A DNA stretch of 35,544 nucleotides from Candidatus Moranbacteria bacterium CG23_combo_of_CG06-09_8_20_14_all_35_22. Its GTDB lineage: Bacteria > Patescibacteriota > Minisyncoccia > Moranbacterales > UBA2206. The position numbers were made by a program, and so were the translations under genes. Of this stretch, positions 1 through 35,544 are shown in pieces; position 1 is the first letter of the stretch; each line of letters starts with the position of its first letter. The stretch covers positions 1 through 35,544 of the forward strand of contig PCRW01000053.1 in assembly GCA_002772115.1 (NCBI GenBank), written 5' to 3'. A model generated the notes under the pieces. It did no database searches and was not told where the DNA came from. It worked only from the letters and a program-made list of their open reading frames with translations.

Positions 1-107
1 AAACTCTCATAATTAAAGAAAAAATGAGAGCCTAATAAAGAAAATCTCTAATCGAGACGCCATTTACTCTTATCCGAGTAAAATGGAGACTGAATGTTAA
101 TTGTTCA

Positions 108-497
108 GTGATTATGATTAATACTTCTAAAAACTTAGGGAATCTTGGTGAGGAGACAGCGGTCAAATTTTTACAAAATAATGGCTACAAAATTTTGGAC
201 CGCAATTTTCAAAATAATTTCGGTCGGCGCTTAGGAGAAATCGACATCATTGCTAAGGATACGAAAGAAAATGAGATTGTTTTTGTGGAAGTTAAAACTA
301 GAGAATATGAAAAATACAAAGATACTGATCCGGAAGAAAATATCACTTATGTCAAGCTCAAAAAACTCGCAAAAATCGCCAGTGCTTATCTACGCATAAA
401 AAACTTAGAAAACGAACCGTTTCGTTTTGACGCACTTTCCGTCTGGATTAGTGAAAAAACAGGGGAATCAAAAATAAAACACATCCCTAATTTGTAA
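108..497 (+). CDS. yraN: YraN family (UPF0102) predicted endonuclease
   Basis: 129-aa ORF with GEETAVKFL..GYKILDRN, GEIDIIA, IVFVEVKTR and RFDALSV blocks typical of YraN/UPF0102. GTG at 108; in-frame ATG at 114 is an alternative start. Confidence 0.85.
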   Translation: MIMINTSKNLGNLGEETAVKFLQNNGYKILDRNFQNNFGRRLGEIDIIAKDTKENEIVFVEVKTREYEKYKDTDPEENITYVKLKKLAKIASAYLRIKNLENEPFRFDALSVWISEKTGESKIKHIPNL

Positions 498-622
498 TTT
501 CCGCGCTATCCGCATGAATTCTGCGTAAATCCGCAACTAAAGAGTGGACACAAGAATTTTTTTCTGCTAGAATTGTAATAGGATTGGCGGGTAACTGCCT
601 TTTTAATTCTTAACTTAAATTT

Positions 623-976
623 ATGACACTAGATAAAAAAACATTAGACGAACTAAAATCAGTTCTACTTGGAGAAAAAATGGAATTGGAAAAAAATTTA
701 GGGCGAATTGCCAAACCAGTTGATGTAAAAGAAGGGGATTATGAAACTTCTTTTGAAACCCTTGGCACTGACAAGGATGACAACGCCACTGAAGTTGACC
801 AATATTCTCAAAATTTATCCGTAGAAACATCCTTAGAGAAAAAACTTCAAGAAATTATTGAAGCTCTTTCTAAAATGGAAAAAGGCACTTATGGCAAATG
901 CGAAAATTGCGGGAAAGATATTCCCCTAGAAAGGCTCCAAGCTAATCCGAGCGCGCGAGTATGTCTTGACTGCTAG
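623..976 (+). CDS. TraR/DksA family C4-type zinc-finger protein
   Basis: 117-aa ORF. Acidic helical N-terminal part. C-terminal CENC-(17 aa)-CLDC four-cysteine finger as in DksA/TraR proteins. Confidence 0.8.
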   Translation: MTLDKKTLDELKSVLLGEKMELEKNLGRIAKPVDVKEGDYETSFETLGTDKDDNATEVDQYSQNLSVETSLEKKLQEIIEALSKMEKGTYGKCENCGKDIPLERLQANPSARVCLDC

Positions 977-1015
977 ATGCGAATGAATTGCGAATTTTAA
1001 AACGAATTATTACGA

Positions 1016-1555
1016 ATGAAAATGCAAAAAAGTAAAATTCTATATTTATTGTCTTTTCTGGTCTTAATTATTCTTGATCAACTTTCAAAATATATCGTCC
1101 GCTCCAGTGGCGGATTTTATATTTGCAATACCAATCTTGCTTTTGGCGTTAAGCCATCCTATTTTCTAGTTTTTATCCTTCTATTAGGATTGCTTCTGTT
1201 TTTATTTAAGATTGGAAATTACAAATTACAAATTACAAATTACAAAAAAATCCAAAATCCAAATAGCCAAAATTCAAAACTATGGTTTAGAAATTTAAAT
1301 TTTGAAAATTGTAATTTATTTGGAATTTGGAGCTTGAGATTTGGAATTTTATTGATTTTTTCCGGTGCAATTTCTAATATTATTGATCGCTTATCTTTCG
1401 GTTGCGTCATTGATTTCATCGATTTGCATTTTTGGCCCGCCAGCAACGCTATTAGCGTAGCTATTGCGGGCTGGCCGGTGTTCAATTTAGCCGATATTTA
1501 TATTACATTTGGTGCTATACTTATATTAATCAATTATATAAGAAGTAAGGAATAA
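1016..1555 (+). CDS. lspA: Lipoprotein signal peptidase II, carrying two in-frame repeat insertions
   Basis: LspA blocks NTNLAFG, GAISNIIDR, VIDFIDL and FNLADIYI in the usual order with hydrophobic helices. The TM2-TM3 loop and the WP..FN region are both expanded (see repeat features). Confidence 0.8.
   Translation: MKMQKSKILYLLSFLVLIILDQLSKYIVRSSGGFYICNTNLAFGVKPSYFLVFILLLGLLLFLFKIGNYKLQITNYKKIQNPNSQNSKLWFRNLNFENCNLFGIWSLRFGILLIFSGAISNIIDRLSFGCVIDFIDLHFWPASNAISVAIAGWPVFNLADIYITFGAILILINYIRSKE
1213..1350. repeat. AT-rich low-complexity / imperfect inverted-repeat module inside lspA
   Basis: (attacaa)x4, then (a)tccaaa motifs, then the complementary motifs tttgaaaattgtaattt and atttgga x3. 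Translated in frame as GNYKLQITNYKKIQNPNSQNSKLWFRNLNFENCNLFGIW. Confidence 0.6.
1438..1476. repeat. 39-bp GC-rich in-frame insertion in lspA, flanked by TGGCC direct repeats
   Basis: Deleting 1438-1476 restores CAT TTT TGG CCG GTG TTC AAT = HFWPVFN, the usual LspA W/Y-P-x-FN-x-AD block. The insert has gcccgc...gcgggc and cgct/agcg symmetry and a TGGCC copy at both junctions. Confidence 0.65.
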
Positions 1556-1674
1556 GCTAATTTTTAATTTTTGCAATTTTTAATTTTATAAATAAATTTT
1601 AATATCTAATTTTTAAACATTAAAAATTTGATATTATTTAAAAATTATAAAATTAAAAATTAAAAATTCTCAAA
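1556..1674. repeat. AT-rich inverted repeat (aaaattaaaaatt family) directly upstream of comM
   Basis: Left arm aatttttaatttttgcaatttttaattttataa is complementary to right arm ttataaaattaaaaattaaaaatt. The right arm ends 8 nt before the GTG start at 1675. Confidence 0.55.
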
Positions 1675-3204
1675 GTGTCTTCCAAAGTTTTTTCGGCCGC
1701 CACTATCGGGCTCAAAAGTGAAATTGTCGAAGTAGAAGCGGACACCGTAAGTGCCGGTCTGCATCAATTTAATATTGTGGGACTGCCTGACACGGCCGTC
1801 AAAGAATCGCGCGATCGAGTGAGCTCGGCCATTCGAAATTCTGGTTTCAAACCACCTCACCGAGCAGGGCGTGTCACCATCAATTTAGCTCCCGCCGATC
1901 TCAAAAAAGAAGGGCCCATTTATGATCTGCCAATGGCACTGGGTTTTCTTTTGGCGACCGAACAAATCGCTTTTGATTTCAAAAATAAAATATTTTTAGG
2001 CGAACTTTCCCTCGACGGAAAAGTACGCCCAGTCAAAGGTGTTCTTCCGATGGCAATTTTAGCTAAAGAAAAAAATATCCCCGAACTTTACATTCCCAAA
2101 GAAAATGCCAAAGAAGCTTCCGTTATTTCTGGCGTAGAAATTTTTCCCGTTTCGACACTTATTGAACTTATCGAACATTTACTCGGAGAAAATAAAATTG
2201 CGCCAGCCGAAAAAATAAATTTGGAAGAACTTTTTTCTTACCAAGATTACGCTGTGGATATGTCCCATGTCAGAGGACAAGAGCATGCTAAACGCGCCTT
2301 GGAAATTGCAGCCGCTGGCGGGCATAATGTAATCCTAAACGGTCCACCGGGATCAGGGAAAACCCTTCTAGCGAAAACTATGGCTTCGATTTTGCCAAAA
2401 CTCACTGTTCCGGAAGCACTGGAAATAACTAAGATATTTTCTATCGCTGGAGTGCTTCCAAAAAATAATGCTCTCATCACCAAACGGCAATTTCGCTCTC
2501 CACATCACAGTGCTTCCGCTGTTTCTTTGGTTGGCGGAGGAACATTTCCTCGCCCTGGAGAAATCAGTCTTTCGCATCGCGGAATTTTATTTTTAGACGA
2601 ATTTCCGGAATTTTCTCGCGCCGTTTTGGAAAATTTGCGTCAACCGCTAGAAGATGGCATCATCACAGTTTCTCGCGCCCAAGGCACTATGGAATTTCCC
2701 GCCAGATTTACTCTAGTGGCTGCCATGAATCCCTGTCCTTGCGGAAATGCCACCGATCCAGAAAAAACTTGCGTTTGTTCTCCCGCCTCAATTATAAAAT
2801 ATCAGCGAAAAATTTCTGGACCAATTATGGACCGCATTGATCTCCATGTCGAAGTACCGAGAATAAAGTTTGAAAAACTTTCCGAAGATTATCAGTTAGG
2901 CGAAAAATCTTGTGATATTAGAATTCGCGTAGAAAAAGCCAGAGCTATTCAAACAGCAAGATTTAAAAATTCCGAAACTATTTCCAACTCTGAAATGGGC
3001 AGTGAACAAATCAAAAATTTTTGCAAACTTTCCCCAGAATCACTAGAACTTATGCGCTCGGCTGTTTCCACTTTTCATTTGAGCGCTCGCGCCTATTACC
3101 GCATCATCAAAGTTGCCAGAACCATCGCCGATTTAGAAGAAACCGAAAAAATCGCACCTGCCCACATCGCCGAAGCTCTCCAATATCGCTTCAAAGCAGA
3201 ATAA
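1675..3204 (+). CDS. comM: YifB/ComM family Mg-chelatase-like AAA+ ATPase
   Basis: 509-aa ORF. N-terminal Lon-like block (VEVEAD..GLHQFNIVGLPDTAVKESRDRV..NLAPADLKKEGPIYDLPMALG), Walker A GPPGSGKT, Walker B FLDEFPEF, CPCG zinc motif. Full-length family architecture. Confidence 0.92.
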   Translation: MSSKVFSAATIGLKSEIVEVEADTVSAGLHQFNIVGLPDTAVKESRDRVSSAIRNSGFKPPHRAGRVTINLAPADLKKEGPIYDLPMALGFLLATEQIAFDFKNKIFLGELSLDGKVRPVKGVLPMAILAKEKNIPELYIPKENAKEASVISGVEIFPVSTLIELIEHLLGENKIAPAEKINLEELFSYQDYAVDMSHVRGQEHAKRALEIAAAGGHNVILNGPPGSGKTLLAKTMASILPKLTVPEALEITKIFSIAGVLPKNNALITKRQFRSPHHSASAVSLVGGGTFPRPGEISLSHRGILFLDEFPEFSRAVLENLRQPLEDGIITVSRAQGTMEFPARFTLVAAMNPCPCGNATDPEKTCVCSPASIIKYQRKISGPIMDRIDLHVEVPRIKFEKLSEDYQLGEKSCDIRIRVEKARAIQTARFKNSETISNSEMGSEQIKNFCKLSPESLELMRSAVSTFHLSARAYYRIIKVARTIADLEETEKIAPAHIAEALQYRFKAE

Positions 3205-3213
3205 ATTATTCTT

Positions 3214-3241
3214 GTAGGGAACGCATATATGCGTTCCCTAC
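3214..3241. repeat. 28-nt perfect palindrome GTAGGGAACGCATATATGCGTTCCCTAC (GTAG...CTAC family)
   Basis: Checked by hand as its own reverse complement. Lies between the comM stop and the next start. No downstream T-run, so not a canonical intrinsic terminator. Confidence 0.7.
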
Positions 3242-3255
3242 GGAACTGCTAGAAA

Positions 3256-4206
3256 ATGATTACTAAAAAAAGAATTTTATCCACATTTATCGTACTTTTA
3301 GGTTTTTACGGTATTTTTTATTTTTTCCTTAAAACTCCAAACAGAAACTTGGATTTTGAGAATTATAAAAAAACAATTACATTGAATGATAATGGTTTAA
3401 TTTTCAAAGCTTATACTTCAACTAATTCAGTTTCGGATTTTCTCAAAGAAAAAAATATCGCGCTAAAAGAAAATGATCAAATCATCCCTGAACCAAATTC
3501 CAAAATTTTTTCCGGAATAAATATTGAAATTCTGCGAGCAGTAAAAATAAAAATTCAAGTTGACGGAAAAACTATTAAAAATTATACCCTCGCTAAAAAT
3601 ATTTCCAGTGTTCTTGAAGAAAATAATATTATCCTTACGCGATTGGATAAAATTTCTCCCACTTTATCTGCACCACCACCAAAGGATGAAGAAATAATCG
3701 TGACTAGAATAAACATTGAAGAAAAAATTGAGAAAGAAGAAATAGATTTCAAAACAATTTTTAAAGAAGACTCCAAACTTGGTTGGCGAGAAAAAAAAAT
3801 CGAACAAAAAGGAGAAAAGGGAGTAGAAGAAATTCTTTATAAAATAACTTATAAAAATGGAAAAGAAATTTCGCGCGTTGTGCTTGAGAAAAAAATCACC
3901 CAAGATCCTATATCTCAAATTGAAATTCAAGGCACTTATATGAAATTCGGAAAAGCTCAACGAGGACATGCTAGTTTTTATGCTTCTAGCTGGGGAGAAC
4001 TCAACGCTAGTCGTTCAATTTCCAGAGGTGGTTATGCTAAGGTTACTAATTTAGATAATGGGAAATCCACCATAGTTAAGATTAATGATTATGGTCCTCA
4101 ATCACCCGAAAGAATAATTGATCTAAGCTACAATTCTTTCAAAAAAATAGCCAATCTCGGACAAGGTATCGCTCATAATATAAAAGTTGAAGAAATACTT
4201 AACTAA
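3256..4206 (+). CDS. Membrane-anchored cell-wall protein: 2x DUF348-like + G5 domain + RlpA-like DPBB domain
   Basis: N-terminal TM helix. Two DUF348-like repeats. G5-like block (KGEKGVEEILYKITYKNGKEISRVVLEKKITQDPISQIEIQGT). C-terminal GHASFY..KVTNLDNGKSTIVKINDYGPQSPERIIDLS resembles the RlpA double-psi beta-barrel. Confidence 0.7.
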   Translation: MITKKRILSTFIVLLGFYGIFYFFLKTPNRNLDFENYKKTITLNDNGLIFKAYTSTNSVSDFLKEKNIALKENDQIIPEPNSKIFSGINIEILRAVKIKIQVDGKTIKNYTLAKNISSVLEENNIILTRLDKISPTLSAPPPKDEEIIVTRINIEEKIEKEEIDFKTIFKEDSKLGWREKKIEQKGEKGVEEILYKITYKNGKEISRVVLEKKITQDPISQIEIQGTYMKFGKAQRGHASFYASSWGELNASRSISRGGYAKVTNLDNGKSTIVKINDYGPQSPERIIDLSYNSFKKIANLGQGIAHNIKVEEILN

Positions 4207-4284
4207 AATTTTATAATTTTTAAATGTTTAAAAATTAAGATTTATTTATAAAATTAAAAATTATAAAAATTAAAAATTATCCTT
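4207..4284. repeat. AT-rich inverted repeat (aaaattaaaaatt family) directly upstream of rsmA
   Basis: Contains ttataaaattaaaaattataaaaattaaaaatt, shared with 1643-1668. The complementary aattttataatttttaa lies on its left side. Confidence 0.5.
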
Positions 4285-5124
4285 ATGCCAACAAAATTAG
4301 GACAAAATTTTTTGCGTGACAATGAAGTACTGGAAAAAATAATTGCTTCGGCTGATTTGAAAGCGGATGATTTTGTGATTGAAGTCGGACCGGGCGAAGG
4401 CATGCTCACAAAAAAATTAATTGAAAATGCCGGCAAAATCTTGGCTATTGAAGTTGATGATATTCTGGCTAATAAATTAAAAAAACAATACAAAGATAGT
4501 AAAAAAATAGAAATAATAAATGCTGATATTTTGAAAATAAATTTACCAGAAATACTTAAGGTAGAGACGCAGCAGTGCTGCGTCTCTACGGGGGACAAAA
4601 TTAAATATAAAGTCGTTGCCAATATTCCATACTATATCACTTCGCCCATCATTCAACTTTTTTTAGAAACGCAGTTTCCGCCAAGTGAAATGATTTTGAT
4701 GGTGCAAAAAGAAGTGGCCGAGCGTATTTGCGTGCAAGTAGGACAAATGAGTATTCTCGCTGTGAGCGTACAATACTGTGCTAAGCCAGAACTTCTTTTT
4801 TATGTAGATAAAAAAAGTTTTTTTCCGGTGCCGAAAGTAGACAGCGCGGTGATAAAAATTACGCCGTTTCCCTCTCCTGTCGCGAGTACGCGACATCCTC
4901 TCCCTAGGGGAGAGGAGGAAAATAGAAAGAAGTTTTTTAGAATAGTTAAGGCGGGATTTTCGGCTAAAAGAAAAACACTGGTCAATAATCTTTCTAGTAG
5001 CTTAAAACTCGGAAAATATGAAGTTGAGGAAAAGTTAAAAAAAGCCGGCATTGGTCCGACTCAAAGAGCGCAAGAATTGTCAGTGGAAGATTGGAAGAAA
5101 CTAACAAATTTACTAAAATACTAA
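4285..5124 (+). CDS. rsmA: 16S rRNA (adenine1518/1519-N6)-dimethyltransferase RsmA/KsgA, with two in-frame palindromic insertions
   Basis: LGQNFLRD start, SAM motif VIEVGPGEGMLT, ANIPYYITSPII and FSAKRKTLVNNL blocks typical of KsgA. Confidence 0.9.
   Translation: MPTKLGQNFLRDNEVLEKIIASADLKADDFVIEVGPGEGMLTKKLIENAGKILAIEVDDILANKLKKQYKDSKKIEIINADILKINLPEILKVETQQCCVSTGDKIKYKVVANIPYYITSPIIQLFLETQFPPSEMILMVQKEVAERICVQVGQMSILAVSVQYCAKPELLFYVDKKSFFPVPKVDSAVIKITPFPSPVASTRHPLPRGEEENRKKFFRIVKAGFSAKRKTLVNNLSSSLKLGKYEVEEKLKKAGIGPTQRAQELSVEDWKKLTNLLKY
4561..4589. repeat. 29-nt palindrome GTAGAGACGCAGCA-G-TGCTGCGTCTCTAC inside rsmA
   Basis: 14-bp perfect arms around one central base. Translated as VETQQCCVST in a loop that is variable in KsgA. 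Same GTAG..CGCA/TGCG..CTAC design as 3214-3241. Confidence 0.7.
4871..4918. repeat. GC-rich compound hairpin inside rsmA
   Basis: gtcgcg-agta-cgcgac (4879-4894) and cctctccc-tag-gggagagg (4897-4915), plus an extra cctctcc at 4871-4877. Translated as PSPVASTRHPLPRGEEE. Much more GC-rich than its surroundings. Confidence 0.65.
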
Positions 5125-5161
5125 TCTAACGAAATTACTAATCCTTTTTAATTTTATTTTT

Positions 5162-5275
5162 ATAGGACTTACGCGCTTGCTGTTTTAGACACTGGATGTC
5201 TCGCGACCGTAACAGCCGAAACCCGCCTGCCGGCGAGGCAGGGACATCCAGTGTCTGCAAGCACGTAAGTCCTAT
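5162..5275. terminator. Long nested hairpin between convergent rsmA and the UbiA-family gene; probable bidirectional terminator
   Basis: Three nested stems. Outer: ataggacttacg / cgtaagtcctat. Middle: gcttgc / gcaagc. Inner: 14-bp agacactggatgtc / gacatccagtgtct. A GC-rich apical hairpin sits at 5226-5242. T-rich runs flank both sides. Confidence 0.6.
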
Positions 5276-5318
5276 TCTTTTTTATTCGTACTTTCGCTCA
5301 ATTCGTACTTTCGTAAAT

Positions 5319-6950
5319 TTAAAAAAACAAAACCCTTACCATCACCAGTCCATAAATAAAAATTATTCCCAAAACCGGCCAAAATATTAGGCGCGGTTTT
5401 ATTTTTAGCGAAGCCACAGAGAGAAATGCCAGTCCACCAAAAAACATTGCCCACCAAAAAAGTTTCAGTTCATTCAAGAAGAAAACACTGGCTATAAAAG
5501 AAATGAAAATTCCCGAAGCTACGATTAGGCGAGCTTTTTTTTCTCCAAAAATAACTGGGATTGTCCAAATATTATCTTTTTTATCGCCGGCGATATCTTT
5601 GAAATCTTTAATCGACAAAGAAATCGTTCCAACAATTAGCATTAGAAAAATAATTCTCGGCGACAAAGTATGAAAAGTTTGATTATCCGACATCAAAATA
5701 TAACCAAGAAATAAAATTAGAAGCAGAGCAAAAGAGCTGATAAAAGTGGCTACCAGCGGAAATTTTTTCAATCGGAAAGGCTGGGCGGAATAAACCCAAG
5801 CAACCACTTGGTAGGTGATAAGTAGCACAGCAAAAGAAAAACCGATTGAAATCCCGCCTAAAATCGAAAGAATAAAACAAGCCCAGCCTAAATTCGCATA
5901 TTCTTCTCGACTAAAAATTCCTTGCTGAAGCGGGCGCTCGGGATTGGAAATTGCGTCAATTGTAAAGTCATTAAGATCATTGACCACCACCGAAGCTTTC
6001 CATGCCAGCCAAACACTAATAAATAAAACGGCTACTGCCAAAAGAGAAAATAAATCCAATTTGAAATTCTGCTGATAATTCCAAGCCCCCACCGCTAACC
6101 CGATAAAAAGCAGTCCACTATGGTAAAAAAGCTGGGGATAACGAAAATTTTTGACCACGGCGATAAATTTCTTGCTATCCATCCGATAAAATAAAATTGC
6201 CAATAAACTTACCAGCGCAATATAATAGATAAAATCCAGTCGATAAGCTACGGCGTATTTGATGTTTTGAAAATTTATCCCCGCCATCTTGTCCAATGAA
6301 CCAAAAAATTCAAAGATTTCAAAAGCTTTTATATCTAAAAATTTTTTTGAACCAAAAATAAAATTATAAAGATAATAAAAAAAGGAAGGAAAGGCGCCGA
6401 GAAAAAACAAAATGGAATAAACTGCCCAGGCTGTAAATATAGATTTGAAAAAACTTTTCGTTCGAAACCAAACCAGAAAAAACAGCACCGCAACAGTGGC
6501 AACAAAAATTATTTTTGTACCAAAATAAACAATTGCACTGGGCAAATGCCCAAAAACCGTGGCATATTGCCAAAACAGATCTCGCGGAGTGCTGAAAAGA
6601 TAAAAACTCCAATAAACTTCTCCACCCGTTTTTATCATATCAATTAGCGGAGGAAAAGTCAGGAAAAGCAAAGAATAAATCAACACGCCGGAAAGTTTCT
6701 GGGGATTTTCCTTGAGAATTGCGCTCAAAAAAAGCCAAATTAGCAGTATCGCTAAAGAAAAAAAGTAAAAATTATGGATATATTCTATCACCGCTTCATA
6801 AGGTACTAGTGGTTTGACTAATGTTAAAAATTGCTCAATAAAACAACGGAAAAAAACCATTCCCAAAAACCCCAGTGTCCAAGTGGAAAGACCGACCCTT
6901 TTTTCTCCCAGCTTAATAAAGAAATTTTCCAGTTTATTCATAATTCCCAT
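5319..6950 (-). CDS. UbiA-family prenyltransferase domain fused to a ~290-aa N-terminal polytopic membrane domain
   Basis: C-terminal half has NDLNDFTIDAISNPERPLQQG (NDxxDxxxD..RPL) and KDFKDIAGDKKDNIWTIPVIFG (DxxDxxxD). Many TM helices throughout. First ATG at 6950; a TTG at 6962 and an ATG at 6941 are alternative starts. Confidence 0.7.
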   Translation of the reverse strand: MGIMNKLENFFIKLGEKRVGLSTWTLGFLGMVFFRCFIEQFLTLVKPLVPYEAVIEYIHNFYFFSLAILLIWLFLSAILKENPQKLSGVLIYSLLFLTFPPLIDMIKTGGEVYWSFYLFSTPRDLFWQYATVFGHLPSAIVYFGTKIIFVATVAVLFFLVWFRTKSFFKSIFTAWAVYSILFFLGAFPSFFYYLYNFIFGSKKFLDIKAFEIFEFFGSLDKMAGINFQNIKYAVAYRLDFIYYIALVSLLAILFYRMDSKKFIAVVKNFRYPQLFYHSGLLFIGLAVGAWNYQQNFKLDLFSLLAVAVLFISVWLAWKASVVVNDLNDFTIDAISNPERPLQQGIFSREEYANLGWACFILSILGGISIGFSFAVLLITYQVVAWVYSAQPFRLKKFPLVATFISSFALLLILFLGYILMSDNQTFHTLSPRIIFLMLIVGTISLSIKDFKDIAGDKKDNIWTIPVIFGEKKARLIVASGIFISFIASVFFLNELKLFWWAMFFGGLAFLSVASLKIKPRLIFWPVLGIIFIYGLVMVRVLFF

Positions 6951-6981
6951 CCAGTCTAGCAAAAAAATTTGGAAAAGTACA

Positions 6982-7100
6982 GTTCACCCCCCACCACTTT
7001 TAGCTTGTAAGTTTTTTTATAAAAATGTAAGCTTAAACCTTTTGACTGACTTAATTAGTTTAATTAAAATAGGCAAAGCTAAAAGTGGTGGGGGATGAAC
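6982..7100. mobile_element. MITE-like ~119-bp element with 22-23-bp terminal inverted repeats (GTTCAyCCCCCACCACTTTTAG), copy 1
   Basis: Left end gttcaccccccaccacttttagc, right end gctaaaagtggtgggggatgaac, AT-rich 73-nt core. Its reverse complement aligns by eye at roughly 85% identity to 31136-31255. Confidence 0.7.
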
Positions 7101-7139
7101 TTATCCACAACCTGAACTTGTTTTTATATTTTTATTTTT

Positions 7140-7150
7140 TGTGGTATAAT
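7140..7150 (+). promoter_or_regulatory. Extended -10 promoter candidate (TGTGGTATAAT) for the T4SS-like locus
   Basis: TGn-TATAAT at 7140-7150, 12 nt upstream of the ATG at 7163. This implies a very short or leaderless 5' UTR. A perfect DnaA-box 9-mer TTATCCACA lies at 7101-7109. Confidence 0.4.
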
Positions 7151-7162
7151 TCTAGCGAGATT

Positions 7163-8179
7163 ATGAAACTAAAAAATGTCAATGCAACGCTACTAATTTT
7201 TGCGGGCTTATTGTGTTTAAACTTGGCTTTTTTTGCCGTCGCTTTGGAAAATCCCAATGGCACAAAAAATGTTTTTTTAGACAGTGATCAAGACGGACTG
7301 CTTGACACGGAAGAAAAAACTTATGGCACCAATCCAAAAAATCCGGATACGGACAATGATGGTTATTCCGACGGCGCGGAAGTTTCCGCTGGCTATAATC
7401 CGCTAATAAAAGCCCCAGGGGACAAACTTTCCGATTCCGCCAAAACAAAAACTGCTGTGATTTCTGATTCTTCCGGAGAAAAACAAAATTTGACTCAAGA
7501 AGTGGCACAAAAGATATCTGTACTCGCTAGTCAAGGCACTGCCGAAGACCAAGAAATGGGAATGGAAGATATCCAGACTATCCTCGATTCAGTTATGGAT
7601 GGTCAGGATTTTGAAAATGAATTGCCCAAAATTTCCCGCGAGGATATCAAAATTTTAGAGCAAAATTATGGTAACTTAAGTAAGGAAAAAGCTACAGAAA
7701 GAAGAAAGGATGATGCCACCGACTATGCCGTTTCTGTCCTTTACGTTTTTGCTAGCAACTCTCCAGAACCGCTCACTTCTTCCACTGACACCGCTTTGCT
7801 TTTAAATAAAATGATCGAAAAAATCGTTTCCGCTTTGACAACTGGAGATCCGGAAATTCTTGATGATTTGAGCGAAAGCGGACAAAAAATCAATGAACAA
7901 TTGAAAGAAGTGGAAGTGCCGGAAGATATGGCCGATACGCAAATCAAAGCTCTGCAATACGCTCTTTATGCCCAAAAATTGAAAAATTCCATCAAACTTG
8001 ATCCAACTGACCCGCTGGCTAATTTATCTAACTATTCCAAAATTGGAAGTTTCGTCGAAAGTATCAATAATTTTTATAATGAAATTCAAAATCGACTAGA
8101 AGAATATGGCATTGATGATAAAGAAGTTCAAAATAGATTGGAAGATCAAGGCATTGATGGAGATATTTTTGGAAGCTAA
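7163..8179 (+). CDS. Secreted acidic protein with thrombospondin type-3-like Ca-binding repeats
   Basis: Signal/anchor MKLKNVNATLLIFAGLLCLNLAFFAVA, then DSDQDGLLDTEE..NPKNPDTDNDGYSDGAE (DxDxDG repeats), then an acidic helical remainder. The ORF-track N-terminus (7085-7162) is translation of the MITE end. Confidence 0.6.
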   Translation: MKLKNVNATLLIFAGLLCLNLAFFAVALENPNGTKNVFLDSDQDGLLDTEEKTYGTNPKNPDTDNDGYSDGAEVSAGYNPLIKAPGDKLSDSAKTKTAVISDSSGEKQNLTQEVAQKISVLASQGTAEDQEMGMEDIQTILDSVMDGQDFENELPKISREDIKILEQNYGNLSKEKATERRKDDATDYAVSVLYVFASNSPEPLTSSTDTALLLNKMIEKIVSALTTGDPEILDDLSESGQKINEQLKEVEVPEDMADTQIKALQYALYAQKLKNSIKLDPTDPLANLSNYSKIGSFVESINNFYNEIQNRLEEYGIDDKEVQNRLEDQGIDGDIFGS

Positions 8180-8191
8180 AAATATACTACT

Positions 8192-9103
8192 ATGTTATTT
8201 TATTCTAAACATAAAACTGCAAAAAAAATAATCTTGACTGTTTTTTTACTGGTGTTTTTTTGTTTTTTTAATATTTCTAAAACTCAAGCGGCTCTTTGGC
8301 CAGCAATAGATCCCGGCATCCAAACCGGACTAACTGAAATAATGAATTTAATTACTGAATCACTTGTGAGTGGTATAAGGCAACAATCTATTACCACATT
8401 GATTTCTCAAATTGACAACCTAGCCGGACAAGGCAACAACGGCCAGCCAGTGTTCATCACTAATTGGGAAGATTATCTGATTAATGAGCCAATGAACCAA
8501 ACCAACATCTATATGAATGATTATGTGAGCCAAATGACGCGTGGAAAAAATACTTATTCCGGCTATTCCACGGAAGGTTTTACCGGTCCAGCCAACTATT
8601 CCGCTGATCTTAGCCAATCTGTCAAACCGCTAAGTGATGAGGATGTTCCCCAAGTTACTTATGAAGGCGACCCATCGCAAATGCTTGACAGTGGAAATTT
8701 GAAAAATATGGAACTTTATCTTTCCGGCGTGAATAACCCATGGGCTTTTGATATAGCCGTTCAGGCCGAACAACAAAAAGTTTTTGAGAATAATAAACTT
8801 GAAGTTCAAAGTAAAGCCATAGCCAACCAAGGTTTCCCCGGTACAGAAACTAGTCCCGGTATTTTAGTCAAAGAAACAATGGCCAATGTTCAAGACATAC
8901 CTAATAAAGCCCTTGCTTCTGCTTCTAGTATCTCTGAATTAGTTTCTTCTTTAGTTTCCCAAATGATCAGCCGTTCCATCACCCAAGGATTTTCCAGTGT
9001 TCAAAGATCAATCTCCAAAAATTCCTCCTCCCAAAGTCGCTACAATTCCAGTGTCAACAGCGCCATTGAGGAAGACGGCCCAGGAGCGAGATTTAGCAAC
9101 TAG
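8192..9103 (+). CDS. Secreted hypothetical protein (signal peptide ...NISKTQA|AL), Ser/Asn/Gln-rich
   Basis: 303-aa ORF, 12 nt after the previous stop, with a clear N-terminal signal peptide. No family recognised. Confidence 0.5.
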   Translation: MLFYSKHKTAKKIILTVFLLVFFCFFNISKTQAALWPAIDPGIQTGLTEIMNLITESLVSGIRQQSITTLISQIDNLAGQGNNGQPVFITNWEDYLINEPMNQTNIYMNDYVSQMTRGKNTYSGYSTEGFTGPANYSADLSQSVKPLSDEDVPQVTYEGDPSQMLDSGNLKNMELYLSGVNNPWAFDIAVQAEQQKVFENNKLEVQSKAIANQGFPGTETSPGILVKETMANVQDIPNKALASASSISELVSSLVSQMISRSITQGFSSVQRSISKNSSSQSRYNSSVNSAIEEDGPGARFSN

Positions 9104-9160
9104 AAAAAATTCCAATTTACAATTATCAATTTACAATTTTCAACCAATTTTCATTTTTCA
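9104..9160. repeat. Left arm of the AT-rich inverted repeat flanking the four-helix-bundle gene
   Basis: caatttacaattatcaatttacaattttcaaccaattttca is complementary to (attgaaa)x3 at 9516-9542. The 9-mer AAAATTCCA occurs at 9106-9114 and again at 9535-9543. Confidence 0.55.
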
Positions 9161-9517
9161 ATGATAAAATTTTCAAAACAATACGATTTAGAAAAAAGAA
9201 CTGGAGATTTCGGCATAGAAATCATAAAATTTTGTAAAACATCTCAACAAGATATTATAACAAAACCAATCTTAAACCAACTAATAAGATCGGGAACAAG
9301 TATTGGCGCTAATTATTGCGAAGCTAATAATGCCAGTTCTAAAAAAGATTTTAAGAATAAAATTTTTATCTGTAAAAAAGAATGTCAAGAAACAAAACAT
9401 TGGCTAAGGATGTCATCAGAATGTCTGCCTGAAAGAAAAGAAGAAATAAGAATTCTCTGGAAAGAATGTCAAGAGCTTACTATGATTTTCCAAAAAATAA
9501 TAAATTCTATGCAATAA
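9161..9517 (+). CDS. Four-helix-bundle protein ('23S rRNA-intervening-sequence protein' / Avd-like family)
   Basis: 118 aa. Hallmark blocks QLIRSGTSIGANYCEANNASSKKDFKNKIFICKKECQETKHWLRM, characteristic of this family. Confidence 0.85.
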   Translation: MIKFSKQYDLEKRTGDFGIEIIKFCKTSQQDIITKPILNQLIRSGTSIGANYCEANNASSKKDFKNKIFICKKECQETKHWLRMSSECLPERKEEIRILWKECQELTMIFQKIINSMQ

Positions 9518-9542
9518 TTGAAAATTGAAAATTGAAAATTCC
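9516..9542. repeat. Right arm: (attgaaa)x3 heptamer repeat
   Basis: aattgaaaattgaaaattgaaaattcc, the reverse complement of the caattttca motifs at 9135-9157. Confidence 0.55.
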
Positions 9543-9551
9543 ATAATACAC

Positions 9552-11771
9552 ATGTCTCAACAAACCCACATAAAAACAAATACCTATAAAATATTCCTAG
9601 TAATCTTTTTTCTTCTAGTGTTTGGTTTTGGGTTTGGGAAAGGGGAGAAGGCAAAGGCAGATGATGCAGATGATATTGGTGATTGTTCTTATAAATGTTC
9701 ATGGTATACACCTCTAGATAGTTTTGGCTATAAAAAAGAAGGAATTAAATCTAGTGAATGTTTTGACATATGTAAAAATCCAACAAAAAATGAATGCAAT
9801 GAAGATTTAATAGCTAAAGGTGATGGTTATTTTACACAACAGTATTGTTTATTTGATAAAGCTGGCGATTTTAGTCCTACCAAAACAGTACCGACATCTG
9901 GAAAATCCACCTCTTGTTCCGGCACAGATTGGGTATCCCACCCAGTAGACTGTTCTCTCCTTATGCTTCTTAATTTTTTTATATGGCTAATGCAATTAGC
10001 TAGTGCTCTCTTTGGCTGGATAATGGTTCCTGATAACATTACTACTATTCTTAGTAGTAAAGCAATTTACAACGCTTGGACATTAGTGCGCGATACGCTA
10101 AATGTTTTCTTTATTATGTTTTTGCTTTTTTCCGCTTTTGCCACCGTTTTTCAAATTGACAAATACAGCTACAAAAAAACACTATTAATGATTGTCCTTA
10201 TGGCGCTTTTAGTCAATTTTAGCTTCCCAATTTCTCGATTTATCATCGATATTTCCAATATGATGATGTTTTATTTTGCCAGCGCTTTAGATATTCCCAT
10301 TGAAGATGGAAAAATAATGGTTGGTTTTGCCAGTGCCGCTAAATTACCGGGAATTCTTTATCAAAATCTAGGCAATGCCGGAACAGCTCTACTTGCAGCC
10401 GTTATTTTTGTTTTTATTTTCACCGTAACTATCTTGACTATTTCCGTTCTTTTCCTTATTCGCACCATTGCCTTGGCAATTTTAATTGTTTTTTCTTCGC
10501 TGGCTTTTGTCGGCACTGCCATTCCACCACTTTCTTCTTATGCCAGTGACTGGTGGAAGAAACTTTTCAGTTATGCTTTTTTTGGACCAGTGATGCTTTT
10601 TATGATGTATATTGCATCATATTTAATGAATGAGATTGGAAGCACAGGAACAGCTACTATGGAAAAAATCGCCACCGCAAATTCAACAATTCCAGAATTA
10701 ATTGCTAATATGTCTTTTTTTGCCATCCCGATCGTCCTTCTTTGGCTCGGTCTCGGTGTCGCTCAATCAATGAGCATCGCCGGCGCCAGCATGGTCGTCG
10801 GCAAAGCGCAAGGGTTCATGAAAGGGGCAGGGAAGTGGACAGCAGGAGCACCTTGGAAAGTTGCTAAAATGTCTGGTATCCCAGGTGGAGCACAAGCGGG
10901 CTGGAAAAATTTCAGAAAAACTGGAAAATTATTTGGTGGAAAAGTGCCTCTTTATGGCGGATCTGACGCACAAGAAGCAAGAGAAGCAAAATTTGGTGGA
11001 GTATTTAAAGATGGTAGAAAGGGTTGGACAGAGGCTAAAGTTGAACTAGAAAGAACAAGAGCAAATAAACTTAGAAAAGATTGGAAAGATCAAGGCGCTA
11101 TTGATAAAGATTCTGTTTATAAAAAATTGGAAAGTACGAATCCAACAGAACAAAAAGCTGCTGCTCTAGAAATAGCTGAAAATCATAGTTTTGAAAGTTA
11201 TGAACAATTCAAAAAAGCTTCCACAGCTATCGGCAATGATCCTGTTTTCAAAAAAATATTTGATGATAAAGCAAAAGAAAAACATATTAACTTTGTTGCT
11301 AAAGCTAAAATTGAGGAGGAAGAGAAAAAAACAGGAAAACCTCTTAATTATAATGAAAAACAAGACATTTACAATGAACATTTTGATAAGCTTGATAATA
11401 AGAAATGGGCTTCTCAAATAAATCTAATGCCAAAAGACGAAAAGGGTAAGCCATTAGAAGAAAGTGAATTTGTCAAAGAATATATCAAAGAAAATATTGC
11501 GTCACATTACCCCACTCATCAAGATATTTTCAAAAATCTAAAAGGCGTCAATAAAAAACAATGGGCTGATGCGGGTTTAGCGCCAACTGAAAAAAGAAAT
11601 AGCGATGAAACATCTCAATCCGCTAGAAGCAATGAAGATATTCAAAGAGAAATGAAACAAAAAAATCAAGAAAGAATGGATAATGAAAATGAATTCAAAC
11701 AATCACATGAAGACATACAAAAAGAAAGAGCAAGAAAAGCACAAGAAGAAATAAATAAACAAAATATTTAA
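9552..11771 (+). CDS. VirB6/TrbL-like polytopic membrane protein with a Cys-rich exodomain and a long Lys/Glu-rich C-terminal tail
   Basis: Signal/TM, then a Cys-rich ~100-aa segment, about 7 TM helices and a ~300-aa highly charged tail. Sits upstream of the PrgI-like and VirB4 genes. The call rests on topology and context, not on a recognised motif. ATG at 9552 preferred over the TTG at 9525, which lies in the repeat. Confidence 0.5.
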   Translation: MSQQTHIKTNTYKIFLVIFFLLVFGFGFGKGEKAKADDADDIGDCSYKCSWYTPLDSFGYKKEGIKSSECFDICKNPTKNECNEDLIAKGDGYFTQQYCLFDKAGDFSPTKTVPTSGKSTSCSGTDWVSHPVDCSLLMLLNFFIWLMQLASALFGWIMVPDNITTILSSKAIYNAWTLVRDTLNVFFIMFLLFSAFATVFQIDKYSYKKTLLMIVLMALLVNFSFPISRFIIDISNMMMFYFASALDIPIEDGKIMVGFASAAKLPGILYQNLGNAGTALLAAVIFVFIFTVTILTISVLFLIRTIALAILIVFSSLAFVGTAIPPLSSYASDWWKKLFSYAFFGPVMLFMMYIASYLMNEIGSTGTATMEKIATANSTIPELIANMSFFAIPIVLLWLGLGVAQSMSIAGASMVVGKAQGFMKGAGKWTAGAPWKVAKMSGIPGGAQAGWKNFRKTGKLFGGKVPLYGGSDAQEAREAKFGGVFKDGRKGWTEAKVELERTRANKLRKDWKDQGAIDKDSVYKKLESTNPTEQKAAALEIAENHSFESYEQFKKASTAIGNDPVFKKIFDDKAKEKHINFVAKAKIEEEEKKTGKPLNYNEKQDIYNEHFDKLDNKKWASQINLMPKDEKGKPLEESEFVKEYIKENIASHYPTHQDIFKNLKGVNKKQWADAGLAPTEKRNSDETSQSARSNEDIQREMKQKNQERMDNENEFKQSHEDIQKERARKAQEEINKQNI

Positions 11772-11781
11772 AAAAAATATA

Positions 11782-12900
11782 ATGTTAGATACTCAAACAA
11801 AAATAATTAGAAGTTGTTATTTTCCTATGATGGTTTCTAAATATACTGGGAGAGATGATTCTAGTGAAGAAATTTTAGAAAGATGGGAGAAATTTGATCT
11901 GCTTTCAGAAGATAATAAAGATTTGTTAATTTCAGAACATATAGCTATCACAATAAGAAAACTATGTTTAAATTTTTCCTTATCTATTGAATCATCAAGA
12001 AAAATTTCCCGGGCTATTCGCAGTTTTTATTTTGGAGAAATTCAACTACAAGATTTTCCGCAGATATTATCCAAAGAAATGAATGTTGATTTTGCCACGG
12101 CGCAAAAAATATCTGAAGTTATTATCCAAAAAATAATCAACGATGATTCTCAAGAAAAAGCCTACCAAGCCCAGCTGGAAAAATTACCCCTTTCCAGCGC
12201 CATTCAAAAATTCCCCCCTCTTGGCGAACAACTACTTACTTCGGCGAAAATTAAGCTAAAAAATTTCCCAGAACCGGTCCGGCCGTCGATCAATAATTGG
12301 CTTTCCGATTATACTTTTAGTCTTGGCTATGAGTCGCATAGCGCCATGGATCGTGGAACATATCTTTTTAGAAACGAAAATGCCCGACTGCTAAATTCCA
12401 TGGATCGAGAAAAGCTTTCCTATCTTTTGAAAGCTTATGATGAAAACTCACCCGTGGACATCAACATCAACACCAGCCAAATAATTTTCCCGAGACACGA
12501 AACAAGGAACAGTGAACAAGGAACAGTGAACAATATTCAAAGAACAATAAACAATGAACAACGAGCAAGAATCAATGATCAAAGAACAATAATCAACGAG
12601 CAACGAACAACGAGCAATAATAATTCTGTTTTATCGCAACCAAAATCTCCCTTTCAAGAAATATATAATGCCAAACCACAAGCAACTCAACCCAAAGATA
12701 TTTTCGAAGAAGAAAGAACAGCCACCCAAAAAAGAAACACCGCCAATTTGAGTTTCAGTTCTCCACAAAAATTTCCTTATGAAAAACAAACTATCCAACA
12801 GCAAAAAACGCCTCAAGGTCCCGAACCCTTACATATCTCCTCCCAAAAACTCCGCCATGACCCAGTCCCGCCGGGAAATGTTGTCAATTTAAAAAACTAG
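11782..12900 (+). CDS. Hypothetical cytoplasmic protein with a low-complexity Asn/Gln/Arg/Thr-rich C-terminal half
   Basis: 372-aa ORF, 10 nt after the previous stop. No TM helices and no recognised family. Confidence 0.45.
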   Translation: MLDTQTKIIRSCYFPMMVSKYTGRDDSSEEILERWEKFDLLSEDNKDLLISEHIAITIRKLCLNFSLSIESSRKISRAIRSFYFGEIQLQDFPQILSKEMNVDFATAQKISEVIIQKIINDDSQEKAYQAQLEKLPLSSAIQKFPPLGEQLLTSAKIKLKNFPEPVRPSINNWLSDYTFSLGYESHSAMDRGTYLFRNENARLLNSMDREKLSYLLKAYDENSPVDININTSQIIFPRHETRNSEQGTVNNIQRTINNEQRARINDQRTIINEQRTTSNNNSVLSQPKSPFQEIYNAKPQATQPKDIFEEERTATQKRNTANLSFSSPQKFPYEKQTIQQQKTPQGPEPLHISSQKLRHDPVPPGNVVNLKN

Positions 12901-13024
12901 GCTTTACTAAATACGAAATAAGCTAAATACTAAAAAATCCTTTCGTATTTCGTTTATTTCGTATTTGGTAAAACTTAGTATTTAGTAAAATTTAGTATTT
13001 CGTTTATTTCGTATTTAGTAAAAC
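12901..13024. repeat. 124-bp intergenic repeat unit A (tactaaatacgaaataagc family)
   Basis: The left arm tttactaaatacgaaataagctaaatactaaa pairs with tttagtatttcgtttatttcgtatttagtaaa. The unit starts right after the stop codon and ends 6 nt before the next ATG. Confidence 0.85.
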
Positions 13025-13030
13025 AATAAA

Positions 13031-13426
13031 ATGTTATTTAACGTCCCACAATTCATCGACATCGAAGATAAGATTGTTGGTCCACTTACCGCCAAGCAAC
13101 TTGGCTGGCTGGGCATTGCCGGCGTTTTGCTTTTGATTTTCTGGAGCACGCTCACTTTTTCCACTTTTCTTCCGCTGGCTTTCATCACACTGGGAATTTT
13201 TGGTGCGTTGGCATTTTACCGACCGTACAACCAACCCCTTTTGAATTTTTTGATGTCAGGCGTAAATTTTTTTCTAAAACCAAAAATCTATGTTTGGAAG
13301 CGATATTATGATAGTATGAAAGCAGTCAAAAAAACTGAAAAAACAACCGAAGAAATTATTGTCAAAAGAAAAGTTTTAGATAATAAAAAATTAGAAGAAT
13401 TGGCGAAAAGACTAAATCAGAAATAG
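13031..13426 (+). CDS. PrgI family protein (VirB3-like small T4SS membrane component)
   Basis: MLFNVPQFIDIEDKIVGPLTAKQLGWLGIAG followed by two TM helices is the characteristic PrgI-family N-terminus. Lies upstream of VirB4. Confidence 0.75.
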   Translation: MLFNVPQFIDIEDKIVGPLTAKQLGWLGIAGVLLLIFWSTLTFSTFLPLAFITLGIFGALAFYRPYNQPLLNFLMSGVNFFLKPKIYVWKRYYDSMKAVKKTEKTTEEIIVKRKVLDNKKLEELAKRLNQK

Positions 13427-13550
13427 GCTTTACTAAATACGAAATAAGCTAAATACTAAAAAATTCTTTCGTATTTCGTTTATTTCGTATTTAGTAAAAC
13501 TTAGTATTTAGTAAAATTTAGTATTTCGTTTATTTCGTATTTAGTAAAAC
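13427..13550. repeat. 124-bp intergenic repeat unit B
   Basis: Identical to unit A at 122 of 124 positions (hand alignment), in direct orientation. Confidence 0.85.
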
Positions 13551-13554
13551 ATTT

Positions 13555-14244
13555 ATGGAATTTCTACACTCAAAAAAACTCTCCACCGAACCATCATCTT
13601 CACCTACTCAAAAATATTTGGATGTAGCCGAAGTGAAAGATGATGTGATTGTTTTGAAATCGGGCGCTCTGCGTTCCATTTTGGCTGTGTCCGCTATAAA
13701 TTTTGATCTAAAATCCACTGACGAACAAGAAGCTATCATTTCTCAATATCAAAATTTTCTCAACTCCGTCGATTTTCCAGTGCAAATTTTGATCAGCTCA
13801 AGAAAATTAGATATGCGAAATTATTTTGAATTTATCACTAGCAAAGAAAAAACTCAATCTAGCGAACTTCTCCGACTTCAACTTAGCGAGTATAAAAATT
13901 TCATTGAACAATTAGTCAAGGGCTCGGATATTATGGAAAAAAATTTCTACATCATCGTGCCATTTTCACCGATTGAAAATAAAAAAAAAAGTTTTTTCTC
14001 TAACATTGGCAGTTTATGGAACCCCCAAAAAAACATTTTAGAAAAAAGAGAGAATTTTGAAACTTATAAAAATCAACTCCTCCAAAGAATTGATCACATC
14101 ATCGCCGCTTTGTCTGGCATCGGTCTGCGCATTGTTCCCCTCAAGACTGAAGAACTAATTGAATTGTTATTTGATTCATACAATCCGGAAATTTTCAACG
14201 CCACCGGATTGAAAGATGTGAGTAAATTAGAACTAACGAAATAG
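13555..14244 (+). CDS. Hypothetical T4SS-associated cytoplasmic protein (possible ATPase-less VirB4 N-domain-like protein)
   Basis: 229 aa, no TM helix and no Walker motifs. The segment YLDVAEVKDDVIVLKSGALRSILAVSAINFDLKSTDEQEAIISQYQNFLNSVDFPVQILI resembles the pattern at the N-terminus of VirB4/TrbE/TraC proteins (from memory). Confidence 0.4.
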   Translation: MEFLHSKKLSTEPSSSPTQKYLDVAEVKDDVIVLKSGALRSILAVSAINFDLKSTDEQEAIISQYQNFLNSVDFPVQILISSRKLDMRNYFEFITSKEKTQSSELLRLQLSEYKNFIEQLVKGSDIMEKNFYIIVPFSPIENKKKSFFSNIGSLWNPQKNILEKRENFETYKNQLLQRIDHIIAALSGIGLRIVPLKTEELIELLFDSYNPEIFNATGLKDVSKLELTK

Positions 14245-14352
14245 TCCTTTACTAAATACGAAATAAGCGAAATACGAAAGAATTGTTTTTTTAGTATTTA
14301 GTTTATTTAGTATTTAGTAAAATTTAGTATTTCGCTCATTTCGTAGTTCATA
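14245..14352. repeat. Intergenic repeat unit C (diverged member of the same family)
   Basis: tcctttactaaatacgaaataagcgaaatacgaaag ... tttagtatttagtaaaatttagtatttcgctcatttcgtag. Confidence 0.7.
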
Positions 14353-14360
14353 AAGAAATT

Positions 14361-16199
14361 ATGTTAAATATATTCAAAAAAAACACTCCTTCCTCCAACG
14401 CACCCGTCAAGCCGGCTAAGCCGAAAAATGAAATTTTGGAGTCGGAAAAATATTATCAAGAAGGCGTTTCTCGTCTCAATGATCTTTTGGCACCGGCTGC
14501 GATAAAAATAATGCCTAGATTTATTCGCGTGGGAGAAACTTTAGCACAAACTATTTTTGTGGTGGCTTATCCAAGATTTCTCAACAGTAATTGGTTTTCT
14601 CCCATTATAAACATTGATCTACCGATTGATATTTCAATGTTCATCCACCCCATTGAAACTTATGATATTTTGAAAGATCTCAAAAAAAATGCTACCCGTG
14701 TTGAATCCCAAATTCACATTGAACAAGAAAAAGGGATGATCAACGACCCAGCCTTGGAAACAGCCAAACAAGATATTGATGAATTGCGAAGTAATCTCCA
14801 GCAAGGCACGGAAAAGTTTTTCCGTTTTGGGCTCTACATCACTGCCTACGGTGAAAATGAAAAAGAATTATCCGACATCTCCCGTTCCATCGAAGCAATT
14901 TTGGAAGCCCAACTGGTTTATGTTAAGCCGGCCATTTTCAAATCCGAACAAGGCTTCAATTCCACTCTTCCGCTGGCAAATGACGAATTGGATATTGGAA
15001 GTAGTATGAACAGCGCTCCGCTTTCTACCACTTTCCCTTTTGTTTCTTCCACCCTTTCTTCCAATGAAGGCATTCTTTATGGCATAAATCGCCATAACAA
15101 TAGTTTGATTATTTTTGACCGTTTCAAAATGGAAAATGCCAATATGGTAGTTTTTGCTAAATCTGGTGCTGGAAAAAGTTATACGATAAAATTGGAAGTT
15201 TTGCGCTCACTAATGATGGGAACGGATGTGATCATAATTGATCCGGAAAATGAATATAAACATTTGTGCGAAACTGTCAATGGCACTTTTATAAAAATTT
15301 CCCTCAATTCTAATAATCATCTCAACCCATTTGACCTTCCGCACATCAAAGAAGACGAGGATCCTGAAGATGTCCTTCGCAACAACATCGCCAATCTTTT
15401 GGGGCTACTGCATATTATGCTGGGCAACATCACCCCCGAAGAAGATTCAATCTTGGGCCGAGCCATCAAAGAAACTTATGCTGTCCGCGACATTTCTCCT
15501 CAAACTGATTTCAATGCTCTTTCCAAAGAATCTTATCCGACAATGTCTGATTTGTATCAAATTTTGCGCAGTATGGATGGCGGAGAAAATTTGGCCATTC
15601 GAATGGAAAAATATACAGAGGGAATTTTTTCTGGCTTTCTTAATAATGTCACCAATGTGAGCGTGGACAATCAAATGATGGTTTTCAATATCCGCGATAT
15701 GGAAGAAGAACTTCGACCAATTGCGATGTATATTGTGATGCAATTTATCTGGAATGAAATGCGCACCACTCTCAAAAAAAGAATTGTCTTGGCGGATGAA
15801 GCTTGGGTAATGATGAAATATGATGACGCCGCTTCTTTTATGTTCGGTATTGCTAAACGATGTCGAAAATATTATACGGGCCTCACCACCGTCACTCAAG
15901 ATGTTAATGACTTTTTGAGTTCTCGCTATGGTAAAGCGATTGTGACAAATTCCTCTATTCAACTGCTTTTGAAACAATCACCAGCCGCTGTTGATGTCAT
16001 CAGTGAAACCTTTTACCTGACCGATCAAGAAAAATTTTTGCTTTTAGAATCAAATGTAGGAGAAGGAATTTTTTTCGCCGGCACCAAACATGTCGCCATT
16101 AAGGTTGTCGCTTCCTATTCCGAAGACCAGATAATCACCACCGATCCCTCGCAACTACTGGAAATTGAAAAAGCTAAGAAAGAGTTGGAAGAAGAATAA
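14361..16199 (+). CDS. virB4: VirB4/TrbE/PrgJ-type T4SS ATPase
   Basis: 612 aa. Walker A FAKSGAGKSYT, IIDPENEY, Walker B IVLADEAWVMM. N-terminal domain with YPRFLNSNWFSPII block as in Gram-positive VirB4 homologues. Confidence 0.9.
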   Translation: MLNIFKKNTPSSNAPVKPAKPKNEILESEKYYQEGVSRLNDLLAPAAIKIMPRFIRVGETLAQTIFVVAYPRFLNSNWFSPIINIDLPIDISMFIHPIETYDILKDLKKNATRVESQIHIEQEKGMINDPALETAKQDIDELRSNLQQGTEKFFRFGLYITAYGENEKELSDISRSIEAILEAQLVYVKPAIFKSEQGFNSTLPLANDELDIGSSMNSAPLSTTFPFVSSTLSSNEGILYGINRHNNSLIIFDRFKMENANMVVFAKSGAGKSYTIKLEVLRSLMMGTDVIIIDPENEYKHLCETVNGTFIKISLNSNNHLNPFDLPHIKEDEDPEDVLRNNIANLLGLLHIMLGNITPEEDSILGRAIKETYAVRDISPQTDFNALSKESYPTMSDLYQILRSMDGGENLAIRMEKYTEGIFSGFLNNVTNVSVDNQMMVFNIRDMEEELRPIAMYIVMQFIWNEMRTTLKKRIVLADEAWVMMKYDDAASFMFGIAKRCRKYYTGLTTVTQDVNDFLSSRYGKAIVTNSSIQLLLKQSPAAVDVISETFYLTDQEKFLLLESNVGEGIFFAGTKHVAIKVVASYSEDQIITTDPSQLLEIEKAKKELEEE

Positions 16200-16278
16200 G
16201 TTTTACTAAATACCCGCCTCGACTCGCAAGACGATTGCTCGTCGACGCGAGGCTGGCGAAATAAGCTAAATACTAAAG
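16200..16278. repeat. Left arm of repeat unit D, itself interrupted by a 44-nt GC-rich hairpin (16214-16257)
   Basis: ttttactaaatac[ccgcctcgactcgcaagacgattgctcgtcgacgcgaggctggc]gaaataagctaaatactaaag. The bracketed insert recurs at 29047-29091. Confidence 0.8.
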
Positions 16279-16665
16279 ATGATAAAGAAAATTGATTTGA
16301 TTTATGCTGATGAATGTTATGAAATAATGGGAATAGCTTTCGATGTTTTTAAGAAATTAGGATTTGGTCATAAAGAAAATATTTATCAGAAAGCGCTAGC
16401 AACTAATTTTAAAGAAAGAAATTTTAAATTTAAAGAACAGTTGCGATACAATTTGAAATACAAGGATGAAACTTTGGGAGTTTATATTTTAGATTTTTTG
16501 CTTTTTGATAAAATTGTTTTGAAAATAAAACAAAAGGATTTCATTTCTGAAAAAGATATAGATCAAGTTTATAGGTATCTTAGAGCCACGCATTTAAAGC
16601 TCGGAATAATACTTACTTTTACCAAAAAAGGTGCCTGTTTTAAAAGAATAGTTAATTTAAAATAA
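16279..16665 (+). CDS. GxxExxY family protein (PD-(D/E)XK nuclease-like superfamily)
   Basis: 128 aa. Literal motif G-HK-E-NI-Y in FGHKENIYQKAL, and YILDFLLFDKIVLKIK as in this family. Confidence 0.85.
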   Translation: MIKKIDLIYADECYEIMGIAFDVFKKLGFGHKENIYQKALATNFKERNFKFKEQLRYNLKYKDETLGVYILDFLLFDKIVLKIKQKDFISEKDIDQVYRYLRATHLKLGIILTFTKKGACFKRIVNLK

Positions 16666-16700
16666 TTTTAGTATTTCGTTTATTTCGTATTTAGTAAAAC
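16666..16700. repeat. Right arm of repeat unit D
   Basis: ttttagtatttcgtttatttcgtatttagtaaaac, identical to the right arm of units A and B and complementary to 16203-16278. Confidence 0.8.
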
Positions 16701-16701
16701 T

Positions 16702-17211
16702 ATGTCTTACGACCCACAAAAACAAAAAAATCTTCATAATGAACGGCAAACTGACCAAGCTGAAAAAGAAAAAGAGGCGAGTGATTCAGAAAAAGAAAAA
16801 TCGCCCCAAAAACCCCGCCGTTCTTTGGGAAATTTAGCCAAAAAAATTCTACCACCGATTTCCCAAATGAAATTTTCCGATTCGGCTATTTTTGTCGCTC
16901 TTGGTGCTGCCGGATTTAAGGATTTACTCGATTTAATCTCCTTAACTGGCATAGGTTATTTTCTTGTAATAATTATGACCTTTCTGATTTTTATCTTTAT
17001 CGGCTTTATGATCCTTTTGACCATTATGTCGGGCGGAGGGGGAGGATTCTGGATACTACTGATACTTTTTGGCGGAGCTGGCATAGAACTTCTACCCGGT
17101 ATAGATTTTCTACCTGTTACAATGGCCACTGTAATTATGATTTATCTTAGAATTTTATCCAAAAGAAGAAAGAACCAAGAAAAAATGCAAGCCCAAGAAA
17201 GCTACGCTTAA
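16702..17211 (+). CDS. Small membrane protein with a charged N-terminal tail, 3-4 TM helices and a poly-Gly loop
   Basis: 169-aa ORF. Lys/Glu-rich N-terminus, hydrophobic core with a GGGGGF loop, basic C-terminus. No family recognised. Confidence 0.45.
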   Translation: MSYDPQKQKNLHNERQTDQAEKEKEASDSEKEKSPQKPRRSLGNLAKKILPPISQMKFSDSAIFVALGAAGFKDLLDLISLTGIGYFLVIIMTFLIFIFIGFMILLTIMSGGGGGFWILLILFGGAGIELLPGIDFLPVTMATVIMIYLRILSKRRKNQEKMQAQESYA

Positions 17212-17218
17212 CTGGAAA

Positions 17219-17256
17219 TTGGAGACTAAATCTCCAATTGGAGATTTAGTCTCCAA
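17219..17256. repeat. 38-nt perfect palindrome TTGGAGACTAAATCTCCAATTGGAGATTTAGTCTCCAA, copy 1
   Basis: Verified by hand as its own reverse complement. Identical 38-mer at 23280-23317. Confidence 0.9.
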
Positions 17257-17271
17257 AGTTTCCAAAAAACC

Positions 17272-17943
17272 ATGCAACATTATCCTAAAAAAAATCTATC
17301 CTCTTTTCTGCTGGAAAATAAAGAAACTGTCATCACTTCTTTGGTGATTGTTTTTTGTCTAGCTTTATCTGTTTTTTTTCCAACAAAAAATTCTGCCCAA
17401 CTTTTCACGAGCAATATTTTTTTCTTAGTTATTATTCCGATTCTTTATTATAAATTAATTTTAAAAAGAAAAATATCGGAACTAGGTTTGGTATTAAATG
17501 ACAAAAAAATTGGATTTTTTTGGGGAGCTTTGATGTTTCTTGTCAATCTGATAATTTTTTATCTTCTTTATCAGTTTACCGATTTTAACCACAATTATCT
17601 TCTTTCCTCCTATATTGTGCATAACTTTTGGATTTTCCTGTTTTATGAGATTTTAGTGGCTAATATGTTTGTTTTTATCCAAGAATTTTTTTGGCGAGGC
17701 TTTATTTTACTTTATTTTTCTAGAAAAATTGGCCTTTTGGCGATTTTTTTGCAATTTATTATTTTTGTAGGAGTGATACTTCTAATCTCACAAAATTCTT
17801 TTTGGCAAATGGCGCCCACTCTCGTAATTTCTCTAACTTCTGGTATAATTGTATATAAGAGCCGATCAATTTTTTATTCTTGGATTTTTTCCTTACTGTC
17901 AATTTTAATTTTAGATAGTTTTATAATTTATCATTTAAAATGA
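17272..17943 (+). CDS. CPBP (CAAX protease/Abi)-like polytopic membrane protein with degenerate catalytic motifs
   Basis: IQEFFWRGFIL resembles CPBP motif 1 (EExxxR), but with QE. The positions expected for the FxxxH and HxxxN motifs carry no His. About 6-7 TM helices. Confidence 0.4.
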   Translation: MQHYPKKNLSSFLLENKETVITSLVIVFCLALSVFFPTKNSAQLFTSNIFFLVIIPILYYKLILKRKISELGLVLNDKKIGFFWGALMFLVNLIIFYLLYQFTDFNHNYLLSSYIVHNFWIFLFYEILVANMFVFIQEFFWRGFILLYFSRKIGLLAIFLQFIIFVGVILLISQNSFWQMAPTLVISLTSGIIVYKSRSIFYSWIFSLLSILILDSFIIYHLK

Positions 17944-20708
17944 AAAATAAAAAAACCAAAAAAATAAATATTCTTTCCCACATTTTACTTATCCTTACAT
18001 TGTTTCTTTCTCCAATCAGCACTGCTTGGGCTATTGATGTAAACAAAATTATGGGCGTCCAATCACCTACTGAATTTATAGATAAAATTTTTTCCGATCT
18101 CGGCGTGGACAAAGAGCAAGTGAGATACGGCGCCCAAACTTTCAATGTCGCCAACAAAAAAAAGACTCCTCCCCAAGTTACGCTTTTTTTCAATCCAGCT
18201 AATCCAGACGAAGGGGAGAAAGTAACTGTCACCGCTTCTCCCAGCTATTTTCTCAACAATCCAGAAGAACTGTATTACACTTGGTTTTTAAAAACAGCAA
18301 ATTGCACTGATGAGGAAACAGATGACGATGATTATACATATAATTCAGAATGTGATTTGAATAATGACGGCGAAGTTGATATAGAAGATTACAAAATAAA
18401 AGCTATGAGAATCATTGTTAATGGCGGGTTTGATTATACTAGTGTTGACTATTCATCCAGTACTGACAGCAACAATGATAGTTATGATGCTTTTTCCGGT
18501 GGCAATGATCAAGAAGGTAAGACGGCATATTGTTATGTTCATGATATAAAAACAGGAGAAGAATATGCTCTGCCAAGTTGCGGTGATAATAAAACAGAAC
18601 AGCATCTTTTTGCTCACGCTGAATATGAAAATTTTATCGATAAAGACGGCAACCAAATTGATTTAGATGAAGAAACCGGCGATGATGATTTTGGCAGAGA
18701 TGAAGAAAAATTCTGGCATACTGATCCCAACAGCAATGACACTGCCAATTTGGGCCATTCCGATGAAGCTAATGTTGCCGGACTGGGCGTTTTGACCTTT
18801 TCTTGGAATTATCAAAAAGGCGACAAGGTCGGCGTAGTAGTGGAAGGAATTTCCACCGAACCAACCCAAACTGAAGACTCTTCATATAAAACTATGTGGG
18901 CAATGAACAAAGGAAATTACACTCTTGATGCTGATAATAATATTGGCAATGATTATCCCCAAACTACCACTACCACTACTATTACTGAAGATACTCCAGA
19001 AGTCGGTCAAACAACAACTGTCACCGTCACCACTCTTGAAGAATTATCAAACATTGTCAATGAAATAGCTACCATTGAAACGACCATTACCACTCAAACA
19101 GTAGTAACAGATTCCGCTGATCCAACCACCATAATAAGCGATGAAACAGAGGTTTCCAATTCAGCTGAAATAGAAAATATGGTGGGAGACTTTGATATTA
19201 GTAATGACGATATCGGATCTATAGAAAAACCTTCTGATCTTAACGATTTTCTTTACGACGCATTAGTTTCTCCCCAAGAAAATAGCGCTGGAAGCGACAA
19301 ACTTGATATCAGCCTTTCTTATTCTCCCACCAATCCAATCAATGATTCTTCTGGCGAAAGCGGAGACACTTTGATAATCCAATCTTCTATTCCTAACGCC
19401 AAAGATAATAATTATTTGCAATACAACTGGCAGGTTTTTTCCAGTGATGAAGTGAATCCTAATGACTGGGGAACTCCTTTGCTAAAATCAGATTTGAAAG
19501 AATCCACCCAGACAACTGGACTAGGCATTGATACTTTCAAATTTAAATTAGCTTTAAATGAACCAAAAAAATATCTGCGCATTCTTTTGACGGTCACGGA
19601 AAATGTCGGCGAAGAATATCCACGCTCCAGCCGACAAGATATTATCATCCCCATTATTTCTATGGATGCAAATGACCAAATAAGCACCCACAGTGTTTTG
19701 GCCGAAACAGATTCTATCCGTTCTGTTGAGGAAAATCCTTCCGGAGTAAATCTTAAGCTAGACGAAGAAATTTGCACAACAAATAATATAGATAGAGCGA
19801 TTTGTCCCGTAACAAAAAGTCAAATAATTGGCTTGTCTTTTCCAGCAGAGGACGAAGATAATTTTCCGTCCGGCATAACAGATTTTCTTTGGACCATTGA
19901 CGGTAAGCCAATCTCTTATTCTTTTTGTTTTTTTGATAATTGTAATCCAGAAAAACAAACTAACACCGCCTATTTTCCAATTCTCAAAGAAATCGGCGAG
20001 CAATATACTATCGGCTTTACTGCTACCAGCGCAGAAGGAGAAAAAATAAATTTGACCAAAATTTTCAAAGTCGTTGATCCAGAAATTGAGATTAATTTTG
20101 TTGATGATGTTTGTCCAAAAACCAATTCTAGTGATATTTGCCATCGAAATGTTTTAGGCAAATATTTTGATGTAAATAGCCAAGAATTTACCGATTATAG
20201 CAAACTTAATTTTTGGGCACGAAATGATTCTGACATCAAACTGGAAGCGGAAGTTACAGGCTTTTCTGCTTCGCCAGAAAGTTATAGCTGGAATATCGAC
20301 GGCCAAAATATTTCTGCTTCCAATGCTGATCTATATGGCTTTACAATTGATAGCGAAGGAATTCTCACTTTGCCTCCCAAAGAAATTCAAGGGGAAAGCT
20401 ATAATATAACAGTCGGCACTCTTTACACTCAAGAAAATTTAGTGAAAAAAGCGCTCAAAGATATTTGGGGCGTGACTTATAATCAGTTTTACGAAAAAAC
20501 CATTGCAGATGAAGCTATCATCACTATGATGGATGCCGAGGAAATTACTCAAGGACCGGCCAAAAAAATCTTCGCTTCTGTCTATTCCTCTGTTCCCAGT
20601 TATCTCGCTTTTCTTCTGCGAATAATCCTTACCATTTCCCTAATTTTATTCACCACTAAATTGATTTTCTCATTCTCCGCACCAATTAATTCGCGAGAAG
20701 AAAACTAA
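17940..20708 (+). CDS. 922-aa acidic, Thr-rich surface protein with signal peptide and C-terminal TM anchor
   Basis: Its ATG overlaps the previous stop (ATGA at 17940-17943). Signal peptide ...SPISTAWA. Dockerin/EF-hand-like DLNNDGEVDIED. Recurrent Y.W..DG strands (YYTWF, YNWQVF, FLWTIDGK, YSWNIDGQ) suggest Ig/PKD-like domains. TTTTTTIT run. C-terminal hydrophobic helix. Confidence 0.65.
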   Translation: MKNKKTKKINILSHILLILTLFLSPISTAWAIDVNKIMGVQSPTEFIDKIFSDLGVDKEQVRYGAQTFNVANKKKTPPQVTLFFNPANPDEGEKVTVTASPSYFLNNPEELYYTWFLKTANCTDEETDDDDYTYNSECDLNNDGEVDIEDYKIKAMRIIVNGGFDYTSVDYSSSTDSNNDSYDAFSGGNDQEGKTAYCYVHDIKTGEEYALPSCGDNKTEQHLFAHAEYENFIDKDGNQIDLDEETGDDDFGRDEEKFWHTDPNSNDTANLGHSDEANVAGLGVLTFSWNYQKGDKVGVVVEGISTEPTQTEDSSYKTMWAMNKGNYTLDADNNIGNDYPQTTTTTTITEDTPEVGQTTTVTVTTLEELSNIVNEIATIETTITTQTVVTDSADPTTIISDETEVSNSAEIENMVGDFDISNDDIGSIEKPSDLNDFLYDALVSPQENSAGSDKLDISLSYSPTNPINDSSGESGDTLIIQSSIPNAKDNNYLQYNWQVFSSDEVNPNDWGTPLLKSDLKESTQTTGLGIDTFKFKLALNEPKKYLRILLTVTENVGEEYPRSSRQDIIIPIISMDANDQISTHSVLAETDSIRSVEENPSGVNLKLDEEICTTNNIDRAICPVTKSQIIGLSFPAEDEDNFPSGITDFLWTIDGKPISYSFCFFDNCNPEKQTNTAYFPILKEIGEQYTIGFTATSAEGEKINLTKIFKVVDPEIEINFVDDVCPKTNSSDICHRNVLGKYFDVNSQEFTDYSKLNFWARNDSDIKLEAEVTGFSASPESYSWNIDGQNISASNADLYGFTIDSEGILTLPPKEIQGESYNITVGTLYTQENLVKKALKDIWGVTYNQFYEKTIADEAIITMMDAEEITQGPAKKIFASVYSSVPSYLAFLLRIILTISLILFTTKLIFSFSAPINSREEN

Positions 20709-20725
20709 AAACTAAAACAAACCCA

Positions 20726-21649
20726 ATGAAAACAAAAATTAAAATATTCTTTCTAGCTTTATTATTTTTAAATTTAATTCCTGCTTTTTGTTTGGCAGCG
20801 GATACATATGTTCCGATGGAAAAAATTCCGGGGTTTGAGGATCCGGCTGATTTTCCGACCTATTTGATGAACATTTATAAATTTGGCCTTGGCGCTATTG
20901 GAGTTTCGGCGATGTTTATGATTATGATTGGCGGATATATGTATCTCACTTCCGCCGGCAACACCGCCCAAACCGGCAAAGCCAAAGGAGTTATTTTCGA
21001 TGCCATCGCCGGACTAATTTTAGCCCTAGTTTCTTATGTTCTACTTTGGACAATTAATCCAGATTTAGTGAAATTTAAATCAATAACTAGTGGTACTACC
21101 ACTGGCGAAACAGGAACTACCGGCACAAGCGAATATGCGGGTTATAATGCCGCTTGCCCAGATCCAACTTCTAAAGTTCCTATTGATTTCTCTGAATCAC
21201 CAACAATAAGCGCCAGTTCTACTTGCAAAAACTTAATTCCTAATGATGTTAATGGAGTTTCAAAAGAAATATTAAGAACAATAGCCCAATTAGAATCATC
21301 TTGTGGAACAGATTCAAATGCAGAAAATTCGTCAGCAGAATGTTGTGGGATAATGCAACTCAAACCTGATACAGCAGGAATTTCCTGCTCAGAACTAGTT
21401 TCAAATAATACTGCGTCCATAGAAGCAGCCGCCAAATATATAAAAGATAATGCATCAAATCATGATGATGATCCTGTCAAAATTTTTGCTGGCTATAATA
21501 GTGGCTATGGCACAAGCGGTAGTGGCTCTCTTGCCCCAAGTGTAGATTGTCCAGGAAGTTTAAAATTTCAATGTTGTTATGACCCACAAGAACTAGATGA
21601 ATCAATCCATTACGCGTGGAAAGGTAATGGGATATATAAAGGTCAATAA
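20726..21649 (+). CDS. TrbC/VirB2-like T4SS pilin module fused to a C-terminal lytic transglycosylase (SLT, VirB1-like) domain
   Basis: Signal peptide plus two TM helices with IGGYMYLTSAGN..AKGVIFDAIAGLILAL, homologous to the next ORF. Thr/Gly linker. SLT motifs: QLESS (catalytic Glu-Ser), GIMQL and GYNSG. Confidence 0.7.
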   Translation: MKTKIKIFFLALLFLNLIPAFCLAADTYVPMEKIPGFEDPADFPTYLMNIYKFGLGAIGVSAMFMIMIGGYMYLTSAGNTAQTGKAKGVIFDAIAGLILALVSYVLLWTINPDLVKFKSITSGTTTGETGTTGTSEYAGYNAACPDPTSKVPIDFSESPTISASSTCKNLIPNDVNGVSKEILRTIAQLESSCGTDSNAENSSAECCGIMQLKPDTAGISCSELVSNNTASIEAAAKYIKDNASNHDDDPVKIFAGYNSGYGTSGSGSLAPSVDCPGSLKFQCCYDPQELDESIHYAWKGNGIYKGQ

Positions 21650-21658
21650 AAAAATCTT

Positions 21659-22108
21659 ATGTCAACTAAAATAAAACTCCTTATTTTTTTGTTATTTATT
21701 GGAATTTTTTTGCCAGTTTTTTCGACTTATTCCGCTGGACTTGTGCCTTGTGGATTAAACGAAGGAAAAGCGGAAGAAATGGCTCCTTGCACGCTTTGCC
21801 ACCTTATTATTGGAATTTTCAATATTTTTTCTTGGTTTAAAACTATCCTCATCACTGTCGCTGCGGTGGGAATTTTCATTGCGGGAGTGATGTATATCAT
21901 TTCTTCCGGAGACGAAGAAATGATGAAACGCGCCAAAAGCTTTCTCGCCACCAGTCTCACAGGCTTTACTATAGTTTTGGGTGCTTGGCTGATTGTCAAT
22001 TCCGTAATGTGGATTCTTGCCTATGATATTAAAAACTTAGACATCGAACAAGAAAATTGGTATACTTTCTCTTGCGATACAACCAGCACTGCTGATCCAA
22101 ATAAATAA
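21659..22108 (+). CDS. TrbC/VirB2-like T4SS pilin of the type common in Patescibacteria
   Basis: Signal peptide, GLVPCG...APCTLCH Cys motif, then two TM helices with AGVMYIISSGDEEMMKRAKSFL..GFTIVLGAWLIVNSV. Confidence 0.7.
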   Translation: MSTKIKLLIFLLFIGIFLPVFSTYSAGLVPCGLNEGKAEEMAPCTLCHLIIGIFNIFSWFKTILITVAAVGIFIAGVMYIISSGDEEMMKRAKSFLATSLTGFTIVLGAWLIVNSVMWILAYDIKNLDIEQENWYTFSCDTTSTADPNK

Positions 22109-22114
22109 ATTTTT

Positions 22115-23269
22115 ATGTCCATTCTTAAAAAAATATTTTTTTTATCTCTGTTTTTTCTTTTTCTCTCCACGCTTTTTTGGGGTATTTATATGCTGTCTTT
22201 CAAAAAAAATTTGCCAGTGGAAAATAAGTCGTCAATTGCAAAAAATCCACCCTCTTCTTTGGAAAATCCAGACGATAAACCTGCCCCTGAAGCAAAAATT
22301 TCCGTCATTTCTCAAGAATCCGTTCTTTCCCCCGTTCTTTCTCCGGATGAAAATTCTATTTGGTATTATTCTCTTTCCGGCGAACTGAAAGAAATTGATT
22401 TTTTTGGAAAAACTACTAAAAAACTCACTACTAAAAAAATTATCAATCTCATTGGAGCAATTTGGTCTCCAGATAAATCAAAAGCTCTCCTTGAAATCGG
22501 ACAAAATCATAAAACAGATTATCTTTTGCTTTTTGATCGCCCCAAAGACCAACTTATATTCTTAAACAAAAATATTAACTGCACTTCTTGGCTTGCATCT
22601 TCCGACAGAATAATTTACAAATATTTCGATTCAAAAAACAACCGGGGTTCACTCAACATTTCCGCTCCAGATGGAAGTAATTGGAAAAAACTACTTGATT
22701 TGCCTCACGATAAAATTGTTTTTTCCCAAATTCCCTTGTCCGGACTTATTTCCTTTTGGAATAACGGCGATGCTTATTATCCCACTCTTTTTCAGTCTAT
22801 GTCTCTAATCGGCGAGAATACAAAAACATTATCTCAAAACTACTTCGGTGCGGATTATCTTTGGAATCAATCTGGCAACCGAGTTTTAACTAGCCAAACA
22901 GACGCCCAAGGCGGAACTAAAATGCAACTAGGAGTAATGAACTACAACGGTGGAGAATACAAAAATCTGGGACTACCAACTTTTGTTTCCAAATGTCTTT
23001 GGTCAAAAGACAACGAAAATATTTATTGCGCTCTGCCAGGAAACATTCCGGACAATTCAATTTTGCCTAATGATTATAAACTGGGAAAATTCACCACCAC
23101 CGACACTTTTTGGAAAATCAACATTACTACGAGCGAAAAAACCCGCCTGCTGGAAACAAAAGACATCTCGGATTCTTTTGACGCCTCCGATTTTTTCGCC
23201 AGCACTGATGAAAGTTTGATTTTTTTCGTCAACAAAAAAGATGGGAAATTATACAAAATAGTTTTGTAG
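22115..23269 (+). CDS. Membrane-anchored TolB-like (PD40/beta-propeller-like) protein
   Basis: N-terminal TM helix. Repeated SPD...-type strands (LSPDENSIWYYS, IWSPDKSKALLE, WSKDNENIYCA) resemble PD40 repeats. Confidence 0.45.
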   Translation: MSILKKIFFLSLFFLFLSTLFWGIYMLSFKKNLPVENKSSIAKNPPSSLENPDDKPAPEAKISVISQESVLSPVLSPDENSIWYYSLSGELKEIDFFGKTTKKLTTKKIINLIGAIWSPDKSKALLEIGQNHKTDYLLLFDRPKDQLIFLNKNINCTSWLASSDRIIYKYFDSKNNRGSLNISAPDGSNWKKLLDLPHDKIVFSQIPLSGLISFWNNGDAYYPTLFQSMSLIGENTKTLSQNYFGADYLWNQSGNRVLTSQTDAQGGTKMQLGVMNYNGGEYKNLGLPTFVSKCLWSKDNENIYCALPGNIPDNSILPNDYKLGKFTTTDTFWKINITTSEKTRLLETKDISDSFDASDFFASTDESLIFFVNKKDGKLYKIVL

Positions 23270-23271
23270 AA

Positions 23272-23325
23272 GAGACAACTTGGAGACTAAATCTCCAATT
23301 GGAGATTTAGTCTCCAAGTTGTCTC
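23272..23325. terminator. 54-nt perfect palindrome (38-mer copy 2 extended by gagacaac/gttgtctc) between convergent operons
   Basis: Lies between the stop of the + locus (23269) and the stop of the - glycan cluster (23330). No canonical U-tract, so a terminator role is inferred from position only. Confidence 0.55.
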
Positions 23326-23329
23326 CAGA

Positions 23330-24496
23330 TTAGTCTTTCAGCACCAAAAAATTCAACCAGAAGATAATCGCCAGATCATTTTTGAAATAAGTCGTATCAA
23401 AAATTCCGTGAAGCAAAATAATCAGCATAATTCCTAAAGTTATAAACAGAATTTCATTCGATTCTGTTTTTATTTTTACAAAAATATCTTTTAACCAAAA
23501 AAACACCAGACTCAAAAAACCCACCAGGCCTAGAATTCCGCCAGAAAGCCAGAAAGCTAAATATAAATTATTTGGGTGTGGCACTGCCCATTCCAAATAA
23601 GGCGGATAAAATTTTTGATATTCTAAATAATTTTTTTGAAAATTCCCTGGTCCGATACCAAAGATAAAATTATTTTCCAGCATCTTTGTTGAGGCTTTCC
23701 AAATCATCACTCGAGAAGCCAAAGAAGATCTTGTATCAGAAAATAATAAATCCGTCATTTTCTTGCTATTCCACTGGGACAATAAAAATACAAAAATAAT
23801 TATCATAACTAGGATAATTTTTTTCATTTCAATTTTATTTTTTATTAGGCTTAAAATTATATAACTCACTGCTACTGAAGACCATCCCGCATAAGAATAA
23901 GTCAGATAAAAAGTGCCTAAAATAATTATCCAACCAAAACCTATGGCGTAATTTTTATTTTTTTCCACCTTAATTTGTTCTAGCACAATGATAATCGCCG
24001 GCGCCAAATACATCGCCAGATAATTTGGCGAATTGAATATGCCAGCCAAACGACCGTCGTAAGTTAAAAAACCTAGCCCATAATATCCCAGTGAAACAAT
24101 AGCCACACCAACTGCCGAAAAAAAATAAACGCTAAAAACATTGGTCAGTTTTTCTTTGGGAATTATTTTCCCCACAAGAAAAAGAAAAAGTATCGGCACC
24201 AAAAACCAGCCTTTTATTATTCCCCAAGATACTGTACTATTGCCGGAAAAAAAAGTAACTGTTAAAATTCCCACAAAAATCAAGCTCGTCGCTCCAATAT
24301 ATTTTTTATATTTTTTAAAAAATTCTCCGCTTATCTTTTTTCCCTTGTCAGAAAAAAACCATAGCAAAAAAATTCCCGCGATTATTATTTCCCAAGCATT
24401 GGTTGGCAAAAAACCAATTTTTATTCTGACTAAATATAGCGGAATGAGAAATATCGCTAAGTAAATTAAGTTTTCTAATATTTTCCTATTTTTCAT
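23330..24496 (-). CDS. O-antigen ligase-like (Wzy_C domain) membrane protein, paralogue 1
   Basis: About 10-12 TM helices. SRVMIWKASTKMLENNFIFGIGPGNF and PHPNNLYLAFWLSGGILG blocks typical of the family. ATG at 24496 overlaps the upstream stop by about 10 nt; a TTG at 24523 is an alternative start. Confidence 0.7.
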   Translation of the reverse strand: MKNRKILENLIYLAIFLIPLYLVRIKIGFLPTNAWEIIIAGIFLLWFFSDKGKKISGEFFKKYKKYIGATSLIFVGILTVTFFSGNSTVSWGIIKGWFLVPILFLFLVGKIIPKEKLTNVFSVYFFSAVGVAIVSLGYYGLGFLTYDGRLAGIFNSPNYLAMYLAPAIIIVLEQIKVEKNKNYAIGFGWIIILGTFYLTYSYAGWSSVAVSYIILSLIKNKIEMKKIILVMIIIFVFLLSQWNSKKMTDLLFSDTRSSLASRVMIWKASTKMLENNFIFGIGPGNFQKNYLEYQKFYPPYLEWAVPHPNNLYLAFWLSGGILGLVGFLSLVFFWLKDIFVKIKTESNEILFITLGIMLIILLHGIFDTTYFKNDLAIIFWLNFLVLKD

Positions 24497-25736
24497 ATCT
24501 GGGATATAAATTAATAACAACAAGAAATAACGCCAGTACGATTGGGGAATATAGACCGGTTTCCACTAATGAATGCACGGAAAAAATAATCAAGCTCACA
24601 AAAAATCCGCTATAAATCATATCCTTTTGGGAAAAAATCCAAAAGTTCCAAAGCGTTATCAGCAAAATAAAAATCCAAACCAAACTGGTCGTAATCCCTT
24701 CTTCAACCGCAATATCCAAATAAGTATTATGGGCATAAATTGGATTTCGATAATTTATTTTATCATCCACTTCCAAAGAAAAATTACCGATACCCGTTCC
24801 AAAAAAGGGTTTTTCTAAAATTATTTCTAAGGACTTTTGCCACATTTCAAGCCGTCCTATATTTGATCCTTCCGCTGAATCAAAACTGGAAACAAATCTC
24901 TGTGAAATTGGGCTAGGCACAGTAAACATCAAAATAAAAAATATCATTCCGAAAAAAGTCGCCACTCTATGTTTCCACGCCATTCTTTTATAAAAAATAA
25001 GCAAAAAAATTGCCGATCCTGATGCAATTGCCACATACCCGCCCCGCGAGAAAGTCAAAATATTAGCGAAAAAAATAACAGCAAAAGAAAATGCCCAGAG
25101 AAATTTTTCTTTCGAAATAAAAAACAAAATTATCGGAAGCGGAAATATTATTCCTAAAAACATCGAGAAGGAATGAGGATTAGGAAAAGTGGCAATCGAA
25201 CGGAAATAATTATCCCCGGAAATACCCACAAACAAACTGGGATATTTGGCTACCATTTGTGCTAAATTATCTCCCCAGAAAATTGGACCAGCGAAATTCA
25301 AATAAAAATTCAAAATCTCTTCATGACTCCAAAAAAATTGGCAAAGAAATTGTACAATTCCCAGAGTCGCAACTAGTGCCCCTGATAAAACTAGGATTTT
25401 TAGCGTTTTTATAACTTTCTCTCTATTATTTAGAATATCTTTCGCTACAAAATACAAGGGAAAAATAGAAAACAAGTAGAGTAATTTCCTTGCTCCCCAA
25501 ATATAATTTTGAGCAAAAAACAAAGAAACAAAACTCAAAAAAAGAAAAAGAAGGATGGCCATTGTCTGCACATCAAAAGTTAATTTTTCTTTATTTTTTA
25601 TCTTATTACAAATCCAAATAAAAAATAAAACTAGAATAAAAATTCTTAGCGAAGCCAAATCAACCCCTACCGCCGGATTAAGCGCGATTTGAAAAGGCAG
25701 ATAAAAGCATAAAAATAAAAATAAATTAAATATCAT
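24486..25736 (-). CDS. O-antigen ligase-like (Wzy_C domain) membrane protein, paralogue 2
   Basis: TFSRGGYVAIASG, GRLEMWQKSLEIILEKPFFGTGIGNF and YAHNTYLDIAVEEGI blocks. Polytopic. Confidence 0.75.
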   Translation of the reverse strand: MIFNLFLFLCFYLPFQIALNPAVGVDLASLRIFILVLFFIWICNKIKNKEKLTFDVQTMAILLFLFLSFVSLFFAQNYIWGARKLLYLFSIFPLYFVAKDILNNREKVIKTLKILVLSGALVATLGIVQFLCQFFWSHEEILNFYLNFAGPIFWGDNLAQMVAKYPSLFVGISGDNYFRSIATFPNPHSFSMFLGIIFPLPIILFFISKEKFLWAFSFAVIFFANILTFSRGGYVAIASGSAIFLLIFYKRMAWKHRVATFFGMIFFILMFTVPSPISQRFVSSFDSAEGSNIGRLEMWQKSLEIILEKPFFGTGIGNFSLEVDDKINYRNPIYAHNTYLDIAVEEGITTSLVWIFILLITLWNFWIFSQKDMIYSGFFVSLIIFSVHSLVETGLYSPIVLALFLVVINLYPRYEK

Positions 25737-25746
25737 AATAAGTCAC

Positions 25747-25911
25747 TGAAGAATATTATTTTTGAGATTTATCCTGTTTGAGAATGTCGTATTTCTCCAA
25801 AACTTTGGCTTATCAGCTGTTGACCGGGGGCGAAAGTTTTGGCAAGAAATTCGACGGCCGAGTTACCCGCCTGCCGGCGAGGCAGGTAAACCGAAAAAAT
25901 AATATTCTTCA
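25747..25911. repeat. ~165-nt structured intergenic element (long hairpin) carrying a nested GC-rich 22-mer
   Basis: Outer stem tgaagaatattattttt / aaaaataatattcttca. Inner stem gtcgtatttctccaaaacttt / aaagttttggcaagaaattcgac. Shares the left-arm motif TTTTTGAGAnTTnTCnTGTTTGAGAA with 29127-29268. Confidence 0.65.
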
Positions 25912-26691
25912 ATGGTTTGCATAAAATAATTTACCCAACATTTTAATCAGTAGCCATTCGAAAAAATTTCTATGTTTTTTAAAATAATATTCTTGCGCCT
26001 TATAATAATCTTTTTTTTGAAAGTTTTTTTCCGGATAACTTCTGCCACCTATGTGTCTAACTTTAAAGTTTGGATTATACAAAATAATATTTCCTCGCGC
26101 GCGCACTCTTTTGCACAAATCCATATCTTCAAAATACATAAAGAATTTTTCATCAAAGCCACCTGTTTTTTCAAAAGTATCCTTTCGGATGAAAAGTGCT
26201 GCCCCCGAAACCCAATCAGCTTCTACTTTTTCTTTTGCTTGCCAAATATTTTGGCCACTCGTTAATCCTAAATTATTTTTTATCAGATTAAGTAAGCTAA
26301 TTTCATATCCGACGCTCCAAGGTTGAATCTTATTATCATCTAGCCACAATTGACTTCCAATAATGCCCAGCTTATCATTTTTTTGAAATAAAGAAAAAAT
26401 ATCCTCAATGTTTTTTGAAATAATTTCCGTATCTGGGTTTAAAAACAACAAAATATCCCCCTTGGCAATCCTAGCGCCAACATTGTTCCCCGCGCCAAAT
26501 CCCAAATTCTTTTCGTTTTGATATATTTTAACTTCAGGAAATTTTTGAATTAATTCTTTTATTTTGTCTTTTTGATCATTGTTGACTACAATAATTTCAA
26601 AATCTTCCTTAAAAGAATGTTTATATATTGAATAAAGACATTTGATTAAATATTTTTCACTATGATAATTAACAATTATAATTGATATCAT
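25909..26691 (-). CDS. Family 2 glycosyltransferase
   Basis: ISIIIVNYHS, GFGAGNN, FEDMDL (DxD) and the usual GT2 layout. Confidence 0.85.
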   Translation of the reverse strand: MISIIIVNYHSEKYLIKCLYSIYKHSFKEDFEIIVVNNDQKDKIKELIQKFPEVKIYQNEKNLGFGAGNNVGARIAKGDILLFLNPDTEIISKNIEDIFSLFQKNDKLGIIGSQLWLDDNKIQPWSVGYEISLLNLIKNNLGLTSGQNIWQAKEKVEADWVSGAALFIRKDTFEKTGGFDEKFFMYFEDMDLCKRVRARGNIILYNPNFKVRHIGGRSYPEKNFQKKDYYKAQEYYFKKHRNFFEWLLIKMLGKLFYANH

Positions 26692-26702
26692 AATATGTTA
26701 AA

Positions 26703-26747
26703 TTCCTAAAGAATTAAAATTTTTCAAAAATTTTAATTCTTTAGGAA
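26703..26747. repeat. 45-nt perfect palindrome between the two GT2 genes
   Basis: ttcctaaagaattaaaattttt-c-aaaaattttaattctttaggaa, with 22-bp arms verified by hand. Confidence 0.85.
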
Positions 26748-26748
26748 C

Positions 26749-27606
26749 TCAAATTATATTCTTAAAATCTTGATACGCTCTGCCCACTGCTTCATTCAGG
26801 GCTGTTTTTTCGCACTTTCTCTCTTTCCAGTTTTTAATTTTTCTTAATCTAACATACAAAAATATCCACGGTTTCAAAAATAAAGGAGAATTTTTTTTGA
26901 AAAAAATCAACCCAGAAAGCACCAGCCAATAACTTTTACTGGCTTTTTTTTCTTGGCTTTTTTCGTAGTGACGAATTCGGCTGGAAGTGCAAACTGCCAA
27001 TTTATAGCCAGCTTTTTTGACCCGCAAAGAAAAGTCCGCGTCTTCCCAATATAAAAAATAATCTTCATCAAAAAGTCCTGCTCGCCGAAAAACTTCCGCC
27101 CGAATAAGCATTGCGCATCCGGAAATATAATCCGTATTGAAATTATTTTTTTGAAGTTCCTTTTCTTGATGCTGGCTTTTCATTTTGAACCAATCAATTT
27201 CTCCTCCAGAAAACCAAATTTTTTTGCTATCGCCCACTAAAATCACTGGGCTAATTATCCCAATTCTTTCATTTTTTTCTATTTCTTCCACCAAAAAATC
27301 TAGGGAATTTTTTTCAATTTCTGTGTCATAATTTAGAAGCCAGATATAATCCGCTCCGCGTTCAAGCGCATATTCAATTCCAATGTTATTACCAGAAGAA
27401 AAACCTAAATTCTCACTATTTTTTATTAAGATTATTTTAGAAAATTCCCGTTTAATCATTTCAAAAGATCCATCCGTAGAATTATTATCCACTAGGATCA
27501 CTTCAAAATTAGGATAATCCATTCGAAAAACACTGGCTAAGGCTTTTTTCAAACAAGCCCGTCCATTATAATTTAGGATTATCACAAAAACCTTGGGCTG
27601 ATCCAT
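26749..27606 (-). CDS. Family 2 glycosyltransferase
   Basis: VFVIILNYNG, VDNNSTDGS, GFSSGNN, YWEDADF blocks. Confidence 0.85.
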   Translation of the reverse strand: MDQPKVFVIILNYNGRACLKKALASVFRMDYPNFEVILVDNNSTDGSFEMIKREFSKIILIKNSENLGFSSGNNIGIEYALERGADYIWLLNYDTEIEKNSLDFLVEEIEKNERIGIISPVILVGDSKKIWFSGGEIDWFKMKSQHQEKELQKNNFNTDYISGCAMLIRAEVFRRAGLFDEDYFLYWEDADFSLRVKKAGYKLAVCTSSRIRHYEKSQEKKASKSYWLVLSGLIFFKKNSPLFLKPWIFLYVRLRKIKNWKERKCEKTALNEAVGRAYQDFKNII

Positions 27607-27614
27607 AGAAATTT

Positions 27615-29030
27615 TTATTTTTTGCTAATTATGCTCATTATTTCTTCAGTCTTAACTACTTGGAATATCCAAATAAATAGACCGTAGACGGCCGTAGCGG
27701 AAAAAGCCAATAAGAAAAAATTTATTTCCTTAAAGATAAAGCAATAAACTGTCATAAAAAATCCCGCTAATAAAATCGCCCAAAACTTTTCTATTTTTGG
27801 AAAATATTTCAACTCCTTGATGATTATATAAAAAGCTGTCAAAGCCACAAACATTTCCGTCGCTACTGAAATAATCGCTGACGCCAAATAAGAATAGTGC
27901 GGGATAAAAATCAGATTGGCAGACACATTGAAAATTGCCGCCAAGGACATAATAAACATTAATTTTTTTTGCTTGTTACTAGAAATTAAAACGACATTAA
28001 AAAGATTACTGAAAAATATACAGCTCAAGGAAAAAACTAAAATCCGAAGCACTATTACAGAAGCACTAAAACCTTGCCCACCAATAAGTTCAACGATTCC
28101 CTCTGCTAAAAACAGCGTGCCAACAACCAGCGGAACAATAATAATCCAAAAAACTTTGAGTGTTCGGTTAGTAATATCATAAAAGCGCATTTTATCAGAA
28201 AAAATATTTTTGGATATTATTGGAAAAACCAAACCAGCTATCATGGCTGGGAAAAAAGTTATATTTTCAATTACTTTATAAGCCACATTGTAAATTCCTA
28301 CTTCTGCCCCAGTTTTCAAAATAGACAGCAAAATTGTGTCTATTTTAAAATAAATAAAACTAATAACAGCGGCAATGCCTAGCGGATATGACTCTTTTAA
28401 AAATTTTTTCCAATAAATAAAATCGAATTTCAAGGAAAAAGAAACATATTTTTTTGACCAAAAATAAATCAAAGAAAAACTGCAAAGCATATTCAATAAA
28501 AGCGAAAAAATTATCCAAAGAAAACTAAGCTCAAACTTAATCGCGTAAAAAATAAATATTACTTGGATAATTTTCCCTAAAAGCTCTGCCATTGCCACCT
28601 TATCCATCGCCAAGTTTTTTTGAAATATCCCATTTAACACTTGATAGGAGGAGGAAAAAACAAAAGACAGCGCCACTATAACAATCGCTTGCTTAACTTC
28701 CGCTGGGTAAGGAAAGAAAAAAACAATTATCGGCGAAAAAACAAAAACAAATAATGAAATTATCGCTCTTAGAGAAAAAATATTCCCAATAATTTCTTTC
28801 TCATTATTTTCGGGACGAGAAATTTCCCGCGTAACTGTGGAATAAAGTCCTAAATCAGCTATGGCAGTGAAGAAAGATAAGAAAGCCAGCACGGTAGCAT
28901 AATTGCCAAAACCTTCTTGACCCAGATATCGGGTAATTAGGCCAATAGAAACGAGCGCCAAAATTGTCGAGAAAATTTTGGCAGTACTGCTAAAAACAAC
29001 ATTATAAGCTATTTTTCTGGCGATAACCAT
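27615..29030 (-). CDS. Wzx-like polysaccharide flippase (MOP superfamily)
   Basis: 471 aa, about 12-14 TM helices. The N-terminal AYNVVFSSTAKIFSTILALVSIGLITRYLGQEGFGNY pattern is typical of polysaccharide biosynthesis/flippase proteins. Confidence 0.8.
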   Translation of the reverse strand: MVIARKIAYNVVFSSTAKIFSTILALVSIGLITRYLGQEGFGNYATVLAFLSFFTAIADLGLYSTVTREISRPENNEKEIIGNIFSLRAIISLFVFVFSPIIVFFFPYPAEVKQAIVIVALSFVFSSSYQVLNGIFQKNLAMDKVAMAELLGKIIQVIFIFYAIKFELSFLWIIFSLLLNMLCSFSLIYFWSKKYVSFSLKFDFIYWKKFLKESYPLGIAAVISFIYFKIDTILLSILKTGAEVGIYNVAYKVIENITFFPAMIAGLVFPIISKNIFSDKMRFYDITNRTLKVFWIIIVPLVVGTLFLAEGIVELIGGQGFSASVIVLRILVFSLSCIFFSNLFNVVLISSNKQKKLMFIMSLAAIFNVSANLIFIPHYSYLASAIISVATEMFVALTAFYIIIKELKYFPKIEKFWAILLAGFFMTVYCFIFKEINFFLLAFSATAVYGLFIWIFQVVKTEEIMSIISKK

Positions 29031-29046
29031 AGAGTTTACGAACTAC

Positions 29047-29091
29047 CCGCCTCGACTCGCGAAGACGATTGCTCGTCGACGCGAGGCGGGC
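29047..29091. repeat. 45-nt GC-rich hairpin, second copy of the 16214-16257 element
   Basis: ccgcctcgactcgcgaagacgattgctcgtcgacgcgaggcgggc, again followed by gaaataa and preceded by ...actac. The same host-repeat context as at 16200. Confidence 0.8.
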
Positions 29092-29126
29092 GAAATAAAC
29101 GAAAATACGAAAAGTTAAAATTATAG

Positions 29127-29268
29127 TTAAAGAATTATCTTTTTGAGAAATTTCTGTTTGAGAACCCAAAAATTATCTAAAATTTTCCTACGACCGCCGT
29201 TGATTGAGGGAAAATTTTAGTAATAATTTTTAGGGTTCGAGTTAATTTCGAAAAAAATAATTCTTTAA
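29127..29268. repeat. ~140-nt structured intergenic element homologous in design to 25747-25911
   Basis: Outer stem ttaaagaattat / ataattctttaa. Inner stem gaacccaaaaattatctaaaattttcc / ggaaaattttagtaataatttttagggttc. Contains tttttgagaaatttctgtttgagaa. Confidence 0.65.
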
Positions 29269-29274
29269 TAAATT

Positions 29275-29763
29275 TTAAACCAAATCAGCTGGCTTAATTA
29301 CCACCCTTCGGTCTTCTCCTTCACCAGTGCTTTCTGTTTTGATTTGTTTATTCTTTGCCAACTCCATATGAACAAGTCTTCTCTCATACGGCGACATTGG
29401 ACGAAGTGTTACCGCTCGCTTCTCTTCTAATGATTGCTTAACTGCATTTTTCGCTAAAATCAAAACAGATTCATTTTTTTCCTGCCGATAAGAATTAACA
29501 TCCAGCAAAAAATTTATTTTGTTCTCGATTTTTTGACGAAAAATTATTCTAGCAATATGTTGCAAAGCTTGAAGATTGACTCCGTATTGACCAATTAGAA
29601 AATTAGACTCTTTGGTTTGGATGTTGAAAATCAGATCAGTTTGCTCTTCTGTTTTGATTTCTTCCGGTTCAACTTGGCATTCAATTCCCATTTTTTCAAC
29701 TAATTCTTCCACTGTTTTTTTAATTTTTTCCTTTGTCTCTTCATTTATTATTTCATTTTCCAT
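29275..29763 (-). CDS. jag: Jag/KhpB-type RNA-binding protein (KH + R3H domains)
   Basis: KH-like FLIGQYGVNLQALQHI and R3H LRPMSPYERRLVHMEL. Conserved position downstream of yidC. ATG at 29763; a GTG at 29778 is an alternative start. Confidence 0.85.
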   Translation of the reverse strand: MENEIINEETKEKIKKTVEELVEKMGIECQVEPEEIKTEEQTDLIFNIQTKESNFLIGQYGVNLQALQHIARIIFRQKIENKINFLLDVNSYRQEKNESVLILAKNAVKQSLEEKRAVTLRPMSPYERRLVHMELAKNKQIKTESTGEGEDRRVVIKPADLV

Positions 29764-29818
29764 ATTAATAAAACCCACGCACTAATGATAAACATATAAT
29801 CCTTAATGCGGAGCCATT

Positions 29819-30577
29819 TTAACTCTTATTTTTCTCTTTTTTCAAAACTCTCCTTTGTTGAATTATAGCAAAAACCGTAGAAACAAGCCAGTAAAGCGCC
29901 AGCCCAGCTGGAAATTTTATCCCGATAAAAAGAGTTAGGATTGGCCCAAGATACATCATTTGACGAGACATTGTTTGAGAAATATCCGGTGTGGAATTTT
30001 CTGATGGGGGGACTGCTTTGGGCATTATCATTTTCATTTGAAAATATTGCGCGCCAGCCGCTAAAAAGATCAATATCAATTGAGGAACAATCTTAATGTC
30101 TAATTGATTTAGGTTTATTGTTTTGGAAAGGTCAATAATTCCTAAAAAATATTGGTTAATTTGACCGGGATTGGAAACAAAAGAATATAATTCTTTTGGA
30201 TCAACTAGGAGTCCGGCGCTAGAAATATTGAAAAGTACCTGATAAATCGCAATTAGAAAAATAAGCTGGAAAATTGTTGGAAGACACCCTGAAAAAGGAT
30301 TGGTTTTATTTTGCTTATAAAACTCCATCAGCGCTCGACTTTGCTTTTCCTTATCATCTTTATGTTTTTTTTGAATTTCTTTGATTTTTGGTTGCATTTC
30401 CTGCATTTTTTTCTGGGATTCGATTTGTTTTTTGCTTAGTGGAATCAGCAGAAATTTCAAAACTAAAGTTACAATAATAATGGCAATACCAAAATCAGGA
30501 TAGGGAATAATATTATAAATAAAAATCAAAAAATTGTAGATTGGTCGATAAATTGTTTCCCCAAAAATAAATGACAT
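29819..30577 (-). CDS. yidC: Membrane protein insertase YidC (short, Gram-positive type)
   Basis: NPFSGCLPTIFQLIFLIAIY, PAGLALYWLVS and a basic C-terminal tail. rnpA-yidC-jag synteny. Confidence 0.9.
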   Translation of the reverse strand: MSFIFGETIYRPIYNFLIFIYNIIPYPDFGIAIIIVTLVLKFLLIPLSKKQIESQKKMQEMQPKIKEIQKKHKDDKEKQSRALMEFYKQNKTNPFSGCLPTIFQLIFLIAIYQVLFNISSAGLLVDPKELYSFVSNPGQINQYFLGIIDLSKTINLNQLDIKIVPQLILIFLAAGAQYFQMKMIMPKAVPPSENSTPDISQTMSRQMMYLGPILTLFIGIKFPAGLALYWLVSTVFAIIQQRRVLKKEKNKS

Positions 30578-30581
30578 TTTG

Positions 30582-30935
30582 TTATTTTATACTAATTATT
30601 AGTCGAGCTTTTTTCAGTGCCGAAAAAAGATCTGTTTCTAGTTTTTCACTAGAAAATTCTTTTTCCTTTGTTTTGTTTACAAAAATAACCATGTCTTGTC
30701 CTGTTTTTATTCTGTTTATGTTCTTTCTGATTATTTCTCTTAATTGCCTTTTTAGCCTATTCCTTTCCACTGCTTTAGAAGAAAATTTGATTCCAATAGA
30801 AAAACCGAAGCGACTAACTTGAACTGTATTTTTCTTTGTTTTAAGAGCAATACATCCAGAAGAAAAAAAATAGCTCGCTCGGCGGATTTCTTCAAAATCC
30901 TTTAACAAAAGCAGTCTGTTTTTTTTAGGAAGCAT
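30582..30935 (-). CDS. rnpA: Ribonuclease P protein component
   Basis: 117 aa, basic. AVERNRLKRQLREIIR motif. Immediately downstream of rpmH. Confidence 0.85.
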   Translation of the reverse strand: MLPKKNRLLLLKDFEEIRRASYFFSSGCIALKTKKNTVQVSRFGFSIGIKFSSKAVERNRLKRQLREIIRKNINRIKTGQDMVIFVNKTKEKEFSSEKLETDLFSALKKARLIISIK

Positions 30936-30944
30936 AAATTTTTA

Positions 30945-31079
30945 TTACAGAGATATCTTCTTTCGTCCTTTTTGTCTTCTTTTTTTCAAAACACATTTTC
31001 CCTTTTTTGTGCTATTTCTCTTCCTAAATCCTTGTCTTCTTTTTCTTCTTCCACTTTTTGGCTTGTAAGTTATGCTCAT
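30945..31079 (-). CDS. rpmH: 50S ribosomal protein L34
   Basis: 44-aa MSITYKPKSGRRKRRQGFRKRNSTKKGKCVLKKRRQKGRKKISL matches the L34 pattern. The longer ORF-track N-terminus (to 31151) is read-through into the MITE-like element. Confidence 0.9.
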   Translation of the reverse strand: MSITYKPKSGRRKRRQGFRKRNSTKKGKCVLKKRRQKGRKKISL

Positions 31080-31107
31080 TTTTTTATAATTAATTAATTT
31101 CATTAAA

Positions 31108-31136
31108 AGTTTACCAGTTAAAAGCCTAAAAGTCAA
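31108..31136 (-). promoter_or_regulatory. Candidate sigma70-type promoter for rpmH-rnpA-yidC-jag
   Basis: On the minus strand: TTGACT (31136-31131), a 17-nt spacer, then TAAACT (31113-31108), about 30 nt upstream of the rpmH ATG. The -35 abuts the MITE-like element. Confidence 0.35.
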
Positions 31137-31255
31137 TTCATCCCCCACCACTTTTAGGTTTGGTTATTTTGATTAAATTAATTTAGCCAATTAAATAGTT
31201 TAAGCTTATCTTTTTTACATAAAACATTACAACCTAAAAGTGGTGGGGGATGAAC
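31136..31255. mobile_element. MITE-like ~120-bp element, copy 2 (inverted relative to copy 1), in the rpmH-dnaA divergent spacer
   Basis: Ends (a)ttcatcccccaccacttttagg / cctaaaagtggtgggggatgaac. The core aligns with the reverse complement of 6982-7100. Confidence 0.7.
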
Positions 31256-31281
31256 TTACACTTCTTTTGCTAAAATTATTT

Positions 31282-31313
31282 TCATCCACATTTTATCAAC
31301 AATGTTATCCACT
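31282..31313 (+). promoter_or_regulatory. Three direct DnaA-box-like 9-mers upstream of dnaA
   Basis: TCATCCACA (31282-31290), TTATCAACA (31293-31301) and TTATCCACT (31305-31313). Each has one mismatch to TTATCCACA. Confidence 0.55.
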
Positions 31314-31357
31314 TTTCCCTTAGACTGTTTTTTAGGGTTGTGCTATACTTTTTTTAT

Positions 31358-32737
31358 ATGACTAACGAGGAGCTTTGGAAAACAGCTTTAGGAGAGATAG
31401 AGCTTTCCATTTCAAAAGCGAATTTTATTACTTGGTTTAAAAATACCTCCATTTTTTCCATAAAAGATGGCCATGTTGTTATTAGTGTGCCTAATGGTTT
31501 TGCCAAAGAATGGCTGGAAAATAAATACGACCTGTATATTCTTCGAGCGCTAAAAAACATTCAAGGTGACATTAAGTCTGTTTCTTGTTTGATTTCTACC
31601 GGACCAACCACTTTTTTTCCTCAAAAAAATTCCGAACCAGCAATTGATGCCATCCAAGCACCAAAAAAATCCTCCTTTCCACCAGAAAAAAAGCTTTTTA
31701 TAAGCCGAGAAAACAACCTTAATCCTAAATACACTTTTGATAATTTTGTTGTTGGCGGAAGCAATGAATTGGCTAAGGCCGCCTGCTATGCTGTTTCTCA
31801 AAATTTAGGCAATGTTTACAATCCACTTTTTATTTACGGCGGAGTTGGACTAGGAAAAACTCATCTTATCCAATCTATCGGTAATGAAGTATTAAAATCT
31901 AATCCGCAATTACAAATAAAATATATTTCTTCCGAACGCTTCACTAGTGAGCTAGTTGACTCCATTAAAAACCAAAAAATCAAGGAATTTAAGGAATATT
32001 ATCAAAAAATAGACCTACTTATTATTGATGACATCCAGTTTATCTCCGGCAAAGAAAAAACTCAAGAAGAATTTTTTCATATTTTCAATTATTTATACCA
32101 ACTTAATAAACAAATCATCCTTTCTAGTGATCGAGTGCCAAAAGCCATTCAAATACTAGAAGAAAGGCTTCGTTCTCGTTTTGAAGGAGGCATGATCGCC
32201 GATGTTTCCAAACCTGATTTAGAAACTAGACTGGCTATTCTCAAGAAAAAAGCCACCCAAAATAACATTGAAATTACTCCTGATGCTCTAGATTACATCG
32301 CTTCTAACATCAAAAATAATATCCGCGAATTAGAAGGAGCACTCAATAGGGTTCTAGTAAGTGCGCAATTAACAAAAAAAGTGGTTGATTTGACTTATAC
32401 AAAGCAAATATTATCTGATATTATATCCAGTGGCAAAAAAAAAGGCATTAGTTATAAACATATTCTGAAAGTGGTTTCGGATTTTTACGAAGTCAGTTTA
32501 GATGATTTAATCGCTAAAAATAGAAAACAAGAAGTAGTAAAACCGCGTCAGGTCGCAATGTTTCTTATGCGAAGTGAATTAGCTTTTTCCTATCCTGGAA
32601 TTGGCGATAAGCTTGGCGGGAGAGATCACACCACCGCTATTCATGCTTGTGCTAAAATTTTACAGGCACTGAAAAATGATGAGAAACTAAACGAGGAATT
32701 AGTCCACCTTAAAGATTTACTATATTTATTACCCTAA
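31358..32737 (+). CDS. dnaA: Chromosomal replication initiator protein DnaA
   Basis: Walker A GGVGLGKTHL, Walker B LLIIDDIQF, sensor/box VII region. C-terminal DNA-binding domain VKPRQVAMFLMR...GGRDHTTAIHA. First ATG at 31358. Confidence 0.95.
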   Translation: MTNEELWKTALGEIELSISKANFITWFKNTSIFSIKDGHVVISVPNGFAKEWLENKYDLYILRALKNIQGDIKSVSCLISTGPTTFFPQKNSEPAIDAIQAPKKSSFPPEKKLFISRENNLNPKYTFDNFVVGGSNELAKAACYAVSQNLGNVYNPLFIYGGVGLGKTHLIQSIGNEVLKSNPQLQIKYISSERFTSELVDSIKNQKIKEFKEYYQKIDLLIIDDIQFISGKEKTQEEFFHIFNYLYQLNKQIILSSDRVPKAIQILEERLRSRFEGGMIADVSKPDLETRLAILKKKATQNNIEITPDALDYIASNIKNNIRELEGALNRVLVSAQLTKKVVDLTYTKQILSDIISSGKKKGISYKHILKVVSDFYEVSLDDLIAKNRKQEVVKPRQVAMFLMRSELAFSYPGIGDKLGGRDHTTAIHACAKILQALKNDEKLNEELVHLKDLLYLLP

Positions 32738-33011
32738 TTATAGGTATATCCTGTGGACAACCTTAATATAAACCTGTTCAAATCTAGTCCTACATTCTCT
32801 GTTTTTTTTGTTTATAAACCCCTCCTAAAATAAATATATAAATTAAACCTAAATCTATCCACATCCTTAATAAATAAAAATATATATTTATCCCCTTATT
32901 ATCAACACTATTTTTACCTTATTTAAAGCAAATATAACCCTTATCCCCACTTATCCTATTTTATAATAAATAATAGTAATATTTATTTAATTAATTAATT
33001 ATTAAAATACT
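32738..33011. other. Probable oriC (dnaA-dnaN spacer): DnaA-box cluster plus AT-rich unwinding region
   Basis: Box-like 9-mers: tgtggacaa (32752-60, reverse complement TTGTCCACA), CTATCCACA (32855-63), TTATCCCCT (32888-96), TTATCAACA (32899-907), TTATCCCCA (32941-49), TTATCCTAT (32951-59). An almost pure A/T tract follows at 32960-33010. Confidence 0.7.
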
Positions 33012-34169
33012 ATGAAATTAATTTGTACTCAAGAAAATTTAAAAAAAGCTATTTTTAATTGTGAAAGAGTAGTAGCGAAGAAAAATACTCTACCTATCCT
33101 AAATAATATTCTTTTTGAGACAGAAAAAGGTGGTTTAAAATTATCCGCCACTAATCTTGAATTGGGAGTTTCTTCTAAAATAGGAGCAAAAATAGAAAAA
33201 GAGGGTAAAATAACTATTCCTGCTAGGATTATTAGTAATTTTTCAAATAATTTACTAGGAGGGGAAAATATTTCCCTAGAATTAGTAGAGAATAATTTAA
33301 AAATAAAAAGTGGAGGAAATAAGGCTGTAATAAAAGGAATTTCCGCGGAAGATTTTCCTCTTCTTCCTTTGAAAAAAACAGATCATCTGTTGGATATTTC
33401 TAGTTTAGATTTAAAAATAGCTATTTTGAAAGTTATGCCGGCGGTAGCTTTTAATGAAGCTCGGCAAGAACTCACAGGTATAAATTTGATTTTAAAAGAA
33501 AAAGAGCTTATTTTTGCTGCGACAGATAGTTTTCGTTTGGCAGAATTTCGTCTTAAAATAGAAGAAATTAACATAAATAAAGAAAAATATCAGCTTTTTA
33601 TAGAAAAAAATGAAAATGTAATCATTCCTTTTAATGTTTTGGCAGAATTAAATCGGGTTTTGGCGCCAGAAATAGAGACAAGAGTGAAAATAACCATTGA
33701 AGAAAGGCAGATTTTTTTTGAAACAGAAGGGATAAAATTAGTTTCTCGGCTTATTAATGGAAAATATCCAGAATATAAACATATAATGCCGGCGGACTAT
33801 AAAACTAGGATTGTGGGGGAAAAACAGGTTTTGCAAAATGCGATTAAAATGGCGAATGTATTTTCCTCTGGTGGATCAAATGAGATAACGCTCAAAATTA
33901 GCGCAGAGGAGAAGAAAATTTTTATTTTATCTTCTAGCGCTGAAGCAGGAGAAAATTCAACTGAACTTAATTTTGACATCACAGGTCCATCCCAAGAAGT
34001 TGTTTTTAACGCTAAATATCTTTTAGATGGAATTAATGTTATCGCTTCTAATCAGGTGGCAATTTTACTTAACAGCGAAGCTACTCCTGTAGCTGTGCGC
34101 GAGATTGATGAAAAATCTGGCGAAGTGTTGGAAAATTTCACTTATATTGTGATGCCGATAAAGAATTAA
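33012..34169 (+). CDS. dnaN: DNA polymerase III beta sliding clamp
   Basis: 385 aa. N-terminal MKLICTQENLKKAI..LPILNNILFE..LKLSATNLELG and C-terminal YIVMPI are typical of DnaN. Follows dnaA. Confidence 0.95.
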   Translation: MKLICTQENLKKAIFNCERVVAKKNTLPILNNILFETEKGGLKLSATNLELGVSSKIGAKIEKEGKITIPARIISNFSNNLLGGENISLELVENNLKIKSGGNKAVIKGISAEDFPLLPLKKTDHLLDISSLDLKIAILKVMPAVAFNEARQELTGINLILKEKELIFAATDSFRLAEFRLKIEEININKEKYQLFIEKNENVIIPFNVLAELNRVLAPEIETRVKITIEERQIFFETEGIKLVSRLINGKYPEYKHIMPADYKTRIVGEKQVLQNAIKMANVFSSGGSNEITLKISAEEKKIFILSSSAEAGENSTELNFDITGPSQEVVFNAKYLLDGINVIASNQVAILLNSEATPVAVREIDEKSGEVLENFTYIVMPIKN

Positions 34170-34187
34170 AAGCATATAACATAAAAC

Positions 34188-35132
34188 ATGAAACATAAAA
34201 CAAAAGAAATAATACACGATTTAATAATTATTGGTGCGGGGCCGGCGGGACTTAGCGCTTCAATTTATGCTTCACGGTATGGGATAAAGCATAAAATTAT
34301 TGGCGCGGTTTTGGGTGGACAAATTAGTGAGACACATAAAATTGACAATTATCCCGGAATGGAAGATATGAATGGATATGAATTCGGACAGCGTTGGGGC
34401 AATCACGCTAAAAAATATGGGGTGGAAATTATTTCGCAAATAGTTCAAAAAATTAAAAAAGAAAATAATATTTTTATTTTAACCTTAGCGAATGAAAATA
34501 TTTTACAAGCTAAAACAATTCTTCTAGCGACGGGAACTAAAAAAAGAAAATTAAATATTTCGGGAGAAAAAGAATTTTTAGGCAAAGGAGTTTCCTATTG
34601 TGCCACTTGCGATGGATTTTTTTACAAAAATAAAATTGTGGGTGTGATTGGGGGATCAGATAGCGCGGCGACAACTGTTTTATATTTGGCGGATTTAGCC
34701 CAGAAAGTTTATTTAATTTATCGAAAAAGCGAACTGCACGCCGAGCCATTTTGGGTGGAATCAATTAAAAAAAATAAAAAAATCGAAGTGCTTTATAACA
34801 CCAATGTTTTGGAAATACTTGGCCAAGAAAAATTAGAAAAAGTAAAGCTCGACAAAAATTATAACAATTCTAATGAATTAAATTTAGACGGACTTTTTAT
34901 CGAAGCGGGATCAGATCCGGCGGTGGAATATTTTAGCGAACTAGGAATTGAATTGGATGAAGGCGGTTATATTAAAATTCAAAAAAACGGCGCCACGAAT
35001 ATTTCCGGAGTTTTTTCTGCTGGCGACATCACCGATGGCTCCGACAAATTCCGCCAAGTCATCACCGCCGCCTCTGAAGGCGCCATTGCTGTGCGGGGGA
35101 TTTATAATTTTTTGAAGAAAAATAAAAGTTAA
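34188..35132 (+). CDS. trxB: Thioredoxin-disulfide reductase
   Basis: FAD motif IIGAGPAGLSA, redox centre CATCDG, NADPH motif GGSDSAA, C-terminal GDITD. Confidence 0.9.
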   Translation: MKHKTKEIIHDLIIIGAGPAGLSASIYASRYGIKHKIIGAVLGGQISETHKIDNYPGMEDMNGYEFGQRWGNHAKKYGVEIISQIVQKIKKENNIFILTLANENILQAKTILLATGTKKRKLNISGEKEFLGKGVSYCATCDGFFYKNKIVGVIGGSDSAATTVLYLADLAQKVYLIYRKSELHAEPFWVESIKKNKKIEVLYNTNVLEILGQEKLEKVKLDKNYNNSNELNLDGLFIEAGSDPAVEYFSELGIELDEGGYIKIQKNGATNISGVFSAGDITDGSDKFRQVITAASEGAIAVRGIYNFLKKNKS

Positions 35133-35140
35133 AAGAAAAT

Positions 35141-35230
35141 ATGGAACAAATCAAGAAAAATATCGCCGATTTGGTGGGGAAATATAATCGGCTGAAAAAA
35201 GAAGATAAAATTAAGGATTATAAAAAATAA
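35141..35230 (+). pseudogene. 29-codon ORF resembling the extreme N-terminus of N6-adenine MTase / type IIG R-M enzymes (possible remnant)
   Basis: MEQIKKNIADLVGKYNRLKKEDKIKDYKK*. The ..LV.KY..LKKE.KIK.Y pattern recalls the N-termini of such enzymes just before their YNE..T..FI block. Weak evidence, from memory only. Confidence 0.25.
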
Positions 35231-35278
35231 AAAAGTTATCCACAGGTGCAATTAGATAAATAGTGGTATAATACCACT

Positions 35279-35476
35279 ATGGGTTATCAATTAAATCTGT
35301 TATTTCAACAGATGACTAATAATAAAAATAATAAAAAACTAAATTATATCTCACTTTTTAGTAGTGCTGGAGTTGGGTGCTATGGTTTTAATGTTGAAGA
35401 TTTTAATTGTGTTGTCACTAATGAATTGCTAGATAAGAGATTGTTTGTTCAAAAATGTAATAATGCGGCTCTATAA
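35279..35476 (+). pseudogene. Truncated DNA (cytosine-5) methyltransferase N-terminal fragment
   Basis: 65-aa ORF. ISLFSSAGVGCYGF resembles motif I (FxGxG) and VVTNELLDKR resembles motif II (..NE....R). It stops long before the catalytic PC motif. Preceded by TGGTATAAT within the palindrome tagtggtat-a-ataccacta. Confidence 0.5.
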
Positions 35477-35533
35477 TAAATAGTGTGGTGGATAACTAAA
35501 GAAGTGGTAGGATTTAAGTGCTTAAACATTAAA

Positions 35534-35544
35534 CCCCCACCACC
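35534..35544. repeat. Probable start of a third MITE-like element copy, cut by the window edge
   Basis: cccccaccac, the core of the element's terminal inverted repeat, is a GC-rich 10-mer in an AT-rich context. Confidence 0.4.

What the first reader, a model, noticed from the sequence alone, without database searches (positions are those of the whole stretch)
4561..4918. In-frame palindromic element insertions inside the essential rRNA methyltransferase gene rsmA (RPE-like behaviour)
**Seen.** Two GC-rich palindromic blocks are read through in frame.
- 4561-4589: 14-bp perfect arms, translated VETQQCCVST.
- 4871-4918: compound hairpin, translated PSPVASTRHPLPRGEEE.

Both fall where KsgA proteins have variable loops: between the 'DxL..' strand and the NxPYxI motif, and just before the FxxRRK block (from memory of the family). 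The first block has the same GTAG-purine-GA..CGCA / TGCG..TC-pyrimidine-CTAC design as the intergenic 28-nt palindrome at 3214-3241.

**Established.** Rickettsia palindromic elements are known to insert in frame into protein-coding genes.

**Inference.** An analogous, apparently independent class of coding-tolerant palindromic elements operates in this genome.
Basis: partly seen in the sequence, partly recalled or inferred. Interest (0 to 1): 0.7.

Follow-up and report, generated by a model that had tools for sequence, protein, structure and literature searches.

The report
REP-type palindromes translated inside rsmA
Two short GC-rich DNA hairpins sit in frame inside the rRNA methyltransferase gene of an ultra-small (Moranbacteria-like) bacterium; the first belongs to a widespread repeat family linked to a hairpin-specific transposase, so this is a known phenomenon (repeats tolerated inside genes) in a new host and an unusual form.

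Summary
4561-4589 is a perfect 14-bp-arm palindrome read as VETQQCCVST, and 4870-4920 is a compound hairpin read as PSPVASTRHPLPRGEEE. Both lie inside an intact rsmA gene (4285-5124).

Close syntenic orthologues have short AT-rich loops at both places, or carry other palindromes there. At least five palindrome families occupy these two loops across 119 Moranbacteria-type RsmA proteins.

Block 1 belongs to a very abundant family, GTAGAGACG-variable stem-CGTCTCTAC:
- Two collection scans each stopped at their 120-stretch limit.
- The inner stem covaries: 121 of 125 copies are fully complementary.
- About half the copies lie in frame inside real genes (LigA, iPGM, ComEC and others).
- Copies flank, and sit inside, RAYT-like HUH tyrosine transposase genes. 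Close homologues of these are annotated in Moranbacteria and Patescibacteria MAGs.

Block 1 is therefore a REP/RAYT-type element, not an independent class. In-frame intragenic REPs were already described in 2013.

Block 2 belongs to a second, untagged hairpin family that appears in either loop in other lineages.

New points are the CPR host, the symmetric GTAG...CTAC form, the high intragenic share, and REPs inside the RAYT genes themselves. Translation and transposition are inferred, not shown.

The parts
4285..5124 (+). rsmA/ksgA coding sequence (279 aa) that hosts both blocks
   Evidence: ORF. Pfam RrnaAD E = 1.4e-56. PDB KsgA E = 1.7e-44. AlphaFold/Foldseek TM 0.85 to 6IFT. All family-invariant motifs are intact. 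The exact protein was found on 19 contigs from several samples.
4561..4589 (.). Block 1: a 29-nt symmetric GTAG...CTAC palindrome (REP-type), GTAGAGACGCAGCA-G-TGCTGCGTCTCTAC, read as VETQQCCVST
   Evidence: The same palindrome occurs at the same site in L081, L083, L214 and L215, with two compensatory stem changes. Family census.
4552..4605 (+). Site-1 loop (ILKVETQQCCVSTGDKIK, residues 90-107), between strand DILKINL and YKVVANIPYY. The empty form in orthologues is about 9 aa (IIKNNNFQK).
   Evidence: Model pLDDT is 70-73 here, against more than 90 in the core.
4870..4920 (+). Block 2: compound GC-rich hairpin element read as PSPVASTRHPLPRGEEE, in the linker between the Rossmann domain and the C-terminal domain
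   Evidence: Shared with L081 and L087, where differences are confined to loops. Absent from L083, L086 and L089. The same peptide family occurs at site 1 in other orthologues and at both sites in P0020 and L065. Residues 199-209 have pLDDT below 50.
4879..4894 (.). Inner small hairpin of block 2: GTCGCG-AGTA-CGCGAC
4896..4916 (.). 9-bp hairpin of block 2: TCCTCTCCC-TAG-GGGAGAGGA
   Evidence: The stem is kept and the loop varies in L081 (CAA) and L087.
3214..3241 (.). Intergenic 28-nt GTAG...CTAC palindrome, 10 nt after the comM-like stop codon
   Evidence: -23.2 kcal/mol, z = -7.2. Absent from the orthologous spacer in L081, L083, L084 and L087; a related palindrome is present in L213. A GTAGGGAACG...CGTTCCCTAC pattern matched 10 stretches in viral contigs (these hits were not inspected further).
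1436..1474 (+). A further in-frame GC-rich hairpin insert (39 nt, PASNAISVAIAGW) in lspA, flanked by a TGGCC direct repeat
   Evidence: Absent from the LspA of L081, L083, L084, L087 and L088.
5166..5275 (.). 110-nt GC-rich inverted repeat between the convergent rsmA and ubiA genes. Its centre (5226-5242) is a CCTGCCGGCGAGGCAGG palindrome.
   Evidence: -66 kcal/mol, z = -9.9. Absent from the same spacer in L081.
25870..25886 (.). Intergenic copy of the CCTGCCGGCGAGGCAGG palindrome family. The same family lies in frame in L086 rsmA site 1 and in L083 lspA.

Best explanation
**What block 1 is.** Block 1 is a copy of a widespread REP-type element. It is a 28-29-nt hairpin with a fixed outer stem (GTAGAGACG/CGTCTCTAC) and a variable but always complementary inner stem.

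**How its family spreads (inferred).** The family is associated with RAYT-like HUH tyrosine transposases. These enzymes recognise a GTAG-tagged hairpin in single-stranded DNA. Copying by such an enzyme is inferred from the gene association, not shown.

**What block 2 is.** Block 2 is a copy of a second, untagged compound-hairpin family (CCTCTCC...GGAGAGG type). What mobilises it is unknown.

**Why copies survive inside rsmA.** Copies land anywhere. Inside genes, only those survive that keep the reading frame, avoid the one frame containing TAG, and fall in loops able to carry 7-10 extra residues. RsmA has two such loops: after strand beta4, and in the inter-domain linker. In Moranbacteria these loops have been occupied repeatedly by different families. 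The hairpins are then read through and translated as disordered loop peptides (inferred from reading-frame conservation).

**What keeps the stems.** The stems are kept at the nucleotide level, independently of the peptide. The cause is either continued recognition or conversion by the element's machinery, or selection on the hairpin itself.
For: **Lineage-specific insertions.**
- In a codon alignment of eight syntenic orthologues, L084 and L089 are empty at site 1, and L083, L086 and L089 are empty at site 2.
- The other orthologues carry GGA-N9-TCC-ATTAT, CCTGCC..GGCAGG, CCTCTCC..GGAGAGG or CCCCTT..AAGGGG palindromes at these sites.
- Across 119 homologues the site-1 loop spans 6-51 aa and the site-2 loop 13-41 aa, with recurring element-encoded peptides scattered over the tree.
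- The same element occupies both loops in L065 and in P0020.

**Block 1 belongs to a family.**
- Both scans stopped at their limit of 120 stretches.
- 132 of 150 viral-contig copies are exactly 28 nt, and their flanks are not conserved.
- 121 of 125 metagenome copies have fully complementary inner stems. 17 of the 21 non-majority copies are compensated.

**Transposase link.**
- L332, L225 and L238 carry full-length HUH/Tyr transposase genes with the palindrome just upstream (1-20 nt before the start codon) and one copy inside, in frame. In L332 another copy, preceded by tandem 19-nt half-sites, lies downstream of the gene.
- L229, L239, L285 and L326 show the same internal copy or the adjoining C-terminal gene fragment.
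- NCBIfam REP_Tyr_transpos gives E = 1e-13 to 7e-17, and the best PDB hit is TnpA-REP 4ER8.
- Homologues are annotated RayT. They include MAG proteins labelled Candidatus Moranbacteria, Patescibacteria and Pacebacteria; P0190 carries the window-type VETQQCCVST.

**Tolerated in coding sequence.**
- 67 of 125 copies lie inside ORFs of at least 100 aa, and 35 inside ORFs of at least 300 aa. Both open frames are used.
- Mid-gene hosts include LigA, iPGM, ComEC, Wzy_C, PMT_2 and a radical SAM gene.
- lspA in this window carries another in-frame hairpin.

**Constraint at the nucleotide level.**
- The outer stems are identical in the window, L081, L083, L214 and L215, although identity at 4-fold sites is only 0.39-0.58.
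- The stem codons GAG, ACG and GTC are rare in this genome (12-15%).
- The window and L083 differ by two compensatory pair changes. The ComEC orthologues L295 and L311 show the same pair of variants at one site.

**Permissive loops.** Both blocks fall in the lowest-confidence parts of the model (pLDDT 70-73, and below 50).
Against: - No RAYT gene lies in the 35.5-kb window, and the rest of this genome could not be read.
- GTAG copies are sparse locally: 2 in the window, and none outside rsmA in about 130 kb of syntenic relatives.
- No clean empty site or target duplication defines the site-1 insertion. The net gain is 27 nt for a 29-nt palindrome.
- The site-1 palindrome is shared with relatives down to 65% protein identity. 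It is therefore old, or it has been replaced repeatedly; I could not tell which.
- The RAYT-like proteins score below NCBIfam's curated cut-off (51-62 bits against 80).
- Genes next to copies in phage contigs show no transposase.
- Block 2 has no identified mobilising enzyme.
- Translation of the inserts is not shown.
Confidence: 0.75

Rival explanations
1. The hairpins are functional cis-elements kept by selection for the host. Possible roles are mRNA stabilisers, RNase processing sites, transcription or translation pause sites, or DNA binding sites. On this view they happen to sit in coding sequence because intergenic space is scarce in these compact genomes. This is not exclusive of a mobile origin.
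For: - The stems are conserved at rare codons far beyond synonymous-site identity.
- Stem changes are compensatory, while substitutions accumulate in loops.
- Predicted folds are strong.
- 64 of 120 RAYT homologues keep a palindrome at one fixed place in their own gene.
Against: - Close orthologues have nothing at the same loops, or carry unrelated palindromes there.
- The same 29-mer lies in dozens of unrelated genes and spacers, with unconserved flanks and no following T-run.
- No position is shared relative to gene starts or ends.
Confidence: 0.15
2. The palindromes arose in place, by template switching or quasi-palindrome correction during replication, and are not copies of anything.
For: - Perfect symmetry and compensatory changes are what strand-switch repair produces.
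- Tandem half-site duplications occur next to some copies.
Against: - Identical 29-mers occur in more than 100 unrelated contexts and flank a dedicated transposase.
- The blocks are GC-rich in a 35% GC gene.
- The same compound element appears in two different loops of one gene.
Confidence: 0.04
3. The blocks are removed or skipped before the protein is made (RNA-level excision or translational bypass), or the gene is a pseudogene or an assembly artefact.
For: Strong hairpins inside an ORF could in principle promote bypass. There are no protein-level data.
Against: - The exact protein is encoded on 19 contigs from independent samples.
- All catalytic motifs and the C-terminal domain stay in frame, and the gene is under purifying selection: 88% protein identity against 0.58 identity at 4-fold sites with L081.
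- Every site-1 and site-2 variant in the sequenced orthologues keeps the reading frame through to the conserved C-terminal domain.
Confidence: 0.03

Closest known systems
GTAG-tagged REP elements and their RAYT transposases (REPtrons, REPINs): Di Nocera et al. 2013 (PMC3733652); Bertels & Rainey 2011 (PMC3116915)
   Same: - A short GC-rich stem-loop with a terminal GTAG.
- Sub-families that differ by complementary stem changes.
- Dispersed in many copies.
- Copies flank an HUH/Tyr transposase gene.
- Some copies lie in frame inside genes. The 2013 paper lists DNA repair genes, tRNA pseudouridine synthase, and different REPs located at about the same site in the recB genes of two Xanthomonas species.
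   Different: - Here the tag is on both ends and base-pairs (GTAG...CTAC), so the element is identical on both strands.
- About half of the sampled copies are intragenic, rather than a minority.
- The host is a CPR/Patescibacteria lineage, which the 2013 paper does not list. Searches of the held library returned nothing on REP or RAYT in CPR.
- The transposase genes themselves carry a copy in frame.
Rickettsia palindromic elements (RPE)
   Same: Palindromic repeats inserted in frame into genes that still encode working proteins. The extra peptide is tolerated in permissive regions (as summarised in PMC3733652).
   Different: - RPE-1 is much longer (about 100-150 bp, from memory). According to PMC3733652, RPE-4 and RPE-6 are CGTC-tagged REPs with no known transposase.
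- The elements here are 29 nt and about 51 nt, in a different phylum. Block 1 is GTAG-tagged and linked to a RAYT.
- Sequence similarity to RPEs was not tested.
MITEs (for example Nezha and Correia/NEMIS elements)
   Same: Non-autonomous, hairpin-forming, dispersed elements that can lie close to or within genes.
   Different: MITEs are 70-300 bp with terminal inverted repeats and target-site duplications. Block 1 is a bare 29-nt hairpin with no conserved flanks. The 110-nt element at 5166-5275 is closer to a MITE.

Membership tests
GTAG-tagged REP / RAYT system | Short (20-40 bp) palindromic stem-loop | tested here: met
   29 nt with 14-bp arms. Family copies are 28-29 nt.
GTAG-tagged REP / RAYT system | Terminal GTAG tetranucleotide | tested here: met
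   GTAG is at the 5' end on both strands.
GTAG-tagged REP / RAYT system | The tag is unpaired and present at one end only (definition in PMC3733652) | tested here: not met
   GTAG is complementary to the CTAC at the other end, so the element is fully symmetric. For this reason I file it as a variant, not a plain member.
GTAG-tagged REP / RAYT system | Many dispersed copies | tested here: inconclusive
   Met in public collections: at least 120 stretches in each of two scans, both stopped at the limit. In this genome only 2 GTAG copies were seen in 35.5 kb, and the rest of the genome could not be read.
GTAG-tagged REP / RAYT system | Sub-families with alternative complementary stem residues | tested here: met
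   121 of 125 copies are fully complementary across the AG/CT, CA/TG and CG/CG variants. The window and L083 differ by two compensated pairs.
GTAG-tagged REP / RAYT system | Copies flank a RAYT gene (REPtron) | tested here: met
   Met for the family. L332, L225 and L238 have the palindrome just upstream of the transposase gene, and L332 also has one downstream. Not testable for this genome: there is no RAYT in the window.
GTAG-tagged REP / RAYT system | The associated protein is a RAYT (HUH motif, catalytic Tyr region, RAYT-specific profile) | tested here: inconclusive
   HUH (HxHGI) and WQxRFYDHIIR motifs are present. NCBIfam NF047646 gives E = 1e-13 to 7e-17 but 51-62 bits, below the 80-bit cut-off. 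Pfam Y1_Tnp reaches at most 29.5 bits. The best PDB hit is 4ER8 at E = 0.06. JGI names homologues RayT.
GTAG-tagged REP / RAYT system | Predominantly extragenic | tested here: not met
   67 of 125 metagenome copies lie inside ORFs of at least 100 aa, and 35 inside ORFs of at least 300 aa. In viral contigs 40 of 124 do.
Rickettsia palindromic elements (RPE) | In-frame insertion into genes that stay functional | tested here: met
   The behaviour is met: the frame and all motifs are kept. Function of the protein was not tested.
Rickettsia palindromic elements (RPE) | Sequence membership of an RPE family in a Rickettsia genome | not tested
   No RPE sequences were compared. The closest named MAG proteins and contigs are Candidatus Moranbacteria or Parcubacteria.
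MITE | 70-300 bp, terminal inverted repeats, target-site duplication | tested here: not met
   Block 1 is 29 nt and its flanks are unconserved. No duplication could be defined at site 1.
Intrinsic terminator | GC-rich hairpin followed by a run of T | tested here: not met
   No T-run follows 4589, 4916 or 3241. The flanks of 94 family copies show no T enrichment.
RsmA/KsgA (host gene) | RrnaAD domain, SAM-binding GxGxG, NxPY motif, C-terminal domain, KsgA fold | tested here: met

The most novel reading that the evidence does not exclude
In CPR bacteria the REP/RAYT system may not be mere junk filtered by selection. The hairpins could be maintained inside coding sequence on purpose. Three observations point that way. 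The stems are held at rare codons through compensatory change. About half of the sampled copies are intragenic. Most RAYT genes of this clade keep their own hairpin in frame right after the HUH motif. Together these would fit a domesticated hairpin-plus-nuclease system, for example self-regulation of the RAYT or a replication- or repair-coupled role, that uses protein loops as parking sites in genomes with almost no intergenic space.
Probability: 0.15. Interest if true: 0.8.

Novelty: new variant of a known kind. Interest (0 to 1): 0.55.

Why it matters
- It extends REP/RAYT biology to the Candidate Phyla Radiation. Searches of the held paper library returned nothing on REP or RAYT in these lineages.
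- It shows that in these very compact genomes a large share of copies are carried inside genes, including conserved housekeeping genes (rsmA, lspA, ligA, comEC, the iPGM gene).
- It explains a practical nuisance: recurrent odd peptides (VETRxCLVST, RDEAxPRLY, HPLPKGEE, HSERSE...) and length variation in CPR proteins. These can distort alignments, phylogenies and structure predictions.
- The two RsmA loops provide a natural map of positions that tolerate insertions.
- REPs embedded in the RAYT genes themselves offer a testable handle on how these domesticated transposases are controlled.

Tried and rejected
- **Genome-contig scan with RsmA.** Close orthologues had to be fetched one at a time.
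- **GTAG...CTAC palindromes in all loci fetched by then.** Almost none were found outside rsmA, so a local family could not be shown from neighbouring DNA.
- **Literature search for the sequence itself.** Only primer coincidences turned up.
- **Pfam scan of 150 genes next to family copies in phage contigs.** It found ordinary phage genes and no transposase. The RAYT link appeared only in the metagenome scan.
- **Terminator idea.** Rejected: no T-run follows the hairpins.
- **Site 2 as KsgA 'loop12', the rRNA-contacting specificity loop.** Rejected. The 6IFX chimera shows that loop12 is the AERxxxxG..S segment. That is the third insertion site, seen only in L087/P0004.
- **Target-site duplication at site 1.** It could not be defined, because the flanking loop codons differ between filled and empty orthologues.
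- **'RAYT' plus 'Patescibacteria' literature searches.** Nothing relevant was found.
Full report
**1. The observation**

The window is AT-rich (about 35% GC). Its genes and closest relatives point to a Moranbacteria/Parcubacteria-type CPR bacterium.

The ORF 4285..5124 encodes a 279-aa RsmA/KsgA. The evidence is Pfam RrnaAD at E = 1.4e-56, B. subtilis KsgA at E = 1.7e-44, and an AlphaFold model (mean pLDDT 85.5) that superposes on 6IFT with TM 0.85.

- **Block 1** is exactly as described. Positions 4561-4589 read GTAGAGACGCAGCA-G-TGCTGCGTCTCTAC, with perfect 14-bp arms, and translate as VETQQCCVST.
- **Block 2** spans codons 4870-4920 (PSPVASTRHPLPRGEEE). It contains the hairpin GTCGCG-AGTA-CGCGAC and the hairpin TCCTCTCCC-TAG-GGGAGAGGA.

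The predicted RNA folds are -24.3 kcal/mol (z = -5.6) and -29.1 kcal/mol (z = -4.3). The window holds five perfect hairpins with arms of at least 12 bp, whereas shuffles give about 0.1. The exact protein is encoded on 19 contigs from independent samples, so this is not an assembly accident.

**2. Are the blocks insertions?**

I fetched the syntenic locus (comM-like, G5/DPBB, rsmA, ubiA) from ten further relatives with 63-88% RsmA identity. I then aligned the genes codon by codon.

Site 1:

| Locus | State at site 1 |
|---|---|
| L084, L089 | Short AT-rich loop (..ATA AAA AAT AAT AAT TTT CAA AAA TAT..; IIKNNNFQK) |
| Window, L081, L083, L215, L214 | The GTAG palindrome; L214 carries a split, duplicated form |
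| L086 | CTGCCTGCCGGTAGGCA |
| L087 | GGACATTCGATGTCC-ATTAT-GGACATCGAATGTCC |
| L088 | A CCTCTCC..GGAGAAGG hairpin |
| L213 | A 100-nt GC-rich hairpin (-56 kcal/mol) |

Site 2:

| Locus | State at site 2 |
|---|---|
| L083, L086, L089 | AT-rich ISKINNQQIINNKEE |
| Window, L081, L087 | Block 2 |
| L084 | GGAAGCTCAGCTTCC-ATTAT-GGAAGCTGAGCTTCC |
| L088 | CCCCTT..AAGGGG |

Across 119 homologues the site-1 loop ranges from 6 to 51 aa and the site-2 loop from 13 to 41 aa. Recurring element-encoded peptides are scattered over the tree.

The block-2 peptide family (PSPVxSTRHPLPxGEE) occurs at site 1 in other lineages. It occurs at both sites in P0020 and in L065, where two copies of about 62 nt are nearly identical at the DNA level.

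Compared with B. subtilis KsgA, the window protein has 5 extra residues at site 1 and 9 at site 2. Both blocks coincide with the least confident parts of the model: pLDDT 70-73 at site 1, and below 50 for residues 199-209. All family-invariant motifs are intact.

The segments are therefore lineage-specific additions in variable loops. They are not tidy insertions, however. The net gains are 27 nt and 21 nt, and neighbouring loop codons differ as well.

**3. What is block 1?**

- **Viral contigs.** A scan for GTAGAGACG-N5-15-CGTCTCTAC stopped at its 120-stretch limit. Of 150 copies, 132 are exactly 28 nt. The inner stem varies but stays palindromic. The flanks are unconserved and show no T-run.
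- **Metagenomes.** A scan for the 29-nt sub-family also stopped at its limit. It gave 125 distinct copies:
  - 104 have the AG/CT inner stem, as in L083, L214 and L215.
  - 14 have the CA/TG stem, as in the window.
  - 3 have CG/CG.
  - Only 4 are not fully complementary.
- **Transposase genes.** In L332, L225 and L238 the palindrome lies 1-20 nt upstream of, and once inside, a gene of about 190-220 aa with an HUH motif (HxHGI) and a WQxRFYDHIIR tyrosine region. L229, L239, L285 and L326 show the same internal copy or the adjoining C-terminal gene fragment. In L332 the upstream and downstream copies are accompanied by tandem 19-nt half-sites.
- **Protein identity.** These proteins match NCBIfam 'REP-associated tyrosine transposase' at E = 1e-13 to 7e-17, which is below the curated cut-off. 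They match Pfam Y1_Tnp weakly, and their best PDB hit is E. coli TnpA-REP (4ER8).
- **Hosts.** Their homologues are labelled RayT by JGI. They include MAG proteins named Candidatus Moranbacteria, Patescibacteria and Pacebacteria. The Pacebacteria protein (P0190) carries the window's own variant, VETQQCCVST.

GTAG-tagged REPs, their RAYT association, sub-families with complementary stem changes, and REPs located inside genes are all described by Di Nocera et al. 2013 (PMC3733652). Block 1 is thus a REP-type element and not a separate class.

It departs from the published definition in one tested respect. The GTAG is not an unpaired tag at one end. It pairs with a CTAC at the other end, which makes the element symmetric.

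**4. Tolerance in coding sequence**

- Of the 125 metagenome copies, 67 lie inside ORFs of at least 100 aa and 35 inside ORFs of at least 300 aa. Both open frames are used: VETRxCLVST and RDEAxPRLY.
- Ten mid-gene hosts were scanned against Pfam. Nine were identified: NAD-dependent DNA ligase, iPGM, two ComEC, two Wzy_C, two PMT_2 and a radical SAM protein.
- In this window, lspA carries a different 39-nt hairpin in frame (1436-1474, PASNAISVAIAGW). It is flanked by a TGGCC repeat and absent from five orthologues. The L083 lspA carries a CCTGCCGGCGAGGCAGG copy in another loop.
- Among the syntenic genes, only rsmA (265-317 aa) and lspA (131-179 aa) vary much in length.

**5. Nucleotide-level maintenance**

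Identity at 4-fold sites between the window's rsmA and its orthologues is only 0.58 (L081), 0.57 (L083), 0.39 (L214) and 0.43 (L215). Even so, the 18 outer-stem bases are identical in all of them. They use codons that are rare in this genome: GAG 13%, ACG 12%, GTC 15%.

The window and L083 differ at two stem pairs, and both are compensated (C-G to A-T, and A-T to G-C). This changes the peptide from QQCC to RHCL. Two ComEC orthologues show the same two variants at one site.

In block 2, the differences between the window, L081 and L087 fall in the loop of the 9-bp hairpin.

Whatever preserves these sequences acts on the pairing, not on the peptide. I cannot distinguish among three causes: selection on the hairpin, replacement by other family copies, or strand-symmetric repair.

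**6. Mechanism**

*Shown:*
- The blocks are members of repeated hairpin families.
- They occupy two permissive loops that have been occupied many times.
- The block-1 family is physically associated with RAYT-like genes, which occur in MAGs labelled Moranbacteria.

*Inferred:*
- Copying by a RAYT acting on single-stranded hairpins.
- Survival only of in-frame, stop-free copies in tolerant loops.
- Translation of the inserts.

*Unknown:*
- What mobilises block 2.
- Whether this genome has a RAYT; none is in the window.
- How many independent insertions occurred.

**7. Comparison and novelty**

The behaviour matches RPEs and the intragenic REPs of Opitutus terrae, Rickettsia, Xanthomonas and others. 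In-frame residence of palindromic repeats in conserved genes is therefore already known.

The differences are:
- the CPR host, for which searches of the held library returned nothing on REP or RAYT;
- the symmetric, doubly tagged form;
- the high intragenic share;
- the repeated use of the same two RsmA loops by at least five families;
- the presence of a palindrome-encoded peptide in 64 of 120 RAYT homologues, in frame between the HUH and Tyr motifs, often with tandem half-site duplications.

I rate this a new variant of a known kind, of moderate interest.

**8.

- KsgA 'loop12', which contacts rRNA, is not site 2. It corresponds to a third site (AERIC...GQMSIL) that carries a 33-aa insert only in L087/P0004.
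- KsgA is conserved but not strictly essential in E. coli (my own knowledge).

Noticed in passing
window 1436-1474 (in lspA, 1016..1555): A 39-nt GC-rich hairpin is inserted in frame in signal peptidase II (PASNAISVAIAGW). It is flanked by a TGGCC direct repeat and absent from five orthologues. The same gene also holds an in-frame AT-rich AAATTAC tandem repeat near 1216-1247.
   Followed up: partly
window 5166-5275: A 110-nt GC-rich inverted repeat (-66 kcal/mol, z = -9.9) sits between the convergent rsmA and ubiA genes and is absent from the same spacer in L081. It looks like a MITE, with a nested CCTGCCGGCGAGGCAGG palindrome at 5226-5242.
   Followed up: partly
window 16210-16266 and 29037-29101: Two intergenic copies of a roughly 47-nt palindrome (CCCGCCTCGACTCGCGAAGACGATTGCTCGTCGACGCGAGGCGGGCG), each followed by AAATAA. 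The first lies just upstream of a PDDEXK_3 gene (16279-16665).
   Followed up: no
window 9161-9517; L081 14035-14409; L083 14136-14519 and 18295-18687; L086 8610-8990: Small 23S_rRNA_IVP (four-helix-bundle) and PDDEXK_3 genes occupy different positions in an otherwise syntenic type IV secretion-like gene block in close relatives. They behave as small mobile genes.
   Followed up: no
L332 1-830; P0121-P0240: RAYT-like genes of this clade carry their own REP in frame just after the HUH motif: 64 of 120 homologues contain a palindrome-encoded peptide there. Tandem half-site duplications are common (for example DEAVPDEAVPDEAVP). In L332 the gene is flanked by the palindrome plus three tandem 19-nt half-sites.
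   Followed up: partly
L295 2239-2267 and L311 1213-1241: Two ComEC orthologues carry the CA/TG and AG/CT stem variants of the 29-nt palindrome at the same site. This is the same compensatory pattern as in rsmA.
   Followed up: partly
L087 (P0004) rsmA, between AERICASP and GQMSIL: A third insertion site. A 33-aa, mostly AT-rich insert is bounded by the inverted repeat CACCCCGTGGAATA...TATTCCACGGGG. It falls in KsgA loop12, which contacts h45 and h27 of 16S rRNA.
   Followed up: partly
window 6981-7101, 31132-31259, 35514-35544: Inverted repeats share a CCCCCACCACTTTTAG core. One of them lies in the spacer upstream of dnaA.
   Followed up: no
window 17219-17256 and 23272-23325: Perfect AT-richer palindromes built on TTGGAGACTAAATCTCCAA lie between genes. 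The second has 27-nt arms.
   Followed up: no
window 29819-32737: yidC, rnpA and dnaA are clustered here, and the cumulative GC skew reaches its minimum near 32-33 kb. The window probably spans the replication origin.
   Followed up: no
window 12892-13563 and 14247-14391: Clusters of AT-rich inverted and direct repeats (TTTACTAAATACGAAATAAGCTAAATACTAAA) surround the PrgI-like and TraC-like genes.
   Followed up: no

Follow-up and report, generated by a model that had tools for sequence, protein, structure and literature searches.

We wanted to understand whether a block of type IV secretion system (T4SS)/pilus-like genes in Candidatus Moranbacteria bacterium CG23_combo_of_CG06-09_8_20_14_all_35_22 belongs to a conjugative element or to a machine with another role. 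The window, that is, the whole stretch of 35,544 nucleotides that was analysed, makes up nearly the entire 35.7-kb source contig, and statements of absence refer to that contig. A first-pass annotation had described about 14 co-directional, tightly spaced genes. We found 15 ORFs between 7163 and 23269, all on the + strand as described, two of which were inserted small ORFs. Tight spacing held for about half of the junctions and failed at six gaps of 57–130 nt, which contain repeated hairpin elements or arms bracketing the inserted ORFs. The flanks encode KsgA, UbiA, a ComM-type ATPase, LspA, Wzy, GT2, YidC, RnpA, L34, DnaA and DnaN, with housekeeping genes on both sides of the locus and dnaA about 8 kb away, and the GC content of the locus was that of its flanks.

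The ATPase encoded at 14361–16199 was confirmed as a VirB4, one that is without the N-terminal domain. It matched the NCBIfam CD1110 family (4.1e-108; 362.6 bits against a cutoff of 325, over profile positions 185–734 of 752) and Pfam P-loop_TraG (2.4e-30). Its Walker A motif, AKSGAGKS, was read from the translation, and a motif script located the Walker B motif, IVLADE. The second-best family was the Mycoplasma-ICE VirB4, which together with CD1110 outscored the F-type and VirB4/CagE models; both are monoderm types. Among the best 120 matches, the closest VirB4 relatives were 79–93% identical and the named ones came from Candidatus Moranbacteria or Parcubacteria, while the nearest plasmid-borne VirB4s, all from Bacillota or Actinomycetota, reached 27–36% identity. 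Furthermore, the ORF at 13555–14244, which had been listed as unassigned, turned out to encode a TrsD-like protein that is homologous to the VirB4 N-terminal domain and stands on its own (NCBIfam VirB4_plasma 1.1e-10, TrsD/TraD 6.8e-8). The matches covered VirB4_plasma positions 87–238 and CD1110 positions 12–121, all below the full-length cutoffs. When 80 related loci were compared using HMM or tblastn searches, 76 of them encoded TrsD separately, in an ORF of about 228 aa, showing that the TrsD/VirB4 split is ancestral.

Profile searches also supported the other core assignments, that of VirB6 only transitively. A PrgI/VirB3-like small membrane protein (13031–13426; Pfam PrgI 2.6e-9, above the gathering score) was present in 71 of the 80 loci, invariably about 1.2 kb upstream of virB4. 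The extended VirB6/TrbL-like polytopic protein (9552–11771), whose family was found in 49 loci, has a Cys-rich N-terminal exodomain, about six transmembrane (TM) helices in a TM scan and a charged C-terminal tail of about 300 aa. It had no direct match in Pfam. Nine of 46 positional orthologues matched TrbL/VirB6, two of them above the gathering score of 25.9 (L066, 33.8 bits; L058, 31.2 bits), and residues 126–448 of the window protein aligned to these two with E values of 6e-30 and 8e-39. Both TrbC/VirB2-like pilins were recovered. The second, at 21659–22108, has a signal peptide, two TM helices and four invariant cysteines (C31, C44, C47 and C139), and it matched Pfam T4SS_pilin above the gathering score (8.2e-8) and the Mbov_0395 pilin-like family weakly (3.5e-4). 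In the first, at 20726–21649, a VirB2-like pilin module (residues 28–120; T4SS_pilin 1.9e-4, below the gathering score) is fused to the SLT lytic transglycosylase (VirB1-like) domain (Pfam SLT 1.3e-9), whose ES, GIMQ and GYNSG motifs are intact. The pilin part was kept in 31 loci, and a full alignment of the SLT part was obtained only for L060, L063 and L010, with most of it aligning in L005; judged from these alignments, the fusion is limited to a few close relatives.

The accessory proteins named by the first-pass annotation were largely recovered too. The block opens with a secreted or anchored protein (7163–8179) that has an N-terminal hydrophobic segment, bacterial TSP3 (calcium-binding) repeats (Pfam TSP3_bac 2.4e-11) and a helical C-terminal part. 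Its HMM found it in 13 of the 80 loci, in the closest clade only and invariably first in the block, and a comparison with PDB sequences gave no match. Translation probably begins with the ATG at 7163, since the orthologues share the consensus start MKxKN and an extension to the GTG further upstream would overlap a repeat arm. The following gene (8192–9103), likewise present in 13 loci of the closest clade only, encodes a secreted protein with a hydrophobic N-terminal segment and a Ser/Asn-rich tail; profile searches gave no Pfam or NCBIfam assignment and no PDB match. Between virB6 and prgI, and invariably so in 55 of the 80 loci, lies the gene for a conserved cytoplasmic protein (11782–12900) with no TM segment and a disordered Q/N/P-rich tail, for which AlphaFold2 (AF2) gave a confident model over residues 1–240 (pLDDT >90). 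Fold searches with this model returned no match in PDB or BFVD (best E 0.2 and 0.16), and 42 orthologues had no Pfam or PDB sequence match. Its family comprises 678 clusters at 50% identity (E≤1e-30), and such a confidently modelled cytoplasmic family without a fold match is a new detail of this locus. A small polytopic membrane protein (16702–17211; TM scan) was found by HMM in 57 of the 80 loci at +1.8 kb, its gene lying directly 3′ of virB4 in most relatives; it had no Pfam or PDB match, and hhalign found no kinship to pilin or PrgI.

Further downstream, a six-TM CPBP/Rce1-like protein (17272–17943; Pfam Rce1-like 4.4e-5) proved degenerate as described: conservation analysis of 39 sequences showed that the conserved Glu (QEFFWR) is kept and the conserved His is absent. 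It was present in 42 of the 80 loci, invariably paired with the next gene (17940–20708), which encodes the 922-aa adhesin-like protein. The latter, with a signal peptide, a C-terminal TM anchor and 49 invariant columns over 34 orthologues, was found in 39 of the 80 loci, and every annotation of its homologues is 'hypothetical'. The AF2 model (mean pLDDT 82.9) predicts a chain of Ig/cadherin-like beta-sandwich domains that is anchored in the membrane, and Foldseek matched the model to protocadherins, SGBP-B, the S-layer protein SbsB and an RTX adhesin, with E values down to 6e-8 and low TM-scores. This predicted chain and the pilin–SLT fusion are further new details. The last gene (22115–23269; 16 of 80 loci) encodes an N-terminally anchored protein whose resemblance to TolB is weak (TIGR02800 0.0024; profile against PDB TolB 0.011, with WD40 matches); its proposed propeller fold therefore stays probable. 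In agreement with the earlier remark that many parts are without assignable function, six families (those starting at 7163, outside the TSP3 repeats, and at 8192, 11782 and 16702, together with the CPBP-like protein and the propeller at 22115) lack a solid sequence- or fold-based function and appear to be tied to the machine by conserved position alone.

We then considered the non-coding elements and insertions of the block. The candidate extended −10 promoter TGTGGTATAAT is present at 7140–7150 (+), 12 nt 5′ of the first ATG, as read from the sequence and found by a promoter scan with TG extension. Promoter-like sites occur in the region at chance frequency (58 found, 54 expected from shuffles), and it is thus a candidate only. 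An intergenic hairpin plus extra-arm repeat element with 32-nt arms lies at 12895–13025 (RNA fold −38.6 kcal/mol, z −6.9), with a second intergenic copy at 13421–13551 (98% identity; z −7.2) and a third in the trsD–virB4 gap at 14247–14355 (z −5.7). A left arm of the element at 16200–16277 (repeats D7–D9 and D17) is broken by a GC-rich hairpin (16214–16254). The perfect 54-nt palindrome at 23272–23325 (−45.2 kcal/mol, z −11.7) exists as reported, where the last T4SS gene and a Wzy-like gene converge, and the + strand has no U-tract there. Since its 38-nt core recurs as a perfect palindrome in mid-locus (17216–17256, core 17219–17256; −34.6 kcal/mol, z −9.6), it does not mark a unique boundary. 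Mid-locus hairpins could divide the block into several transcription units.

The two inserted ORFs are insertions of the rRNA-IVS type and not T4SS parts. The one at 9161–9517 encodes a '23S rRNA intervening sequence' type four-helix-bundle protein (Pfam 23S_rRNA_IVP 2.8e-15; TIGR02436 1.6e-22) and is flanked by inverted-repeat arms (9121–9143 and 9518–9540, 91% complementary); tblastn matched it in only three of the 80 loci, and not in the sister species L060. The other (16279–16665), a GxxExxY/PD-(D/E)XK_3 protein (Pfam PDDEXK_3 7.1e-28; TIGR04256 3.7e-28), sits in the loop between the left arm 16200–16277 and a right arm at 16667–16699, and L060 has 105 nt at this site, against 502 nt in the window, with no counterpart of the ORF. 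These two selfish ORFs and the several palindromic elements, together with the missing His of the CPBP-like protein and the VirB4 without its N-terminal domain, might suggest a conjugation system in decay, a remnant that no longer functions and is broken by selfish insertions. We regard this as scarcely credible: every insertion is intergenic and no gene is disrupted, the TrsD/VirB4 split is ancestral, the Walker A/B and SLT motifs are intact, VirB4 is highly conserved over many species, and the accessory proteins retain dozens of invariant residues, with many invariant columns in their families. The system is also retained almost universally in very small patescibacterial genomes (PMC12102498).

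The gene neighbourhood bears on the question of conjugation. Profile searches of all window ORFs of at least 60 aa found no coupling protein (T4CP), relaxase, VirB11 or integrase domain, agreeing with the first-pass annotation, and no VirB8-like component was recognised in the window; 'coupling-protein-less' holds for the 35.7-kb contig only. In a clade with VirB4 identity of at least 77% (about a dozen species-level relatives), the flanks were the same and a 13-gene order was kept, indicating vertical descent; the accessory set, which had been called unusual, is conserved in the lineage and not peculiar to one locus. The block could still be the mating-pair-formation module of an integrative conjugative element or plasmid whose relaxase, oriT and coupling protein lie on another contig: its VirB4 family is common to Firmicutes and Mycoplasma conjugative elements, the plasmid matches are mostly conjugative plasmids, the contig shows a small part of the genome, the palindromes could pass for oriT-like sites, and 2,918 of 3,035 patescibacterial genomes have VirD4-like genes at other sites (PMC12102498). 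We consider this very improbable, given the housekeeping neighbours near dnaA, the vertically kept gene order and the lack of an integrase, att-like boundary or GC shift at the locus in the window. Moreover, the palindromes are multi-copy repeats missing from most relatives, and relaxases were reported in 103 of the 3,035 genomes, near virB4 in only 15 cases (PMC12102498).

Collectively, these data indicate that the locus is probably a chromosomally fixed, vertically inherited T4SS of the Candidatus Moranbacteria type, belonging to a Patescibacteria-specific lineage derived from monoderm (MPF-FATA) conjugation machinery and serving host-cell interaction. The earlier proposal of a non-conjugative host-interaction or uptake machine is supported by the VirB4 kinship, the dnaA-near site, the components missing from the window and the six families without a solid functional assignment. 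Going by what is known of the component families, a VirB4 hexamer and the separately encoded TrsD would dock on the membrane via PrgI/VirB3 and the extended VirB6 to form a translocon. Two Sec-exported VirB2-like pilins would build a pilus or a tube-like structure, and the SLT domain, attached as it is to one of the pilin modules, would open the peptidoglycan. Contact with the envelope or a partner may be made by the TSP3 protein, the propeller protein and the anchored rod of Ig domains. The machine would then import or export macromolecules at an episymbiont–host interface rather than mediate conjugative self-transfer, a role that we favour because of published Saccharibacteria work and the lack of a relaxase, assuming an episymbiotic lifestyle for the Moranbacteria lineage.

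A DNA (or RNA) uptake device, like Helicobacter ComB or Sulfolobales Ced, that supplies nucleotides from host nucleic acids would use the same machine. The window lacks a relaxase and T4CP, and relatives keep a ComM-type ATPase gene in linkage with the locus: it lies upstream in the clade of the window and directly downstream of virB4 in a clade with 70–72% VirB4 identity. Import of DNA or other macromolecules was proposed in 2025 by a study that also noted, for class ABY1, T4SS loci with competence and recombination genes nearby (PMC12102498), and a 2026 preprint, in which possible T4SS pili are shown, ties parasitism in Minisyncoccota to the acquisition of RNA from the host. This reading is nevertheless unlikely. 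The match to the archaeal DNA importers CedB and CedD was weak, far below their cutoffs (47 and 21 bits against 700 and 600), the window does not have the composition of a ComB system, no component that binds DNA was identified in it, and the sequence gives no indication of transport direction. In Southlakia, T4SS essentiality is independent of ComEC-mediated uptake, and protein export was regarded as equally possible (PMC10633639, PMC12857230).

The host-interaction reading agrees with what is known of related systems. In Southlakia, the T4SS and pilins are essential for epibiotic growth and t4cp is not (PMC10633639), and it has been suggested that tubular structures at a parasite–host interface are T4SS pili (2026 preprint). 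The class was already described in 2023–2025 (Wang 2023; Quinonero-Coronel 2025); the earlier inference rediscovers it, its conclusion being contained in PMC10633639, PMC12102498 and PMC12857230, and the locus adds some lineage-specific accessory proteins whose roles are still to be assigned. The same architecture, relaxase absence and dnaA proximity have been reported for more than 2,400 patescibacterial genomes (PMC12102498), and the window locus matches the published systems in all three, the relaxase being absent from the window. In summary, the locus is a genuine and typical chromosomal, relaxase-less T4SS/pilus system of ultrasmall Patescibacteria near the replication origin.

In the 35.5-kb window (GC about 35%), all ORFs from 7163 through 23269 lie on the + strand, and profile searches identified among them the core of a type IV secretion system (T4SS). 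The ATPase VirB4 (14361-16199) scored above the cutoff of the NCBIfam 'VirB4-like conjugal transfer ATPase, CD1110 family' (362.6 against 325 bits), and its Walker A (AKSGAGKS) and Walker B (IVLADE) motifs were intact. Its alignment to the CD1110 profile began at profile position 185 of 752; the N-terminal part absent from VirB4 was matched by the preceding ORF (13555-14244), which hit the VirB4 N-terminal profile regions as well as the TrsD/TraD family and is thus a TrsD-like protein, a free-standing homologue of the VirB4 N-terminal domain. Besides the monoderm CD1110 type, the other best-matching curated VirB4 family was the Mycoplasma ICE type, while the archaeal DNA-import ATPases of the Ced system scored far below their cutoffs (CedB 47.1 bits against 700, CedD 21.2 against 600). 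The PrgI/VirB3 protein (13031-13426) exceeded its Pfam gathering score. A VirB2-like pilin (21659-22108) matched PF18895 with 32.7 bits (gathering score 26.6), and the ORF before it (20726-21649) joins a second pilin module, below the gathering score at 21.9 bits, to an SLT domain whose ES, GIMQ and GYNSG motifs were intact. The searches thus upheld the VirB4, PrgI, pilin and SLT calls of the first-pass annotation, together with its call of a secreted TSP3-repeat protein at 7163-8179. A decayed remnant of a secretion system is an unlikely reading of the block, which combines these intact catalytic motifs with the positional conservation described below.

The polytopic membrane protein at 9552-11771 had also been called VirB6, and this call stood by way of its orthologues, direct Pfam and NCBIfam searches having returned no match. 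We took 45 positional orthologues from related genomes and found that 9 of the 46 sequences, the window protein included, matched Pfam TrbL/VirB6, two of them above the gathering score of 25.9 (33.8 and 31.2 bits) and over nearly the whole profile. Because the membrane region of the window protein (aa 126-448) aligned to those two orthologues with E values of 6e-30 and 8e-39, we accept 9552-11771 as VirB6 by transitive homology. The protein is of an 'extended' form, with a Cys-rich N-terminal exodomain and a charged tail of about 300 residues; a profile of the 46 sequences drew from the PDB only low-complexity coiled-coil noise, which came from this tail. For a VirB8-like scaffold (PrgL/TraM, NTF2-like), sequence searches of Pfam, NCBIfam and the PDB gave no match, and the secreted protein at 8192-9103 and the anchored protein at 22115-23269 are the candidate single-pass proteins for such a role.

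We then considered the genomic setting. The upstream flank encodes UPF0102, a DksA-type zinc finger protein, LspA, a ComM-type Mg-chelatase-family ATPase, a G5/DPBB protein, KsgA (4285-5124) and UbiA. Downstream are two Wzy-like proteins, two GT2 glycosyltransferases, a flippase, Jag and YidC, and further on RnpA, L34, DnaA and DnaN (rnpA, rpmH, dnaA and dnaN at 30582-34169) and a thioredoxin-reductase-like flavoprotein. Close to the end of the contig, a short ORF (35279-35476) carries an FSSAGVGCYGF motif resembling the N-terminus of C5 DNA methyltransferases, and Pfam gave no match for it at E <= 0.001. Homologues of VirB4 number thousands. The best 120 were 79-93% identical, and the named ones among these 120 came from Candidatus Moranbacteria/Moraniibacteriota, Parcubacteria or Patescibacteria; the nearest plasmid-borne homologues were all from monoderms. 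These matches are consistent with membership of this VirB4 in the Patescibacteria clade nested within the MPF-FATA group.

To compare gene content, 80 species-representative loci were scored by tblastn and family HMMs. The first-pass annotation had proposed a synteny comparison to see which accessory genes co-vary with virB4, and the pattern that emerged was layered. PrgI, TrsD and VirB4 formed a near-universal core (71, 76 and 80 of the 80 loci, respectively), and the family of the small polytopic membrane protein at 16702-17211 usually followed virB4 directly (57/80). VirB6 (49/80) and the family of the soluble protein at 11782-12900 (55/80) lay upstream of the core in all clades but one, in which two pilin genes took their place. 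A CPBP-like protein (17272-17943; 42/80) and a 922-aa protein (17940-20708; 39/80) made up a conserved downstream pair in two clades. The TSP3 protein, the 8192 family, the downstream pair of pilins and the propeller-like protein at 22115-23269 were confined to the closest clade (VirB4 identity of at least 77%). There the whole 13-gene order recurred, flanked by KsgA/UbiA and in most members also by Wzy. Such a pattern is the signature of vertical inheritance on the chromosome and not that of a mobile element.

Two further observations concern neighbouring clades. The ComM-type ATPase, the G5/DPBB (RlpA-like) protein and KsgA (1675-5124) stay linked to the T4SS in relatives, being upstream of it in the window's clade and directly downstream of virB4 and the 16702 family in a clade with 70-72% VirB4 identity (L014-L028). 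In the latter clade the pilin genes precede prgI, and the searches revealed neither VirB6 nor a homologue of 11782 within 10 kb.

In and around the locus we found palindromic repeats that fold strongly and fall into three families. Searches of Rfam assigned none of these to a known family, returning only sub-threshold miRNA-hairpin noise. The first is a hairpin with an extra arm, built from 32-nt arms in nine copies (12895-13025, 13421-13551, 14247-14355, and 16200-16277 with 16667-16699). It fills the gaps around prgI, trsD and virB4, occurs nowhere else in the window and folds with z-scores of -5.7 to -7.2. Because the arm is shared with the sister species L060 alone (aligned blocks about 77-95% identical in DNA to the window) and the gaps at these positions measure 1-20 nt in many relatives, the comparison indicates that the hairpins are recent insertions rather than a conserved component. 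The element looks like a REP/MITE-like insertion and could affect mRNA processing; a conserved regulatory role in the operon was ruled out, as most relatives are without it. Hairpin insertion was likewise ruled out as the cause of the split virB4, since in 76 of the 80 loci TrsD has an ORF of its own, and in many of these the gap is 1-20 nt.

The second family is a perfect 38-nt palindrome present in two identical copies, one in mid-locus (17219-17256) and one at the convergent locus end (23280-23317). No U-tract accompanies it on the + strand, and it was found in none of the 80 related loci. The 54-nt palindrome that the first-pass annotation placed at the end of the block (23272-23325) is present there, but it is not unique, its 38-nt core being the one repeated at 17219-17256. 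The extended -10 motif proposed for the start of the block (7140-7150) is also at its stated position; as a promoter it is only a candidate, because a scan found no more such sites than in shuffled sequence. The third family is a MITE-like element of about 121 nt with 26-nt GC-rich terminal inverted repeats, whose two copies lie in divergent intergenic regions, between ubiA and the T4SS (6981-7101) and between rpmH and dnaA (31135-31256). The former generates a spurious GTG-extended ORF starting at 7085. Two ORFs of the block, 9161-9517 (a TIGR02436 four-helix bundle) and 16279-16665 (TIGR04256, GxxExxY or PD-(D/E)XK_3), belong to families typical of 23S rRNA intervening sequences. Both are flanked by inverted-repeat arms and both are missing from L060; the left arm of the 16279-16665 insertion is interrupted by a GC-rich hairpin (16214-16254).

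To characterize the conserved proteins without assignment, we turned to family profiles and structure models. For 11782-12900, residues 1-240 were modelled very confidently (pLDDT mostly >90) and the tail was disordered, yet fold searches of the PDB and BFVD gave no significant match (best E 0.2 and 0.16); weak scattered matches to DNA-binding helical proteins, all with E >1, were set aside. The 42 members examined had no Pfam or PDB sequence match, and profile-against-PDB searches with this family and that of the 922-aa protein returned nothing. An exhaustive profile search placed the 11782 family in 678 clusters at 50% identity (E <= 1e-30), and all members bearing a source name were labelled 'hypothetical'. 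The protein always lies between virB6 and prgI; it could serve as a receptor for substrates, or as an adaptor, in place of a dedicated coupling protein. Within its gene, a degenerate direct repeat (12487-12619; 14-nt period, 42-nt unit) encodes the disordered Q/N/R/T-rich tail, the length of which varies greatly among orthologues. The profile of the 16702 family gave nothing meaningful against the PDB, and a cryptic pilin or PrgI paralogue was ruled out for it by an hhalign probability of about 1%.

The 922-aa protein, here termed the Ig-rod, was modelled with AlphaFold2 from a 68-sequence alignment (mean pLDDT 82.9) as a signal peptide, a long run of beta-sandwich domains and a C-terminal transmembrane helix. 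Foldseek matched it to protocadherin/cadherin chains, the Bacteroides surface glycan-binding protein SGBP-B, the SbsB S-layer protein and an RTX adhesin, with E-values down to 6e-8; the low TM-scores are what one would expect from a multidomain rod that is flexible. With 49 invariant columns across 34 orthologues, the family appears more conserved than is usual for a rapidly varying adhesin. Its partner, the CPBP-like protein, scored just above the Pfam gathering score. Of the motifs EExxxR, FxxxH and HxxxN/D only the first is represented, as QEFFWR with E138 conserved, and no position showed His conservation of >=85% among 39 sequences, in agreement with the earlier description of the protein as degenerate. 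It is related to the CPBP/Rce1 family but is probably not a canonical protease, and together with the C-terminally anchored rod of some 900 aa it could make up a contact that spans the envelope or a module at the pilus base.

The pilin module of the 20726-21649 fusion is widespread, being conserved in 31-36 loci, while full-length alignment including the SLT domain extended only to three close relatives (L060, L063 and L010), with most of the SLT also in L005. The fusion could deliver a lytic transglycosylase at the pilus tip or base and so breach the partner wall. The 22115 family is probably a beta-propeller, judging from a weak TolB match of its profile in the PDB (E 0.011); the 8192 and 7163 profiles gave no PDB match. 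That the Moranbacteria T4SS recruited new structural parts jointly, in the form of an 11782 adaptor, a CPBP/Ig-rod module and a pilin-fused SLT, is a speculative proposal that we consider rather improbable.

Alongside what was observed here, namely the parts list, the intact catalytic motifs, the positional conservation and the chromosomal context, knowledge of the families suggests how the machine may work. VirB4 and TrsD would energize assembly and transport at a PrgI/VirB6 translocon, Sec-exported pilins would build a pilus or tube, and the tethered SLT would open peptidoglycan. The Ig-rod, TSP3 and propeller proteins may act in the envelope or at cell-cell contact. By comparison with the literature, the machine would support interaction with a host cell and import or export of macromolecules, not conjugation. 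Nucleic-acid uptake by the machine is kept as a separate sub-hypothesis, because the sequence gives neither the direction nor the substrate of transport.

This reading, already proposed in the first-pass annotation as a non-conjugative machine for host interaction or uptake, is correct, but it rediscovers a kind of system that has been described, since the window fits the published accounts feature by feature. Wang et al. (2023) reported an essential T4SS in the saccharibacterium Southlakia, resembling Gram-positive conjugative systems, with essential pilins and no recognizable coupling or relaxase proteins; a need for the T4SS in host-dependent (epibiotic) growth has been shown, by Tn-seq, for Southlakia epibionticum only (PMC10633639). 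Quinonero-Coronel et al. (2025) surveyed 3,035 patescibacterial genomes and found a monophyletic VirB4 clade nested in MPF-FATA. Its most frequent partner was TrsD, with PrgI/VirB3, VirB6 and VirB2-like pilins (PF18895) coming next. VirB1 homologues were linked to virB4 chiefly in the class Paceibacteria, relaxases occurred in only 103 genomes, VirD4-like genes occurred in 2,918 but near virB4 in only 148 cases, and loci lay near dnaA, dnaN, rnpA, rpmH and ksgA (PMC12102498). A 2025 review recognizes these systems as a new branch of the superfamily (PMC12857230). Such T4SSs are thought to be central to ultrasmall, biosynthetically poor bacteria that live off other cells. The present locus is a clean, fully syntenic Moranbacteria example that leaves the general picture unchanged, and its remaining value lies in conserved accessory proteins without assignment. 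Candidates for missing parts are the widely conserved cytoplasmic 11782 protein, with its confident but unmatched fold, the near-universal small membrane protein directly after virB4, the pair formed by a CPBP-like protein and the conserved surface rod of Ig domains, and the pilin-lytic transglycosylase fusion.

Compared with the Patescibacteria-clade T4SS, as in S. epibionticum (SEML1_0006-0019), the locus is likewise chromosomal and origin-proximal, close to dnaA, dnaN, rnpA, rpmH and ksgA. It has VirB4 with a separate TrsD, PrgI/VirB3 and VirB6 near virB4, PF18895 pilins and a VirB1-type hydrolase linked to virB4, as reported for Paceibacteria, and the window contains neither a relaxase nor a neighbouring coupling protein (T4CP). 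Unlike Southlakia, which has an array of six pilin genes, it has two, one of them fused to an SLT domain. It also has Moranbacteria-specific partners, namely the orphan-fold 11782 protein, the degenerate CPBP together with the Ig-rod, the TSP3 protein and the propeller protein; as far as could be checked, these accessory families go unmentioned in the survey's main text (PMC12102498).

With MPF-FATA conjugative systems (pGO1/pSK41 Trs, pCF10 Prg, the C. difficile CTn CD1110 type and Mycoplasma ICE) the locus shares a CD1110-family VirB4, PrgI/VirB3, VirB6, a cell-wall hydrolase and the lack of an outer-membrane core, and with pGO1 a free-standing TrsD. Unlike them, it has VirB2-like pilins and no PrgB-type adhesin or recognizable VirB8-like protein (PrgL/TraM). 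A conjugative element is an unlikely reading. Scanning every window ORF of at least 60 aa revealed no coupling protein, relaxase, VirB11 or integrase domain, as the first-pass annotation had noted, and no T4CP or FtsK-type domain was present in any ORF of the window, essentially the whole contig. Nor was an oriT recognized in the window, such a site being recognizable only with a relaxase family as guide; the palindromes, considered in this connection, were multi-copy repeats. The locus is not on a mobile element: there is no integrase, relatives keep the same housekeeping genes on either side, and the GC of the block does not differ from that of the flanks.

The Bordetella Ptl, Brucella VirB and Helicobacter ComB systems also work without a relaxase, some without a coupling protein, and serve protein export or DNA uptake instead of conjugation. 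Unlike the window, they are phylogenetically distant diderm MPF-T systems with a VirB7-10 core and VirB11, none of which is present here. The closest non-patescibacterial VirB4 found (35.7% identity) was encoded on a megaplasmid of Pontibacillus sp. ALD_SL1 (NZ_CP062975, 351.8-361.4 kb; locus L081, 9474-19027). As here, the gene order comprises two pilin-like genes, a 779-aa hypothetical protein, PrgI-like and TrsD-like proteins, VirB4 and a peptidoglycan hydrolase, and family HMMs matched the locus at 4e-13, 9e-10 and 3e-45. Unlike the window, its hydrolase is an M23 metallopeptidase and not an SLT protein, its host belongs to Bacillota, and the plasmid is typed as non-mobilizable, with the locus beside flagellar genes; no counterparts of the 11782, 16702, CPBP, Ig-rod, TSP3 and propeller families were found in it. 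The two pilin-like genes beside its VirB4 are of the Mbov_0395 family, so that among monoderm FATA-type systems VirB2-like pilins are not confined to Patescibacteria. The locus suggests that some Bacillota and Mycoplasma-ICE-type systems also have the pilin-plus-TrsD layout, and such loci, with TrsD and pilin-like genes, might serve as outgroups in tracing where the system came from.

Follow-up and report, generated by a model that had tools for sequence, protein, structure and literature searches.

Element D, the 501-nt segment that fills one gene junction in the 35,544-nt stretch of Moranbacteria DNA analysed here (the window), is best read as a copy of a selfish palindromic element that is built like the intervening sequences (IVSs) of 23S rRNA and has gene-less miniature derivatives; we assign this reading a probability of roughly 0.55. 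Such an element would consist of two inverted arms of ~33 nt, made of iterated 7-8-nt TAC(G/T)AAA words, that tightly enclose a promoterless GxxExxY nuclease gene, and this gene would be expressed by read-through from the host operon. As a single locus the arrangement is ordinary. What is notable is the family-wide architecture, which apparently has not been described.

The window has a low GC content (~34%) and carries on its plus strand a type IV secretion-like operon (Table 1), in which the 169-aa gene at 16702-17211 is followed by an Rce1-like gene and further genes. One repeat family is present at all four junctions of the operon's first five genes, and its arm sequences have eight copies each in the window and none in shuffled versions of it. 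In units A and B, a left arm (L, 32 nt) and a right arm (R1, 34 nt) form a hairpin of ~32 bp with a loop of 4-6 nt, and an extra right arm (R2) lies beside the following ATG, within 4-6 nt of it. The original prediction had described the arms of these two units as separated by about 60 nt; this space is not a loop but holds a full R1, 6 nt past the left arm, and a 16-nt partial arm. Both units are gene-less; the R1 copies and a third gene-less unit, C, had been overlooked. Units A and B are 98% identical over 131 nt. The RNA stems of units A-C, ~32 bp each, have z-scores of -5 to -7.7 (unit A: -38.6 kcal/mol, z -7.7), and the minimum-energy fold pairs L with R1 in unit A and L with R2 in unit B. 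In every unit, the right arm stops 1-6 nt short of the next ATG. A consensus scan of positions 12700-17400 found promoter and terminator sites no more common than in shuffled sequence, and the arms are not obvious sigma-70 promoters or intrinsic terminators. Searches of the window with Rfam (at gathering thresholds) and ARAGORN returned no matches, including none to rRNA.

Table 1. Genes, hairpin units and palindromic elements of the window
Feature	Position	Strand	Details
ORF-bearing palindromic element of the same operon	9107-9543	+	CAATTTA / TTGAAAA-word arms
23S_rRNA_IVP ORF (PF05635, 2.8e-15)	9161-9517	+	inside its own arms, between two other operon genes
372-aa gene	11782-12900	+	first of the operon stretch
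Unit A, gene-less hairpin	12903-13024	+	L 12903-12934, 6-nt loop, R1 12941-12974
Unit A, rest	12975-12990, 12991-13024	+	partial arm (16 nt), then R2; PrgI ATG at 13031
PrgI	13031-13426	+	
Unit B, gene-less hairpin	13429-13550	+	layout of unit A; between PrgI and VirB4 N-part
VirB4 N-part	13555-14244	+	
Unit C, gene-less hairpin	14248-14355	+	L, ~10-nt loop, R1, R2'; junction of VirB4 N-part and C-part
VirB4-like ATPase, C-terminal part	14361-16199	+	stop codon abuts element D; orthologues 87-93% identical
Element D, whole	16200-16700	+	501-nt palindromic insertion, GTTTTAC...GTAAAAC
Left arm of D, 5' part, TTTACTAAATAC	16202-16213	+	exact match to left arm of units A/B
Nested GC-rich hairpin, ~44 nt	16214-16256	+	insertion splitting the left arm of element D
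Left arm of D, 3' part, CGAAATAAGCTAAATACTAAA	16257-16277	+	100% identical to units A/B
GxxExxY / PD-(D/E)XK_3 ORF, 128 aa	16279-16665	+	PF13366 and TIGR04256 profiles
Right arm of D, R2 type, 34 nt	16667-16700	+	1 nt before ATG of 16702-17211
169-aa gene	16702-17211	+	downstream of VirB4, kept in relatives
Half element	29035-29112	-	right-type arm, 3 nt upstream of ATG of minus-strand gene 27615-29030

Element D occupies the whole gap from the TAA of the VirB4 C-part to the t-ATG of the 169-aa gene, in the order TTTACTAAATAC, 44-nt GC-rich hairpin, CGAAATAAGCTAAATACTAAA, g, 128-codon ORF, t, R2, t-ATG. The tight fit noted in the original prediction is accurate at both ends: the ATG of the ORF (16279) follows the end of the left arm (16277) after 1 nt, and a single nucleotide separates the stop codon from the right arm. 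The claim that these are the same two arms as in units A and B is correct for the right arm, which is 100% identical to their R2 and shows 94% complementarity to its left counterpart in element D, and only partly so for the 32-nt left arm, which is split by the 44-nt hairpin; no R1 follows it. The minimum-energy and centroid folds of the element as RNA both pair L with R2, spanning the ORF. Further copies of the nested hairpin are found in L023, L025, L001 and L100, L103, L132, L139, and within the window a copy at 29048-29092 splits the arm of the minus-strand half element at the same arm position.

The enclosed ORF belongs, as had been proposed, to the GxxExxY family, with matches to PF13366 (7e-28, 97.8 bits, cut-off 22; its sole Pfam match) and TIGR04256 (4e-28, 98.2 bits, cut-off 35). 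Its fold agrees with the PD-(D/E)XK-like superfamily named in the original prediction: the AlphaFold model, built from 34 homologues, has a pLDDT of 91 and the minimal alpha-alpha-beta-beta-beta-alpha-beta-beta PD-(D/E)XK fold. The nearest solved folds found by Foldseek are Cas4, lambda-type exonucleases, tRNA-splicing endonucleases and the Hjc and RecU resolvases, at TM-scores of ~0.45-0.55 that make these matches generic rather than diagnostic; a PDB sequence search with the protein gave no match. The family motif reads G30-H-K-E33-N-I-Y36. Residues E33, D72, E82 and K84 are essentially invariant in 117 homologues, E33 being present in all 117 and E82, of the D...ExK motif, in 116. The window copy alone has K in place of E82 (AAA, not GAA), with D72 and K84 retained. 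D...(D/E)xK is the catalytic motif of the PD-(D/E)XK fold, and the substitution in this established motif suggests that the window's copy is probably inactive and decaying. Shine-Dalgarno sequences are not used in the window's genome, so that their absence before the GxxExxY ATG is uninformative. The protein has no relatives among viral contigs and no PHROG match that would point to phage carriage, and a role in a defence system was rejected, with only a marginal PADLOC match (0.0018). At 50% identity and an E-value of at most 1e-3, PF13366 falls into 15,475 clusters. In the literature on GxxExxY, PF13366, TIGR04256 and PF05635, we found no functional account of GxxExxY/PF13366 and no description of the arms; the one survey found to mention the family lists its function as 'unknown' (PMC3424549), and none of its members has a reported activity.

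We compared the four junctions (372-aa gene-PrgI, PrgI-VirB4 N-part, VirB4 N-part-C-part and VirB4 C-part-next gene) with those of relatives that have syntenic operons (VirB4 C-part orthologues 93, 93, 88 and 87% identical; metagenome contig L128 with 92.6% DNA identity over 3.2 kb). Where the window has units A, B and C and the 501-nt element D, L128 has, in the same order, a CACTGAT-word hairpin, a TACTAAA hairpin that is 98.5% identical to unit B, a different TACGAAT-word hairpin, and an unrelated 104-nt gene-less hairpin of CACTGAT/CACATGA words that replaces the native stop codon. L092 has an IVP gene with CAATGAA-word arms, a 70-nt spacer with similar words, an empty junction (4 nt), and a 91-nt gene-less hairpin of CAATGAA words, the same as the arm words of the 23S_rRNA_IVP gene at its first junction. 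All four junctions of L093 are empty (-1 to 4 nt), the last reading TAA-att-ATG. L094 has an IVP gene, 10 nt, 7 nt and TAA-ct-ATG, and L096 has 10 nt, 2 nt, 8 nt and 42 nt, the last with an R-arm-like remnant at its end.

Element D is an insertion at a junction where the stop and start codons of neighbouring genes meet in a conserved type IV secretion-like operon. Because this junction is tight in L093 and L094 and filled by unrelated hairpins in other relatives, the tight stop/start junction is the unoccupied state, and it has been colonised independently by different hairpin families. The hairpin content of the junctions turns over rapidly between close relatives, and within a genome the gene-less hairpins bear the words of the resident ORF-bearing element. 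In the empty-site analysis suggested in the original prediction, the 501 nt are missing from the junction in relatives, but the window's own hairpin, empty, is found at the VirB4 C-part junction in none of the relatives compared. No target-site duplication or insertion footprint is recognisable between filled and empty junctions, the sequences of which have diverged. One further candidate for an empty site, L001, was discarded. This near-identical contig matches the window exactly up to position 16508, beyond which it carries an unrelated gene; at a coverage of 1.8x it is probably chimeric and so carries no information on the empty site.

A second ORF-bearing palindromic element, with different arm words and a different cargo, is found in the same operon of the window at 9107-9543. 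Its 23S_rRNA_IVP ORF belongs to the family of proteins encoded by the classical 23S rRNA IVSs; curated family notes reportedly liken TIGR04256 to this IVS-protein family. IVP-family ORFs with a like layout, each with its own word, are present in L025, L034, L045, L080, L092 and L094. The Coxiella IVS, 428-444 nt long, carries its ORF between terminal inverted repeats that pair in a 28-bp stem, and RNase III cuts it (PMC4990558). Insertions in CPR rRNA genes also carry IVP ORFs (PMC11270868), and IVP genes between cas genes (cmr3/cmr2) have been noted without being read as insertions (PMC3936711).

To assess how general the arms are, species-representative genomes were scanned for GxxExxY genes, which yielded 80 loci with 57 non-redundant evaluable ORFs from CPR bacteria, Bacteroidota and archaea, all from metagenome assemblies. 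The 70 nt before each ATG were compared with the 70 nt after the stop, at an inverted-repeat score of 25 or more. Inverted-repeat flanks were found for 82% of the 57 GxxExxY ORFs and for 6% of 503 other ORFs of the same loci (Mann-Whitney p = 7e-27). Median arm length is 33 nt, with a median gap of 4 nt to the ATG and 4 nt from the stop, and the arms consist of TACGAA-type words at a spacing of 7-8 nt; TACGAA itself is present in 39/57 upstream and 44/57 downstream flanks. The word differs by lineage (TACTAA, TACAAA, TACGGA), and both arms change in concert: the arm pairing score is 32 within loci vs 19.5 across loci, the own partner arm ranks among the top 3 of 57 for 28 loci, and arm similarity climbs with protein identity above 60%. 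BLAST of the window against elements of other genomes aligns positions 16257-16698, that is, the ORF with both arms, at ~72% identity throughout. The nearest homologue on long contigs (P0003, Moranbacteria; 69% identity) lies at a glycosyltransferase/radical-SAM gene junction and is flanked by TTTACGAACTACGAAAAAAACGAAATACGAAA upstream and TTTCGTATTTCGCTAAATTCGTAGTTCGTAAA downstream.

The flank enrichment, the paired change of words and the BLAST similarity that runs through the ORF into the arms indicate that the arms belong to the element of the GxxExxY gene and not to the host locus; arms and ORF are inherited together. The original prediction had proposed to look for the same arms around other copies of the gene, and the combination that would have refuted it, unrelated flanks and no empty site, was not what we found. 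Among the three roles that it had considered for the arms, that of terminal inverted repeats of the gene is best supported, by the 82% vs 6% enrichment of related arms in unrelated contexts, the similarity extending from ORF into arms, and the absence of the 501 nt from relatives. GxxExxY genes are co-directional with their upstream neighbour at 50/53 loci and with their downstream neighbour at 49/50, and the intergenic gaps of ~45 nt accommodate the arm only. Arm arrays can also be compound, as in L019, where the order is L-R1-gene-R2. None of the fetched loci has a GxxExxY gene inside an rRNA gene.

To count gene-less copies, metagenomes were scanned with the left arm's 21-nt core, which gave 46 non-redundant occurrences. 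In 31/46 the partner arm lies within 60 nt, forming a short-loop hairpin; in 3/46 the loop is larger and in some of these contains the nested GC hairpin, 10/46 have no partner, and 1/46 pairs with the arm of a neighbouring hairpin ~600 nt away. A single occurrence (L113) flanks a GxxExxY gene, so that gene-less hairpins outnumber gene-bearing ones by ~30:1. Many of the metagenome hairpins come after a terminator-like stem and stop 3-8 nt short of an ATG. Gene-less TACGAA hairpins are also present in genome loci L019, L023, L028, L031, L056, L060 and L074.

By analogy with the 23S IVS, we give about even odds that the arms form, in the transcript, a dsRNA stem of ~32 bp that closes an ORF loop and is cut by RNase III. 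The processing step is suggested by the IVS analogy and by the fact that 32 bp of dsRNA is a standard RNase III substrate. Among 47 arm pairs, G:U and A:C mismatches on the sense strand number 28 and 35, respectively; without an excess of G:U, the arms give no positive sign of selection for RNA structure over a constraint from DNA or protein binding. How the element moves is something that we infer. We tentatively suggest, at somewhat less than even odds, that the nuclease may recognise the words of its own arms and promote the spread of the element or of the derivatives that lack the gene, in the way proposed for RAYT transposases and REP/REPIN repeats (PMC3733652). The evidence for such an action is that the association of GxxExxY with TACGAA-type words is conserved in CPR bacteria, Bacteroidota and archaeal MAGs alike; IVP words differ. 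We know of no transposase that is a 128-aa hydrolytic nuclease.

Two sets of observations pull in different directions as to what is mobile. Identity between the arms of element D and those of units A and B favours a recent exchange within the genome, whereas ORF and arms have diverged jointly between genomes, at ~72% identity throughout, which favours inheritance as a unit. The former could mean that the hairpins are primary and spread by themselves, and that the GxxExxY ORF is a cassette, similar to a homing endonuclease, that was copied into a hairpin loop with the arms serving as homology. The original prediction had included a cassette that targets hairpin loops. The arm identity, set against nearest sampled GxxExxY genes that are at most 72% identical, and the ~30:1 ratio of gene-less to gene-bearing hairpins fit this account; unit B is shared with L128 and so is older than element D, and the L019 array suggests that the ORF can occupy various places among the arms. 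We nevertheless consider it unlikely, as the joint divergence speaks against it and no relative has the same hairpin empty: those of L128 and L092 are unrelated, and L093 and L094 have none. It is also conceivable, although rather improbable, that all hairpins are mobilised in trans, for instance by an IS200/RAYT-type Y1 transposase or by host recombination, with GxxExxY and IVP as passengers or addiction-type cargo. The presence of the unrelated 23S_rRNA_IVP family in a like hairpin means that both ORFs could be passengers of hairpins moved by something else. That two unrelated small proteins, PF13366 and PF05635, share one architecture, that several word families coexist in one operon, that one fetched locus (L078) contains a RAYT-like gene with its own flanking palindromes, and that the window copy has perfect arms despite the loss of E82 would all be accommodated. 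Such mobilisation does not account for the fidelity of TACGAA-type words to GxxExxY across distant lineages while IVP uses others, and no transposase gene lies near the elements in the window.

That the hairpins serve the host as RNA elements (RNase III sites, stabilisers, or start-region switches between L:R1 and L:R2) and the gene is merely tolerated appears very improbable. The stems are very stable, every unit has a right arm that stops 1-6 nt ahead of the following ATG in a genome that does without Shine-Dalgarno sequences, and the different minimum-energy folds of units A and B would suit a switch. However, the operon works without hairpins in L093 and L094 and with unrelated ones in L128 and L092, the arms have no G:U bias, and the arms around GxxExxY genes elsewhere would be left unexplained. 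The related suggestion in the original prediction that the hairpin regulates the gene is likewise not the main story, since most hairpins are gene-less and are absent or replaced in otherwise identical operons.

The selfish-element reading also permits a broader proposal, which we regard as somewhat unlikely: that a large and so far unrecognised class of hairpin mobile elements has GxxExxY proteins as its dedicated nucleases. This class would be a PD-(D/E)XK counterpart of RAYT/REPIN, with the IVS and its IVP as a sister class. In it, the protein would recognise the TACGAA-word arms and drive gene-bearing and miniature hairpins into operon stop/start junctions in CPR bacteria, Bacteroidota and some archaea. 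If true, two large protein families that lack a known function would gain one, with >15,000 clusters at 50% identity for PF13366 alone. The findings also tie GxxExxY to the 23S rRNA intervening sequences and their IVP ORFs, a puzzle of 30 years' standing. The conserved-word arms, the sense orientation at junctions and the gain and loss between near-identical operons provide a first concrete, testable hypothesis for the GxxExxY family. Small ORFs inside conserved operons, such as the IVP between cmr3 and cmr2 (PMC3936711), should accordingly be read as junction invaders and not as components of the systems, and in CPR genomes hairpin-rich junctions and neighbour ORFs that are extended or fused may be traces of such elements.

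Among known systems, two were rejected as matches. Integron cassettes, which have an attC site (RYYYAAC...GTTRRRY cores) at the 3' end and an integrase nearby, do not fit arms that lie on both sides and carry TACGAA words, or neighbours that form a conserved syntenic operon; the window ORFs scanned include no integrase. TIGR-Tas arrays, made of 36-nt or stem-loop units that bear box C/D motifs and adjoin a gene for a Nop-domain Tas protein (PMC12045711), do not fit palindromic arms with a period of 7-8 nt, and neighbouring ORFs gave no Tas-like match. Free-standing or intron-borne homing endonuclease genes, including those of the PD-(D/E)XK type such as I-Ssp6803I, are likewise small nuclease ORFs in structured elements with occupied and empty alleles, but element D contains no self-splicing intron or intein, and GxxExxY elements sit at many unrelated junctions instead of one conserved target.

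The closest known kinds are the 23S IVS, the REPIN-RAYT system and MITEs, and element D lacks at least one defining feature of each: the rRNA location, a Y1 transposase and a recognisable target-site duplication, respectively. MITEs and their parent insertion sequences share with it the terminal inverted repeats, the abundant gene-less miniatures with the termini of rarer gene-bearing copies, and presence or absence that differs between close relatives. In contrast to MITEs, element D has no visible target-site duplication and no recognisable transposase, and insertion is confined to stop/start junctions with a strong orientation bias. The REP/REPIN-RAYT system, too, has a small gene between inverted copies of a palindromic repeat that is dispersed without the gene at many intergenic sites, mostly between co-directional genes, and many GxxExxY arms end in ...CGTAG, comparable to the GTAG tag of REPs (PMC3733652), although the window's arms end in GTAAAAC. 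GxxExxY proteins differ from RAYTs in having a PD-(D/E)XK and not an HUH/Y1 fold, with no Y1_Tnp match (the genuine Y1_Tnp of L078 looks different); their genes are multi-copy per genome, and their arms are AT-rich, ~33 nt long and made of repeated words. Unlike the 23S IVSs of Coxiella burnetii and Leptospira, with their S23p / 23S_rRNA_IVP ORF, element D lies between protein-coding genes and not in helix 9, 25 or 45 of 23S rRNA, encodes a PD-(D/E)XK nuclease where IVP is a four-helix bundle, and has arms of iterated 7-8-nt words. It shares with them the size of ~430-500 nt, terminal inverted repeats with a stem of ~28-32 bp and one small ORF in the loop, a sporadic distribution that looks horizontally acquired, and gene-less short versions, and a true IVP ORF with its own arms resides in the same operon of the window (PMC4990558; PMC11270868).

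A hairpin built of CACTGAT words reaches into the coding sequence of a neighboring gene in a relative with a syntenic VirB4 operon (L128). Its 370-aa gene, which precedes PrgI, extends three codons into the arm of the hairpin at this junction and ends at a TGA within the arm, giving the C-terminus VVNLKDQNH-stop versus VVNLKN-stop for the gene preceding PrgI in the window; as read from the sequence, the native stop codon of the L128 gene is replaced through hairpin insertion. In a second such relative (L096), the junction between the VirB4 C-part and the following gene, where element D sits in the window, contains a 42-nt spacer. The 3' end of this spacer, atttcgtatttcataaac, is closely similar to the R2' arm of window unit C, the gene-less hairpin between the two VirB4 parts, and may be the leftover of a lost element. 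VirB4 itself is divided in the window between a 229-aa TraC-like ORF (N-part) and a 612-aa ATPase ORF (C-part), and this split is kept in all relatives examined; unit C is therefore ruled out as its cause.

The operon carrying element D also contains a second ORF-bearing element, an insertion between the 303-aa and 748-aa genes that encodes a 23S_rRNA_IVP protein. For the gene following it, the ORF tool gives TTG 9525 as the start, but ATG 9552 is the more probable one. Across the window, nearly none of the genes has a Shine-Dalgarno-like sequence upstream; gene starts have AU-rich leaders, and several genes start 1–6 nt past a right arm.

A conserved, imperfect, GC-rich palindrome of ~44 nt, CCCGCCTCGACTCGCGAAGACGAttgcTCGTCGACGCGAGGCGGG, is nested within the AT-rich arms at a constant position, between ...TAC and CGAAAT..., and looks like a second, smaller element with the arms as its target. 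Its copies in L023 and L025, both genome loci from the GxxExxY search, are not within any arm. Directly 3' of two genes, whose ends are at 17211 and 23269, lie members of a separate palindrome family in which the perfect stem reaches up to 25 bp; they may represent terminators or a further repeat family. Three tandem copies of the arm-word-like heptamer TACAAAT were also observed at 1220–1246, inside ORF 1016–1555.

Coordinates of features in the window and in the compared loci
Feature	Location	Details
VirB4 N-part	window 13555-14244
VirB4 C-part	window 14361-16199
Codon 82 of element D ORF	window 16522-16524	AAA
23S_rRNA_IVP (PF05635) element	window 9107-9543	ORF 9161-9517 with own inverted arms, CAATTTA/TTGAAAA words
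GC-rich palindrome, window	16214-16256; 29048-29092
GC-rich palindrome, other loci	L023:95-130; L025:399-434; L100 about 6650-6690; L103; L132 about 970-1008; L139
Separate palindrome family	window 17216-17259; 23272-23325	GGAGACTAAATCTCC aatt GGAGATTTAGTCTCC
Hairpin at 370-aa gene/PrgI junction	L128:2895-2992
Spacer after VirB4 C-part	L096:5822-5863
GxxExxY pseudogene	L022:4001-4351
Compound GxxExxY locus	L019:3881-4420	L, 26-nt loop, R1, 27 nt including GGAGG, GxxExxY gene, 12 nt, R2, ATG of next gene

Several MAGs with Moranbacteria-like content are labeled 'uncultured Bdellovibrionales', 'Saccharibacteria' or 'Gammaproteobacteria', labels that are probably taxonomically wrong. The sequence of L037 (contig CAZKWX010000011.1) differs from that of the window.

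The GxxExxY copy in element D is probably inactive, judging from its sequence, because it encodes K at position 82, where 116 of 117 homologues keep the catalytic E of the ExK motif. Another copy, in L022, is a pseudogene with an in-frame stop codon and retains the arms on both sides. Among the family members in the representative search (for example, P0249, P0255 and P0269), many are 250–280 aa long with two GxxExxY domains and others are fused to larger proteins; tandem insertion or read-through fusion with adjacent genes could account for such forms. The layout of the compound locus in L019 resembles those of window units A and B, gene-less hairpins of the same arm family, but differs from them in having a GxxExxY gene between R1, the right arm pairing with L, and R2, the extra arm preceding the next ATG.

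Follow-up and report, generated by a model that had tools for sequence, protein, structure and literature searches.

How ultrasmall bacteria breach the envelopes of their hosts is a question that bears on a gene, from a probably host-dependent member of Candidatus Moranbacteria, in which a pilin-like segment and a predicted wall-cutting enzyme are joined in one polypeptide. The gene sits in a chromosomal, dnaA-proximal T4SS cluster (VirB6-like, PrgI/VirB3, and split VirB4) within the window analyzed here, a stretch of 35,544 nucleotides (contig PCRW01000053.1). In the sole genetically tractable Patescibacterium, the T4SS is essential for epibiotic growth, and its role has been called "completely unknown" (PMC11665869). 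VirB1 was recognizable in few of the Patescibacteria genomes with VirB2, most being without it, in a survey of 3,035 genomes (PMC12102498). What, then, does the joined gene encode, and which wall would its product cut?

The ORF begins with ATG and encodes 307 aa followed by a stop codon. It is tightly packed into its operon, 17 nt downstream of the gene for a 922-aa protein (p922) and 9 nt upstream of that for a 149-aa pilin. We confirmed a four-part domain architecture consisting, in order, of a signal peptide, a two-helix T4SS_pilin module, a Thr/Gly linker, and a GH23/SLT domain (Table 1). Hydropathy segments lie at residues 3-29, 50-74, and 84-115, and the AF2 model has a mean pLDDT of 87.5. 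The signal-peptide cleavage site, before ADTY, was assigned by eye; a Y-x-P-M-E motif conserved in homologues begins a few residues past the signal-peptide segment. At least 89% of the protein is covered by 62 of the 120 listed homologue clusters, and the fusion is therefore no assembly artefact. By sequence comparison, both halves are members of their respective families, as set out below.

Table 1. Coordinates of the fusion gene, its parts, and its neighbors in the window
Feature	Coordinates	Strand	Basis
VirB6/TrbL-like polytopic protein, 748 aa, Cys-rich N-terminal ectodomain	9525..11771	+	several hydrophobic segments
PrgI/VirB3-like protein	13031..13426	+	PF12666, 37.9 bits
Split VirB4 ATPase: 229-aa N-part (13555-14244) and 612-aa ATPase (14361-16199)	13555..16199	+	Pfam TraG P-loop / AAA_10
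CPBP/Rce1-like polytopic membrane protein	17272..17943	+	PF02517, 24.1 bits; 57/80 loci
Conserved 922-aa secreted protein (p922), C-terminal TM anchor, directly upstream of the fusion gene	17940..20708	+	TM segments
Fusion gene, pilin module plus SLT	20726..21649	+	ORF list; Pfam SLT and T4SS_pilin matches; 294 homologues
Predicted Sec signal peptide, residues 1-24, MKTKIKIFFLALLFLNLIPAFCLA	20726..20797	+	hydropathy segment 3-29; AF2 helix 2-22
VirB2/T4SS_pilin-like hairpin module, residues 25-117	20798..21076	+	PF18895; AF2 helices; constant length
Cargo replacement hot spot, linker plus SLT	21030..21686	+	DNA identity to L004 in sliding windows
Low-complexity Thr/Gly/Ser linker, residues 117-135, KSITSGTTTGETGTTGTSE	21074..21130	+	sequence; AF2
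GH23/SLT lysozyme-fold domain, residues 138-306, six invariant Cys	21137..21643	+	PF01464; PDB profile; AF2/Foldseek
Codon of predicted catalytic Glu190 (QLESS)	21293..21295	+	invariant in 48/48; aligned with MltC ES motif
Stand-alone T4SS_pilin paralogue, 149 aa	21659..22108	+	PF18895, 32.7 bits, above gathering score
Conserved 384-aa membrane-anchored partner (p384), last gene of operon	22115..23269	+	weak TolB-propeller similarity (NCBIfam)
Perfect 20-bp-stem hairpin between convergent operons	23276..23321	.	terminator scan

The C-terminal half matched the Pfam SLT family (PF01464) over residues 176-263 with 38.1 bits (E=1.3e-9), above the gathering score of 21.3. All three SLT signatures listed in a sequence-only reading of the gene (QLESS, GIMQL, and GYNSG) are found: QLESS contains E190, GIMQL spans residues 208-212, and the third lies in AGYNSG at 255-260. 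The survey of Glu conservation that the same reading had proposed was run on 48 full-length homologues, across which E190, Q211, and the six Cys are invariant and M210, A255, Y257, N258, and G260 show conservation of 90% or more. The proposed structure prediction was run as well. Its pLDDT exceeds 90 across most of the C-terminal domain, and Foldseek ranked lytic transglycosylases (Slt, MltF, and MltD) highest for the full-length query (probability ~1, though E only 2.5e-3 to 5e-2), so that a lysozyme fold accompanies the predicted catalytic Glu. A profile search against PDB sequences recovered MltC (6.4e-11), then MltE, Slt70, MltF, g-type lysozyme, and EtgA of the T3SS. The alignment of the 48 homologues shows no second conserved acidic residue past the ES motif, which favors transglycosylase over muramidase chemistry. 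An SLT annotation can conceal a muramidase, as it does in PrgK (PMC12857230). Three disulfides probably stabilize the predicted enzyme domain. The Thr/Gly-rich linker that the sequence-only reading placed after the pilin module is also present, and its residues 117-129 are predicted to be disordered (AF2 pLDDT <50).

The module follows the layout of a pilin, with a signal peptide and two hydrophobic helices separated by a short basic loop (TSAGN..GKAKG) in both the hydropathy profile and the AF2 model. It spans YVPMEKIPGF to INPDLV, taking in two AF2 helices (43-75 and 80-110) on either side of the loop TSAGNTAQTGKAKG, and it is 87-92 aa long, mostly 87-90, in 96 of 120 homologues. The PF18895 T4SS_pilin profile matched residues 45-106 of the full-length protein with 21.9 bits (E=1.9e-4) and the module alone with 24.8 bits, both below the gathering score of 26.6. 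That score is exceeded by several orthologues of the fusion protein, and all 29 diverse module sequences matched the profile (best E 6.9e-10), so that the relation of the N terminus to T4SS pilins is significant. In a homologous protein, P0207, the module is 45% identical to that of the window (E 4e-23), and the same stretch scores 33.1 bits on PF04956 TrbC/VirB2, above the gathering cut-off of 27.9; it thus ties the module transitively to the family of classical pilins.

The N terminus had been called "clearly" paralogous to the stand-alone pilin encoded next door. In the pairwise comparison suggested for these two ORFs, BLASTP gave 22% identity over 124 aa (E=4e-5), and in the accompanying profile comparison, a module-family HMM run over every six-frame ORF in the window matched only the fusion ORF (2e-47) and the adjacent pilin (8.5e-8). 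On the strength of these two matches, the paralogy is real though remote; the word "clearly" does not suit a pairwise identity of 22%. The stand-alone pilin also has a weak NF045849 match (pilin-like conjugal transfer). A search of all PDB chains with the 29-module profile did not retrieve VirB2, TraA, or TrbC, and its only match, to SpaQ, was insignificant (E 2.4). In a Foldseek run of the full model, the helical hairpin drew nothing but non-specific matches, with the Aeropyrum conjugative pilus (8dfu) at E=6, and we do not count them as evidence. VirB2 is a small protein, cyclized in the T and RP4 systems. The module here is no such hairpin-only protein, as 190 aa of linker plus enzyme follow the hairpin, and a canonical VirB2 lattice would not easily accommodate a domain of 190 aa on each subunit.

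The spread of the pilin-SLT fusion, a point that the sequence-only reading had wanted surveyed, was assessed by scanning genomes of GTDB species representatives with the module alignment, which yielded a census of 91 module genes. SLT is the C-terminal cargo of 30 of these, an SLT_3 lysozyme of 23, a LAS/hedgehog-type Zn peptidase of 8, and an uncharacterized H/H/D/H domain of 7; VanY, NlpC/P60, and CHAP domains make up other classes, and only 8 of the 91 genes are free of cargo. Similarly, no more than 7 of 122 further representatives at 50% identity are 150 aa or shorter. At E<=1e-10, the module is matched by about 1,900 clusters (50% identity), and cargo is present in most of those top representatives that were inspected. 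The assignment of cargo class 2 as a LAS/hedgehog-type peptidase is weak: a PDB profile matched at E about 3e-3 on the Zn-binding motif, the AF2 model has a pLDDT of only 66, and the top Foldseek match is Sonic hedgehog at E 0.2. Cargo class 3 gave no Pfam or PDB match and was read as LAS-like by eye only, from H/H/D/H. What is new here is that the pilin-family module is a general carrier of interchangeable wall-degrading enzymes. The first reading of the gene had missed that it belongs to a large family whose shared pilin module is joined to many different wall hydrolases.

Cargo also changes between close genomes. Relative to the closest genome, L004, DNA identity falls to 0.39-0.67 exactly over the hot spot that covers linker and SLT, compared with about 0.85-0.98 in the flanks. 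At the amino-acid level, VirB4 is 99% identical, the module 97%, and p922 and p384 89% each, whereas the SLT tail is only 50% identical. In a second genome, L005, the tail is 66% identical even though VirB4 is only 93%, and tail similarity is thus incongruent with genome distance. The C-terminal tail of the stand-alone pilin (21987-22130) is also variable between close genomes. No extra gene was found in the segment that diverges between the window and L004, which differ in the cargo and in the tail of the pilin only. The cargo has therefore been replaced locally. A cognate immunity gene was sought and none was found; the downstream pilin and p384 are conserved whichever cargo is present.

The surrounding genes are arranged as VirB6-like, p372, PrgI, VirB4N, VirB4, p169, CPBP-like, p922, the module gene, (pilin), and p384, both here and in two other loci (L001 and L002). 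The ATPase part of VirB4 scored 362.6 bits against NF045971 (CD1110-family VirB4; cut-off 325), and its N-part matches VirB4 N-terminal regions; the split is conserved in L001 and L002. Homologues of the VirB6/TrbL-like protein occur in 27 loci, and the syntenic one in L002 matches PF19590 TrbL_3. The p922 gene lies 1.4-4.5 kb upstream of the module gene in 62 of 80 loci, and the p384 gene adjoins it in 67 of 80. The hairpin beyond p384 is likely a bidirectional terminator. No relaxase or coupling protein was recognized in the window.

Our leading reading, held with moderate confidence, is that the fusion is the equivalent of VirB1/PrgK, a dedicated wall hydrolase recruited to the Patescibacteria T4SS through a VirB2-type module. 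Hydrolases anchored by TM segments do exist in Gram-positive T4SSs, as the sequence-only reading correctly stated; all known VirB1 homologues of monoderm T4SSs are membrane-anchored and have extracellular domains (PMC12857230, a 2025 review). Like PrgK (pCF10), TraG (pIP501), Orf14 (Tn916), and TcpG (pCW3), the fusion combines a membrane anchor with a predicted extracellular, peptidoglycan-degrading domain of a kind (SLT/GH23) also found among them, and its gene belongs to a T4SS cluster of MPF-FATA type that includes PrgI and a VirB4 of the CD1110 family. Those proteins, however, are held by a plain, uncleaved TM anchor at the N terminus and usually join two or three enzymatic domains, with CHAP or LytM as additions, whereas the fusion has a cleavable signal peptide, a two-helix pilin-family hairpin, and one enzymatic domain, and its anchor carries alternative enzymes in relatives. 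With Agrobacterium it shares a GH23 transglycosylase and a signal-peptide-bearing two-helix pilin within one T4SS. In Agrobacterium, VirB1 and VirB2 are separate and VirB1 is soluble and periplasmic; here, in a monoderm, the two form one polypeptide whose enzyme is predicted to be membrane-tethered.

FlgJ is a flagellar rod cap fused to a muramidase, and EtgA is a T3SS lytic transglycosylase recruited by the inner rod EscI. The fusion would follow the same logic, with a wall cutter coupled to an axial component so that cutting is confined to the passage of a filament. The FlgJ and EtgA-EscI machines and carrier folds are unrelated to it, and this is analogy, not homology. Polymorphic effectors (T6SS Tae/Tge, the X-Tfe of Xanthomonas/Stenotrophomonas T4SSs, and LXG/Rhs toxins) resemble the family in combining a conserved module, a linker, and interchangeable C-terminal enzymes and in replacing cargo between close strains. 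Unlike them, the fusion has no co-varying immunity gene downstream of its cargo, and where they conserve a soluble recognition domain, it conserves a membrane hairpin. Among Patescibacteria, the cluster is similar to SEML1_0006-0019 of Ca. Southlakia epibionticum, which is likewise chromosomal and dnaA-proximal with PF18895 pilins beside VirB4, PrgI, and VirB6, but the published Patescibacteria systems are described with pilins and VirB1-like hydrolases as separate components (PMC10633639, PMC12102498). Their searchable content mentions neither a pilin-hydrolase fusion nor cargo polymorphism, and no description of such a fusion was found in the literature searched on T4SS_pilin/VirB2 fusions.

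From these data we infer the membrane topology, the recruitment to the machine, the predicted enzymatic activity, and the identity of the wall that is cut. After Sec export and removal of the signal peptide, the module would insert as a helical hairpin with both ends outward and the short basic loop (GKAKG) toward the cytoplasm. The GH23/SLT domain would then hang outside the membrane on a flexible linker of ~20 residues, an extracellular location suggested by the signal peptide, the six invariant Cys, and the extra domains that homologues tolerate at both the N- and C-terminal ends of the module. Because its anchor is a pilin paralogue, the enzyme would go where the pilin goes, that is, to the pool of pilin in the membrane around the VirB4/VirB6 machine, as well as to a filament if one exists. 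Local cutting of glycan strands would let the machine or filament cross the cell's own wall, by the same logic that applies to PrgK/TraG in monoderm T4SSs. The enzyme may also meet a non-self substrate that varies, for which a host-cell wall is the most plausible candidate; this is suggested by the exchange of cargo between close relatives and by the many chemistries in the family. The idea of a muramidase tethered to a pilin-type module thus stands in so far as a pilin-family module is joined to an SLT fold, and its host-wall target, made more plausible by the cargo polymorphism though not proven by it, is one that we can only infer.

The host wall could instead be the sole target, with the fusion acting as a minor pilin in or at the tip of a T4SS pilus, a possible reading that we nonetheless consider unlikely. 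Cargo replacement between near-identical genomes would fit a weapon of this kind, as would the many chemistries at one syntenic position, including the pairing of two module genes, one with glycosidase and one with peptidase cargo, in four loci (L024, L040, L042, and L052). A candidate major pilin directly adjoins the gene, extra domains at both module termini are expected for the outer face of a filament, and the literature proposes that lytic transglycosylases attack the host envelope. However, no T4SS pilus has been observed in Patescibacteria, where reviews treat it as a possibility, and this lineage is without a known host. In some loci, such as L002, a second pilin was undetectable within 10 kb, and no major subunit would hence be nearby. 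Moreover, the module is 76-88% identical between genomes in which the stand-alone pilin is 57-64% identical, and this stronger conservation is more in keeping with a membrane anchor that faces the machine than with a subunit exposed on a filament. Pfam scans of all neighboring genes recognized no other wall hydrolase in the cluster that could open the cell's own wall. The host wall is more plausible as an additional target of the VirB1/PrgK equivalent, as the cargo polymorphism hints.

We think it improbable that the hairpin is an export or maturation leader that is cut just past an I-N-P-x-L motif at the outer end of helix 2, releasing the hydrolase as a soluble enzyme or effector and leaving an ordinary pilin. 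I110, N111, P112, and L114 are invariant whichever cargo follows, cargo-free family members end 3-16 residues past the motif, and there are tandem-module polyproteins of two to six modules, with or without a terminal SLT domain (P0121, P0122, P0181, P0201, and P0207), in which processing at the boundaries would make sense. The motif could just as well cap a helix or make a lattice contact. The product of the CPBP/Rce1-like gene, found two genes upstream of the module gene in 57 of 80 loci, was a candidate protease; this role was downgraded, since the canonical EExxxR, FxxxH, and HxxxN residues are unconserved and no His is conserved among 58 orthologues. No other protease is evident in the cassette. 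Judged from its sequence, the CPBP-like protein is probably non-catalytic. SpdC of S. aureus is reportedly a non-catalytic partner of the hydrolase SagB, and a similar partnership here is, by analogy, a lead only.

That the fusion is a housekeeping autolysin, a hydrolase for growth or division on a two-helix anchor that lies near the T4SS by chance or through oriC co-expression, is very unlikely. The region does adjoin dnaA, dnaN, yidC, and cell-envelope polysaccharide genes, and in about one-third of the loci with enough flank, the CPBP-like, p922, module, and p384 genes form a sub-cassette without VirB4 within 10 kb, which points against strict T4SS dependence. Yet the anchor belongs specifically to the T4SS_pilin family and has a pilin paralogue next to it. 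Among the 62 loci of species representatives that have 7 kb or more of sequence upstream, VirB4 lies within 10 kb in 41; the order is kept in all 41, which span 67-99% VirB4 identity, and 23 of 24 assessable SLT-cargo genes are VirB4-linked. Nor would an enzyme acting on its own wall be expected to be replaced where flanking genes are 89-99% identical. Finally, origin as a phage lysis module, a holin-like or SAR-type segment fused to an endolysin in a prophage remnant, is rejected on context. The membrane segment plus lysozyme fold does recall signal-anchor-release endolysins, and the PDB profile matches include gp16 of phage T7 and a tape-measure protein, but Pfam scans of the window genes found no phage genes, chromosomal synteny is kept across the lineage, the hairpin comes after a cleavable signal peptide, and the module is in the pilin family.

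Read as a VirB1/PrgK equivalent, the fusion physically links a predicted wall-cutting enzyme with the pilin component of the Patescibacteria T4SS, and the extent of the family makes this link a family-wide design. Pilin-family genes may, in this lineage at least, conceal the hydrolase, which would explain the survey result of VirB2 without VirB1. The module plus linker is a natural scaffold for surface or filament display, the uncharacterized cargo classes are candidate new wall-degrading enzymes, and the cargo hot spot offers a concrete, testable handle on host specificity. More tentatively, in the Moranbacteria/Parcubacteria lineage a T4SS filament or membrane platform might carry VirB2-like subunits bearing swappable peptidoglycan-degrading warheads, among them lytic transglycosylase, lysozyme, LAS/VanY peptidase, and NlpC/P60 domains. 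If this is true, the polymorphic pilin-cargo system would drill the host wall and be retuned by cassette exchange as hosts change, and the Patescibacteria T4SS would gain a concrete job, the opening of the host envelope for nutrient or DNA acquisition.

We found that the fusion gene joins a pilin-family module to an SLT domain with intact catalytic motifs, inside a type IV secretion system (T4SS) cluster. The open reading frame proposed by the sequence-only reading is present and tightly packed in an operon, starting 17 nt after the gene for a 922-aa surface protein and ending 9 nt before that for a 149-aa stand-alone pilin; the Thr/Gly linker and three SLT motifs lie at the positions claimed. 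In Pfam, residues 176-263 matched PF01464 (SLT; E 1.3e-9, 38.1 bits vs. a gathering score of 21.3), and residues 45-106 matched PF18895 (T4SS_pilin; E 1.9e-4, 21.9 bits, under the gathering score of 26.6). Across 48 aligned full-length homologues (34-75% identical), the catalytic Glu190, Q211, and six cysteines of the SLT half were invariant, and M210, A255, Y257, N258, and G260 were kept in at least 90%. Searched against solved structures, the fusion-family profile matched MltC (6.4e-11), MltE, Slt70, MltF, and goose-type lysozymes and also phage T7 gp16 and the T3SS enzyme EtgA. In an AlphaFold2 model on the 48-homologue alignment (mean pLDDT 87.5), residues 2-22 form the signal-peptide helix, 43-75 and 80-110 a helical hairpin, and 138-306 a compact helical domain (pLDDT mostly >90), with the linker disordered at 117-129. 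The top Foldseek matches in the PDB were all lytic transglycosylases (Slt, MltF, and MltD; probability ~1, E from 2.5e-3). Both the catalytic glutamate and the SLT fold, on which the proposal depended, are in place. The signal peptide and invariant cysteine pattern are consistent with an extracytoplasmic enzyme domain.

The N-terminus had been called clearly paralogous to the neighboring pilin, which scored 32.7 bits with PF18895, above threshold. A module HMM built from 96 homologues and searched against all six-frame ORFs of the window matched only the fusion (2e-47) and this pilin (8.5e-8), upholding the paralogy, whereas pairwise, the two N-termini resemble each other modestly (22% identity across 124 aa; E 4e-5), less than "clearly" implied. 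The proposed similarity to T4SS pilins also stood: PF18895 was matched by 29/29 diverse module sequences (best E 6.9e-10). The homologue P0207 carries a second module 45% identical to the window module (E 4e-23) that passes the curated cutoff of PF04956 TrbC/VirB2 (33.1 bits vs. 27.9); at the level of sequence, it ties the window module transitively to bona fide conjugative pilins. The module had no direct match to solved pilins by sequence (PDB) or fold (Foldseek). Some homologues string two to six pilin-like hairpins in one polypeptide, in part ending in SLT: four modules plus SLT (P0121 and P0122), two plus SLT (P0207 and P0224), six PF18895 modules without cargo (P0181 and P0201), and three with large inserts (P0136). 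These are either processed pilin polyproteins or multihairpin membrane proteins, and either reading bears on whether such "pilins" polymerize like VirB2.

The window (G+C ~35%) includes dnaA, dnaN, yidC, and jag as well as genes for an O-antigen ligase (Wzy-type), a glycosyltransferase, and a flippase and is therefore chromosomal and origin proximal. Its cluster is the Patescibacteria T4SS already described, which is kin to monoderm MPF-FATA systems, often lies near dnaA, and has VirB2-like PF18895 pilins without a relaxase (PMC10633639, PMC12102498). This T4SS is essential in Ca. Southlakia. Gene order was the same in relatives at 72% and 37% identity of the fusion protein; the names given to homologues are Ca. 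Moranbacteria or Parcubacteria. The VirB4 ATPase belongs to the CD1110 family (362.6 bits vs. a cutoff of 325), and its separate N-terminal protein is TraC-like/TrsD-like; the split is kept in relatives with 37-72% identical fusions. Pfam recognized no other wall hydrolase among the neighboring genes of the cluster. The CPBP/Rce1-like protein, with orthologues in 57 loci, does not conserve the canonical protease motifs EExxxR, FxxxH, and HxxxN and may be no protease but a noncatalytic partner to the hydrolase. Two small genes interrupting the cluster encode a 23S rRNA-intervening-sequence (IVP)/bAvd-type four-helix-bundle protein and a PD-(D/E)XK_3 nuclease-like protein. An IVP-type gene sits at another position in locus L001, neither gene is among the called genes of L002, and the two behave like mobile insertions.

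Features of the T4SS cluster in the window
Feature	Position	Remarks
Small interrupting genes	9161-9517; 16279-16665	
VirB6/TrbL-like polytopic protein	9525-11771	First in the gene order upstream of the fusion
PrgI/VirB3-like protein		After the VirB6/TrbL-like gene, upstream of the fusion
Split VirB4	13555-14244; 14361-16199	229-aa N-part; 612-aa ATPase
Small polytopic protein		Between VirB4 ATPase and CPBP-like gene
CPBP/Rce1-like membrane protein	17272-17943	Upstream of the 922-aa protein
922-aa surface protein (p922)	17940-20708 (+)	Directly upstream of the fusion
Fusion	20726-21649 (+)	307 aa
Segment divergent from L004	21030-21686	DNA identity 0.39-0.67, many indels
Stand-alone pilin	21659-22108	Downstream of the fusion
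Second variable cassette	21987-22130	Pilin tail; vs. L004:10919-11527
384-aa membrane-anchored protein (p384)	22115-23269 (+)	After the pilin
Hairpin	23276-23321	Strong, perfect palindrome, 20-bp stem, between convergent T4SS operon and Wzy_C gene; probably a bidirectional terminator

The module is a carrier joined to variable wall-hydrolase cargo. In 96 of the top 120 homologues, a block from Y-x-P-M-E-x-I-P-G to I-N-P-D-L measures 87-92 aa, in most cases 87-90, and the C-termini that follow differ widely. A scan over one genome per GTDB species returned 107 stretches; the 79 distinct loci retained come almost exclusively from Ca. Moran(i)bacteria or Parcubacteria. Among 91 module genes in these loci, cargo was SLT in 30 (by cargo HMM and Pfam), SLT_3 lysozyme-like (PF18896, Pfam) in 23, LAS/hedgehog-type Zn-peptidase-like in 8 (weak matches), a conserved H/H/D/H domain without a database match in 7 (by alignment), VanY in 2 and NlpC/P60 in 1 (both above Pfam cutoffs), and M15-like motifs read by eye in several small classes with few members; 8 had no cargo (tail <30 aa). 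A module-only search of 1.84 billion representative proteins returned 17,879 matches at E ≤ 1e-3 and 1,902 at E ≤ 1e-10. Just 7 of 122 new top representatives were ≤150 aa, and Pfam assigned SLT to 18, SLT_3 to 8, NlpC/P60 to 3, and CHAP to 1. Some loci (L024, L040, L042, and L052) hold two module genes, with a glycosidase and a peptidase as cargo, and the second, divergent pilin gene has tails of ~180 aa in some genomes.

The H/H/D/H alignment (A4) defines an ~110-aa domain with invariant H92, H97, D104, and H162 and several cysteines, found in tails of L034, L040, L045, L055, L065, L075, and L076 and in P0143, P0160, P0162, P0199, P0203, P0219, and P0235. It has no sequence match in Pfam or PDB and may represent a new wall hydrolase of metallopeptidase type. 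An accessory Cys-rich motif of ~40 aa (CxC, 20-25 residues, CxxxC, 5-8 residues, YY), sometimes duplicated, occurs in N- or C-extensions of P0012, P0062, P0070, P0074, P0090, P0110, P0113, P0130, P0154, P0161, P0186, and P0212; a related CxxxC...CxxxC segment lies near the start of the VirB6-like protein (residues 54-83).

Of 62 loci with 7 kb or more of sequence upstream, 41 have VirB4 at a distance of 2.9-6.5 kb on that side (usually 5.3-6.5 kb); the remainder keep a subcassette of CPBP-like, p922, module, and p384 genes. In the more divergent genomes (L052, L059, L062-L068, L071, L075-L077, and L080), this subcassette (CPBP-like, ~900-aa protein, pilin-hydrolase, and ~380-aa protein, with the module ~10 kb into each locus) has no VirB4 gene within 10 kb upstream; it may thus be able to exist apart from the ATPase cluster.

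Cargo exchange is localized, making the tail a replacement hot spot. Between the window and the closest species representative, Moranbacteria RIFOXYA12_FULL_35_19 (L004), amino acid identity was 99% for VirB4, 97% for the module, 96% for PrgI, 90% for the stand-alone pilin, and 89% for both p922 and p384 vs. 50% for the SLT tail. At the DNA level, the flanks had an identity of ~0.85-0.98 and the module one of 0.93-0.94; identity fell exactly over the segment tabulated, where the comparison revealed no additional gene (for example, one for immunity). The more distant L005 (VirB4 93%) nevertheless has a more similar tail (66%) than L004; similarity of the cargo thus does not track genome distance. 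The module was more conserved (76-88%) than the stand-alone pilin (57-64%) across the same genomes. Identity to L004 dropped a second time over the C-terminal end of the stand-alone pilin: the window protein has 149 aa, and that of L004 reaches 202 aa and bears the Cys-rich motif in its tail; the rest of that gene keeps 87-93% DNA identity.

Every monoderm T4SS needs a membrane-anchored VirB1 equivalent (PMC12857230). The most economical role for the fusion is as this equivalent, recruited by a pilin paralogue in place of a plain transmembrane helix. The hairpin would insert with both ends outside, as in VirB2, and the enzyme would thereby be placed among the pilins pooled at the machine and, possibly, on a filament. 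FlgJ and EtgA-EscI follow the same logic; as in the fusion, a wall-cutting enzyme is coupled to a structural component. Cargo-less members that terminate just past the invariant INPxL motif, and polyproteins with two to six tandem modules, suggest a model in which the protein is cleaved after that motif, although the neighboring CPBP-like protein lacks conserved catalytic residues. Arguments against filament display are that no pilus is demonstrated, a 190-aa domain on each subunit poses a steric problem, and the module is highly conserved. For the VirB1-equivalent enzyme, the host wall, raised as a target by the sequence-only reading, is likely also a substrate because cargo polymorphism, typical of molecules facing other organisms, is unexpected if an enzyme opens only its own, unchanging wall. 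Published speculation that Patescibacteria lytic transglycosylases act on host envelopes fits this reading.

The Patescibacteria T4SS, PF18895 pilins, and T4SS-associated SLT enzymes are already known, and for some homologues, the combined architecture is implicit in their precomputed Pfam annotation. A 2025 survey handles VirB2 and VirB1 apart, with VirB1 absent from most genomes that have VirB2 (PMC12102498). The literature covered, which took in few subscription journals, held no paper on a pilin-hydrolase fusion, family-wide cargo diversity, or the hot spot. The fusion is best read as a T4SS wall hydrolase with a pilin module for an anchor and with a modular enzyme. Were the enzyme displayed on a filament and aimed at the host, it would be considerably more novel.
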